Shown: piece by piece, positions 1 through 64,000 of the stretch | Position numbering within the stretch: position 1 is the stretch's first letter | How the letters are laid out: each line of letters opens with the position of its first letter | Assembly (NCBI GenBank): GCA_000934665.2 | Contig: JYFJ02000011.1 | Span: forward strand, 62,001-126,000 | Direction: 5' to 3' | From: Catajapyx aquilonaris | Taxonomy: Eukaryota | Length of the DNA stretch: 64,000 nt | Made by a program: the position numbers and the translations under genes | The notes under the pieces: model-generated | Databases searched by the model: none | Told to the model about the DNA's origin: nothing | Seen by the model: only the letters and a program-made list of their open reading frames with translations

Positions 1-173
1 CGAAATTAATGTCTATAGTCCAATATTCAGAGCTGAGGCAACTAAGGCCATACAGACACATCGTTGGTTTTCCAATGACGTTTACGCCATACGTCATAAA
101 TCATATCTCTGAATTGGGTAGGCTACAAATCCTATACAATAAAAAATAAAACCCATTTTATGCTTTTTGTAAG

Positions 174-1648
174 GCCCTGTGCAGAAGAAGCCTATACTGG
201 GATGCTACTACAGCAGCTGGATGTCCTATCCACCAAACAACTACGTGGTGGACAAAATTCCAGCAGACCTTTGCACTCACGTTTTCTACTCGTTCGCCGG
301 CCTGTCCAACGACACATGGCAGATTGAGATTCTGGATCCGAAAGTAAGCCACTCAACAATGACATCAACAGTTCCACAATATGTTTCTGTTGCAGTTGGA
401 CATTGAAGAAGGCGGGTACAGGAACTTCACGTCCCTTAAACACAAGTACCCTCAATTAACGACGACGCTGTCCGTCGGAGGCTGGGGAGAAGGAGGTCAA
501 AAGTATTCGGACATGGTCAGCGAGAAGGGCAGGAGGGACAGTTTCGTCCAAAGCGCCGTGGACATCCTGGAGGAGTACGACTTTGACGGGTTGGACTTGG
601 ACTGGGAATATCCTGGAGCTCCGGATCGTGATGGCCAACCCAGCGACAAGGAGAATTTCCTCTTGCTGGTCCAAGAGCTACGAGAGGCCTTCGATGCCAA
701 AGGCAAAGGGTGGGAATTGACAGCAGCTGTTCCCGTGGCCCGATTGCGCCTCGAGCAAGGTTACGCCGTGCCTGAACTATGCCGGTGAAGATATTGTTCT
801 CCAGACCAATTAATCATAATAATTTAATTAACTAGATAATTGCATGCAGGTTATTGGACGCCATTCATGCGATGGCTTATGACTTGCGAGGAGAATGGGA
901 CGGATTTGCGGATGTTCACACACCTCTATACAGAAGGCCTTTCGATGTGGGCAATTACACCGAGCTCAATGTGGTAAGATGGAATAACTTAATAATTATT
1001 CACAAGATGCGGAATTTGTGCTGTATTTGTTGTTTTTTGCACTTTTCAGCACGACGGAATGAAAGTGTGGGAAGAAATGGGCTGCCCAGCACATAAATTG
1101 ATACTGGGGACAGCCTTTTATGGGAAGCTGCTATTCCTGGAAGATCCGAAGAATCATAGTTTACATGCCCCAATCATTAAAGGAAAGATGGGCGGCATGT
1201 CCTACATGCAGGTATAGAAACTATCGAAGTATCCTGCAGTGTGAACCGTCCTAAGTAACATAATTATATAGCAATTATCTTTTCGCAGATATGCCAGGAA
1301 TTACAGAACAGCAGCATCGGTTGGACTAAAGAATACGATACCTATGGAAAAGTGCCGTACATGTATACAGGTATAGTCATATTTTATTAGCAACAAAATG
1401 AGCGTATGATCACAGAATAATGCGGTTCTGTAACTCTTTAATTGCACTCAGAGGACAAGTGGATCGGGTACGAAGACATGGAGAGTCTGGCCATCAAGAT
1501 GGATTTTCTGAAGGACCACAAGTATGGCGGAGCTATGATGTGGGACCTTCCTTCAGACGATTACAGAGACGCCTGCGGATTCGGGATCAACCCACTCATA
1601 CAAGTCTTGTACGAGGCTCTTCAAAACTACTCTGTGCCACAGGTGTAA
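174..1648 (+). CDS. GH18 chitinase, copy 1 (catalytic domain only, no CBM14; 5' end probably upstream of the window)
   Basis: Phase-compatible GT-AG exons 174-343, 396-784, 850-973, 1050-1211, 1289-1370, 1452-1648 give [25 protein letters not shown] (catalytic Glu intact), MAYDLRG and YGGAMMW. A possible extra open exon lies at 31-117. No signal-peptide exon is seen in the window. Confidence 0.92.
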
Positions 1649-2615
1649 TCCGTTCGAATAATTCGGAATAATTGGTCAACCGTCTAGTGAAATTCAATAG
1701 TAAAAACATTAAATTGTAATAATTTCATGACTCACTATCACCTTTCCCTTGGTCCCAATCGAGAGAATTTAGGTTTCAGCAGTCAGAAAGCAATATTGAT
1801 AACTTGAAATGCAGAACGACTAGAGCTACAAAATGATGTCGAAATGCGTAAGGGGTTTCAGGTTTAGGAATTAATTTTTGCTTCAAACATTTCTACACGG
1901 CGCTGTAATTTTTCTCGCATACAGATCTGATTTGGCTATCAGAAAATGCACTTCCGAATACTATGATAAAGGTTAAAGCAATCCCTAGCGCAGTTGCGAC
2001 CAAAATGTGACTCTGATCGTTTTGCATCTCGGTGCAATCGAACTTGGTTTTGCTTCCTGGTTTGCGCCGGTGCACACTCGTCCACTGGTGCACTTCACAA
2101 AACTAATCGGTATGTCAGCTCTATCTTTCACCCTACTTTCGGTGGACCACTTGCCAGTACGTAGTTCCACCAACTCGAACCTTCTTGTGACTTTTCATTA
2201 ATTTTAAGCACTAATCACAGATCATTCGTTTATTGACCATGTAAAAATAATTGTATGCTAATATAAAATTTGTCAATTTACCCTTCCCTTTTTAAACCCA
2301 GATTTTACGGCCTGCCCACCAATACCAATACCATAACTTGCAATCAATTCCTTCGCCCATCAGGAACCATAATTAACAATAAATGCTTGTAAGTTACTGC
2401 AAACATATTCCCACATGGGTTAATAACCCGTACTGGATCAAACTGAAACCTGAACGGAAAGAAACCGCATCTTGAATAAGTCAACTATAGGTTTTATCAG
2501 GGTCAAGATAGTGCTATCAACAACTGTTGGTGTACCGCAAGAAGAGGAAAAAAATAATGCATTAGAAAAAGCTACTGACTGGAAGTAAAGCACTGTTCAT
2601 TGTTCATTTATTACA

Positions 2616-4565
2616 ATGTGGTTCCTTGCTCATTTTGTTGGTCTGCTGCAAAGTCTGCTACCCATCTTCAACGTGGCCAATTCAGGTATAAGGTGCATGC
2701 TTTGCTGTGTCGACACGAAGCGTATATTATGATCTCTTCTTCCTCAGGTCGGGTTGAATGTTATTACCCGAACTGGGCATTTGATCAGTACCCAGTGGAA
2801 AACATCCCAATTGACAAGTGCACTCATGTCAACTACGCCTTCGCTACTGTTTCTAACACCACGTGGGAAATGATCAGCTCGAAACCAGATGTATATTTCT
2901 CAGGTTCCTATATCAATAAGTATTTGAGTAATTTCGTTTACATTCCTGTCTAGTACGACATAAACCAAGGAGGATACTATCGGTTCACTGCCCTGAAGAA
3001 CAGAAATCCACAGCTGAAGACCAAACTATCGGTCGGTGGTGCCAACGGCGGAGGAAAAATATTTTCCGACCTGGTCAGCAGTAAGGACAGAAGAAATGCA
3101 TTTGTTAGGAGTGCTGTTAGTAAGTGCCAATGTTAATGATGCCGTTTGCATAATTATGCTCCTGCACCACTCTACGACATTTCTGCCCGTCTAATTATTG
3201 TCAGCTAACAGCTGTCAAGTCACCATTCGACGAATATCATTTATTACATAATAAAATTATGTCATATGAAAGTATAAGCTTATGAAAATGCCTGTGACAG
3301 CAATGATGTACCGGTACGGTTTTGATGGACTTGACTTGGACTGGGAGAGCCCAGCAGTCCCCAACAGAGGAGGTCAGCCCAGCGACAAAGAAAATTTTGT
3401 CCAGTGGATCCGAGAGCTAAGGGCTGCTTTCGACGGCGAAGGAAGAGGCTGGGAGATATCGGCTGCAGTGGCAGTCGTTCCTTACTACGTCAACCTTGGT
3501 TACCACGTCGATCAAGTCTGCTCGTGAGTTTATGCAAAAATTCTGCACACACATGCACTGTTACGCAAATACGCAATGAGCCTGAGACCCCGATATGACA
3601 TCAATGGACAGGCACGATGGTTATATTCACAGCTTGAACTCAATATATTATGCCAGCAAGTTCAAAATATTATTATTGCAGGTTGCTCGACTCTATCAAC
3701 GCCATGGCCTACGTCCTTCGTGGACCATGGATTGGAATTGCTGACGTGCATACTGTGCTGTATGGAGGGCCCAAAGACAATGAAAATATGCGTGGTCGTA
3801 ATGTGGTATGGATGACATAAATGCCATTGTATTTCCCGCTAGAGTCTCGCGATTGACATATTTGCCATTTCAGGCTGATGGTATGCAGCTCTGGGAAAAC
3901 CTGGGATGTCCACCCTCTAAGCTGATTATGGGAACAGCCACATACGGAAACGTGCTCTACCTGCAGAATCCCAACAATCATGGCCTTTACGATCCCATTG
4001 ACAGAACTCGGGGTGGAGCCATGCACTACAGGCAGGTACTATATCGCCCAAAAAGATAGAGACGATTTTGCATTTGACTCAAGTGCAACTTGCACTTGAA
4101 TCAAATGCCAATCGTCTCTATCTTTTTGAGCGATATATACGTACCGTGTGATATTTCCGAAGATACAGAAAAATTGACAAGGCCATCATAACAGATATGT
4201 CAAGTCCTCCAAGACCCCAGTTCTGGGTGGACTAAGCAATGGGATGATTATGGAAATCCCGGTTCTGCACTTACCTTTGTACAGTACATGTAGTACACCT
4301 TAAGGTGTACTACATGTACAAAGGTAAGTGCAGAACCGGGATATAACCGCCTACAATTTTTAACAAATTGTCCATAATTTCAGGTGAACAGTGGGTCGGA
4401 TTCGATGATCAAGACACCTTAAGAACTAAAGTGGACCTGCTCAAACAACGTGGTTACGGTGGTGTCATGATGTGGTCTCTTCCTTCTGACGACTACGAGA
4501 ATCGTTGCGGTTTTGGAGCGAACCCACTTCTTACTGCCATATCCAATGCTATTAGATCAAACTGA
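2616..4565 (+). CDS. GH18 chitinase, copy 2 (no CBM14); frame apparently broken by an exonic inverted duplication, so possibly a pseudogene
   Basis: Signal-like exon MWFLAHFVGLLQSLLPIFNVANS (2616-2685), then exons from 2748, ~2954, 3301, ~3682, ~3873, ~4195 and ~4385. Motifs are [10 protein letters not shown] and YGGVMMW. There is an in-frame TAG at 4291-4293 inside the palindrome at 4256-4342. Confidence 0.85.
4040..4137. repeat. ~98-bp imperfect palindrome (MITE-like) in a chitinase 2 intron
   Basis: tatatcgcccaaaaagatagagacgattttgcatttgactcaagtgcaa is followed by its near reverse complement, with a 1-nt loop and a few mismatches. Confidence 0.8.
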
Positions 4566-5202
4566 TTGACTATCCTCTCTCAAACATCTATATAACACGC
4601 TTGGTAATTCCTAAAATAAATTTGTCCCAAAATACTTCTCAGTTATACATTGCTGTTGTCGCATTATTAGTTACATAATTCACCTGTTTATACGCCATCA
4701 GCCTATCACAATATGCGCCGTATTCAGCGAATAGCTCAAGTGCCTCCGACAGTGCGATATTGTCAAAAAGAAATTGATAAAACCATGATTGAATACTGCA
4801 AAGGCGACAGCTTGTCAGCACTCGCCAGAGGCGTACGAAACGATTATACGAGTTGGAAGAAGCGCTTTATCACATCACTTGCATCTGCTGTCCTTCCGAC
4901 CTTTCTGCGTTGTTCCTCCTCCAGAAGGTCAGTATGCCAGATTCGTGTCGAAATGACACCTTATCAATCCTCAAAATTCGTCCTGCCTCATGCTGCTCAA
5001 CACCTTAACAATGCGACTTCCGAGTCGCCAGTACAATGGCCCGCTTCACACCACAGAGATTGATTGGCTTCTTCAAAAAGGACGAGCACAAACGGCCATA
5101 CTGTGAATAATAAAGGGCTGAAATCGAGCGATTAACGATTTCTGAATACAAAGGTGAACCAACTCAAAAACCCACACATTTCATTGGCTCAGAAACAAGA
5201 TC

Positions 5203-5290
<88 letters not shown>
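5203..5290. repeat. (AAT)n microsatellite
   Basis: Uninterrupted taa/ata run. Confidence 0.97.
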
Positions 5291-5291
<1 letters not shown>

Positions 5292-6118
5292 GAGAAACAC
5301 AAGGATGCTCCAGGTGGGTTGGGTAACAATAGAAAATTCAAATTCATTAGTTATGTTTTATTGCATATAGTATTTATGGGAGTTGAGGCCAAAATGGGCC
5401 CAAAAATGGACGGCAGTCAAAAAACTATATGAAAAACATTGAGACGACTTATGTAAACCCAAACATGCAGCAAGCGGCAACAATAATATTCATGCAGCTG
5501 CTACCAAAATGCACCATGTCACGATTCCAGAACATTAATCGATTAAACTGACGTCAATACATCAATTACACAGCAGAAAGACGTGGTTGGAACGGAAAGG
5601 GTTTAGTAGTGCTGCTTTTCTTATTAATTGAGAAACTCAATGCCGCCGCATCAGGTGACCGTGCCTGTAACGCGTAATAAGGTTTAATAATTTCAGATAC
5701 GTCTTCTAATAAAGGCTATTTTCTGAAGAAAAATTCCGGCAATTATCAGTTTTTTGTGGTCTGAGCACACGTGCACATATCCCACGCTGAAGTCTGCATT
5801 CGGGCCACCGAACAAAACTTGCACGCAGACCTACTTTTAATAACTGGAATATTCACTATCACCTGACTATTGACAGAAGATACTATTATTTTCCAACCTG
5901 TACCACTGTGATTCTTGATCTTTACTTGAGAAATGAGATAACTTCACTTATCATGAAGTAAAAGATTCCCTATAAGAGGACCTGCTGATACTCAGATCTG
6001 TCCAATCAGACAGATTCAGGTTGTAGCTGCGCCAAGCTGATCTATTTGCTTTAATACCGAGTGTAATTTGATCAATTCTAACTCCAATCATTTGTGCCCT
6101 AGGCTTCATTCAGTCAAG

Positions 6119-8398
6119 ATGAGGCTCAACCTGTGGATGCTCTTGGCATTGGCTGTGGGGTCATACGCACTGCCAAAATATGACCACCACGACAACCACA
6201 ACCGCCACATCAACCACCACCATCATCACCACCATCATCGTAAGTGACTGGTTTATTTCAACATTGGTAATGCTCTCATTAGCAATCAAATAATGAGGTA
6301 ACTGTCCCCTATGTATAAACATGAATATGCAGCATCCTAACTTGATTGTAGACACGATAACCCCCGCCACTATGGAGCCTGCCAGCACTTTTATGACCGA
6401 AGCGACTCTGGTGCCAGCAAGCAAGGTGCCACACCCAAACGTGGTTCGATCTAATGATGTGGGTCAAAAGGGTAGGATAGACTGCTACTTCAGCAACTGG
6501 GCCATCTACAGACCCAGCCCAGGAGCATACGATGTGAAGGACATCCCTGGGGACATGTGCACCAGTGTCATCTACGCCTTCATCGGTGTGTCCAACGTTA
6601 CTTGGGGTGTGCTCGTCCTCGATCCTGACGTTAGTATATACCTTTTACACAAATACAAATTAAAAATAATATGAAATTAACAACTGTTTCGTTACAGCGT
6701 GACGTGACCAAAGGCGGATTCCAGCAGTTTACAGACCTGAAGAAGAAATGGCCTCATCTGAAGACGTCTGTCGCTGTTGGAGGATGGGGCGATGGTGGCA
6801 AGAAATACTCTGAAATGGTGTCTGTCCCAGAGCGACGCGACAGCTTCGTCAAGAGCGTAGTTGGTCAGTACGGAATATCCACATAATTATACCCTCGGTG
6901 ACAATAAAAAATACACTAAGGGCGTAAATAATGGCCTAACGTTTGTTCTTTGACAGCCTTCCTGAAGGAGTACAACTTTGACGGCTTGGATCTCGACTGG
7001 GAGTACCCTGGAGCAACCGACCGTCGCGGACAGTACTCCGATAAGGTCAACTACCTCAAGTGGGTCCAGGAACTAAGAGCCGCTTTCGACAAGGAAGGTC
7101 TGGGCTGGGAACTGACCGCCGCTGTTCCTGTGGCCAGATTCCGCCTGCAGGATGGCTACGATGTGCCCCAATTGTGCAGGTATTACGTAATTATTAGCAA
7201 CAAAGTGAGGATATACGAGTAATACTGTTTGGCGTATTTCCAGTGATTTCGATGCAATTCATGCCATGACCTATGACCTGCGCGGCAACTGGGAAGGGTT
7301 TGCGGACGTTCACACTCCTCTGGTTAAAAGGCCCATAGATCAGGGTGCATATGAAACCCTCAATGTGGTACGTGCCTCAATCGCGACCAGATTAAACGCA
7401 TCTCACACGCACTCTGTACTCGCAGAAAGATGGCATGCAGCTGTGGCAGGACTTCGGATGCCCCAGGAACAAGCTGGTGGTCGGTACCGCCTTCTACGGT
7501 CGTACCTTCACTCTGGGTGACCCCAACCAGCATGGTCTGGATGCTCCAATCAAGGCTTGGGTTGGAGGCGGAAACCCAGGGCCAATCACTAAGGCCAAGG
7601 GAACTCTGGAGTACATGGAGATTTGCATGTACCTGAACAACCAGACATCCAAATGGAATAAGGTGTACGATGACATTGGCAAGGTCCCCTACATGTACGA
7701 AGGTATGGATTTCCGTTATCCGATTCCACACGGATGTGAGATCATGAATTTATTACAGATGACCAGTGGTGTGGCTATGAGGATGCAGACAGCTTGAAGC
7801 ACAAGACTGACTTCATCAAGGAGAATGGCTATCTCGGAGCCATGGTTTGGGCTCTTGACATGGACGACTTCAACAACCAGTGTGGTTATGGAAATGCTCC
7901 TCTGATGACCACCATCTACCAGGAGATGAAGGATTACGTCGTGCCTACCATCCCCACAACCACCAGGGTTAGTATGACTTATGTTGTCACCTACCTAATT
8001 CATGCGATATTAACAATGCATCGTTTCAGGACCCCCATGTAACAACTCTGTTTCCTCCACACCCGACTGCAAAGCCCGGAACTGTTGACTGCACGAAGGG
8101 TACTTACTGGCCCTACACAATGTGCAACCAGGTAAAATAGAGCGGTTCATTTCGCTATATGACAGATGGGCTGACGCGTGTTTCATTTCAGTACATTTGG
8201 TGCATTGATAATGTCCCATACATCTACACGTGTACTGGAAAACTTCTGTGGAACCAAAAAGTGAAGAGCTGCGACTGGGCTGGAGATGTGGATACGAGCA
8301 ACTGCACAATGCCATCCCTGTTGTAAGTGCTCACCGCAACCGACATGTCACAAGTTGGTTAAAATATAACGTCTTTCTCTTGCAGGCCCTACTGGTGA
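6119..8398 (+). CDS. GH18 chitinase, copy 3: signal peptide, poly-His N-terminus, GH18, Pro/Thr linker, CBM14
   Basis: Exon 6119-6239 ([33 protein letters not shown]8) splices in phase 1 to 6352. Motifs are [18 protein letters not shown] and YLGAMVW. A six-Cys peritrophin-A-type domain ([27 protein letters not shown]) lies at ~8085-8305. Stop is TGA at 8396-8398, or TAA at 8324-8326 if the last intron is retained. TATA-like tataag at ~5971 and AATAAA at ~8451. Confidence 0.93.
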
Positions 8399-8931
8399 AT
8401 TAACCCTTCATGCCAGACCTCCACATTTGTAAATGTATAAAGTTCTAGCAAATAAAAAATAAAACATAGTTACACGTATGCATTTCTGGGTTGTGACAAT
8501 AACCCGCGCCGTTCCTATATCAATTTACGAAACAGCTATCAGATATGTCGCATTAATGATTTCCAAGTCTCTAAAGTAAACAGCTTACTCCCTCATCATC
8601 GCCGCTTATCGACATCTGCCACTACAGATGATGTGAACTACTTACACAAGGTGACATATCCTTGTCATCCAGTATTATCACGCACCCACCTCCTTAGATA
8701 ACGCCCAAATAGGAAGAGTCACCTTCATAAGAAACATCTTAAAGCAGGTCAACTACGGTGCAAAGACTTTATCACGTTCCACATATTTATCACAGGCTCG
8801 AAATCTATATGAGCAGACGATCATGAACACTACTCGTCATTTCTTCCCAGACGGTCAAGCAGGTAACAGGTCAGTGCATCCGTTGCATGTTCACACATAC
8901 TTATCATCTCATGTGCTTAGCAGGAACAACC

Positions 8932-11037
8932 ATGAGATTACTTCTGACCGTCCTAGCACTGCTAGTTGCTACAGCAGTGGCTTCTCCATCGCTACATCAA
9001 TGTAGGTCTTAACACCTATACCCTATATAACGTGTTGCAAATAATTGGGCACACCATACACCACTGACGCTTCTTTTCAGACAAGTCCAACGTCGGCCAA
9101 AAGGGACGCGTGTCATGCTATTTTAGCAACTGGGCCATTTATCGCCCGAAGCAAGGCATTTACGATATTGACAACATCCCAGGCGACCTATGCACTCATG
9201 TAATGTACTCATTTTGTGGGGTGTCCAATGTCACTTGGGAGATCCTGGTCCTGGATCCAGAGGTATGGGCTAAAAAATTGCATTTCTCATTTTTTGGCTT
9301 CGATGCATATCTACATCATTTTCAGAGAGATGTGACAAACGGAGGATACCAAAAGTTTACCGACTTGAAGAAGAAGTATCCAAACTTGAAGACGCTACTG
9401 TCGGTTGGAGGATGGAACGAGGGGGGCAAAAAATATTCCGCGCTTGTGTCTCTTAAGGAACGCAGGACTTCGTTCATCAACAGCGTCGTAGGTAGGTTTC
9501 GTGACTACTAATTTTGTCGCCAGGCTTTCAGACAGCCTTTTCTCGCAGATTACATGAACAAGTACAACTTTGACGGATTGGATATCGATTGGGAATACCC
9601 TGGAGCGGACGATCGCGGAGGACAATACATGGACAGGGAAAATTTCGCCACCTTCGTGGAAGAGCTTCGAGCCGCCTTTAATCATCAGAATAGGGACCTA
9701 GAAATCACAATGGCTGCACCTGTAGCCCGATTCAGGCTGGAGGCTGGCTACAATGTCCCCAGACTTTGCGCGTATGTTTCGTCTGCTTAATGTCCTAGAT
9801 TTCCAGATTAATATTAGAAATACTTTGTTGCTGTAGAAACCTGGATGCTGTTCACGCCATGGCGTATGATCTTCATGGGACGTGGGACGGTTTCGCAGAC
9901 GTGCACACGCCTTTGTACATGAGGCCCAAGGACAAAGACAGCGGTTTTGAGGAAGATAATGTGGTGAGCATTAGATTCACATGAGTTCTAACAATGGGAT
10001 TTCAGTGCGTCAAAAATCCAGGTGTTGTCTTTTTATTTAGAACGACGGTATGCACATATGGGTGGAGATGGGATGCCCCAGAGACAAGCTGGTGGTAGGC
10101 ACTGCCTTCTATGCCGATACATTCACCCTGCATGATCCAAATCAACACGACCTGGGTGCGCCTATCAACACGGCTCATAACGGTGGTTCAGGAGATGCAG
10201 GTCCAATCACGCAGGAAGTGGGAACACTCTCATTCATGGAGGTAAACTGATGCCGATGCCTATTTTTATGGCTGGGTATCAAGGCTGGACGTGATTAAAG
10301 CTAATTTTGCCCCGCAGATTTGTCAATATCTGGAAAATGGATATGCGAAAGGCTACGATAAGGACGGCAAAGTTCCCTACGCATACAAAGGTTTACGTTC
10401 CACTCCTGATGGTTATGTTTGAACACTTCTTATTAACTCAAGTTATTTTTACAGGCGACCAATGGTTCGGATACGAAGATACTAACAGTTTGAAAATCAA
10501 GATGGATTTCATTAAAAAGAATGCCTACTTGGGAGCAATGAGCTGGGCCATCGACAACGATGACTTCAACAATCTGTGCGGAGGAGGTAGCAATCCTCTA
10601 CTGAATGTACTGTATGACGCCATGAAGGACTATATCGTTCCAGTAGCTCCGGTAAGCCAGCGTATTTTTAAAAATATAAATATGACGTGGGTTGCAATAC
10701 ATTCGATATGCCATACATTAACTTCATTTCTATGCAGACTGAACCCCCACCAACCACAGAACCACCCCCAGAAACTCTGCCACCACATGTAGTCGATTGC
10801 ACCAAGGCCACGTATTTCCCCACCAAGGAGTGCGACGAGGTGAGATCACGCATGCGATATTCGTATGCGTACACGCCTATATAATAAGCGCTTATTATTT
10901 TTCAGTACATATGGTGCATTAACAACGTCCCATACGTCGAACACTGCCAGTCGGGTCTGGTGTGGAACCCAAAAATCAACTCGTGCGACTGGCCAAAGGA
11001 CGTGGATACTTCTAACTGCACTATGCCAAAGTACTGA
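8932..11037 (+). CDS. GH18 chitinase, copy 4: signal peptide, GH18, Pro/Thr linker, CBM14
   Basis: Signal peptide [17 protein letters not shown]; motifs [25 protein letters not shown] and YLGAMSW; TEPPP linker; six-Cys domain. TGA at 11035-11037 and AATAAA at 11115-11120. Confidence 0.93.
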
Positions 11038-11273
11038 ACATTTTACACCCAGCCAGCATGCCTTCACGCTGTACATTTTATTGCTGTTACCATGTGTAAA
11101 GGTCCCCAAAAGTAAATAAAGCTTATATTATGGAATTATCACTTATATTTACTTGACATCTTTGGTATAAACCATCTGGCACTATTCAAAACTGAGTCGC
11201 CAACGGCCACACTAAAGAAATTTACTCAGATGTTCAGTCACAGTGACTGGACGCTGGTCACAAGGCAAATGGA

Positions 11274-14200
11274 CTAGGTTTTCTTAGCACCGCCTTTCTT
11301 AATGGTAGGCTTCTTGGTCTCTTTTTGGTTCAGCGGGGGAAGCTTCCAGGTGCACCCCCGACAGACCTCTCCGTTGTGGGCAGAGTGTCCTAAAATTTTG
11401 CCAAAATGCTCAGAAATTATTTCACGTCACAGGTAAGTCTTAGGGATCTGCGTAACCATTTTAAGAAATACGGAGAAAAGGTACTCTGGCGCTACACAGC
11501 TATCAGAATCAAGGCGAAAGTTGCGAGGGAAACGCCCTTGCTATGGTGCTAATGGTTGTATTGCACCAGAATGCATTTCTTTTCCTAGATTTCTTTGGCA
11601 TACACTAATACATTGTAGGCTTACTGCATACAAAAATGCCCTAGCAAATGAACAAGCAAGTATTATTTTGGTATATAGATCTACTCACCTCGGCGGGCCT
11701 TTGTCGGTTGTTCGTTCATCTTGCAGCATGCGCATCGAGGTTTGTCGGCGACAGACACGTCCGACATGTTCCCCCTGGCCTGAGGTTGGCGCCTGAGGGT
11801 GACTGTGACCTTCCCGGGCGCCTTCTTTAGCAGCACCGGCTTCTCCTTTTCCTCCTTCTCAGGAGCATCCAAGGCGTCGTTCAAAGGCCCCTTCCAGGGT
11901 TCGGGATTGACGTAACTCGGGGCTGGCACGCTTGTCAGGTCATAAATGCCTGCAATTTGTCATGCAAAATGTTGTCATTAATTTCATCTAGCTATATGTC
12001 TATCAAGGAACAAAATTATCGCAATCTATAGCACCATCATGCAGTATTGTTCTTCCCCAAACTTGGGGGGGGAAAAACAGACAATCAGTTGTGCCAATGA
12101 TAAAGCCCTGACAATGCCTTACGCAACAACCTAAACATATTGCATTGTGCATTCCCAGGTGCAGTGTACCAAAAATGGAGCACCGGTAGAGTAACTTGTG
12201 TACTAACCCAAATAGACTACTCCAGCAAGCAAGCAATCACTGTTTGCTTTTCACAGTACATTATCAGACATCAGCGTTTAGAAGACAGGATCATGCGATA
12301 TGAGCATTTCACATCCATAATTTGTGTGGCACAATGCATTGCAAATGCAGGATATGTCATCGACTCATGTCAAAAAATAGCCCAGAGCATTACGGAGTAG
12401 GACGTATCTGGATACACATTGAGAAAAAGGATTTCGAACATACGCTTACTACGTTTCCATGCACGGGATATCCAAAAATAACCCCGATCGGTCACTCCAC
12501 ATTGCACACTACGACAACTCCGTAATCAGAAACAACATTGATTTACGGACACATGAACGTTATTCAACATATTATGAGTTTCACAAATGTATCAGTGGCA
12601 CAAACCAGAAAAGGCACAAGCCATACCACAAATTCACAAGATTCGCCTGGAGCTGGTCATTTCAGTTTAACCGTCCAAAATTGAATCAGAAAGATTTGCC
12701 AATCTCAAAGGAGCATTGCGTGCATTTGAGTTGACCCGGCCGCGTATTACGACGCTGTCATACACCTATGCGATCGCATCGCACTGTGAATAATGGCTTC
12801 ATGCCCTGCTTCCTCGCAACATACTTCCCCGGCACAGCACCTTCATATGAACCCTGTAAAAACTGTGATTACCCGCAATTCTCCTCCCCCGACCCCTCAC
12901 CTCATGATGACCCCTCATTAACTCCCCAAGTTTTTCATGCACAGTCTCCAGACATGATCGATCGTCTTCAATATACAGGACATCTTTTGCCAACAGAAGT
13001 CGTGATTCCAGAGCCAAGCGGATCGTTAGCCCAGCCGAAAAGCACGGCAACACCGTGGCCGAAAAACTTACTGACCCCCGCCCCCTTCCTGAACCCCACG
13101 CTGAAGGACCTCCTCGCATGTAAACCCACTTTCCATGTCAACTACAACTTTTCAATAGCACTGCTAGTGCATGGCTGGGAGGGGTGTTTGTTGCGATGCG
13201 GCAGTCAAACTCCACCAGTGCAGCAGAGGGACAATCATGTGCGACGACGACGGTCGGACGGGGCATCGGAGGCTGACATGCATGGGATCCAGCAGCACGG
13301 TCACATGACCGCGGTCCAAAAATGTGGACGACTCCGGCCGGACAGGTACCATCAACCTGCATGTTAATGAAGGCATTCAGAGGCCCCAGAGGCTGTGCAT
13401 GCAAATTGACGTGTAAAAGGTCGGGAACACGTAAAGTGTGGAACCATTACGCGATACTAAATCGCATTCTGACGGCGTTAATGCCTCCAGTGGTATGCGA
13501 ATTGTGCAATACTTGCATGCCTGTTGTAACACCAGGGAAATGGGGGGTTCACATGGGAGTCGTTGTCTTTGTCTCTGGGGTAGTTGGGATCCACCAATCA
13601 GTGTGGGTCACGCAACAATTGCGTGCCTGGCACTGATTGGTACCACAACGACACCTCTGTGAGTCAGACAAAGGATCAAATAAGCCATTATTTTACTAGC
13701 TACACATTGTCACTGTTGGATCGCATTGAACGTCGCAGTACTCGTTAAAACAGGGTTTTAAAAATATAATGAACGCAAGAATTGAACGGGTTGAGAGATC
13801 CTTATTGCAATATATTGCGACGGACTAATAAAACTACAATGGCGGATATAAAAAATCGCCGAAGGAGCTGCACCTGCGCTCGAAAAATTGGGTCTTCAAA
13901 CTAATGGCAAGTGTGCGTGTCCGTTCGGCTTGAGGCCTGATTGCAATGACACGTTTCTACTTCCATGACGCAGCATTGACGGTCAGAAACTTTTCGCTTC
14001 AAGACCACTGATTGATCCCTTCAGGGTCACTCAATGCGCAAAACGAAAATTATGGAAAATAATTCCAGGTATTTATTTTGACGAACGTGTTGAACTGGTC
14101 GTTCGAGATGGCCAGGTGGACTGTACCTGGTCATCGCTGGTAACCCCATCGTGATGGGAATATGTCGTGAAGGAAATGAATGAATGAATGAATGAATGTG

Positions 14201-17200
14201 TCCCGTAAATGAAATGATCCATCCTTCCTTTAATTTATTTATCCCTCACTTTTGGTAATTTGGCAATACTGCGCAGGAGAGAACTGTATTTAATCCGTGG
14301 TGCAATATTCCAATATTAGTAATTGTAATTTTGCAGGCACTCCAGGTAATAACATCCCTTACAAGAATGAAAACACCAGCTGAAGGAGACGATCTGGTTC
14401 GACTCTGGCTTGAAGTAGGCAACATGGCCAGGCTGGAGCAAGCCCTTCTCGATGGACACGGTCATTCCCTTCGGAGGAAATCCTCCCGCATACCCAGAAT
14501 CCGAAAGTTCCTCCGCCGAGTCCCGCATTATCAGGTGTGGCACTGCTGCACTTGCTTGAAATCGCACAAATGTGCTAACTGCCTGAAATTGCAGGCTCGA
14601 ATCTACCTGATCCACTGCGCCGCATTCCAAGGAGACCTGAAGAGCGTCAGAGGACTGATGGACCGAAAGGCATGGGGCATCGCCCGAGACCCTTCAGGAA
14701 GGACCCCTTTACACAAGGCAATTATGTCCAACCAAGTGCATGTGGTCCGATACCTCGTGTCTAGGTTCAGAAGCTCAATCGAAGCTAAAGATCACGTAAG
14801 TCCCCCTAATAACACATGTCGCATTTTTCGCATCACATTCCCTATTAAGGTTGCATACGAAGCCGTCCCTAATTACGCCAGTACTCAAATTACAGGGTCT
14901 GTGCTCCATTAAAACGGGTATAAGGGAAGTGCACCCAATCGATCTAGCGTGCCTTTGAGGCCGGCTTTGTTTTCCGGGTCAACGGGGCAAAGGACTGTGG
15001 ACTTTCACGGGGATAATGATCCGTATATATATGCTGGGGAGTTGACCTAGCCTGTTGCGCGCTCATTTATTAATTATTGTTATTTTTGGGCAGCGCGGCA
15101 GGACACCTTTGATGTATGCGGCGGCGTTGGCCGGACACAGCAGCGATACGGACGCCTACGACACTCTTCTGGAATCGGGTGCCAATGTCGCTACCACTGA
15201 CAAGGTGCGTGACTAAAAGCGTCAACATTAAAAAGTCCCCTTTTAATTGCCAATTAGCATAATGCGTCATCTGAGACAAACTTGCTAATTGTCCGAAAGG
15301 AGAAAAATCTCGTCTTTACAAACATCTCGCTCTTTTCTGCTGTCCTTATCATGCATAATATTAGTGCAGAATATTCTTATCTTTCAACAGCTGGGACGAT
15401 CGGTTGATTACTACCGAAACAATGCTCAAGAATTCTGGTTCCACTTGGAAGACGCGATCTCATGGCACCCATGGATTGAACATTGGGCTAATAAAAACTT
15501 CTACGACATGCCAGGTACAGCAATAGCATTCAATAAACCACATTACAGGCGCAAGTGATGGTGACCAACAATGTTTCGGTCAGCATTTGAAGGGTCGGGG
15601 TCGCCCTGAATAATGTTGTAAGTGACATGGGTTCCAATAATCACTTACAACATTTTTCGGGGCGACCCTTCATTTATTGTCATCCATAACTGTTATTACG
15701 TATTTTGATATCTGGTAATATCTAGTAGCCTAACTGACATGAATCACAGCCCGCACCTGACAATTTGTAATCAATATTAGTGTAATATTTCCATGTAATT
15801 GTCTTCTTGTTAGAGTCACCGCCAGTGAGAGGACAAATACGCCAAATGATTCACACGCAAGATTTCGAGTCTATGGAATGGCTTGTTGTAATGGGATTCG
15901 GAGATCGTTTGGTGGGAGAAACTTCTGCAAATGAGGACGTCTTCCGATTTCTAGTGGATGTACCAAATGTACTCGTGAGTATTCATATGAATAAACATAT
16001 CAGAGGTACAAAATATATTCATTAAGTAAATCTGGGCAATGTTCCTAATGGAAAAGTCCATAATTTATATGGTACGTCATAATTCATGTGAAGGCTTATT
16101 TTAGAGCACCAAATTATGTTGCAAGCCATTAATTGCCAACATCTCCCACGAAAGTGTCGATGGTACTCGTCTATAACAGCCCGTCTAAAATTGGCCGATG
16201 TGACAAGGAAGTCAAGGAGCTAAAATAGACCCCCTCCTCGCCATCAGAAGCGTCATGCAATTTGTGGGTGATCTTTAACCTTCTTCGAACACCAAAGTGT
16301 AACAAACGTTTCTCTCTAAAGAACACCATCGCAATGCTTCACCTGGCGGCTAGAATGGGTGATCTGGAAGCCACTGCGAACCTGCTTCTGTCACCTCAAA
16401 TGGCGTTCTCAAGAGATGCGCACGGGGCATGTGCGTTACACAAGGGAGTTCTCTTCAACCACATGCCGGTTGTCCGGCATATATTGAAGCACTTTCCAGA
16501 CACGATACACGCCAAAGATGTGGTAAATATTTTCATCATTTTACGTGCGACATTACTTGCTGATCTCTTCACTTATTCCCTTTAGGTTGGACGAACGCCA
16601 TTACATTACGCAGCGGGAATGGAAGACACCGGACTTATTTATCGGATCCTCACCCAACAGGGAGCAGATGAGGCTATAACGGACAAGGTGAGCTGTTCTC
16701 TCTGAGGCATTACTGATTCCGGAGCAATGAAAACAGGTACAGTCAAATGCTCTGTATGCCGCAAACCTAATGGTGCACAATTGCATGAGTCACGTGATCG
16801 TACGTGTATATTCAGGAAATTATTCCTCCACAGAAAATTCCGTTAAAATTTTAGCAGAGAGCCGAAGCGACCCCTGGCCTCTTATCAATGTTGCTAACCA
16901 AATAAGCTCCACACAAAAGGCCTCCTGTATCATCCCAAGGGAGTCATTATAGCAGGTGCACATGCAAGATGTTTGACTGCTTATAACGCGCAAAACGGGG
17001 ATTAGGCCTAATGACTACAACAGCCGTGACGTTGAACGTCAAAAGCATGACATTGTCTGCCTAAGCTACGCTGTAAAAAAAAAATACGATATCACGAAGT
17101 TGATGTTAGGAGTGGAAACGTTGCCGTAGGTTCATTCCATATTCCCTGAAGACTGACTACTATACGTACAGTATACGCGCATATCAACGTACTCACTTTG

Positions 17201-20200
17201 CAACGCAAATACACCGTAGTTCGGTCATAAATAGCCATCGCAAAGTGTGCCAGTTTGTTCTTCCTAGTTGATAAAGCAAAGCTCACGAACGGTTTCTGAA
17301 ATTTTGTTATGAAATGCACGGATGCATATACACAATGCTGGTATAAACCTGAGTAAAACTGAACATATTACTGGCTGCATATGCTTTTTAGCCTCAAATT
17401 ATACAAGTATCAGAATAATGTAGAATTGGCCCTATACCCGAAGCAAACGGATGAATCCATGCAGCAATATTTCATAAAATAACTCATGCAATATCTTCGC
17501 ACCAAAATTGCAAAATTCATCAGTACCACAACTTCCTTCACACCAAGAGGGCCTCACGATAAGAATCGCATTAGGTCTGTCCAAATACTGTAACACCGGT
17601 TCGAAGCCGGTATCGCGCAGGCTGTGGTTAGGCCAAAGTGTCGATCAACACCGGCTCAACCACCACGTGCGCTGTGTACCAACCGTCCAATAATAATCCC
17701 CCCCAAGCACCTCCAATATCTTAAATTCCGATCACAACCAGACCGCAAAGAGGTTTGTTCTCGGTCGTTGTTAGCAACGGGTCAGAACAAATCGATTGCC
17801 CCGGGGCGTGGATGACGTCACGTGGGAAGGGTCACCCTCCCACGTGACTCTGACATCCCTGTCAGGCGCGGGACACTTGGCACTCGCCACCCGGAAGACC
17901 GTGGTTTCCGTCCCACGGAGGAGGGAAGGAAATGGACTTCTGCAGTGCCCTGCCCGCCTTGCAATACAGTTTTCTCCTCCGGACACATCCTGCAATTACC
18001 GATAAGTAATTGCCTCCCCCGACGCAACATGGCCACTGGAGCCTTCCGGTGTGGTGAAATTCCTGCCTTGTCCTCGGACCACTATTTGCGACACCTGATG
18101 TAAGCACTTTTTTTTCGACAATCGTCGGACTCATTACTAAGCTAATAATAATAATAATTGATTGTGGTTACGTGTATGAGCTCGTTTAGCTGTGACACTT
18201 ATATTTCTTCGCAGGTTTTCACTTGGGTCTTTAGCCCACAATGTAGGATTGAAATACAGTACGGTAGTTACCATCTTTCATGGCAGGGTTGTTCAATAAT
18301 TACCGTCTGATTAGGCACATAGCTATTGTCCCGCGAAGGCATTGACCATATTGTCTGTGTGGATGACCCGACAGTCTATGAAGAGTGTCGGTGTAATCGC
18401 CAATATCACGGCAGACACATGCTAGAATTACACGCTTGGAGAACTGTACGTCCACACACCTCGCCTGAAATCTAATCACGAAGAAAGCAGCTCATCGTGT
18501 TATCACGTTAAATTCTGAATTTCGTTTGTAAGTGAGATACTCGGAACATGTTAAAACTCATTGTTGAACAGGAGGAAATAATGTGACTGTTACTAACGAT
18601 GTTATCATAAAATGGTCTACCAATTTTTTTCCTAGCGCACAAATTCATGCCAAAAGCATTATCTCATAGAAGGTTTAAACACACGTAAGCCTTTACTACC
18701 CGTTAAAGCCCCGCCTCGTACAGTACAATGAACAGGTCTTCGCCAAATGTTCGCCTAAATTATTCAGCAGTGTCCTCTGTACATTCTGTGCACTGGCATT
18801 CAGTAGGTCTGGCAATTTATAATGTAATATTTATTGCTCCCACAGTGCATCTATACGCTTGACAGGTTTTGAAGCTCTGAAATCACTCGACAGATGTTTC
18901 AGGTGAATAATGCAGATGAAGCCTGCGAAGAAAAAAAAAATCGGTAAATTTACAATGGATCAATGGAGGGGATTCCGCTGCACTATAAATCACGCAGCTG
19001 ATGCACGCAACCATCATCCATCACTCTTTCATCAATATACGAATCACCCATCACATGTATGATACCTAATTTGATTCTACCATACGCGACACATGCCTTG
19101 TGGCAGTGACCTAATTTACAGTAATGCGAGAAGTAATCACTGAAAGTGAAGTGATAGAGGCGCAATCCTTAATGGATTTTGGCCCAATATTTGTCTACAT
19201 TTGCTACGAGTGTATCGAATGAAAAAATGAGACAATTTACCTTGTCCGCAAGATCATACCTGTATGCAGAATTTCGCTCACCAATTTTACAAAAAGTACC
19301 GTAACTATCCAAAAAAGCCATATAGAGGACTTATGGTTGCATTATGCTTCGTTACAATATGTCAAAACTTCTTTGACAGATGATACGTTAGGCACTTATT
19401 CAGAAACCAAATGTGAAGATGCCTTTAAAATCATTCGTAATTGCAAGTCTCAAAAATTACTCTACAATGATCTGCTATGTTGAAATACTGAAAGGGGCTG
19501 TCGTGTTTCACGTAAGCATATAATTCATTATGCCCCAGTGTTAAAGGCTTCCTGACGTGTCAAAACTGCCACAATGCCATGATACTCGGAAGAACACGGA
19601 TCGAGTGGCAGTCAACAAGTAACGAGGTCAAGAACAACGGTATACTGTGGACAAGTTTCATGCGACAATGAATGAATCATGAAAATGTGGTAAATACAAA
19701 AGTAGGGCAAAAAGTCAATCACGCGAAGAACAACGAGAACGCCTTACGGTCAACTGTCTTTTGAATATTCCAGGAACACTGTCCAATATAACCTGGAAAC
19801 CCAATTACACGCCAACTTTGTCCTCAATGCTAGTCTGAACGAAAATTTACGTCGGTTGTACTGTACATTTCCTAATCGTATAGACCTAGATAATAGATAT
19901 GGAGGATTTAAAAAAATTGACTCTAAAATTCGCATGAAACTCATACCATATACAGAGTCGTGTGTTTCGTCAATCTCAAACATCGAAAAAGACAAACGAA
20001 ATATTTGACTAGTGGTTTTCTATCCTGATTAGCTGTAAATATTATGTCGAGTGCATTCCATTATTATTAATTAGTTCAGAACCCAATGAATTTTAGCGAC
20101 AGCTTCACAGTAAAGCATGCTGTTGGGGAACGGAAAATCTCCCTGGAACAAAGTACTCCTAGCAAGAAGATTAATTGCGAAGGTAAGCATTATGATGCCA

Positions 20201-23200
20201 CGTAGAGCGATCGTTTAGGCCTTGTCATCAACTGTACAGTAATGTATCTTAGAACATTAGATTACACGCACGTATTCCGATTCTCGTAGTGTAATTAAGC
20301 CAGCTAGACATTCAAGTCGGCAAATATGTTAATTACTGCTCAGTGCATCCGTAAAACGTGTTCAGTGAATAATAACGAAGACTCATATTTGTTCGCACGT
20401 CCTGTAATCCTCATAATATATTCTTTCGGCACCCATCCTACAGTACTCCTATCGATTCGATACATAAAGCTTGACAGTACCACGTAATCGCTTCCGGACA
20501 GTACCAAATGACATCCCTATACATGTATTGCTATTCCCCCCACACCTCCCAAAAAACAAAGCATTCGAATTAAAGTCTTAATGAGCGCTAATAGGCGCAT
20601 TGCCCAATGTCTGGGCCATCGGATCAATGTCACAGGGCTGATTAACATGCGTGCTTCCCGCGACATGCAAACGTGGGATTGGTTGAGCGCATGATAATAA
20701 GTGATTGGGTGGGTGGGGAGGCTCGGTGGGGTAAAGTTCTCCCTGATTCGGCCCCCACTTGGTACCACCGGGCGTTAAAGGTTCGATGCAACGTTCCGGC
20801 GCGTAATACGTGTAGAGGCCCCAGCCAGTAGTTAACCAAACAAGAGGTAGCCAAGGTCCTCCCCAACGTGCAAAACTGCCCAAGGGATCGATCAGGTGGC
20901 CTCTTTCTCTCATTTGTGCCCCAATCAATCAGTCTATAGTAGCTGCTGCATTAGAGTAGGGGGTGATGGAATGGTGTAGAAGTGTTATTGTAGCAGTGGC
21001 AGAAGCAAGGGGGGAGGGAGGGGGTGGAGAGAAGAAAAGAAAATAGAAAAACCACGGCATGGCATCTCCTGGGACCGTCAGCCAATACTTTCCTTCTCCG
21101 CAGCATGGTCGGACGGGCAAGCACTACCTGTACTCTCCGGAGGACCTGAACGCCAGCCTTCTCCGGGAGAACACCACGGAGATGATGGCCAGCAGGCGAA
21201 GGGAAGTCAAGGCCGCGGTGCCTTTGCAAAACGGACTCTACGTCCACTCCAGTCCACCCAAAGGTACGTACGTCGGATTCTTGCCAACATTCTTGCATTT
21301 ATCGGTGAGTAACCGGTCAAGCCGCTAAATGGTATAACTATAATAGCCTTGCATGTAGGTTTAATAATTAACGATATTGCCCAGGAAATATGTAGAATAT
21401 TCCGTAACACGAAGAAGGCGGAATGAACTGAACTTACTGTAACTGACCGGCATATCTATTCCTTGCATCGAATGCTTAGCTTACACTTAAGTACGCAGAG
21501 CACATGAATTCAACAATGTCTCTACAGCATTGCATTTTAAATGCGACAAGAAACAGGAAGTTTATTCACACAAGATTTTTCCCATATATTCTGCCACATG
21601 ATTACTTGATGCAAGCTCATGTAGTCTATACTGCCTTTATGAAGCACATGAACCGATCCGGCTGGCCGGCAGCACAGCAAAAGTTACGTTTGACAAAAGC
21701 TTTAAAGCTTTAGCTTTTGTGCCAGAACTCCCGGGAGAATCCCACGTAAAAGATGGCCTTTCATGCCGTAGATACAGTAATAATAACAGGATACGATTGT
21801 ATTCGGCAATTTGCTGTTGCTCGTTTTACAAGTTCTCTTGAGGCTCACTTGAACCGCTCGCGATCGCCGTATTTCTTTCAAGAGCATAGCCCGAAAGTGA
21901 CACACCGCATGACAAAAATGCTCAGGCTAAGACCTAATGAGGCATATTCACGAGTCTGCACCAGTAAGGAATGCATTTGATTTCACAAAATCGAGCCAGA
22001 GCTGAAAGCTCGGCTGAAAGCTTGATATCCTCCTAAAAATCACGTGAAATGTACAATTGTCACATTTCCATGAAGAATTACGGCAGAGTTGCGTTCCCTT
22101 TTATCTCTATTCCCTCTCAAGTTATCCGTCCAGTCTATTGCAGATGGCAAAGCAATATAGTTACTGGCATCCATGTACGTGGCAAGTCACAAGCTCTACT
22201 ACTAACTAGTTTTATCTTTCTGGACACCCTAACTTGAATAACTCCATTCTCATAACATGCAACCGGTTTACGCCTCCTGCTAGAAGCTCATCCTGGAAGT
22301 CACGCCGCCATGTGAACAAGAGAGGCAGGCGTGGTTGCTCAGAAGAGTCAGGATAAAAAGCATTTTTAATTAAAATGCTTTTTATCCCGACTCTTCTGGG
22401 CAACCACGCCTGCCAAACGAGGAAGACTATGCCAGATAATATTATGACGATGCTATTAAAATATTATCAGGCATAGTCATCCTCGTTAAATTAAAGAGCA
22501 AACAAAAGCTCGACAGTGGCCCCGTGTAGTTAGCTAAACCATGCTGCAGGTCATTGCACTTGCACCTCGTCTTAGTGGAAGTGCAACCAAAATAACAACC
22601 ACTCCATGCAGACAATCACTGATACGATCAGCGTGCGTATATTACATCCGCCAGGCGAATTACGGTTATGGAATGGGGTAATGAAAATGTAATTATATCA
22701 TACTACTGCCCGATGTGAGCAAGCATGTATCGCAGAATTGATAAAAGATGTTGAGGAGCAGAACAAATTCCAAGAACTCCCCTATACAGGCTGGCCTAAT
22801 TCTGAAAAATTCATAAAATTTCTAATTTCGATCATAAATGAAGTTTCAAGACTTACATACGTACAGTACGTCGGGTAGATATGTAATAGGATTCATTTCT
22901 CATTATTTTGAGAAGTACAAGAAGCGTACAAATGACAAAAATGAAATAATAATGACAATGTGTATAAATATATATTGGTGTGTTCAAATGAAACATAAAG
23001 CGAGGCAATATCTCAGGAGCTATTTGTCTCAGCTGAGTGCTAGTGGTATCTCTGAGTAAGCACTTGCATGGCTAATTTTCATGCAGAGTAGTTACTATAG
23101 TCAGCATGCATGTAGTGGGCAGGAGAGCATTTTATGCAAGTCTCCCAGGGCTATATGGATTCGTCCAAGCAGGCACAATTCACCATCGTCCCTTTTCCTC

Positions 23201-26200
23201 ATCAAGGAAGGAACTTCACCAGCAGTGGACATTGTCCTCTCGCAAGGTCCTACATGCACACTCGTACGGACAAAAAATTCCATGCACCTTTTGAGGAGAG
23301 TCTTGCGGTTGAATCAGACATTCCCATGTACCTTCTGCATCCAATGGACAATGTCCCCTGGTGAAGAATTGCTTTCTTCCTATGAGGAAAAAGGATGATG
23401 GCGAGTTGTGCATGAATGGACGAATCCATAGCCCTGGGAGACTTGCATAAAATGCTCTCCTGCCCACTACATGTATACAGGGTGTATCTGAACTCAGTGC
23501 CCCGACGTATATGACTGCCTTCCTAGCCACCAGAGGATCGATTTAAATATAGGAGTCATTATGTCTGGCCGCCGCATTGCTGAGATAAATGCCCGCAAAC
23601 ATGTAGTACAAAATATCCTGTCGGTTAGGCCACCCATCGAACCCTCCCCCAATCAGAAGGCTCTGGAAGGTCTGGGGGCAGGACTTTGTTGGTTTGTTGC
23701 CCACAGGTGGTAAGGCCTCTTTGGCTAGTTACACCAGAAAATTCTATTTAAAAGTCAGAAGGAGCGATTATGCAAAAATCGCTAAAGCGTGTATCTCAGT
23801 AATGAGGTTGCCCAGACATAATGACTCCTCTACATAAGGTGATCCTCCGGTGGCTAGGAAGGCAGTCATATACGTCGGGGCACTGAGTTCAGATACACCC
23901 TGTATACTGACTACTTATGTACACTACTCTGCATGAAAATAAGCCGTGAAGTGCCTACTCAGAGATACCACTAGCACTCAGCTGAGACAAATAGCGCAGG
24001 AGATATTGCCACACTTTATGATTCATTTGAACACACCTATTACAAGAAATCGTAGGCTGAATTCTCCAGACGAATATAGAAATATTTTCCGAGTATTTTG
24101 CGTCAACAGCTTCCAATTTTAGGGCGTATTTAATCTCGGTTAATAGTCAAGTTGTAATCGTATGGTTTATTCTCAAGCATCGGCAACTGTACCATATCAT
24201 CAATGGAGCCAATTACGATGGTGCTACTTAAAGTTTTCACAGGCGCTACAGAATCTAAAACAGATTACTGTATTGCATTTCAAAGTGCCTTAGGCTACAA
24301 GAGTGTAACATGCCACTGATGCAATAGTATCCTGTATGCCCTTTAGGTTTAACAACAGTGAACCCAAATACAGCAACATGGACACCGTTCATTAGACACG
24401 GTTGCCTTAGTAAATTAGAAACAAATCTATGCGTCATATTTTATGATTGTAATGCGCTGAATTATAAATGTACATAGAGATCAATAGCCATCAAAGACGG
24501 GTGATATCCATGTAGTGTATGGCACATTCTATAAGATGAGTCGGTCACGTACGGGTGCGACCCACAGCAGTCCTACATAATACAGTACATATAGCCTTTT
24601 CAGCAATAGTTCAAAATCTCTCGCGCACATCGTGAAGAAAAGCTCATCCGAAGCGCAGTTTAATTCTCAAAAACTGGTTATTTCGGCAGAGGAACGTGAC
24701 CACGAATAACGGGGCACGAAGGTGAATCATCCCGCACGCCAATATATCGAATCGTAGTGTTGACATCATTGCAGCAGGCAACGGCGCTGTCGCGAAATTC
24801 CCGGTAGAGTGAATTGAAAATTTGTTGGAAAGATAAGCCCGCATATAAAAACACCGTGCAACCGTGGAACCGGAACCGGATCCCCTAGGTGAATACTGCA
24901 GAAAAAATCAAAGGTCTGAGTTATTTTCTCACGCGCAGACTTCAACGTGAATGAATACAATGCAAACGGTCGGTGGAATTGCATTCACAAACATATTATG
25001 TTGATGTTTTGCAAGAACTGTAGTTGCAGATAATGAAGCATATAAGTGGAGCTTAACGCACTGATATACACATCAGGAGGGTATAAAAATATATGTTTTT
25101 CACAAAAATCAATTCCTAATTTACACGATTTTTTTGCCTCTCTATTAATATTTGAGTGTGTTATTCTAACCAATCTCATTGGTCTCAAGTAGTCGAAATC
25201 GCTGCACCTCCCCCCCCCCTGCACCTGTTGTGGCGAAACTGTCCTGCTGTAATATTAACTTGCTTTCCACTCCAGTTCTTCAGCTCAATTCGAGCACCAT
25301 CAGGAAGTGGTTGAGGTCAGGAGACACAGAAAAATTGGAACAAGTGGTTCTGGAGGGACAAGGTAACAAACTCATGGGAGAACACGTTACCGACCAGAGG
25401 GTGCGCTCCTTCCTCAAGACAGTTCCTGGATACATGGTAAGCCCCTATAAAATTAGAGTGTTTGCCCACTCTCTTGCAGAGATTAAAAACCCAATTTCTA
25501 AGTGTTTGCTGTGTTCTGAAATTAGCCGGTTGTTCACGTAGCAGTAATCCGCACTGGCAGAGATTAAGGGACTTCCTCCTTTGTTAAAAAATACAGTCAT
25601 ATACAGGAAGATGTCTGGTTTTATCTGACACCATATAACACTATACGTTTATTGCACTGCAGTAGAAAAACTCGTCATGATAAATAATACCACATCGATA
25701 AATAATACTGTACGAATTAATATGATTTTTATCTCGTCATTAGGCCAAAATAGAAATGTTGCACGAAGCGGTAGCAAAAGGGAACCTTAGAGAAACCCAA
25801 TCGCTACTCGATCGACGGAAACTGGCTTCTTCCAAGGACCAATCAGGGCAAGGGCTTTTACACAAAGCAGTCTCCAACAGCCACAAGTCCATAGCTGAGT
25901 GGATGGTCAAGAAGTATCCAGAGACTATCACGGTCAAGGATAACGTAAGTCCAGCACCACCAAATTGTCTTTAATTACTGGTTCTCTTTTTTTTTTTGCT
26001 AGCATTTACTATCAATATTATTACTCCGCAAAAATATTTATAATGTATAGCTTTCGCATTGAACAAAATCATTCAGTTAAGAAATGAAAGCACTGAAAAT
26101 CTTAAAGTTTCATTCCTGTTTAATTGGAGATTTTTCTGCAGACTACAAATTATTTCAAAATCATAGCCACACCAAGTTTATTGGCGACATTGCGGACATG

Positions 26201-29200
26201 TCAGTAATGCAGCAACGTAAATGTTTGGAACTAAGATTGAGACGCGGGTAATGTGCCTGCACTGAAGTGTTTAGTATTAGTATGTTTCAACCCCCTGGCA
26301 ACCATGTCGCTAAGTCGCTGGCGGCACAATGAGTACAATGCGCACAAGATTTTCAAAGCCTTAAAAGATTAAAGGTACAGTGCAAGAAGTTTGAGTCAAT
26401 CAAATCGAGTGCGTCCCATTTAAATCGCTTGCATGAGGAAATGTAAGTCACCGTGTCCTCCCCGACATTCGCCAATGAGAGCCCAGCACGGAATCAATAT
26501 AATAGGTTCTGCTGCCCTTACATTTCATCACTTCACCTGTCTAAAAGAAACTCCACAACTACAATAGTAGTTCAACGTGGAAAAAATCCAATGTAACCAT
26601 AAAGACGCTTTGAAATATTACTGAGCTAGTTCAGGAAACGTTATAATACGGTGGTAATATATTAATGGCATTTCAAATTTTCCACGTATGTTAGTATATT
26701 GCGATACAGAAATCATTCCTTCCCATAATATTCGCCTACATGACTAATGTTGACATAGGTGCATTAATGTGTGTGCGCACTTTACTACAGAATTGACTCA
26801 AGGGTAGCACCTCCGTCTTAATGAATTAAAACCGAAACATGTATAGATATGAATCGTCTTCGACCTCTCTCTAAATTGGTTTGTAGTCTTTTTTTCCATG
26901 AAAAATGCACATCCACATCACGCAAAAGCATGCATACTACAACATAACCGTAATTGCAGCAATAAATAATGGGCGAATGCCATTGAGTCTTGTGTATAGA
27001 GTAAGGGGGGGGGGAAATCCGTGACACTAAGCATAGCCCCCCACCCCACTGGATGTTGATTTGATACAATAAAATCGATTCTCAATATGCTGTGTAGGAC
27101 GGAAGGCTGCCTGTGCACTATTGCGGCTCGTGCAAGGAGCCCGAGGAAATGCTCAGCATTCTGGTGGAAGCTGGAGCTGACCCCACAGTGGCCGATGCGC
27201 GGGGGAAGAGCGCCGAGCACTACCTGGAGCACCCGGAAGAGCTGGACATGGACTTCGAAAGGAGCATCACCAAGTCTAGGATACGCGGTGCTGCCAGTAA
27301 AAACGCGTCGTTCAAGGACTCCTCTCAAATTTCGGCAGGGTCCACTGGATCTAACGCCTCCAGAAGCGGTAGGCTCCTATTTCATTTTTGCAAATTCTGC
27401 TTCTCTTGTATGTTGTATCACAACTCAGCCCAAACAACACCATCACATTGTTTTACTTTTTCGCAAATTTCTCAGTATTTGATATCCAAATGTGGGAGCT
27501 TAAATGCTATTCCGAGTCACTAAGAAATGCCCAGAAGTTTTCTGCATGTTTACCAAAACACCTCGATATGCTATGCAACTCAACATTTGAACCGAGATAT
27601 TATCATTTCCTGAATAATTGCGAAATGTATATATGTCTTGACGTAGTGGCATACCGACGTAATAAGTATCTACTGTGACGATAACTAGGAATATTCAGCA
27701 AGATACATTTAAGATAAAATACTGACGCACGTAAAGGCAAACATTACCTAATGCTCCATTGCATGACTTTCAAAACTCTGAATGGCGCATAACATGAGGC
27801 ACAGCTATTACATTGCTGCCAAGACAGTGTAAATCACGCCTAGTGTACTTTAACACATCAGTAAAACGCAAAGCTTCCTGTGTTATAGCAACCGAAAGAG
27901 CTATAAAAATAACACTGTCGAAAGACGCGCAAGAAGAATTCGTTCAATCGTCATGGAGTTCACTCTGCACGATACTCTGCACAATTTAGTTTACAGCTCT
28001 GTCGTCATACAGGTCGTCCTGATGACATCTCATTATCGTTTTTGCTGATGGCTGAATGAATCGCCTCTATGCCATGCAACCGTGCTGTCGAAACAAAACT
28101 TCTGCAAGGAATTCAATGCAGGCAGCAATTGTTTCAAAAATAACTTTAGGCGAATCAGTCAGTCACATGACTCCATGAATTATACACTTCTGAGTTTAGT
28201 GGAAACTATCTTGTCATCAGCTTTCGGTGTAATTTTTTTTTTACTCTGACAACTTCCTATTGCGTAATGTCTTAACTCTCACTCCTGCTACTACAGTATC
28301 ATATTTCCTTGAGATACAAATTCCCAAGCGGTCAAGAGGGTAAAGGGGTTGGATTTCAACCGAACTGACCCACACAATTCGGATTAGTGGATAAGTGTAC
28401 TTGAACGAGTTATCAATTGCGCTGGAATAAAATCTTAATGAGTCATCCAGTTTCCGCGTCAGAATAAAACACCCCTGTGCCCCCCNCCCCCCCCCCCTTC
28501 CACACACGCACATTACAGTATAGTACAGAATAGGAAATGGGCATATTGCAGACTCGAACAGCCTAAACAATATTGTGTGGAATTTTCGTCCCACTGCACT
28601 GCTAGTTATTGCCGCTAACTCAGCAGTACTACTGCCAACACTGGTACTGCTAAGTTAGCAGTATTAACTAGCAGTGGGATGAAAATTCCACTCACTGATA
28701 TTTTTAAAAACTATGCGCAGTTACTCCAATTCTACTCGCCTGCTCCATTATTTTTTTTCAAAAGCATCATCATCATCAGGATTCATAACAAAAATACTTC
28801 TATAGGCATGTGAATGTCCTATCGTAAGTACACGTATCAGTGCATATTTTGGGTTGTCGGGGCCGGTTTGTGGGTATAAAGAATGGGAAGGAAGTAAGTA
28901 AATATGGGTATCGCCAAAATTGGATCACAATTTAGAGACAAAATAGTTCATAATATTGATTTTTTTAACGGGTAAATTCCAAATCTCGCGCTGTATGTGG
29001 GCTGTTTGAACACGCAATCTCCCACCGCCCCCCGTCCCACCCCAAAGCCCGCCTCTTACGCCGCTGCGCAGCTGCGTGTCTATACACTCAGAGGGTCGAA
29101 TAAATGCATTTAAAATTACACACGCTGCCTATCCTTGTCGCTTCCTTGGAAAACAACCCATATGCACGAAACGCAAAGAGAAACAATTGTATGTATACGC

Positions 29201-32200
29201 AAATTACGCGGAAAATATCCAGTGATGCATAGGCAGTCACAATAACACTTCAGTGAGATATTTTGCCTTAATTGGAATAATTCGATTGGACCTAAATGTC
29301 CCCTCCTCGACACTTAGGATCGAAATAAACCTTCCTGGTATATTCTCGCCGCTAGATCCGGATATTGAACCAGGCCCTTCGATCGCAGTGTCCCCTCCAT
29401 TAAATATTAGTCTATCGTACCTTGAGGTTACCTTAGTAACCAAGAAACAAGTTTTAGTTCACAGCTGGGTCTTCCACGTAGGCCATTGAATTAAAGCTTG
29501 TCCCTTCACATGAGAATCTTACCTTTTTTAATAAATAAAAATCATTGCGTAACAGACGGCCTGAATGTTTATACACATTTTTTGTTGCAATGCACGTGCA
29601 GTTGTAATTTATTTTTCTAAGGTCATTCCGGATCGATAAGGCGATATATAGCCACGAGATAGTGAAGGGCAACGCATATGCAAGCCAGGCATTCATGACT
29701 CACGCTCTGTTTACTCTAATCGGATGAAATTGGGGCAAGTTCAACATAAATAAATTTACTGAAATTGAAGTAGCTTTGCATGATGCACACTCTTCGTGGA
29801 AAGGGCACAATGAAATGTTAATTGGGCCTGCAAGTACTACAACATGGCGAAACCTGTCTTTAAAATCGAAGCAGTAAATATGTGAGAAAAATATTAGCGC
29901 AACCATTATCAAGTGTAAATTCTTTTAATTTCAAAATTTTAATTTCAAATTTCCTACACCGATCATTGTCCATTCACACTGAACTAAATATGTCTAATAA
30001 AAGTGTGTCACTGCTAAATAGTCTGCAGTCTGCAGGGTATTATCATCATTGATTGTCTCCCCCAGGTCGGAATATCAGCCGAGCCAATATTCGCATTTGG
30101 ATCCACGACCGTGACATCGCCAAGTTAGAAAACATCGTTTGGGAAGGCCACGGAGACAAACTCCTGCTTGAAACCACCAACAACCCTCGAGTGAAAAAAT
30201 TCCTCGACAACGTTCCCCACCTCCTGGTAAGCCTGATTTTTTTTTTAAATAGCTGGGTCCACATGCGGCGTCCCAGTTCAATAATCGGGGTAAATTGCAC
30301 CCCTATCACCCCGATTATAATCTCGCTTAACCTCAATCCGGACAACACGTCCCCTCCGATCCGGCCATAATCAGTGGTCTATTACAGAATCACCCTGCCC
30401 TAATTACGCTCTCCCGTTGCACTTACAGCTGAAAATTAAGGAAATCCATCAATCCGCCGTTGAAGGCGACCTGGAACACCTAGTCAGCCTCAAAAAGCGA
30501 ATGCGCAACGTCAATGAACTTTTCTACTCCAAAGACCGTAATGGATACAACCCCTTGCACAAGGTTAGTTAATATACTGTAGGTATTTAGCTGTCTAATA
30601 CCCGGTAGTTACAGGGACAGATATGCATCCACTGTATTTTAAAAATTATTTTACCGAACTTGAATCATGAATTGATGTCACCATCACGTCGTGCAATACA
30701 GCACGTCATATGTATATCCAAAATGGCAACAATTTATCAGCAATTAGGAACCGAAAAAATTCTTATACTTTGCCCAATGATATGTTTAGGCTGCTGCTCT
30801 GGGACACACCGACGTTGTGGACTACCTGACCAGGATAGCGGAGCCTTCTTTGCATTTACAAGACAAGGAAGGGCGGTTGCCCCTCCACGTTTCGGGGGCT
30901 TCTCATCGGCAGGCGCCCAGGATTTACGACATGCTGGTGTCGTCGGGTTCCGACGAAAGCGTCCTTGATTATGTAAGCCGGTTACGTTATTAATCACAGT
31001 GAGTGCTCCAGGGAATTTAACAGGTGGAAGGGGGGTAGCGACTATTCATACAAATGGTCGCAGTAATTGAAAAGTCAGGACCACTCAACCTAAATCATTC
31101 TGGTCAATATTCAAGTGGGTGACCGCAGACTTGACCTATACTGTTACCGCGTATTTGACCGGCTGCTGCATGTTCTAGAGAGGAAAAACGGCGCAATATT
31201 ACCGCCTTCATCCTAACGAACTGGACTTGAGGCACATCAGGGAAATACCGGACGCACCTCGGGTGTCAGGAGAACTGGAAGGCTGGGACAGAGGGAACAG
31301 GGGAAATAAGAGTCCGGAACAAGAAGAGGAACCTGAGGAACCGGAACCACCCATGCCGCCTAGGGTAAGCCTTGCGATTCTCAATCACGCAGCCACAAAA
31401 TAATAACACACAATATTGTGACGAATTCACAGTCGCCAACTCCACTGAGCTTCCGAAACGTGACAAACGACCAAATAGACAGATGGGTGAAAAACGGCAG
31501 TGTCAGCAGACTCGAACAGCTGGTGATAGAAGGCAGAGGGGACAAGTTACAAGGCAAGACGTCTTGGAATGAAGACGTCAGGCACTTCCTCAATACTGTT
31601 CCGAATTTAATGGTGTGTTTCCAATCATTGCATGTAGTGACGAGTCCTGCGGTTTCCTATTCTATAATGCCGGGGGTTCCGCCGATTTAATCCTCAGAAC
31701 AAGGTGATTAGCGTCCATCGGGCAGCACAACTGGGTGACTTGGACGAACTCCGGGCTCTGATCGAGGCAGATCCTCGTATGGCCAAAGCACGTGACGAAA
31801 ATGGAGCTATCCCGCTACATCAGGCTGCACTATACGGTCAAACAGGGGCCATCAAGTACCTGATAGATGTCTACCCGGATGGAGTCACTGCCCAAGACTC
31901 GGTAATAATATTATTATCCCCAGCATTCCAATACTTCAAATATTATAACACAAAATGCATGTTACAGGACCGACGGACGCCTCTGCACTACGCCGCCATG
32001 TTCAAAGATATGGAAGTCGCAAGAAGAAATTACGTTGTCCTTCTAAATGCTGGTGCTGAAGAAGCCATCGTTGATCTGGTGCGAGACACAATGCCAAATC
32101 GTCACAAAGTCAGTTCAATTGCTTATTCTCACGTCATTTCCTTCTATTTCCAGCACGGACACGACGCTGGCCATTACTTCCCTCAAGGAGAGCCCGAAGC

Positions 32201-35200
32201 TGAACATGAAGACTCCGGACTTGAAAGCGGGATCTCCTCGTCGGGGGGGCAAGAAGAGGTGCAGGATGAAGGTCATGACGAAGGACAGGTCGACGACGAC
32301 GTCGATCGAGACGAAGCGATCGTGGCCATGCAAAATAGAGATCTGGATCGAATGGTGGACATGGTATTGGATGGTCAAGGTGACCGTCTCGTGGGGCTTC
32401 AGTCAAACGATCCTGAAGTGCAAGCCTTCTTAGACAATGTTCCGGCATATATGGTATGTACGGCGCGGCATTACGTTCAGCCCCAGAAATGGATTCTACT
32501 GTATTCATATCCGTGTGTTGTAGGCAAAGATTGATGCCCTGCATATTGCTGCTACTCGAGGGAACCTCCGAGAACTGCAGACACTTCTGGATCGCAAGCA
32601 ATTGGGAAGAGGAAGGGACCACCTTGGGGCTACCCCACTTCACAAGGCAGTGCTCTACGGGCATACAGAAGTGTCGAGATATCTTGCCGGACAATGCAGT
32701 GACACCCTCAATTTACAAGTAAGTGACATTATCGATTCTGTCGGATGTGAGTTCACGCCTATACCACGAAGTCTGCCACAGGGGGTGTGGCCCAGATGGA
32801 TTGTGATATGTTTCACCTATTGCATAACGTGACACGCAACTCATTTGCAAAAACCTCTTTGCTTTGGATGGCTGTACAGGAAGTTACTCTGCGCAATCGT
32901 CGATATACGTGCTGTAATATTAACGCATTCTTTTAGGACCACAAAGGTCGAGGACCCCTTCACTATGCAGCTACTGTTCGTGACGGAGGCCATATCTTCA
33001 AGATTCTGGTCAACGCGGGTTGTGATCCCAACTTGAAAGACGAGGTAAGCTTTGATGGTTAATTATTTTGTTAAAATTAACACAAGGTATATAGCTTGCC
33101 AATAAAACACGTAAATTTTGTTTCGCTTATTAGAAAGGGAACACCCCAGGGTACTACCTCCGAAACAAAAACGAATTGACGAGAGACGACCTGCTAGAAG
33201 AATTCGAAGGTACCAGAAGGAAACCTAAAGTCGAAAGGTGGCAAAGGCCTCCAACTGAAGAAGACAAAGGTAATGTGACCATAACGCAATTTTTCGTGAC
33301 ATAAAAATACAAACAGAGCACGATGAACAATAAGCAGCACCATGTAGTTATGCGTAGAAAGCTTCTACAGTCAGTGCAGTCAGTTGCAACAATAATAGGC
33401 GCGCCCACCTGCAAACTATTGATACGCACAATAGTGATGATACCGGCACCAATATATTATTAGGAAAATCTGTGTCGGTGCAGTGAAATTAAATAATCTT
33501 AGTAGGCCTATACTATAGCTGTCTGGGGTCAGAATTATTCACACCTACGTATATAAAATTCCAGGCTGTTCTTTCCACTCAAGTTAACCTGCCTTGTCCT
33601 TCTTTTGCGCAAAATTTGTATACAAAAAAGTTTGCATCCGATAATAGTCACGGTAAGACAAATAACTTTGTAGTAGTAATGACAGAAAAAATTGACCGCT
33701 CAACCGGCGGCCATCTTGAATCGAACTGAAAATCTGGCGACCATGACACTCTCGGAAAAGAATTGCGGGAAATTTAGCAAATAAGTTCAAAATGAGGCAT
33801 TGCTGCAACAGCAAGCTCATAGGGAGATTATATTTAACACATATTTAACAAACTGTTGTAGAATTCGGATTCAGCGTGTCAAAATAGGTTCCAAGGTCAA
33901 CTTCCGGTACAGTCCACTTCCGGTTTCCCGGGTACACGCTATCCTTGTATACAGGCGGGTAACCGTATAATTTGGATTCAGAAATTAGTTTATTCTTTAA
34001 ATAACTACGAAAAGAACTACCAAAAGCCCTCAATTCTTCCAAGTACAAGAAACCAGCACCCAAGCAAACACCATTTATTTACGGTGTTTTTATCGGGCGT
34101 GTCATGGCGGCCTCGGCTTCAGATAGATGAGGCTGGCGGCATTAGGGTCAAGCGGTCTATTTTCTCAATGTCATTGGGTAGTAGGCGATGTAAATATTAT
34201 TTTCGGCCTCATTATTTTCCATTACATTGACTGATAAAAATAACATCGTGCCGTATGTCGAGATCTGTACCGGTGAAAGTCTAGTGGACATTAGTTTAAT
34301 TCTCTCTTGGCCTGCTAGTGAGACTGGGCAGCAACCAAAGGGACAAAAGCGAGTGTCCGAAGGATTGGCGCCAATGCAGATCTGATAGCTCTTTCAAAAC
34401 TCACGCAATACATACATCCAGTAGAGTAGTGCATGGCACGTAAAAAAAACCGCCTTCATGCATATAAGCTAACAGTGATGAAAGTTTGACAAACAGTTTT
34501 AGTGGATATAGAGCCCCCACGTAAGCATAGGGATAAAAACATGCCCCTAAACGCCTAAAGTGTCCCCCATAAAGATGCTCATTTCCCTTCCGAACCACCC
34601 TCGGACAATACAGATAATTCCATGTGCACCAAACCACCCGACAACGCCACCTTGCAAGAGCTGGAGGGCTACTTCATAAAGCTCCAGACCAGCGAACACA
34701 GCAACACCTTCTTCCAAAAAGCCCTCAAGAACATCAAGCGTCGCTGGCAAAGCAGCGAAAACCTCCTGTTCCGTCCAAACATGGGCGACATGTCCCTTCT
34801 GAAGAAGCACCTCTCCCGCGACCTGTTCGACCGAATCAAGTACCGTCGCACCGTGTACGGTGGCACTCTCCTGGACGTGATCCGCTCCGGGGTAGACAAC
34901 CCGGACTCCATAATCGGTGTGTACGCCCCGGACGCCAGTGCCTACGACATATTTTCCGAGCTCTTCGACCCGATCATAGAAGAGTACCACAACATTTCGC
35001 CAGCCGACGAGCACCCTGAGCCCAACTACGGTCCAGTGGACAGCCTGGGCGACCTGGATCCGCAGGGCAAGTACGTCCTGTCCACCCGGATCCGGTTCGC
35101 CCGGAACCTGATTGGCTTCGGAATGAACAGCGTCATGACCAAGAAAGACTACGTCACGGTCAAGGCCAATGTCGTCGAGATTCTGGAGCAGCTCGACGGC

Positions 35201-38200
35201 GAGCTGAAAGGCGTGTACATACCCATCGAGGAGCTGGACATCGACACCCGGGAAGCGCTGGTGCAGCACCGACTTCTGTTCAAGGAGGAGGACCGGTTCA
35301 TGAAGGCCGGCAAAGGCACGCGGTTTTGGCCCAAGGGTCGCGGGGTGTACATGAACGAGGACCGGACCTTCCTGGTGTGGATCAACGAAGAAGACCACCT
35401 TCGAATCATATCGAGCGAGACAGGCGGCAACGTCGGTCGGGTGTACGATCGTCTCCTCCGTGGTTATTCCGAACTGGAGGGCGACTTGAACTTTCGACGA
35501 GACCCCAGATTGGGGTACATCACCAGCTGTCCCAGCAACCTGGGTACCGGCATCAGAGCGTCGGTGCTCATACGGCTGCCTTGGCTGGGACAGGAGGCGG
35601 CTTGGCTGCTGGACTATTGCAACCGGTTCGGTCTGGAGGTACGGGGCTCTCACGGGGAGCACAGCGAGCCGCAGGACGACGTGTTCAACATTGCCAACAG
35701 AAGAAGGATGGGGTTAACGGAGTACCAAGCTGTTTGGGAGATGTACAAGGGCGTGGCACGTCTCATAAGGATGGAGGAAAAGAGGCAGAGAGAAGGAGAG
35801 GAAAAATGATGACGAAAACAAGACAGTACAAAACATAATGTGAATCCCCTCCCAATGTACATAACCCAAATTTTAAGAGTCTGACCATCATACATATACT
35901 GCACTTCTGCCTCACAAGAAACACGGCACTAGACGACTTGCTAAGTGTTCTACCAATGCGAACTCACACTCCATGAGCAATCAAAATGCACTCAGCTACA
36001 ATGCACATGAAAGGTTCCGGCAATTTGCCCATAGAGACAGGCATATTTGTGCTAACGGACACCCAAGTTTTCACCGAGTGTTTTCACATTCAGGACAATG
36101 TGCCCCTCATCAGGATAATGACCGAATGTATAGAACAGATAATCAAAAAATGTGTTGCCAATCTTATTTGCAAACTCATGATTCACACATAATTGGTGAT
36201 TTCTGTTGGTCCATAGCATAATTAGCTTTTTTTTGTAATGAGAGTACACATCTCGCACCACTTGAGAGAGAAAAGTTACGAGATGAGCCACAGATGACTG
36301 TGAATATGTTAGTTTGCACATTTTGTATATTTTTTAAAAGACCAAGATTTTATTTTTTCAAAGTATAGCCCTCAGTAGCATGTCATGTAGTAGTCCTATG
36401 TGAGCCTCGGTGAAAACGAGAAGACCGAGAGAAGATTGGCAGCCCGATAAAGTACCATTAACAAGATTGTGGATGGGGACGATGACGGAGCAAAATCTGC
36501 ACAAACAGTATATCAGGTGTAGTTTACTTTTCTTTCTCTCGAGTGAGGCGAGTTTGGGGCACTTTGTTCACAAATTGCTGTCCATAGCCAAAAAGAACAC
36601 TCCCCCGAGTGATCCTCCACCCATACACATCTACACACAAATCCTTGCCATGAATGGGATCCCTTTTGGGCTCGCGTAATTGGCAATCCCTTTACTATAT
36701 CACGCATTAATGTGGATTTTTCACTGTGTCACACTATGCCGCCTTTTGCAACTTGCATAATGTTTCCCAGCAATGCACCTCACTACGTGATGCGTCGTTC
36801 GCTAAAGCACAGCTTCATCGCCTTCCACTGAGCCATGGAAATGCAACATGTGGACCAATACTTCCAATATATATGAAGCAAAAAAAAAAGTTCTTGTGGA
36901 AGGCTTGTAACCGCAATAGTGACATTTTCCCCAAGTGCAAAATATGTGATGACAAATCAGACGTTTATTGTAATTCGACGGGATGCTTGAAAAACATATA
37001 GTATTGTTGCATTTCCATGAATCAGAAATAATTGTTATTACTGTATTATCGTTCTTGCTATTTACTCTTGAAGCAATGTTTTTTTAGTATGTCAAAGTGA
37101 ATTTCATGGAACCTGTGTCATAGCAGGTGTTCTAGTACCACTATACTGTTGTCGTTAAAAACCATTGAGTCTTTTCTAGAATAGTCTTCCTGCAGCGACA
37201 TTGATCGTTATTGAGTAGTAGGCGTGTCGGACCGGCCATGTAACTTCAGCATGTCCAGTGCGTGCCTTTTACAAGGGCAATGTTGATAACCAAGTTCAAT
37301 GTCCCAGCAAGAACAAAAACAAATTACTTAACTACTGTTTGTGACAATGGATGACAATGGATAAGCAAAGAATTCCTGGAATAGGCTACAGAATTAGAGC
37401 AAAATCATTCATAGCTAATAAAGTGGATCGCTTCTTTTGTGCTGCACAATGTACGGCACCTGAATAGCTAACAAAAAAGGAAGTATCTGATTGCGAGTAA
37501 TCCGGCATTGCCTATTAATCACATTTTTATACCCTATCCTTCGTAAGTGATGGGGAAAGTGATAATAGTAATATATATAATAATATATATATATATATGA
37601 TAATATTATATGATAATATTATCTTGGCAAGTTATATTCCCTGTCAGGTTTAATTCTGGACATTTAGTATCTTCTCTGGCAAATACGACAACGTTTCACA
37701 GCTGACAGGATCAGACACTTCTCATATGATTCAGGTTATTCAGGCAATATCAGGTAAAATTGTGCTGCTCATAAAATTATAATTTTATTCCGCATACTAA
37801 TGTTGCACTGTGTGGATTTCACTATCGTGTTACTGTGTTCAGTACACTGGTATGAATGTTATTGAAGGACTTGGAAATTAACTGAATTATTTTGCATGTT
37901 CATAAAGTATACCTATAACACCGTGTGCATTGTTATGGCCTTCCGGGCATCTCTCTTAGCTACTGATTTTTCTAATTCCACAGGCAAATTATATTTTTTC
38001 ACGTGTAACGCTCGTCCACTTATTGTACAACCGAACACATTATTTTTGTGTAATGTCTTTAATCATACCTCGCCTCCATGCAGATAGGTCAAATGTGCCA
38101 TGTGTTTAAGCATAGTAGTTAGTAGCTTAACAATTTCTTTGCTTTTTCTTTTCAGGGAAGCTGATCACCACTAACGAATTCCCGATGCTTTGGAACGAGG

Positions 38201-41200
38201 AGGGCCAATATCTGTCTTCAGGTAGAGTATATAGTTAGCAAATATACCGGTACAAAATGTAGTGCACGACTGCCACACGGAATGAAACATATCCGCGTGC
38301 TTCCGCGGGTATCTGTTATAGCCCATTACGTTGCATAATAATAATTGACATAATATTTCTCTGCTTATTACCATCATTTCTTGCAGTTCTGGGTGACGCC
38401 CTGATAAAAGGCCTAACAGAGGTGTCCCACACGCGTCCCAGTGATCCAATCGCATACCTGGCGAATTTCCTGCACAGTTATGCCAAGCAGAAGTCTGTGA
38501 CAGCCGTCGAAATCCCGGTAAGCATCATTCTAGCACGTCAAATAATAGCCTCGTTCCCGCAATACATGCAGTATGATAACAAAACCCGTGCTTAGGCGCC
38601 CATACCGGAGATGCAGTCGGAGGAAGACTTCTTCGAGGAAGGTCCCACGAGCACGGAGGTGGAAGACGCCCCGGATCCAGAGGTGCAAGAAGCTGCTCCC
38701 ACCGAGGCCGAATTGAACAACGAAGTGGAGGCCATGGCCATGGAAGAGGCTGAGATAGGACCCCAAGAAGCAGAGGCTGAAGACGCCCAACCTTCGTCTC
38801 AGGATGACGACGTCGTAGTTCCAGAACCTCAGGAGCAAGAATCCGTCATGGAAGACAGGGTACGTTCGGTTTATTCTAACCACCAGTGTGACTCAAGTGC
38901 AAAGGCAACGACAACCCAGGTTCATTCCTCTCAAACTGTTCCGTATTGAAATCCGGCAGGACGAACATGGACAGAGCGTGCTACACTTCACGTCGGCCCG
39001 TCCACATGCGGCCAACTCTATCTACCAGATCCTCAACGAAGCAGAGCCCACTCTTGCATACAGAGACGAGAGGTACAGGACTCCAAGAGACGTCGCTCTG
39101 GAAGCAGGACGTCCGGAAAATGCAGCCGCCATCGACAGCTGGATCCTATCACTGGCTGCTCAAGGTAATGGAACTAGTCCCACCCTATCATTTAACGACC
39201 TTTGAAACAAAACAATTAATTTACGCAAATACCGTAGGTAAATGCGTGGACGTACAATATCTGCAGTATATAAATGCATGTTTCACAGGGAGGACAGAAC
39301 GTCTTCAGGAACTGGTGCTTCAGGGTTACGACCACATTATTGACCTGGAGGATAATGCAGGGCATCACATTGTAGAAATAACAGAGCAACACTCCCAGGA
39401 TAAAGCGGCTCGATTTCTTCGCAGCATCTCGGGTTTTGAGGTCAGTACTTTCAAAAAAGGGTAGGCTACAATATTTGACCAAGGACTAACCGTAACATGG
39501 AACAATAATGTGACTTTCAGGAGAAGAGAGACTGGTTGCACAAGGCCGTGCGATTGGGAAGCCTGGACCATGTGAAAGATGCCTTGGACAACAAGGATGA
39601 CCGGATGGAAAGTCTATGCCGTGCATTGGCAGCAGCTAAAAACCACTGGGGCCGACATGCCCTCCACATCGCGGTGCTGTGCGAGGAAGTTGCCATTGCG
39701 GAGTTTTTGGCCAATCGCTTCTCGGAGACCCTGCGCATAGGCGACAACGTAAGGCATTTCTCTTTTGACGAGCACAACTCTCCATCGGTTTCACCAGGAC
39801 ATGTTCTTAATACTGTAGTCTCATAGTCATAATTATTCGTATGTCAGACGTAACTATTAGTTGGTGGTGCACTCCAACAGCCATACAGAAACACTACTGA
39901 ACAAATGAATGAAAATAATACCAGTAATATAAAATTTTTTGTAGTGTTGGAGTTAGTTGTGGTAGAGAGAGGGGGGGAGGGGGGGAGGGGGAGGGAGATT
40001 TGGTCATGCGTCGCATCATAAAATTGGCATTTATTTTCTTCCAGCTGGAGAGAACTGCTCTTCACTATGCAATGGGAGTAGACAAAGTCGAAAGTCTGGC
40101 CAAAATCCTCATAAAAGCAGGTTCAAGAAGAGTAATCAAGGATCTGGTAAGTTTTCACAAATATTACATAGCTAGGAAACAATATGTCTGTAATGCAACA
40201 TCTCTCTAATCTCCATATAAACTTCCAGAAAGGGAGGCAACCAAGCTACTACTTCATGAACAAGGAAGACATAATTCGCCTGCAGAGGGAAGAAGACTCC
40301 CTCAAATCATAAGAGCTAAAATGGCATTGTATCTGCACAGGGGTGTTTTTGCATATGCTGTAGGAAAATATCATTTCTTTTGTAAAGCATTATTGTAGGT
40401 AACATGACAATTCTGGTTCTTCTTGTAGCAGACAAGACTGGGAAATGCAGGCTGTAGTATTGTGAAACTTGTTTTTTTTAGTTCTCATAGGATATTTCTT
40501 TTGTACCGAATGATTTATAAATGTTCAATAGTACATATCCTCACTGAAAATATTTAACACATATTGTAACTGACAGTTTTAAATAACTGCAGTTAGACCT
40601 CTGTGTTACATTCTGGGTGCATAATGCATGCCAGATACGAAGGATGCAATGTCGTATTTGATAACTGTATGTGTATATAATATAGGCTATCTTGCAACAT
40701 TATTTTGTTGTCTTTTATAGAAACTAGTCCTTTATCGGCTCGCAGCCAATGTGATCCTAAATTCATATTTCTAAAATAGCTTTTAAAATCTCGCAGCCTC
40801 CATGGCTAATTAGTCAAATAATCAGAGACATCCAACTGTCCCACTAATGACATTGTCATATAATAATAGTAGTACAGTATCACCAACAACAGAGTACCTG
40901 ACTTCAATTATTGCATTTTTCAAGAATCGAATCTGCCTTTTGACAGCCAGGCTACATTAATTCAATATGTAGTTGGAAAGCACCTCCCATCCTAATAATG
41001 CACGATAGATCAGTTTGGTGCTGATAAACCAAGTAACGACATTTCCATCCAAAATATACAGTATTTTTCATGCAGAATCCTTTATATCCTAGACATCTCT
41101 CATTAATCCCATCAATACATTTAAAATGGAGAAACCTTCTGCAAAAAAACACACAGGATGAGTCAAGTCTTAGGCAATAAATTACTGATCCGACAGTGTG

Positions 41201-44200
41201 CTTAAAAATTAATTGGGCAATTTATTAAACATATTTTATAGATTCTATTTATAATAAACTACCATTTAATGCTCTGCACAGCAACAACCTGGAGGACCGG
41301 ATGTATCCAAAATTAATCAAAACTGCACATTTGTATGTGTCAGCAAAACCAAAAGAAACTAAGGGATAGCATCTCATTTATTCTTCTAAGCAAATTAATG
41401 ACCCTGTTGGCTAACAATCGGACATTAAATGGTGCTTAAATCAGGGATGGAAAAAGAACCGCTTCCTTCCAAGAAGCGGTTCTTTTTCCATCCCTGGCTT
41501 AAATATAATAAGTTACTTCCCGCCACCTATGTTCTTTCTGCTATTAATGAAGGTTATTGCTGGCCTGTAAATGTGTTACATTTCCTAACTATATATTTTT
41601 AAATACAGTAACACCCAGTACTGCAACCAGCTGAACGATAACAATTATTATTGGCTAGCAAACGCTTTGAAAACTTGAGCTCATTCTGTGGGTATCTCTC
41701 TTAGAAAATTATGCCAGTATGAAATTCCTCATCAGGAGTGAAATATTATTCTACATGAATGAAGAAGGGTTTCCTCATCTTTATCTCAGTCATCTCACCA
41801 AAGTGTGTGATGGGGTGACAAGGGAAGGACACTGTTGTTCTGTCTGAAGTACTGTATATGCCCATCAGAAGAAGTTAAGATATCCTGATATTGTGGATAC
41901 GAGACTGTATAAGATGTATCAACTGCAGAGGGGACAGAAATAAATAAATCAAAGGTTGTACTCACCAACGAGTCCTCCATTTCGGTAGGCCAAGGTCATG
42001 CTTGGGGTCTTCCTTACTTTCCCACTGATTGTTTGCCTCCACCTCTTGAATTCCTCCTCGCTTTTCTTCCTCTTGGCCACCTTACTTGCCTCTTTCTCTT
42101 CCTTGTCTCTCTGCTCCTTCTCCTCTTTGGCTAGTGAAAGATACATGAACACAGTGAAACTGACACTTCAGTGACATCGCTCTAGGCAACTAGTTGCATT
42201 TTCAGTACGTATTGTCATTCATGCTCATTCAATTTATTGTGTATCACAGAATTTCTTCCTTACTGTCACCCTCATCTCAGAGGTCCTGATACAAGGACTT
42301 TACATAGAGTTCTGATTTATGTTTCATGTTGACTAGTGCATGCTTGGCAAAGAACTGAGAAGTTCGTTTTTAGCATCAATGTACAGGACTCATTGACATA
42401 TTTTCAGCTGCACTGAAAACGTATCATTTTCTGCACTCCTTAGGGTTTTCCGCTTCTTTACTAAATCAATCTGGCAACAGTACAAGCAATTTTAATATAT
42501 TTTGTAATACTTCAAAGCCTACAGCTTTGTATGGGAGTTTGCATTTTTTTACTCAGCCGTTCCTATATGTATGCACTACCAGTATAATGAAACTATGGTG
42601 AAATTATTGCAGTGTGTGGAAACTGGAGATTTGAAGACCAATGCATGTCTACTTTTGCATTGAAATTCCCATGGCCATTTTTGTGCCTGTTAATGGATCA
42701 AAAATGATGCCATGTTACATCTCATGTTTTTTCAACGCTTCGCGCTGTCAACTGAAGTTTAGGTGCAGACTACAGGTGTTTGCTACTACCGAAATATTCA
42801 AATATGCACCTAGAACAATGATACATTCCTGCACTGAGTTACACCAGAGAGATACAAAATTCATACCTTTCTTTTCTGCTAGTTTCTTTTGGCTCCAAAG
42901 CTGGTAGTTGTTCCTCAGCTTTTCATTAAGTAATTCCTTGTTCTCCAGCTTCTTCCACGCCTCATCATCTGCTTTCTTCTTGTCAGCCACTTTCTTCTCC
43001 TTGTCCTCCTTCTTCTTCAGCTCCATCCAGGCCTGGATCTGCTTGGATGACCTCTGCTGCATCTCCATCTTCTTTAACATCTCCCTGGCCTTCTCCACAG
43101 CCAACCTTTCCTCCTCCTTTCCCCTCCGCTCCATCTCTGCCCTCAAGGCTGCTTCCTTTGCTATGAACCACTGCCCCCATGGCGTTACAGCCTTACCCTC
43201 TGATTGCGGAACTTTACGTCCCACAGGTGCGCTCTCAACACCCTTTACCCGAGCCAGCAGTGATGCAATGGTGGGAGAGCTAGCAGAGCATATGCTGTCC
43301 CTTGTGGCACTGCTTACAGAGGAGAACCCAGCAGCTGATGGCCCTTCCCCATCCATGCTCAGTGACGGGAGGTCCATATTGAGTGTGTCCGAGCTCTGTG
43401 AGTCGTCATCGTCATCATTGTAAAAATCTGATGCATACAGCACCTGCAAAATAAATGCAGTGAAATTAGCCTAATGTCTCTGCAAACCACTATGACCACT
43501 CTGCCACAGTTCCGCCCTCTGCAGATTCATTATCCATTGTTTGTGTTATCTGCAGTTTGAAAGTATTCAAATAACGACATTAAGTTTAGAAAATCCAACA
43601 CTCATTTCTATTACAATACAGTGGGGAAGGCGAAGTGGCGCTGCGGTAACGTATGCACCCAGGGATGGAAGGGTCCTGGGTTTGATACCAAGCTCGGGCA
43701 TTCCCCCCTTTCATCTCGTGCGGGTTCGGGGTCATCTCCGGCTTCATCTAGGGTGGGATTTCCGATAAACGAACCACCTGGGGAGCTCACAAAATGACCT
43801 TAGTGCCAACATTGCACTGCACATTGCACATCCCCTCCCAGTCACCCTGCCCTCGGACCAGTGCTCTTCGTTGTCCTAATTAATGTACATCTTGGCAAAT
43901 AAAGGTCCATGCAGGGTCCGTGTCAAAACCTCAGCTGAGGTACAGCACTACACCCAATTATTATTATTATTATTATTATTATTATTGTTGTTGTTGTTGT
44001 TGTTGTTGTTATTGTTATTATTATTATTATTATTATTATTGTTGTTGTTGTTGTTGTTGTTGTTGTTATTGTTATTATTATTATTGTTATTATTATTATT
44101 ACAGTGCTGTACTGTTATAATTATCTTATTCAGCATTATTTATTTTTGTTGATGTCTTAATTGTATAATTAGTCATTTAAACTTATCATGGGTGTCTATA

Positions 44201-45160
44201 TTTAAAACTGTATATTACCTCATGTTTGATATTCACTTATCTACGCTTAGAACTGATTACCAGTGGAAAACGGAGACTCACTGTATCTTCCACTTTAAGT
44301 GCAATTATACCTGAAAAACACACTTTTTGACTATCATAGAGCAATAAGGACATGATAGGGTTTAGGGCCACTCGCTGCATTGGCAGCCTAGAGAGAGGCC
44401 GCGGCCGCCACCACTCATTTCAGAATCATTCAGGCAATGATTCTATGGCGGTATCAAATTGTACTTGCAACAGTTCCACAAGCAAAGAATTAACATGTTT
44501 CATAGTTGTTACAGACATGAACTTGTGGCTGCAAAAATTAGGCTTTTTAGCATGCAATATATTACTCCCCATCCTGCACGTTACATGTACCGGTATGTCA
44601 TGCAAGAAGAAAGCGGAATAAAAAGAAGACTGAGGAGCAGTGGGGTTATTATTGTGAAACACAAACCTCTGCCTCAGCATTTTTGTTGTACTTTGGAGTG
44701 GACGTCTTGGGCTTCCGGCCTGGAGCTGATCCAGCCTTGGCTGGGCTGCGAGGTGGCTTGTGCTGTTGGGGCATTCCAGTCAAGGCGGACCTCACTTGCT
44801 GAAGTAGCGCAGGGGAGGGACCCCCTGGGCTGGACTGGCAGTTGCGGATCAGCAAGTTGAAATCGTCCACACTAATCTTCCCCCGTTGCTGCTTGTGTTG
44901 CTGCGGTACATGTACTGTGCCTAACCCAGGTATGTTGATCTCCTTGTAGGAGGAGCTGTCGGTGGGCGAGTTCCAACCCTATAGTGAAAGGACGAGCAGA
45001 AAGTGATGTGAGCATCATCAAAATAAGGGAATGAACTATTTTGTGTGGAACGTTTTGCCACCAGTGCCATTCCCCACCTGGCACCCACCTGTTCGTGACC
45101 GGAAGGGACTGCAGCTGTTGAGGATCGCCTGGCTCGAGCGGTGGGCACGTGCTGGGCCAT
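11274..45160 (-). CDS. CCDC34: CCDC34-like coiled-coil protein with a ~30-kb intron
   Basis: Exons (minus strand): 45160-45089 and ~44978-44667 (both tentative, with an unresolved 5' connection), 43443-~42867 (TPWGQWFIAKE, K/E coiled coil, YQLWSQKK), 42130-41966 (FKRWRQ..TLAYRNGGLV-G), 11949-11689 (GIYDLTSVPAPSYVNPEPWK), 11389-11274. The joined sequence AYRNGGLVGIYD..PAPSYVNPEPWK resembles the conserved CCDC34 C-terminal motif as I recall it (GYxNGxLxGxY...PxPxFxNPxPWK). Confidence 0.78.
14367..40312 (+). CDS. Large ankyrin-repeat protein built from ~7 tandem modules plus a Dpy-30-like dimerisation/docking motif
   Basis: About 30 GT-AG exons, for example 14337-14534, 14594-14795, 16587-16687, 21104-21263, 25276-25436, 27098-27368, 30066-30226, 31698-31901, 33134-33269, 38156-38221, 38386-38517, 38960-39163, 40229-40312. 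Recurrent GxTPLHxA motifs. YLSSVLGDALIKGLTEVSHTRPSDPIAYLANFL spans 38156-38517. The start ATG is tentative. Confidence 0.85.
22977..24037. mobile_element. Outer MITE-like element with ~130-bp terminal inverted repeats, enclosing two further inverted-repeat elements
   Basis: ggtgtgttcaaatgaa...agctgagtgctagtggtatctctgagta (22977-23104) is mirrored at ~23908-24037. An inner inverted repeat spans ~23108-23473. Confidence 0.75.
23478..23902. mobile_element. Tc1/mariner-type MITE
   Basis: TA|CAGGGTGTATCTGAACTCAGTGCCCCGACG...CGTCGGGGCACTGAGTTCAGATACACCCTG|TA, with ~90-bp TIRs, a TA target-site duplication and no ORF. Confidence 0.85.
34622..35809 (+). CDS. Intronless arginine kinase-like phosphagen (ATP:guanidino) kinase, 395 aa
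   Basis: SLLKKHL, SGVDNPDS.IGVYAPD, FDPIIEEYH, STRIRFARN, LFKEEDRF, FLVWINEEDHLRIIS, CPSNLGT, VRGSHGEH and RRMGLTEYQAV. Codon usage is strongly C/G-ending. Confidence 0.93.
   Translation: MCTKPPDNATLQELEGYFIKLQTSEHSNTFFQKALKNIKRRWQSSENLLFRPNMGDMSLLKKHLSRDLFDRIKYRRTVYGGTLLDVIRSGVDNPDSIIGVYAPDASAYDIFSELFDPIIEEYHNISPADEHPEPNYGPVDSLGDLDPQGKYVLSTRIRFARNLIGFGMNSVMTKKDYVTVKANVVEILEQLDGELKGVYIPIEELDIDTREALVQHRLLFKEEDRFMKAGKGTRFWPKGRGVYMNEDRTFLVWINEEDHLRIISSETGGNVGRVYDRLLRGYSELEGDLNFRRDPRLGYITSCPSNLGTGIRASVLIRLPWLGQEAAWLLDYCNRFGLEVRGSHGEHSEPQDDVFNIANRRRMGLTEYQAVWEMYKGVARLIRMEEKRQREGEEK
41442..41496. mobile_element. 55-bp hAT-type micro-element
   Basis: CAGGGATGGAAAAAGAACCGCTTC...GAAGCGGTTCTTTTTCCATCCCTG, flanked by a perfect 8-bp direct repeat gcttaaat (41434-41441 and 41497-41504). 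Confidence 0.8.
43957..44101. repeat. Compound (TTA)n/(TTG)n microsatellite
   Basis: Directly visible; it accounts for the poly-L, poly-N and poly-Y/C ORFs. Confidence 0.97.
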
Positions 45161-45343
45161 CTTTCGGAATTTTGGTGGGCGGTGAGAGGGTGTCGCACAC
45201 GGCACTGATGGATTTGAAATGCACGGGAGTCCACCTCACCCCCCTTCGAATAATAAATAGGCCGGAATTGTTTCAAGAATTATTTACATTGTTGTCGGTT
45301 TGTTTGTTAGTTTCGGAATGCCGCTGCCATGGTACAAGCCATG

Positions 45344-45357
45344 GTAACCCTGGCAAC
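45344..45357. promoter_or_regulatory. RFX X-box candidate upstream of the CCDC34-like gene
   Basis: GTAACC-CT-GGCAAC fits the GTNRCC-N(0-3)-RGYAAC X-box consensus and lies ~185 bp upstream of the proposed ATG (45160). Confidence 0.6.
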
Positions 45358-45522
45358 ACTGACAACAAAACAATATAATAGACAGGGGTGCCAGGTGCGG
45401 TGCCATAGCAGTACAGTACCGTATGTGCATGTACGGTACTGTAAATAATGATGGATCCAATGGAACGGCTGTCCGACTCGAGGATCGAACTCAGGATCGG
45501 AGCATTATTTACCGTAAATTGT

Positions 45523-45743
45523 GGGGTGAGATTGTGCCAAGAGGGGTGAGATTGTGCCAAGAGGGGTGAGATTGTGCCAAGAGGGGTGAGATTGTGCCAG
45601 TGCGCTGTCAGCAAGTGAATTTAGGCATGTTTTACTACATTGAGGGACGGTTAAAGTTGGCAATGACGAGTAAAATTCGCAGTGTTNCCCCCCCCCCCCA
45701 ATACACTGGCACAATCTCACCCCACCTGGAACAATCTCACCCC
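45523..45743. repeat. 20-bp tandem repeat (GGGGTGAGATTGTGCCAAGA, ~4 copies) with two inverted copies; probable subterminal repeats of a DNA-transposon derivative
   Basis: Tandem units at 45523-45599 and reverse-complement units at 45704-45743. An N plus poly-C at 45687 lies between them. Confidence 0.7.
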
Positions 45744-46005
45744 AATTGAAGGTATAAGTTTGTTTTGGTTTCCAGGAAGAAAAAAAGATGGGTCATATCA
45801 GTTTATCGAGTTTATTATTCGTCTTTTTAGCAAAGTGGCATATTTTCATCGTTGTTGATTGAGTGTTGAGGACAATATTATGTAGGATACCTGGTTTATT
45901 TCCAATCGTCTTTTCTGGGTCTGATCAGAAAGTCTTCGTTTTTTCCCCCCCAAATAAGCTGAAGAATTTTCAGCAAATTTTATTTTTGCGATCTATCTGC
46001 GTTAT

Positions 46006-47243
46006 TTACAGGAAGGAAATGACTCCAGCGTCCTTCTTCATATCCTGCAATTACGTCAAGAGAAAATCATTGTTTGCTTCTGGTGACACTTTTTTTCATG
46101 TCTATATAGGTGCTGTGTATATTGAAGGGCTTACCTTATCTTCTTCTTCTTGTACTGTGCCTTTGTTGAATCCACGGCTCTCTCCACCATCCTCTTCACT
46201 CTCCGTTTCTCCTGAGTCTTCACTTCCGCTTTCTCCACTTTCCTCACCTTCCTTATTAACTTCGGTGTGTTCCTCTTCGTGCTTAGTCTCCTCATGTGTA
46301 GATTCATGCTTGGTCTCTTCGTGTGTAGATTCATGTTTACGATCCTCGTACTTGTGGTCATCATCATCTTCGTCCTCTTCGTGCTTGTGGCCATGCTTGT
46401 GATGGTCGTCATGCTTATGCTTGTGATCTTCTTCATGCTTGTGCTTGTGCTTATGGTCTTCCTCGTGTTTGTGTTCGTGCTTATGTTCGTGTTTATGCAC
46501 ATGTTTGTGTTCATGCTTATGTTCGTGCTTGTGCTCGTGCTTGTGTCCGTGCTTGTGCCCATGTTTGTGGTCGTGTTTGTGTCCATGCTTGTGCCCATGT
46601 TTATGATCATGCTTGTGTCCATGTTTGTGTCCATGTTTGTGCTTATGGTCTTCATCATGCTTGTGGTCATGATCGTGGTCGTCGTGATGTTTGTGGTGAC
46701 CAAGATGCTTGTGATCATGATCATCGTCGTCTACATGCTTGTGCTTACTGTGCTTAGGGCGATGAAGCCAAGGAAAGAAACGCTCCTTTTGTTGTGAATC
46801 ATCAGCAGGTGCAGAACTATCGTCGCTGTCACCTTCAACACCGAAACCGACTCCATCTTCAATATGAGTCGCTCTTCCGTTGACAAGCACGATGCAGGCA
46901 GCTATTGCCATGACCACCAGTAACTATACAAGACACAATATGCACCATGAGTACAAGGCATGAACATAATTATGAAGACGGTGGGTAGCTGCCCGAGCTT
47001 CCAGTTAAAAAGGATGAGTTAAAAAATAGCCTCCCCCCCCCCAGCAGCAACCAGTTTAAAACTAATTAACTCTGAAGCAACAATCAGGACCACGCTTATG
47101 TGCTGATTGCTGCTTGAGTGTACAATTCATCGACTATTCAGGCATCAGCCTCCTTTTGAACTCTGAACTTGAGTATTGAATCACTTTGCATGTACAGACA
47201 GAGCCTTATAAATTTTCTAATCACTCACCGTCTTGATGGCCAT
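46006..47243 (-). CDS. Secreted histidine-rich protein (~280 aa) with HKHG/HKHE/HKHD repeats and an acidic C-terminal tract
   Basis: Phase-0 exons 47243-47229 (MAIKT), 46923-46135 and 46044-46006 (DMKKDAGVISFL*). Hydrophobic signal LLVVMAIAACIVLVNG. On the minus strand there is a TATATAA box at ~47310 and AATAAA at ~45811. Confidence 0.85.
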
Positions 47244-49659
47244 GATTGCTGGATTGTTCCAGTCAGCACAACAACAATGTTATGTCTAGCAGGCGGTTTG
47301 GTGTGCTTTATATAGGTGAGTTAGTGGTCGAAAGGGAAAGGATTGTAATTTTATTGAGCTTCTGTTTCGCCTTTTTTTTGTCACAGGCTATTGCAGTGTG
47401 CTGAAGAGCTTGCGAAATGAGCAATATCCAGGTGTCAAATTAGCCAACTGAGACGTGGTCACTAAAATTATTGCCTCAATACTATTGATTCCTCTAGCAG
47501 TCTAGCTGGTGAGTGTTACTATTCTCAGCATGAGGAAAACAATGAAAAATGCAATAGAATAGAAGCCGACCTTCGTGTGAGTCAATATACACAAACAATA
47601 ACTGCCAAACTTAATGAACCTTAATGACCTTAAAGAAGACAACTTATAGAAGGTCAAGGTAAGAGATTATTATAATCTAAATGCCACCGAATTAATATAT
47701 TGTTGTGTCGCGTTAATTTGGATCGCATTAGGAATATTCCAACCAAGTTGGAAAGGTATTAGCATACAACATTGTGCCATCGCTCAGCAGCCTTGTTTAT
47801 GAAATAACTCTCCTACATATCACTGGAGAGAAATTGACATCGTATCGAGTTGTTCGCAGCAGATTTCAGAGATAACAAAACAAATAATTCACGCTTTCTT
47901 TTGCGAAATGTTTAGTTGCCTATTTAAAAAATCTAGCGAAAAATTTGCTTGATAAACTTTTGTAGGATTATGTTGGGTACAACGGAAGTAGTTATGTCCG
48001 TTTTAGATGAAAGGAGTCAGAGTGTATATTGCTCTTTTTTGCAAATAAGTAGGGTGGTGTAAGTGATGCAAGGAGACCTATTAACTAACAGGTGCCAAAT
48101 TCTCACATTTTTATTGCCGCCGGTCGTTCACAGCATTGTTTCGTAAAGCAAAGTACCCCAATTTTACGTCGTGACCTCGATATTTTCACCTTGTCAAAAA
48201 ATGTAGATACCAAAGGTAAGCACAGAAAACAACTATAATTGCCAATTTTTTGAGCGAGAGTGCAATTTTGCAACAAGGATTAGCTTCTAATTGTAAGCCA
48301 ATAATAATGACATTACCCGCATACTTAGAGTTTGTCTGTGTTACTTCCTTCTTACAAGTGTGTGTCGCGTTTGTCAAAGTGGAAAAAAAATGCCATTGAC
48401 AATTTCCTCCTTTTTTATACTTGTGTACAACAACCAAGGGCACTGATTCATTCGGTTAATCCGGCGCCACTTGAAAACTTTCTCCCAGAACCGCTTTGGA
48501 ACCGGTAATTAGGGATGAGTCAGAGCGTTCATGCTTTGAGCATTTCAGGATAATTATGAAATGTCGCCCTAGTATAAGGCTACTGTACCTATTATGTCAA
48601 AAAAAAAGGCTGAAATGTACCGGGCAGTAAATGGTTCAAAACTGTGTTTGAGAGCATTATTATTCCACTCACGTTTTTATTGCTCATGTGAGTGGTTAAT
48701 TACATATCACACATCATATTAGAATTTTAACCAAATTACTATGAAGCGTAATTATTTGCCACATTACGGCTTGCTTATTATTAAATCACATCGTCACTTC
48801 GTCAGTACTATAGTCAGAGTAATAACCCAAACCAAAATTGCATTATTTGTGGGGAAATAGAGACAAATCTTCTCTTATTGCTTACATCTTCGTTTACAAC
48901 CGGATATAACAGCCTATAACAGGCTATGACATACTTTCGGTTGTAACATACTCGAAAGCAGGTCCCGACATACGTCCATATAATTATATGGCTTGTGTAT
49001 TCGGCTGTATAATAACAGTAGGCCTTGGTTATAACAGACTGATTTCCGCTGTCCCTTGAAGTATGTTATATCCGGATGCAACTGTATTTTCATATAATCT
49101 TATTTGCCTGCGCTTCTTCATATTAACACTTTTTTAAATGTGATTAAATAAAGACAGCAGAGCAGGCTAAACCTTGGGAATCAAACAACCCGCCGAACAC
49201 CATTGAATCCACATCTATTTCAATTCTGGACTCAATATGGCCGTGAAAAACGCCGAACCCAACGCAACAGCATGGGTCAATTAGGTATTAAGCTGTATTA
49301 AAGTTTAAATTAAAGTTGGTACCTACAAGCTACTAAAATATAATTACAAATTTTAGAAGCAACTTAAGTATAAACACTTAACGTGCCACTAAATGACCCA
49401 CCGCGTGGTCAGCCACCAGTTTTTAATAAACTGACAGTTAAATGTGTTAAATCGGCTTTAAAAACCGTGCCCCAATTTTTAACATTTTACGGCCATGTGA
49501 TTATTGCCATAATGTTAATTAGGATCGGTTAATGTCGCTAATTTTACCATCAGCTTCCGGTTGTGTGGTCCCCGTGTAGCCAGCCGGCTTCCCCCCTCCC
49601 CTCCTCCTCCTCCCATCAGCCCAACACGTCACTCCAGCGGCGGCGGTCATCGGAGCAAG

Positions 49660-52600
49660 ATGGTAAGTGCAGCGTCTCCTGTCCCCGACCCTCTTCCCAT
49701 TCCATTTCCACTGTACAAACCTCGTATTAACAAAGAGCACCGGACATTGTTGAACAGTAAGGGACCGCACTAGGTACGGACGGTCTGGGAAGGCGGGATG
49801 AGGGAGGTTTTTCCCTTGGAATGTTCCACGCCACGTGGCGACTAGGCCTGGCTCATGGAATGGGTTTAGATCGGTAGGGATTGATTCGAATTAATGTTCA
49901 GGCTGGTTAGGATGTGCGGATCGGACATGCAGCGAGGTATACGATCGGATTTTGGTGTGGGTGGGACCGACGCCGGGTTAGGACCGGTGTGGTGGCCTGT
50001 ACTGTACTACAGAAACAGGGCAGTGGCCATGATCTCTTATGGTAAAAGGCAAAGTTTGGCCATTTCGTGCTCATTTTATGCTCATTTCATACCCATTTGG
50101 TAACGGGCAATGCTTGTAAAAGTCGGTTAGATTTGCTGTTATGTGCTGGATGTAAGTGCGTGGTTTGCACAATTTTTAGTGGTTTAGTCGACGCTGGTTC
50201 CTGCTGGGCCTTATCGAGGTGCCCGGTGGGTTCCGTAACGGTGCCGGAGCTGCTGGTTCGATGCAGTTTGTTCCTTGCCGTAGTGTCGTATAGTACGCCG
50301 GTTTCCGGCGCTTTGCCCAAGCCGTATCTTCCCTGAGGCACTAGCGGCCTGTGAAAGGGAGGGGAAGACACGCAAAGCACAGTCCTTTCTTTTTCTGTTC
50401 ATTTTGGTACGACAACATGCCGAGTACTAAATCCTTGTCTTCTTTCGGCAGTCTCATCGTAAGTTTAGTGCGCCTCGTCATGGATCCATGGGATTCTACC
50501 CCAAGAAGAGGTCCAGGAGGCATCGTGGTAAGGTCAAGGCCTTCCCTAAGGACTTGGCCACCAAGCCAGTCCATCTCACCGCATTCATGGGCTACAAGGC
50601 TGGCATGACCCACATCGTGCGAGAGGTTGACCGTCCTGGCTCAAGTGAGTACATCACCGTTTTTATATTGTGTTGGATGCTGATTCCCACCGGGCTTTAT
50701 CGAGGTCCTGGTAGGGTTTCGTAGCGGTGCCGGAGCTGTCTTGTTCAGTGCAGTTTGTTCCATGCCGCAGCGTCCTAGAGAAAGCCGCAAGGCACTTTGC
50801 CCAAGCCGTATCTTCTCTGAGGCACTAGTGGCCTGTGAAAGGGAGGGGAAGACACGCAAAGTACATTCAAATTTTAATCACCTTGTTGCATTGCTAGCAG
50901 ACTCTCGATTACATAAACTTGGCATAAAAAGCTATCCTACAGGTGTTAATAATAATTATGATCAATTACAGAGGTGAACAAGAAGGAAGTGGTTGAGGCC
51001 GTGACCATCGTCGAGACTCCACCAATGATCGTCGTGGGCGTTGTTGGTTACATCGCCACCCCCAAGGGCCTCAAGGCGCTCAAGACCGTCTGGGCTGAGC
51101 ACTTGAGCGAGGATTGCCGTCGTCGCTTCTACAAGAACTGGTACGCATCCAGTTATTTTACTTACCCTCCACTATGGTCGGTCAGTGATGAGTCCCGTCT
51201 GCCGGGAAAATGGCGAGTTTTCCGATGAAGCTTGACTTTATAGAACTAGGGCGATCTGAGACCGGTACCAAGTGGCTGACCCCTGTCCGTGCCTAACAAG
51301 CTCCTCAACCTTGTTCCCTGAATAGCCTTGCTCTCCTCTCAAGATTCTTGATGAGGGCTAGCTGAACTCAACATCGCCTCTCTCTAACCACACGATGTTG
51401 AGTTTGTCGTCAATTCAGCAACATGCTGAATGGGAGATGTCCATCTCCTCTCAGGCAATCTGATGAGGTGGCCTCCGCAATTATGATCCTACCCTACATT
51501 CCCCACCCACACGATTATCTCGGAACAGGTACAAGAGCAAGAAGAAGGCTTTCACCAAGGCTTCCAAGAAGTGGCAGGATGATGTGGGACGCAAGGAGAT
51601 CGAGCGCGACTTCCGCACCATGAAGCGCTACTGCAGGGTCATCCGTGTTGTTGCTCACACGCAGGTATGTGCTCCTTTACTCCGGGAATTTATGGGCAGT
51701 CCGTGATGATCCATGTCGAAAGGGCTGAGTTATGAGGCTTCGGCCATTGAGATCAAGCACGACTGGCGATCTGAGACTAATTCAGTAATTGCTGATTTAA
51801 TTGTTACTGAATGTTCACCTAGTTGAGTAAACAAACAATACTGTGGCTTGATTATTAGGCAGCGACACCAGCTACAATGTGTTTAATGTATTTTTCCAGA
51901 TGCGGGCACTCCACAAGCGCCAGAAGAAGGCTCACATCATGGAGATCCAGGTGAACGGCGGAACCGTGTCCCAGAAGGTGGACTGGGCCAGGTCCCACAT
52001 GGAGAAGTCCATCCCCATCAACCAGGTGTTTGGACAGGATGAGATGATTGACGTAGTTGGCGTCACCAAGGGAAAGGGATTCAAAGGTTAGTAGCTGCTT
52101 GCAAATTTTGAATTTCCAAGTGGTGGAAGTGATGATTGCAACGTGATGTTAGTTCTGATCTAATTGATGAGAACCTGTTTGCTGCTGCCTTCCTTCTGAT
52201 CCACCCTGCCGTCTTGCATTTTGTTAGAAAAATATTGTTACATTAATTTTGAAAATGACGTATCGCTGCTTGTTACTAAATCTGATTGTTTCCAACAGGT
52301 GTGACCTCCAGGTGGCACACGAAGAAGCTGCCTCGTAAGACTCACAAGGGTCTGCGTAAGGTTGCTTGCATCGGAGCCTGGCATCCAAGTCGGGTACAGT
52401 TCACCGTGGCCCGAGCTGGTCAGAAGGGTTACCATCATCGTACCGAGTTGAACAAGAAGATCTACCGCATTGGGCATGGGATCCACATGAAGGATGGAAA
52501 GGTTGGTTGCGTTCCAGCTGTGCACGGGAGTAGAGCCTTGGAAAAAAGCTGTGTCTTGTGCATCTGAGCACACTGCTATGTGTCTAGGCTGATAATGATA

Positions 52601-53094
52601 GTGCCTCGTCCGAGGTTTAGCAGCATGCCGAGCTGCTGGGCTACCATAATCAAGGCATACACCAATATGTTTGAAGTGGTTTTGGTGTGTTAACATTATG
52701 ACCCACTTGATGCTGCTGAAACTTTAAAGGTCTTGTAGGACTGTGACTCATCTGTGTCAATTTGAATTTTCAGATGGTGAAGAACAACGCTGCAACAGAG
52801 TATGACCTGACAGAGAAGACAATCACTCCGATGGGTGGGTTCCCCCATTACGGCGAGGTCAACAATGACTACATCATGCTGAAGGGGTCGTGCATGGGTC
52901 CCCGCAAGAGGGTCATCACCCTCCGCAAGTCTCTGCTGACTCACACGAAGCGTGTTGCTCTGGAGAAGATCTCCCTGAAGTTCATCGACACCTCTTCCAA
53001 GTTTGGCCACGGGCGCTTCCAGACCCCGGCTGATAAGCTTGCCTTCATGGGTCCTCTCAAGAAGGACAGGCTGAAGGAGGAGGGTGCTGTCTAA
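49660..53094 (+). CDS. RpL3: 60S ribosomal protein L3 (uL3)
   Basis: Exons 49660-49662 (ATG), 50452-50644, 50972-51140, 51529-51664, 51900-52086, 52299-52501, 52774-53094 give [13 protein letters not shown]...[14 protein letters not shown]...[12 protein letters not shown]...FMGPLKKD. A pyrimidine tract at ~49587-49615 is TOP-like. AATAAA at ~53125. Confidence 0.98.
50189..50384 (+). ncRNA. ~195-nt box H/ACA RNA candidate, copy A (RpL3 intron 1)
   Basis: Closing stem cgacgctg/tagtgtcg, H box ATAGTA, 3' hairpin ctttgc/gcaaag followed by ACA. Paralogous to 50675-50868. Confidence 0.7.
50675..50868 (+). ncRNA. ~195-nt box H/ACA RNA candidate, copy B (RpL3 intron 2)
   Basis: Closing stem ggatgctg/cagcgtcc, H box AGAGAA, 3' hairpin actttgc/gcaaagt followed by ACA. 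Shows compensatory changes relative to copy A. Confidence 0.7.
51180..51263 (+). ncRNA. Box C/D snoRNA candidate (RpL3 intron 3)
   Basis: Terminal stem ggtc/gacc, C box GTGATGA, D box CTGA. The guide AGAACTAGGGCG is complementary to the 18S segment CGCCCUAGUUCU as I recall it for arthropods. Confidence 0.75.
51698..51778 (+). ncRNA. Box C/D snoRNA candidate (RpL3 intron 4), target unassigned
   Basis: Terminal stem agtc/gact, C box GTGATGA at 51703, internal CTGA, D box CTGA at 51771. Confidence 0.72.
52122..52205 (+). ncRNA. Box C/D snoRNA, SNORD83A/snR52-like (18S Am468 human / Am420 yeast guide)
   Basis: Terminal stem ggtgga/tccacc; C box GTGATGA, D' CTGA, C' TTGATGA, D CTGA. The 14-nt guide CTGCTGCCTTCCTT complements the conserved 18S sequence AAGGAAGGCAGCAG. 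Confidence 0.85.
52513..52664 (+). ncRNA. Possible structured H/ACA-like RNA (RpL3 intron 6)
   Basis: A hairpin tgcacggga/tcttgtgca, then a branched hairpin (tgataatgatag/ctaccataatca enclosing cctcg/cgagg and cagcagc-type stems) ending at ACA 52659-52661. No clean ANANNA H box. Confidence 0.4.
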
Positions 53095-56000
53095 ATTGAT
53101 TGAATAGCGCGATTTATGCTGCATAATAAATTGTGGCAATCCCTGAGAAACACGTGATCTTGAGAATTATTTTTTGCATTGCAGGTGTTTTTTTCACTCG
53201 GGTTAACGCCAAGCTGATGGATGTGGGGAAATGGGAGAATGTATTTTTCTGGGGGAAAAATTCTCACGGCGCGGCACAAGAGAAACTTTTTATCAAGCAC
53301 ATTCTTGCCTTGCTTTGTATTGCAAGGATGCAATGATTTAATGTTTTTCTGCTAACGTTCATGTTAAATTTGGCAGTATTTTATCATGGTCATATGCCAG
53401 TAAGATATCCTGTGAGGTAGATGACAGGTCTTGTTGCCCCAAGAGAAAGTGCATGTGTGGCAGGATGGGAAATACGTGAAGTAAAATTACTACATTATCA
53501 TGGGACAGACGGCGTGACCATAGGAGACCTTCACTTATCCCCTCCCTATCTGTGATTATCCTAATCCCAGTCAGTGTTTGCTACCATCTTACCTCGTAAA
53601 GTGGCATGCTGGTATAAAACAATGTCGACCAGCATGCCAGTATAACCGAGGTAAATCACTTGGCAGTTAAGCATACAACGGACTTGTAAAAAGGCGGACT
53701 TGGCACCTTATACCGTACCGTACGACAGACTTGAATGATTTGCACCTTGGATATATTTCCATCATTTTTATCCTTCTCGTTTTTTTTCTTTTTGAATACT
53801 AGAAGACTACTAAAATAATGTTACGTGAAATATGAGCTAGTGTAGAGTACAGGGCTGTGAGAATATGCAAGTTACTTAGCGCGTAGAGTGTGGGGAATCC
53901 CATCGGCAGCTTGCTGTGAGAGGGGAACCCCCTACACCCAACACACTGGATCAAGGCAAACAACTTGTTCACTTTTCTCAAATGCTTGCTGGTTGCAGGT
54001 CTCTCTGGTTCTACACTTCAGACAAGTGGTAAATCACTTGTCAAGTCTGTTGTACGGCCAAGTCCGGGTTTTTACAAGTTCGTTGTATGCTCAACTGCCG
54101 AGCGATTTACCCCTTGACGTAAGCAAACGGTTAGGCAGTTAGTAATGTCTGTAAACAAAGGGTTCATGTCAAAAAATTGTCTTTTCCAAAAAATGGGTGG
54201 TGGAGGATAGTGAAAGTAAAGATTAAGTTGTCAAATGCTCACTGTACTCTCCAGTGCATTGTAAATACAGATTATTGCCAGACACTGCAATTTAAAACAA
54301 TATACGGAACCGGTACTTTATGTGCCTTTTCGATAGCCTGTACATGAGTTTACGCGGATTTAGATTTTCAGGAAAATATCCGGTTCGGAAAGGACAATGT
54401 AAGTGAAAACCTCGCCTCACATTGGCATGCCATTATAGCCACCAAATCATGGATTTCTAAAAACTGGTCAACTTCGACTAACCGGCATGCTGCTTTATGA
54501 GGTAATACAGTAACATTATGCTGAGATTTCAAACCTGATTGGTATTTGGTGAGGATCTGAGCAGCACACCTCCCTATGTACAGTAGAGCACCTAAGCACG
54601 TCAAGCATATTGCACTGTCATTGTTGAGGCTGGAAAATATTCCCATTGAACTTAGACACGTGTCTAATGAAATGATTAATTACTGCCCGATCACTGACAC
54701 TTGAGATAAACCAATTCACAATACGTAATGCATGCCCTTTGCTTCACTTATTGTTGTGTGCTCCCTGATCGGCTTAGCTTATAGTTACAGGCTCTTGGAA
54801 ATAATCGCAACATGTTGATCTGATCTCTACCATTTTTTTCCCACGCACAAAAAAGAAATTCCATCATTACATACAGTTGTATTATTAAGTGACGTTGTAG
54901 CCATAGCATTACCACCTCTGAGGGTCATAGTTCGATCGCCAGATCAGATGACTTTTTCCTAATTCTGGAAAAGAGATGGATTTTCTCAGTGGGCCCATTC
55001 TGATCTGCATTTTTCGACTTTTTTTTCTGTTGTTTTGAAATAAACAGGCGTATCCGAACTGATTTTTTCTGCAGATTACGAAAATGACCTTGAAAAATCC
55101 GTAACACGTCAGGTTTTATCACATCTTTAAAATGTAAAAAAAAAAAAAAAAAAATTTTAATTGACACTTTCTGGATTAGCGTGCAGTTATAAATTTTTCG
55201 CTTGCTACTTCCGCATCAAGCTGACCTTTGACCCAACAACTCATGAACTCATTGTTCGCAAAAGCACTTACCATTTTTAGGTCTAAGGTACGTACATATA
55301 AAAAAGTATAACCCAAAGCATGACAGTGTTGGTGTGTTTTTCCCGTCTACCCAAAATTCCCCACCACTTCGAAAATGCTTCAGTTCCCGACAATCTTAAT
55401 CCGCAAAAGGGTTCGGAAGAGTCAGTTTTAAAAAAAAGGAGACACGTTGCCGTAATTGCAGATCTATGGACACTGTTGCAACATTGTTTACTGGGCAGCA
55501 CCCTTTTTTAAATATACATTTTCACATTTTCGGGATTTGTGAAAAAACCTGACGTGGTACTGATTTTTCAAGATGATTTTCGAGATCTGCAGAAAAAACC
55601 CGTTCAGATACATTATTTTCCATTTCAAAACAACCAAACCTTGCATATTAGTGTTAGGCCTATCAATAAAAATCCATCAAAAGCACCGGGTCAGTAGTGT
55701 CACATCAATTAAAAGACAATGTCCTTTTCTAACATTTGCTTCTTTATTCATGTAAATGGCACACGTGGGCCTGCCTGTGACGATTTCTGGCAAAATCTCG
55801 TTCAGTCCGGAATGGCATAGGGGGGAATTCTGGTCGTAGTAACATGACCTACCCTTTAGGAAGTTACAAGGGTCGAATAATGAACCCTCAACCTTGACAT
55901 TCTTGAAGGCAAAAATCCTTCAGAGACGCTGACAATCAATACCCGACCTTGACTGGAGCCCCGGTGGCCAGACGGTTTGCTCAACATTTGTAACCGGATT

Positions 56001-57269
56001 AGTACCTATTTGGGGAATTTTGACTTTGTCATATCATGAGTCACCAACCCCCCCAAAAATATTTGTTGCAAACTGACGCCAACAGGACTGTATTTGCTGA
56101 CGCTCTTCAGAAGGACGCTATCTTCAGGACCTCACTCTTTGTCCTGGTGTGTGGTGAAGATGGGTCACAAGCAGCAGGGTCAAACCGTACTGGAATGGGT
56201 GAGTTGATTGAACGCAATTGCGACAAAAAGCGTGTGGCATAAGCTGAACAATAGAATTCCTTGCTCCTTGATAGGATTGATGTGTGCTTTGCAATTCATT
56301 TCTCTGTACGTTATCAGTACGAGGAATAACTGGCCAAGGAAAAGGTGTCACATTTAACGTCCTGTTTACAAGCTAATGGGCTAGTCATTAGGGAAGTGAT
56401 AGGTTGGCCAACTTTGCTTCTTGAGCAATACAATAATGTACAATTGTTGTGTACGAGACATGTACGGTAATGTTGAAAATCAGCTCCGGACGTTGCAAAA
56501 AATTTTGCTGAATCCTTCGACTGCAGGTAGACGTATTTTAGCATTTTGTCTGCCACTGGATGAGTACTGAATATGGATGACACAATCGTACCATCTGCAA
56601 AATTTGCCTTGCATGAAATTCGCGCACCTTCTCCTATACTGACTGTAATTCCAACAGTGCTGTGGAAATACCAGTTTGACATGCACAAGTTTCTGCTCAC
56701 TATCTCTCCGTATTATCAAGCAGTCAAGACAATCAGTTTGAGTGTTGTGAGCGAGTGTGTGTGCATTTTCATTCGGTAACTGGAATCTACAAAAGCATCA
56801 CGTGCAGATTCTCAGGTGAGCCTATTTCTTTTTTGCACAGGACACGACCTTGCATTTTTTTTTCCTCAAATACGTCAGCTTGCAACCTACTTGCAGCCTA
56901 TTTATTTCCTCGTTCCTTTCGGTGAAAAGCGTTCATTGCGGTTTGTGAAACGTGCGTGATTGGTTGGGTTTACGGGATATGCGTACGCGGGGTTTTTTTC
57001 AGAGTGGGACATATCAGGTGTGTATACTACTGTACGATCGAGAGCGCTTAGTTTCGAAACGTGGTGTGGCGGCACAGCAGTTGGTATAATAGCAGTTATT
57101 GATAAGGTAATCGGGAGATATTGGTGCGATTGAGACTGATAACCGGTTAGATCAGGTATGTGGTAAACTTTGCCGTAATTTTTCTCGCAGTTTTCGAGCT
57201 GATTTTGAAGTGCATGTCAATCCAGACAAATTTCACAATGCCAGTATTAATCTTATATCAAATTTAATG

Positions 57270-57877
57270 TATAGTAGGAATCAGATCATAATAAACATTT
57301 GAAAAAGTGGAAGGGTTGTAAATTGCAACAGTGCAAGGTTTAAGACCGGACGGGAAAGAGGAGGGTCACTCTCAGATTAGGACGACCCTCGCCTCGGGCT
57401 TGTACCAGCTGAGGAAGTGAGACTCCGAAAATAAGCTGATGAATTTTTTATGGGTGACTCTTTTTGCATTTTTGACAGCAAATATGAATTCTAAGGTGTC
57501 GAACACCTACATTTTCATACTTGATTCGTATCAGGCATGTCACAAATAGGCCACGTGCATGTAAAGAAATACTTGATGTGCAGATGGCACGTGGCCTATT
57601 TGTGACATGCCTGATACGAATCAAGTATATGAAAATATAGGTTTTCGACACCTTAGAATTCATATTTGCTGTCAAAAATGCAAAAAGAGTCACCCATAAA
57701 AAATTCATCAGCTTATTTTCGGAGTCTCACTTCCTCAGCTGGTACAAGCCCGAGGCGAGGGTCGTCCTAATCTGAGAGTGACCCTCCTCTTTCCCGTCCG
57801 GTCTTAAACCTTGCACTGTTGCAATTTACAACCCTTCCACTTTTTCAAATGTTTATTATGATCTGATTCCTACTATA
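57270..57877. repeat. Near-perfect ~600-bp foldback (two ~289-bp arms, ~28-nt loop)
   Basis: 57270-57558 is the reverse complement of 57587-57877, apart from the two substitutions and one 2-bp indel I could see. Confidence 0.95.
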
Positions 57878-59363
57878 TACACGTCTACACTCTGCATAAA
57901 TAGTTAGAGCATTGTTGCGGCTCCCAATCGGCAATTTATACGTTTCCCCCCATATTTGCACGTGTCGCTTTTATACAGTCGTGACTCGTGAGTGATATTA
58001 TACAGCAAAATATTTACTGACACATGCGCTTAATGTGAAATAATATTATATAGGCCAAGTAATAGGCATATTATTTTTGGTGTCACAGGTTTGTTCAGTG
58101 GCTAAGTAAATCTGACGAAATCCTCATGCTTGCCAAGCTGCGAAATTATTGTCCATTTAATTTGCTGTTTAATGGTGAAGGAAGATTAAGACGTATAACT
58201 AGAAAATAATATACAGTGCGTGTATTTCGCTAATTTTAAAGTACACTACTACAATTTGGGAAATCTCAGGTGCGAATGTTCGTCGTCCTTTATGACATTG
58301 AAATATTCTTGGGAATAAGTTGGGATGGATGTGTTTCCCTGCGCATAATATTTTATCGCTTATTTGATTGACGAACTATCCGTTCTGTTGTGTGCCAGTC
58401 ACCAGTTTGCGATAATGCATTCCTTCCCTGACCTATCCACATATTCACTTCTGTTCACGTCTATTTGCGCGCGCCCCTGAATATGAACAAATCCGTCCTG
58501 TCATTACACACACGGAATAACTTCCGCACCATGTATTCAGGTTTTTTTAAAATTCTTTTTATTATTTCTTTTTGCTCGCTCTAACTTGTTTGTTATCGCA
58601 TACTTTTTGGAAATATTTTATTGCTCATATAAAGAAAGCAGTTCATTTTGCACTAATATTCACCAGTTATGTACTGTGTGTGTTTTTAATGAGTTCATTG
58701 CGTGTATATTGTAACTTAGGTGTCACGTGCCCATCACAATATATTTATGATCTCGCCAAGTTAATTTAAATAATTGCCTGAAGCACGTGTTATTCAAATG
58801 ACCTCTGAGAGATCATAGAAAATTGTGGATCATGCTGTAGTGGAGAAAACATAGATGTTATCTGATGCTTTATGTTATAGATTGGGTTGAGCGTAGTATT
58901 AAGAACGTATAATTAGGTCCTGGACACCTGGAGGCGTAGATAATGAAGGATGCCAGTAGTTGACCCAGGCGGAATAGTGTTAGTAAAACCAGGTATATCA
59001 ATATACGAGCAACTTTCCTTGTGATACAGAATATATGTGTTTGATGATTCAGATTATCCAGTGGATTATATTATTGGCACAGTGCACTTTCTAAATAATT
59101 GTAGCGGTTTCCTTTTGTGATAATAAGTATCGCATTTGGTTTGGGCAGCTTACTGCAATGACATGATTAGATCAGTTTTGCTTCTAGGTATGAGTTTAGT
59201 AAGGAGAGAAATGCAATATGCATTCAATAATATGAATTAGTAATAGAAGCATAACCGTTTGAATGGATTAGTCTGGAAAATGTTACTATTTCATCCAATC
59301 AAAATGTTTAGAATAATGAGTATCTGCATTTTCATAATGATAAATGTTTTTCAGATATCCAAG

Positions 59364-62300
59364 ATGTGGAAGAAAGGGGTGGACAACCCGACACTGGAAT
59401 GTGACCCGGATGACACCACTTCCAAAAACCATAAGTCAGAAGCACTGGAGCTCAAGCCGTGTGAATCCAACGGTGCCCTTGAATCAAAAGCAGACACCCA
59501 AATAGCAGTGGAAGCAGAGGTAAATCTTCAACACATTTCATATAATATAGTCATAGAGACAGCCACATGATCATAGTCTCATGTATATTTTCGATTACAG
59601 GAGGCAGTGGAAGAGGATAATGGAGATCAGCAAGGGAATGCGTTGGGGAGGGTTGTAGAGACAATCAGATCAGGGATAATCCAATGGGTTGTGAAGCATC
59701 AGAAGACAGTGGCCATCTTCATCCGGATTCTGGCAGTCCTCTTGTTCTTCGGGTATTTCGGTGCAGCCGTGTGGTATTCGACCACAAAGGATGGTACTGG
59801 GTTGGATTGGGAGAACGGAGTTGGAATGCTGATTATTCTCACTTCAATTGGGTGCCTTGGAGTTTTGTACTTCGTCGTCCTGAAGGGCATGTTTGGAAAG
59901 CCAATTCGCAAGCACTTTCTGAAGCCTTACATTGGACGACCTGTCGATAAGCTGATGAGCATCAGGATAAAAGAAGCAGAGTGAGTACTTGCATCTTGCT
60001 TGACTGTTGCTTCGTGTGTTCAGATGGGGAATTGCATTTTTTGTAATGAAAATGTGAAGTGCTATGAAACACTTAAGAGGGACGGGATATTTTTTCCTGG
60101 AGTATAATCACAAAATCAGACGTAAAAAAATGCAATTATTTAAATCTTAATTTTCATAGCAGTGGCATATGCCTGATTTTTAAAAAAAGGAATGTTGTCC
60201 ATTAAAGCATTATTATTAAATGGGAAACCAAATTTATTAAATGTATGTTGTAATAAAAATATCTGCACCTTCCACTCTCTGCGTCCTTTTGAAATTAAGA
60301 GAAATTGCAAGTTGGCAGCATTAAGACTTCTGTATCTCAGCCACTTTTCTGCAATAATTGTAGTTTAAAACTATTTTGCTCACACTGCTATGCACCTTTT
60401 CCACCAAAAATTATTGTGCATAGAAAAAAATAATTTTCCAATTACATTTGATTTTTTAAGCATTCACTCAGTTCAGCCCCCGAAATATTGAATAATTCTT
60501 CTACCCGAAAAGATAAGCTGTCCTAGATTTTCAGCAGTTGACATGATTATTATCTGCATATTCAATGAAGAAATGAATCATAATGCAAATGCTAGAAACA
60601 TTGGTAGGACATGACTGTAGAATAATTTTATCCTACAAGCCCTCTCTTGATTTGCCATAATACAGCCACAACCCAATGCACATATTTCCAAAGTGTTTAC
60701 TTGTTATTGTCGTGGTGTGAAACCCTACATAATTATTAAATTAAATTACCATTTTGTACTTTCAGGCCTGTTCCATGGATATTGTTTGCAATAGTTCTGG
60801 CAGGATTTCTGGCATTCCTGATCTTGGATGCCGGAAAGGACACCTATCGACTGCGTTCCCTGATTGGGGTCGTGGTGTTTGTCCTAATGGGATTCATGTT
60901 CTCCACCCATCCAGGAAAAGTAAGAAAGTGTAAGTTGTGTTCTCACAGAGCTTATTAATAATTGTTGTCTGATTTCAGATCAGATGGAGACAAGTCCTGT
61001 GGGGACTGTCGTTGCAGTTTATTTTTGCCTTGTTGACTCTTCGTTGGGAGACAGGGAAACAGATCCTTAGTGCAGTTGGAAACAAAGTTACCACATTTTT
61101 TAACTTTACTGACAAGGGTACGCAGCTGGTGTATGGAGTCCTTGTCAATGACACATTCAACATTTTTGCATTCAGGGTAAGTGGCATGAAAGAGTCGCAT
61201 AAGACTGACTTTTGCGTTTGGGTTTGCCATTGCTTAGAACACCTTCAATTTTAACATATCTGCAACACTTTTTTTTCTAGTCGCTGCCCGTCATATTTTT
61301 TTTCAGCTTTTGCATTCAAATTTTGTACTACTATGGGACAATGCAATGGGTGATCAAAAAAATCAGCTGGCTTCTGCAGATCACCATGCAAACAACGGCC
61401 TGTGAATCAATGAATGCAGCTGCCAACATATTCATCGGTCAGGTAAGTTATACAAAGGGACATTACTCGAAATGATGGCAGTGGACAGTACTTACATTGC
61501 GCACTGTACTAATGGATGGCTCTTTCCACAGACTGAAGCTCCTATCCTGATAAAACCGTACCTGGCACTGATGACCAAGTCTGAAATTCATGCCGTCATG
61601 ACAGGCGGGTTTGCAACAATAGCTGGTATGTAGAGTCATATTTAGTGGAACTTAATAATTCATTACAGAATGTCTTAATATGTATACTGTGGTTGTACAA
61701 TACTTTTTTAGTAAATACTGAATGCTTTTCCATGTTGAAAGAGCAGAGGCATAATTTTATCAAGCGTAATGTTACTGATTTTACACACTACGTCATGTTT
61801 CAGGAACTGTAATGGCCTCGTATATAAACTTTGGCATAGATGCCTCCCATCTTCTGACTGCTTCGATCATGGGTGCACCTGCAGCATTGGCCATGTCGAA
61901 ACTTTGGTTCCCAGAGACAGAGAAATCGAGAACAAGAATCCAAGACATTAAAATGACTCGAGGGTAAGTGTACAGCAAGATCACCTTATCATGTGCATGT
62001 AGGAGTGTGATGCACCAGTTAACATTTTGTTTTATTTGGACAGGTCGGAGGCAAACGTTTTGGACGCTGCAGCACAGGGAGCAAGCACTGCCATTATGCT
62101 CATACTTAACATCATTGCCAATATCATTGCTTTCCTGGCATTTATTGCCTTTATGAATTCTTTGGTTTCATGGCTTGGAGGCTTGGTGGGCGCCAGCTAC
62201 CTTTCATTTGAGGTACGGTCCTAATTTTATGCGCATTTTATTGCAGGATATGCTCAAAAAATTATGATAACTTATGATTCCAAATAATATTTTGCAGTGG

Positions 62301-62886
62301 ATTCTTGCCAAGATATTCATTCCATTTGCATGGCTGCTGGGAGTACCTAACGATGAATGTGACCAAGTGGCACTGCTTCTGGGCCTCAAAAGTGTCGCCA
62401 ATGAATTTATCGCATATCAGCAGCTGGCCCAATGGCAGAAAAGCAACATTCTATCGGTAAGAATTTGTAACAACATGAAAGAGACTGGCAAATGCAGGCC
62501 TGTGTATATTATATCTAGATTTATTCAAAGACTAAGTTATCTAATCAAACTCTGCGGTTTGCAGGAACGAGCTGAGGCAATTGCTACGTATGCTCTGTGT
62601 GGATTTGCTAATCCTGGATCGGTTGGAATTCAGTTGGGAGGCATGAGTGCCATGTGTCCTGAAAGGAAGTCAGATTTTGCTAGCATTGTTCTGCGAGCAT
62701 TTGTGGCTGGAACATTTGCTTGCTTTCTCAACGCATGCATTGCAGGTGTGTATATGATGGTGAAAATTCAGAAAATCAGTTTGCGATGATTTAATTTTAA
62801 TTTTACAAGTTCTGTGCAAAGAGTAGAGCTTAGAACACTTTGTGACACGATTGTTTACTTTTCTTTCAGGTACTTTGATACCATAA
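59364..62886 (+). CDS. Concentrative Na+/nucleoside cotransporter (CNT / SLC28 family)
   Basis: Exons beginning at about 59364, 59600, 60766, 60979, 61281, 61532, 61804, 62044, 62298, 62564 and 62870. Motifs [61 protein letters not shown] and [13 protein letters not shown] at 62884-62886. Confidence 0.95.
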
Positions 62887-64000
62887 TTACTAAAGACAAG
62901 TTCCTAGAGGGAACACCAGCCATTCCCGCTGCATTTAAATTGCGACACAGAAGAGGCATGTTGCCTAATGCCTATGCACAGAAAGTGTACAAAAATCACA
63001 CTCATTATTATTCATGCTCATTTCATACTTTTGTGCAGGGTACTTTCAGATCAGCGGTGACACGTAAGGTTTTGCCATATTGCCTTAAATTCATTATTGA
63101 ATAGTGTGCTGAGTACCTTAAATGCCAACTTCACGTTGGAGCAAAGTACAAGACTGTGATTTCCATCCATTTTATGTGTCAGCCAGGAAAGCGTACTTCC
63201 ACATGGAAAGGTGGTGTAATTTTTTGTAGAAGTAATTTATTGCATAATAGTATTAAATTTTAGTGATTCACAGCACAACTCAGATGAAATGGAACAGACT
63301 CACTCACATTGTAAGAGTACGAATAAAAATGGAAGATGAAATATTACTAGTTATTTGTGTACATTCAGACAAATCTATTTTCCCTAGGTAACCACAATCA
63401 TTCGTCAGATGTCCTTGGATGTTTACGTGATATAATGTTGGCACCTTTGCAATCTCGGCACATGACAGTGTAGTCATCCCACTTCACTGATATCAATATT
63501 GTTTGATGTTGAGAATGCCCATCATATTTTCAAGCAACTCCTTGCCAAAAAGGTAACATTGCATACCAGTACAGCATATATCATAAAATATGTGCCAAGG
63601 AAACAGCTACAGATTGTGCTGTTGTTCCTGCTCAAGTTATGCCTATAAAGAGTAGTAGACACTACTGTGCCTATAACGCACGAGCAAATTATTGACACTT
63701 AACAAGTGAGTCTGAATCAATAAACTGGTCAGAAGCAAGGTGAGTCAAAGATATACAAAGTGTACATGCAATTATTTGCTACAATTCTGAATAGAATTTT
63801 TGCAGTAATTATTGTAGATCTCATAAATCAGCCATACGTTAAAACCATTCACAGCCAGACCATGATGCAAGGGGTTATTCACTTACACTTTTTGCGTACA
63901 TGGACTACCTACGAAGATGTAGCCTACACGTACACGGACTACCTGTAGTGTAGTGAATAACCCCTTAATTGTCATGATCCAATGGAAGTTGACATTATTG

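Follow-up and report, generated by a model that had tools for sequence, protein, structure and literature searches.

The window, by which we mean the whole 64,000-nucleotide stretch of Catajapyx aquilonaris DNA that was analysed, most likely holds an ordinary two-level nest of genes rather than a three-level one, with a CCDC34-like host on the minus strand and an ankyrin-repeat gene antisense within it. Exon 1 of the host (45089-45160) has an ATG at 45160 as its putative start and ends in phase 0 at a GTGGGT donor; exon 2 (44667-44978) opens with GGTTGG after ctatag and closes with GCAGAG before gtttgt; exon 3 (42867-43443) ends in phase 1 and matches positions 3-104 of the Pfam CCDC34 profile, PF13904 (E 7.2e-7, 29.5 bits); and exon 4 (41966-42130), in phase 1 at both ends, matches positions 105-148 (E 3.1e-5, 24.2 bits). 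On the minus strand exon 4 reads ...GGACTCGTTG up to 41966, with one base left over, and is followed by a GTGAGT donor with a score of 4.45. The candidate for the fifth and last coding exon lies at 11681-11949, where ...aaattgcag is followed by GCATTTATGAC... from 11949; with the one base carried in it reads G-IYDLTSVPAPSYVNPEPWK, and 88 further full, open codons lead to a TAG at 11683-11681. The phase-1 donor after 41966 and the phase-1 cag acceptor before 11949 that the preliminary description had pointed out are both present, and the predicted intron between them, 11950-41965, has the claimed length of 30,016 bp. Spliced from 41966 to 11949, the host gene would have five coding exons and a product of 464 aa; this join is open, with GT-AG at all junctions, and the remaining introns measure 110, 1223 and 736 nt.

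The predicted last intron would house one complete plus-strand gene, whose coding sequence (14367-40312) falls within 11950-41965. Some 30 antisense exons had been proposed here, and our model has 30 coding exons, encoding ankyrin repeats and a Dpy-30 motif; the plus strand carries every one of the Ank, Dpy-30 and kinase domains, and 30-exon and 23-exon models of the gene are both open with GT-AG throughout. The architecture is one of seven repeated modules, in each of which a header of about 45 aa precedes the ankyrin repeats. Exons 1-8 (14367-14534, with a putative start at 14367, 14595-14795, 15094-15204, 15391-15514, 15814-15974, 16322-16522, 16586-16687 and 21104-21263) comprise modules 1-2 and a tail, and were placed by Pfam Ank matches, tblastn with insect orthologues and the open GT-AG model. 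Modules 3-6 are in exons 9-22, identified by Pfam Ank and by collinear tblastn with P0008, P0005, P0006 and P0015: 25276-25436, 25744-25944, 27098-27368, 30066-30226, 30429-30563, 30790-30972, 31179-31364, 31433-31612, 31698-31901, 31968-32078, 32154-32453, 32524-32718, 32937-33044 and 33134-33269, the last of which ends in phase 1 at a branch point.

After the exon ending at 33269 the gene would take one of two mutually exclusive 3' ends. In Branch A, 33269 would be joined to a kinase exon of 1.2 kb through an acceptor at 34614 or 34575, and the transcript would stop there, giving an arginine kinase on an ankyrin scaffold, about 1650 aa in all. In Branch B the kinase exon would be skipped in favour of the acceptor at 38156, giving a 1663-aa protein whose C-terminal part is made up of a Dpy-30 docking motif followed by an acidic linker and the final ankyrin module. 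The exons with the Dpy-30 motif (38156-38221 and 38387-38517) align to insect Dpy-30 isoforms; PF05186 matches in exon 38387-38517 over profile positions 10-40 of 42 (E 2.2e-10, 40.5 bits, cut-off 22), while the first profile positions fall in exon 38156-38221. The linker and last module, at 38596-38859, 38960-39164, 39289-39440, 39521-39748, 40045-40146 and 40229-40312 (stop), show 45-77% identity per exon to P0005 and P0015 by tblastn. Aligned to P0005, the joined Branch B model gives one HSP (q583-1191, E 1.6e-135) that crosses the 33269/38156 junction.

The same arrangement is seen in insects. The homologue search returned 32 proteins, the insect ones being named 'uncharacterized protein LOC... 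isoform X...' and presumably automatic predictions. Four of the 32 (P0002, P0006, P0008 and P0015) have Ank together with both kinase domains and seven (P0003, P0004, P0005, P0010, P0015, P0020 and P0021) have Ank with Dpy-30. P0002, P0006 and P0005 are the named isoforms X5, X2 and X4 of a single Leptopilina heterotoma locus, with a common N-terminal part and then divergence. The loci compared were LOC122510441 of L. heterotoma (X2/X5 versus X4), LOC126474660 of Schistocerca serialis, LOC124606083 of S. americana and LOC126355260 of S. gregaria; the orthologue isoforms have ankyrin modules in common and then either an arginine-kinase-like domain or Dpy-30 plus ankyrin. The window gene has the same module order and branches at the homologous position, after ...DK, with both branches in phase, so that the window sequence shows the hallmark of the insect-type gene: ankyrin modules in collinear order and, after them, a single branch point with two alternative ends. 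Exons, phases, domains and collinearity with the insect isoforms were observed directly. Exon-by-exon tblastn identity is 23-77%, the C-terminus reaching 77% over 26 residues (P0015). The window gene differs in having three ankyrin modules beyond those of the insect loci, of which 14367-16687, upstream, holds two and 31433-32078 the third. The S. americana model P0015 differs from it in having kinase and Dpy-30 in series, not as alternative ends; in the window, the in-phase donors close to the end of the kinase ORF are all weak.

The preliminary description had placed an uninterrupted kinase ORF inside 33270-38155, and it is indeed there, running stop to stop from 34559 to 35806, with its first ATG at 34622 and a stop codon at 35807-35809. 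Both phosphagen-kinase domains were found in it, PF00217 with E 1.6e-64 and 217.5 bits (cut-off 22.4) and PF02807 with E 8e-25 and 87.5 bits (cut-off 25.7). The motifs STRIR, NEEDHLR, CPSNLGTGIR and RGSHGEHSE are intact, and the reactive Cys in CPxNLGT, NEEDHLR and RGxHGEHSE, which we take to be the catalytic motifs of arginine kinases, align to both domains of 4rf6. In three aligned insect kinase branches, by contrast, the reactive Cys and RGxHGEHSE are lost; the kinase end looks active in the window and dead in those three branches. We think that this ORF is probably an alternative last exon of the ankyrin gene (34614-35809, with 34575 as a second in-phase acceptor) rather than the third gene that had been proposed. 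It shares its strand with the ankyrin gene and lies at the branch point of the insect isoforms, and 34541-34650 contains three AG sites, two of which (34575 and 34614) are in the required phase. The joined Branch A model aligns to P0006 by one HSP (q572-1173, E 1e-82) that crosses the junction at residue 783, and to P0008 also by one HSP spanning the junction. A naive gene finder had joined 33269 to 34614 before the homologues were examined.

The alternative is that the ORF forms a kinase gene in its own right, intronless and driven by its own promoter, on the same strand within the intron 33270-38155, and that the insect fusions are annotation artefacts or the result of a later capture in insects. 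A complete canonical arginine kinase ORF, with intact motifs and its own ATG only 8 nt past acceptor 34614, agrees with this, as do the weak scores of the upstream acceptors (-0.5 and -1.5 versus a median of 2.1 for the gene) and a full-length match of both domains to free-standing arginine kinases (PDB 4rf6, which has two domains, 1m15, 6ky3, 7re6 and others) at 303-377 bits per domain, far above the 102-130 bits to the insect ankyrin-linked domains. Nested genes on the same strand are also mostly single-exon in Drosophila (72.5%, PMC3814207), and in the insect models an automatic pipeline may have fused a nested gene to the gene around it. We nevertheless regard a separate kinase gene as unlikely, given the position, phase and single-HSP alignments described above. 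In addition, the first Met of the insect kinase branch is only at branch residue 67 or 113, which means that the insect kinase domain cannot be made on its own, and AATAAA and ATTAAA are absent for 1.4 kb after the kinase stop.

Turning to the host, the sequence suggests that the CCDC34-like gene very probably splices from 41966 to 11949 over its 30,016-bp last intron. PF13904 matches three minus-strand exons (3-5) collinearly and across its whole length, at positions 3-104, 105-148 and 151-169 of 169. Positions 151-169 are matched by residues 1-19 of the far exon, with E 0.1 and 12.8 bits when taken alone; scored exon by exon, none of the three reaches the Pfam gathering score of 35 bits, and their simple sum is 66.5 bits. 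When the 450 minus-strand ORFs of 30 aa or longer between 2 and 41995 were scanned, the far exon alone matched PF13904, where the chance expectation for a match of E 0.1 is about 4e-6 per ORF (library of 24,736 models), and this sole match has the strand and phase required, falls downstream of the remaining exons and covers the correct end of the profile. The exon 5 ORF, which was outside the training set, has the fourth highest codon-usage coding score among the 376 ORFs that are 60 aa or longer. Acceptor 11949 scores only at the 77th percentile of acceptors; ranked as a terminal exon, it is seventh of the 2287 phase-1 acceptors downstream of the donor, and since each of the six higher-ranked candidates runs antisense to the kinase ORF (35367-35646), it is the best non-shadow phase-1 terminal exon. 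It had been claimed that the two exons join into the conserved CCDC34 C-terminus. Protein searches retrieved no CCDC34 orthologues, so the motif is known here from the Pfam profile, which bears the claim out for the far half (151-169); the local match in exon 4 stops at position 148 and leaves the tail TLAYRNGGLV outside, and for this reason a single motif spanning the junction is seen for the far half only.

It is improbable, in our view, that the CCDC34-like gene truly ends near exon 4 by read-through or intronic polyadenylation and that the exon at 11949 is a relic, belongs to some other transcript or was displaced by mis-assembly or inversion. Read-through of the exon 4 donor adds six codons before a stop, there are minus-strand AATAAA signals at 41382 and 41226 (which could end a short CCDC34 isoform) and an ATTAAA at 41270, and the other introns of the gene are just 110-1223 nt long; the far exon, however, supplies the missing end of the profile directly after an AG and in the correct phase, ranks near the top of the window by coding score and cannot stand alone because it is without an in-frame ATG near its start, and none of the 150 nearer ORFs in 27354-41995 matches PF13904. 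It is highly improbable, finally, that the plus-strand region holds two genes, an ankyrin gene that ends either shortly past 33269 or with the kinase exon and a Dpy-30/ankyrin gene starting from ATG 38183 in exon 38156-38221: there is an in-frame ATG ahead of the Dpy-30 motif and the naive gene finder split the region there, though with its second gene started at 38611, but the exon at 38156 opens with the strongest acceptor of the inner gene and of the region (8.2), is in phase with 33269, and has its counterpart in the insect orthologues P0005 and P0010, where ankyrin modules and the Dpy-30 tail are in one protein.

On balance we favour, with some reserve, the combined reading of a five-exon CCDC34-like host and one inner plus-strand gene with two mutually exclusive 3' ends. 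For both genes, we infer junction use in Catajapyx aquilonaris, start codons and function. Of the three levels of nesting claimed in the preliminary description, the first two are supported by the sequence evidence, and the third, the kinase as a separate gene, is not. Its emphasis on the rarity of such nests was overstated, nearly 10% of Drosophila melanogaster genes being in nested structures (PMC3814207).

In the same paper, 71% of Drosophila nested genes are on the opposite strand to their host, and such pairs resemble the window in having a whole opposite-strand gene within one intron. PMC5174743 describes the typical nested gene as a short, young duplicate. The window gene is unlike this in being large (30 exons, 26-kb coding span) and old, the latter because it has insect orthologues. 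In human and mouse, according to a review (PMC11506864), CCDC34 has been tied to the assembly of flagella and to male infertility. According to PMC12399478, DPY-30 domains bind the helix AH-D of RSP3, and enzymes of ATP homeostasis dock to radial spokes. As in adenylate kinase 7 and the radial-spoke Dpy-30 proteins, the window has one locus that encodes both a nucleotide-handling enzyme and a Dpy-30 docking motif, although here they are alternative ends and not parts of one chain. The window kinase also differs from free-standing arginine kinases in that some 30 extra residues are inserted close to its N-terminus and in that its exon can be joined downstream of ankyrin modules totalling about 1250 aa.

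The product of the inner gene is likely to be a scaffold protein, and its location may be ciliary. The kinase isoform would supply a phosphagen kinase for local ATP buffering, and the other isoform would carry a Dpy-30 domain, a type of domain that docks onto amphipathic helices, among them the one in RSP3. We speculate, as a tentative possibility only, that the locus records the passage of a nested gene into an exon: an intact intronless arginine kinase copy may have been captured as an alternative C-terminus, the insect end having decayed to a pseudo-kinase, so that an ankyrin-tethered phosphagen kinase supplying ATP locally, possibly in cilia or flagella, would be encoded antisense within CCDC34, itself a flagellar gene. 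If this is so, CCDC34 and the inner gene could affect each other's expression. A search of the open literature found no description of a gene with kinase-or-Dpy-30 alternative C-termini, and the kinase-or-docking switch is apparently undescribed and the gene apparently old. The nest itself is commonplace; the undescribed gene with an alternative arginine kinase or Dpy-30 end may matter more; it offers a case in which enzyme tethering, the evolution of pseudo-enzymes and possibly the capture of a nested gene as an exon can be tested.

There are also consequences for annotation. A gene caller would probably end the CCDC34-like gene at exon 4, dropping its conserved C-terminal part, and the kinase exon might be called as a separate gene; both errors would propagate to orthology tables and to arginine kinase gene counts. 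As for intron size, the usual introns of the region had been put at 50-90 bp, which is in keeping with 12 of the 29 introns of the inner gene, at 100 nt or less, but not with their median of 186 nt or with the longer introns of the CCDC34-like gene.

The window likely holds a two-level nest, in which a plus-strand ankyrin gene lies antisense within the last intron (11950-41965) of a CCDC34-like gene. Three levels had been claimed in the preliminary description, with an intronless arginine kinase as a gene of its own inside the ankyrin/Dpy-30 gene; two of these are retained here, while for the third a better reading is that the kinase ORF forms an alternative last exon of the ankyrin gene. All of our readings are based on the sequence of the window, on profile searches and on the proteins of other species.

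The CCDC34-like gene is on the minus strand. Spliced together, its five exons (45160-45089, 44978-44667, 43443-42867, 42130-41966 and 11949-11681) give an uninterrupted reading frame of 464 aa; all borders are GT-AG, and the introns measure 110, 1223, 736 and 30,016 nt. Both borders previously proposed for the longest intron, 41966 and 11949, each in phase 1, are as claimed. On the minus strand exon 4 ends in ...TCGTTG at 41966, followed by GTGAGT, the far exon (exon 5) starts with GCATTTATGAC at 11949, directly 3' of ...aaattgcag, and the codon split across the junction is GGC. When the exons were scored one by one against the Pfam CCDC34 model (PF13904, 169 positions), exon 3 matched positions 3-104 (E 7.2e-7), exon 4 matched positions 105-148 (E 3.1e-5) and the far exon matched positions 151-169 (E 0.1), this being the sole match of that ORF. 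The three pieces are collinear, lie on one strand and jointly cover the profile. In a Pfam scan of 450 minus-strand ORFs of at least 30 aa at 2-41995, all free of stops and of N bases (threshold E 0.5 for one set of 150 ORFs and E 0.2 for the other two sets of 150), a single ORF matched PF13904, and this was the far exon; among the scanned ORFs there was neither a CCDC34-family match nearer to exon 4 nor a second CCDC34 copy beside the far exon.

Codon usage further supports the far exon as the end of the gene. By a score trained on other coding pieces of the window, with the far exon excluded from training, its ORF ranks fourth among the 376 ORFs that are 60 aa or longer. As a terminal exon 11949 ranks seventh among all 2287 phase-1-compatible AG sites downstream of the donor, and the six sites ranked above it all fall at 35367-35646, within a long ORF that overlaps the kinase exon on the other strand. 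This 388-aa open frame (34550-35713, minus strand), which outranks real exons in naive scoring and has no Pfam match at E<=0.5, is most likely a shadow ORF. Several observations speak against the join: by itself the far exon gives a weak match of 12.8 bits, Pfam's local match leaves out the end of exon 4 (TLAYRNGGLV), the acceptor at 11949 reaches no higher than the 77th percentile among acceptor scores, and a short isoform could end at the poly(A) signals found at 41382 and 41226. A search for orthologues with the exon 3 ORF gave none among 810 candidates at E<=0.001, nor any at E<=10, in a length range (132-420 aa) that would miss an orthologue of 464 aa. Exon 3 had no matches among protein representatives, a PDB search for CCDC34 relatives returned only a chance match to IFT20 (E 0.81), and the ESM Atlas had no usable match to the exon 5 peptide. 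Weighing these data, we consider it likely that a 41966->11949 splice junction joins the near and far exons of the CCDC34-like gene.

On the plus strand, Pfam analysis of ORFs within this intron identified ankyrin repeats (14259-14909, 15046-15213, 16229-16582, 25744-25971, 31668-32531, 32524-32829 and 39509-39823), a Dpy-30 motif (38263-38592, E 2.2e-10) and an unbroken ORF (34559-35806) that encodes a complete phosphagen kinase. Repeated modules make up the ankyrin part; each has a header of ~45 aa without a Pfam family at E<=0.01, then ankyrin repeats and finally a short tail. The header is conserved as I-x-x-W-...-L-E-x-L-V-L-E-G-x-G-D-x-L ... F-L-x-x-V-P-x-Y-M. Three header exons (15814-15974, 25276-25436 and 30066-30226) are exactly 161 nt long with identical phases, and this equality of size and phase points to internal duplication. 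Our gene model, obtained with a simple splice-and-codon gene finder, hand correction and orthologue spacing, places 22 coding exons common to both forms at 14367-33269, followed by either the kinase exon or eight exons to a stop at 40312. Both forms are open with GT-AG throughout; the kinase form comprises 23 exons (1651 or 1664 aa) and the Dpy-30 form 30 exons (1663 aa), in agreement with the antisense gene of about 30 exons suggested earlier for the CCDC34 intron. The entire coding span, 14367-40312, is inside 11950-41965 on the opposite strand. Gene-finder exons at 12587-14534 and 21726-24946 were rejected as spurious small exons, one split-codon stop being among them, in favour of the splice-site reading and orthologue spacing, from which exon 31433-31612, absent from the gene-finder path, was also restored. 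The usual intron length of 50-90 bp assumed earlier is only partly right: 12 of the 29 introns of the Dpy-30 form are at most 100 nt, but the median is 186 and five are long (4416, 4012, 1153, 2697 and 4886 nt).

The place of the kinase is best understood from insect relatives. A protein search with one ankyrin ORF (31668-32531) returned 32 longer proteins, four of which (P0002, P0006, P0008 and P0015) combine ankyrin repeats with both kinase domains, and seven (P0003, P0004, P0005, P0010, P0015, P0020 and P0021) with Dpy-30. By name, P0002, P0006 and P0005 are isoforms X5, X2 and X4 from a single locus of the wasp Leptopilina heterotoma. These wasp sequences have ankyrin modules in common as far as ...ADEMLNDK and then either a kinase-like domain or a Dpy-30 motif with a last ankyrin module; the locust proteins diverge likewise after ...ADNLVDK. 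The branch point in the window is homologous, the exon ending at 33269 stopping at ...EEDK with one base over. Exactly one base is required by the exon at 38156, which is in phase with 33269. Of the three AG sites that precede the kinase ATG in 34541-34650, two (34575 and 34614) likewise require exactly one base. With either join, the window model and its insect counterpart align in a single HSP that crosses the residue-783 junction (kinase form with P0006, q572-1173, E 1e-82; Dpy-30 form with P0005, q583-1191, E 1.6e-135). In tblastn the insect proteins map to the window exon by exon and collinearly, and identity to P0015 is 77% in the last exon. The first Met of the insect kinase branches is only at branch residue 67 or 113, so that the kinase domain there is not translatable alone, which argues that the ankyrin-kinase fusion is real in insects and not merely chained annotation. 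Given the homologous branch point, the in-phase acceptors and the HSP across the junction, the kinase ORF is probably an alternative last exon of the ankyrin gene and not a third level of nesting.

Alternatively, the kinase ORF may be an independent gene with some transcription of its own. It has its own ATG at 34622 and is far nearer to free-standing arginine kinases (303-377 bits per domain) than to the insect ankyrin-linked domains (102-130 bits), and in Drosophila a nested gene on the strand of its host typically has a single exon, according to an excerpt of PMC3814207. The kinase-exon acceptors are also weak (-0.5 and -1.5, versus a gene median of 2.1 and 8.2 at 38156), although an alternative last exon, the reading we prefer, would also be expected to show a weak acceptor ahead of a strong one. 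As for marks of a retrocopy after the kinase ORF, the stop has no adjoining poly(A) tract, and no canonical signal follows within 1.4 kb. A further arrangement is seen in P0015, a Schistocerca americana model, in which the kinase-like domain and the Dpy-30 tail follow each other in one predicted protein, where its relatives have one or the other; this could be either a genuine cassette isoform or an artefact of prediction. We do not propose a cassette exon in the window, where only weak in-phase donors are found near the ORF end.

In alignments with the two domains of PDB 4rf6, the kinase domain of the window retains the STRIR, NEEDHLR, CPSNLGTGIR and RGSHGEHSE stretches. In the three aligned insect kinase branches there is an Arg at the reactive Cys position, NEEDHLR is replaced by NVQDHIR or NVQEHLR, and the RGxHGEHSE stretch is gone. 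The reactive Cys, NEEDHLR and RGxHGEHSE are what we take to be the catalytic motifs of arginine kinases, and our reading is that the kinase would be active in this animal and a pseudo-kinase in the three insect branches. The ankyrin modules would probably serve as a scaffold, with one isoform delivering an arginine kinase for local ATP regeneration from phosphoarginine and the other carrying the Dpy-30 motif. Dpy-30 motifs bind the amphipathic helix AH-D of the radial-spoke protein RSP3, and ATP-homeostasis enzymes dock to radial spokes in Tetrahymena (both from an excerpt of PMC12399478), while CCDC34 is listed, in a portion of PMC11506864, among the flagellar assembly and intraflagellar transport genes underlying sperm flagellar defects. 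From these links it is plausible, on purely inferential grounds, that host and guest genes belong to one ciliary or flagellar setting.

Gene-in-intron nests are common. Excerpts of two papers state that nested structures hold nearly 10% of D. melanogaster genes, 71% of the nested genes being on the opposite strand (PMC3814207), and that intronic genes make up ~6% of fly genes (PMC3786989). With the third level removed, the locus is a new instance of a known arrangement, here with a guest gene that is both large and old. In open-access papers and bioRxiv we found no paper on an ankyrin-arginine kinase or Dpy-30-arginine kinase protein, none on CCDC34 as a host gene and none with the phrase 'within a gene within'. 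The insect ankyrin-kinase/Dpy-30 gene is present in annotation as an 'uncharacterized protein'. The interest of the locus is mainly in the kinase-or-Dpy-30 switch and in the annotation pitfalls.

The window as a whole is animal DNA (64 kb, ~44% G+C), with single N bases at 28486 and 45687. On the plus strand, 363-11034 holds four or more GH18 chitinase-like genes in tandem, with PF00704 pieces at 363-785, 1442-1645, 3270-3524, 6932-7794 and 9068-10792 and a CBM14 chitin-binding domain (10888-11034) at the end of the last gene. That gene and the CCDC34-like gene are convergent, with ~650 nt between the 3' end of the former and the last exon of the latter, and the sole minus-strand AATAAA past the CCDC34 stop is at 11082, just beyond the CBM14 ORF. 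A 273-aa minus-strand ORF (46105-46923) with a hydrophobic start and a high coding score consists mostly of HKHGHKHDHKH-type His/Lys/Asp/Glu repeats; it has no Pfam family and may encode a secreted histidine-rich protein. A ribosomal protein L3 gene is found at 50962-53091 on the plus strand (PF00297 pieces in three ORFs), and a long (AAT)n/(AAC)n microsatellite of ~190 nt at 43948-44139, inside CCDC34 intron 2.
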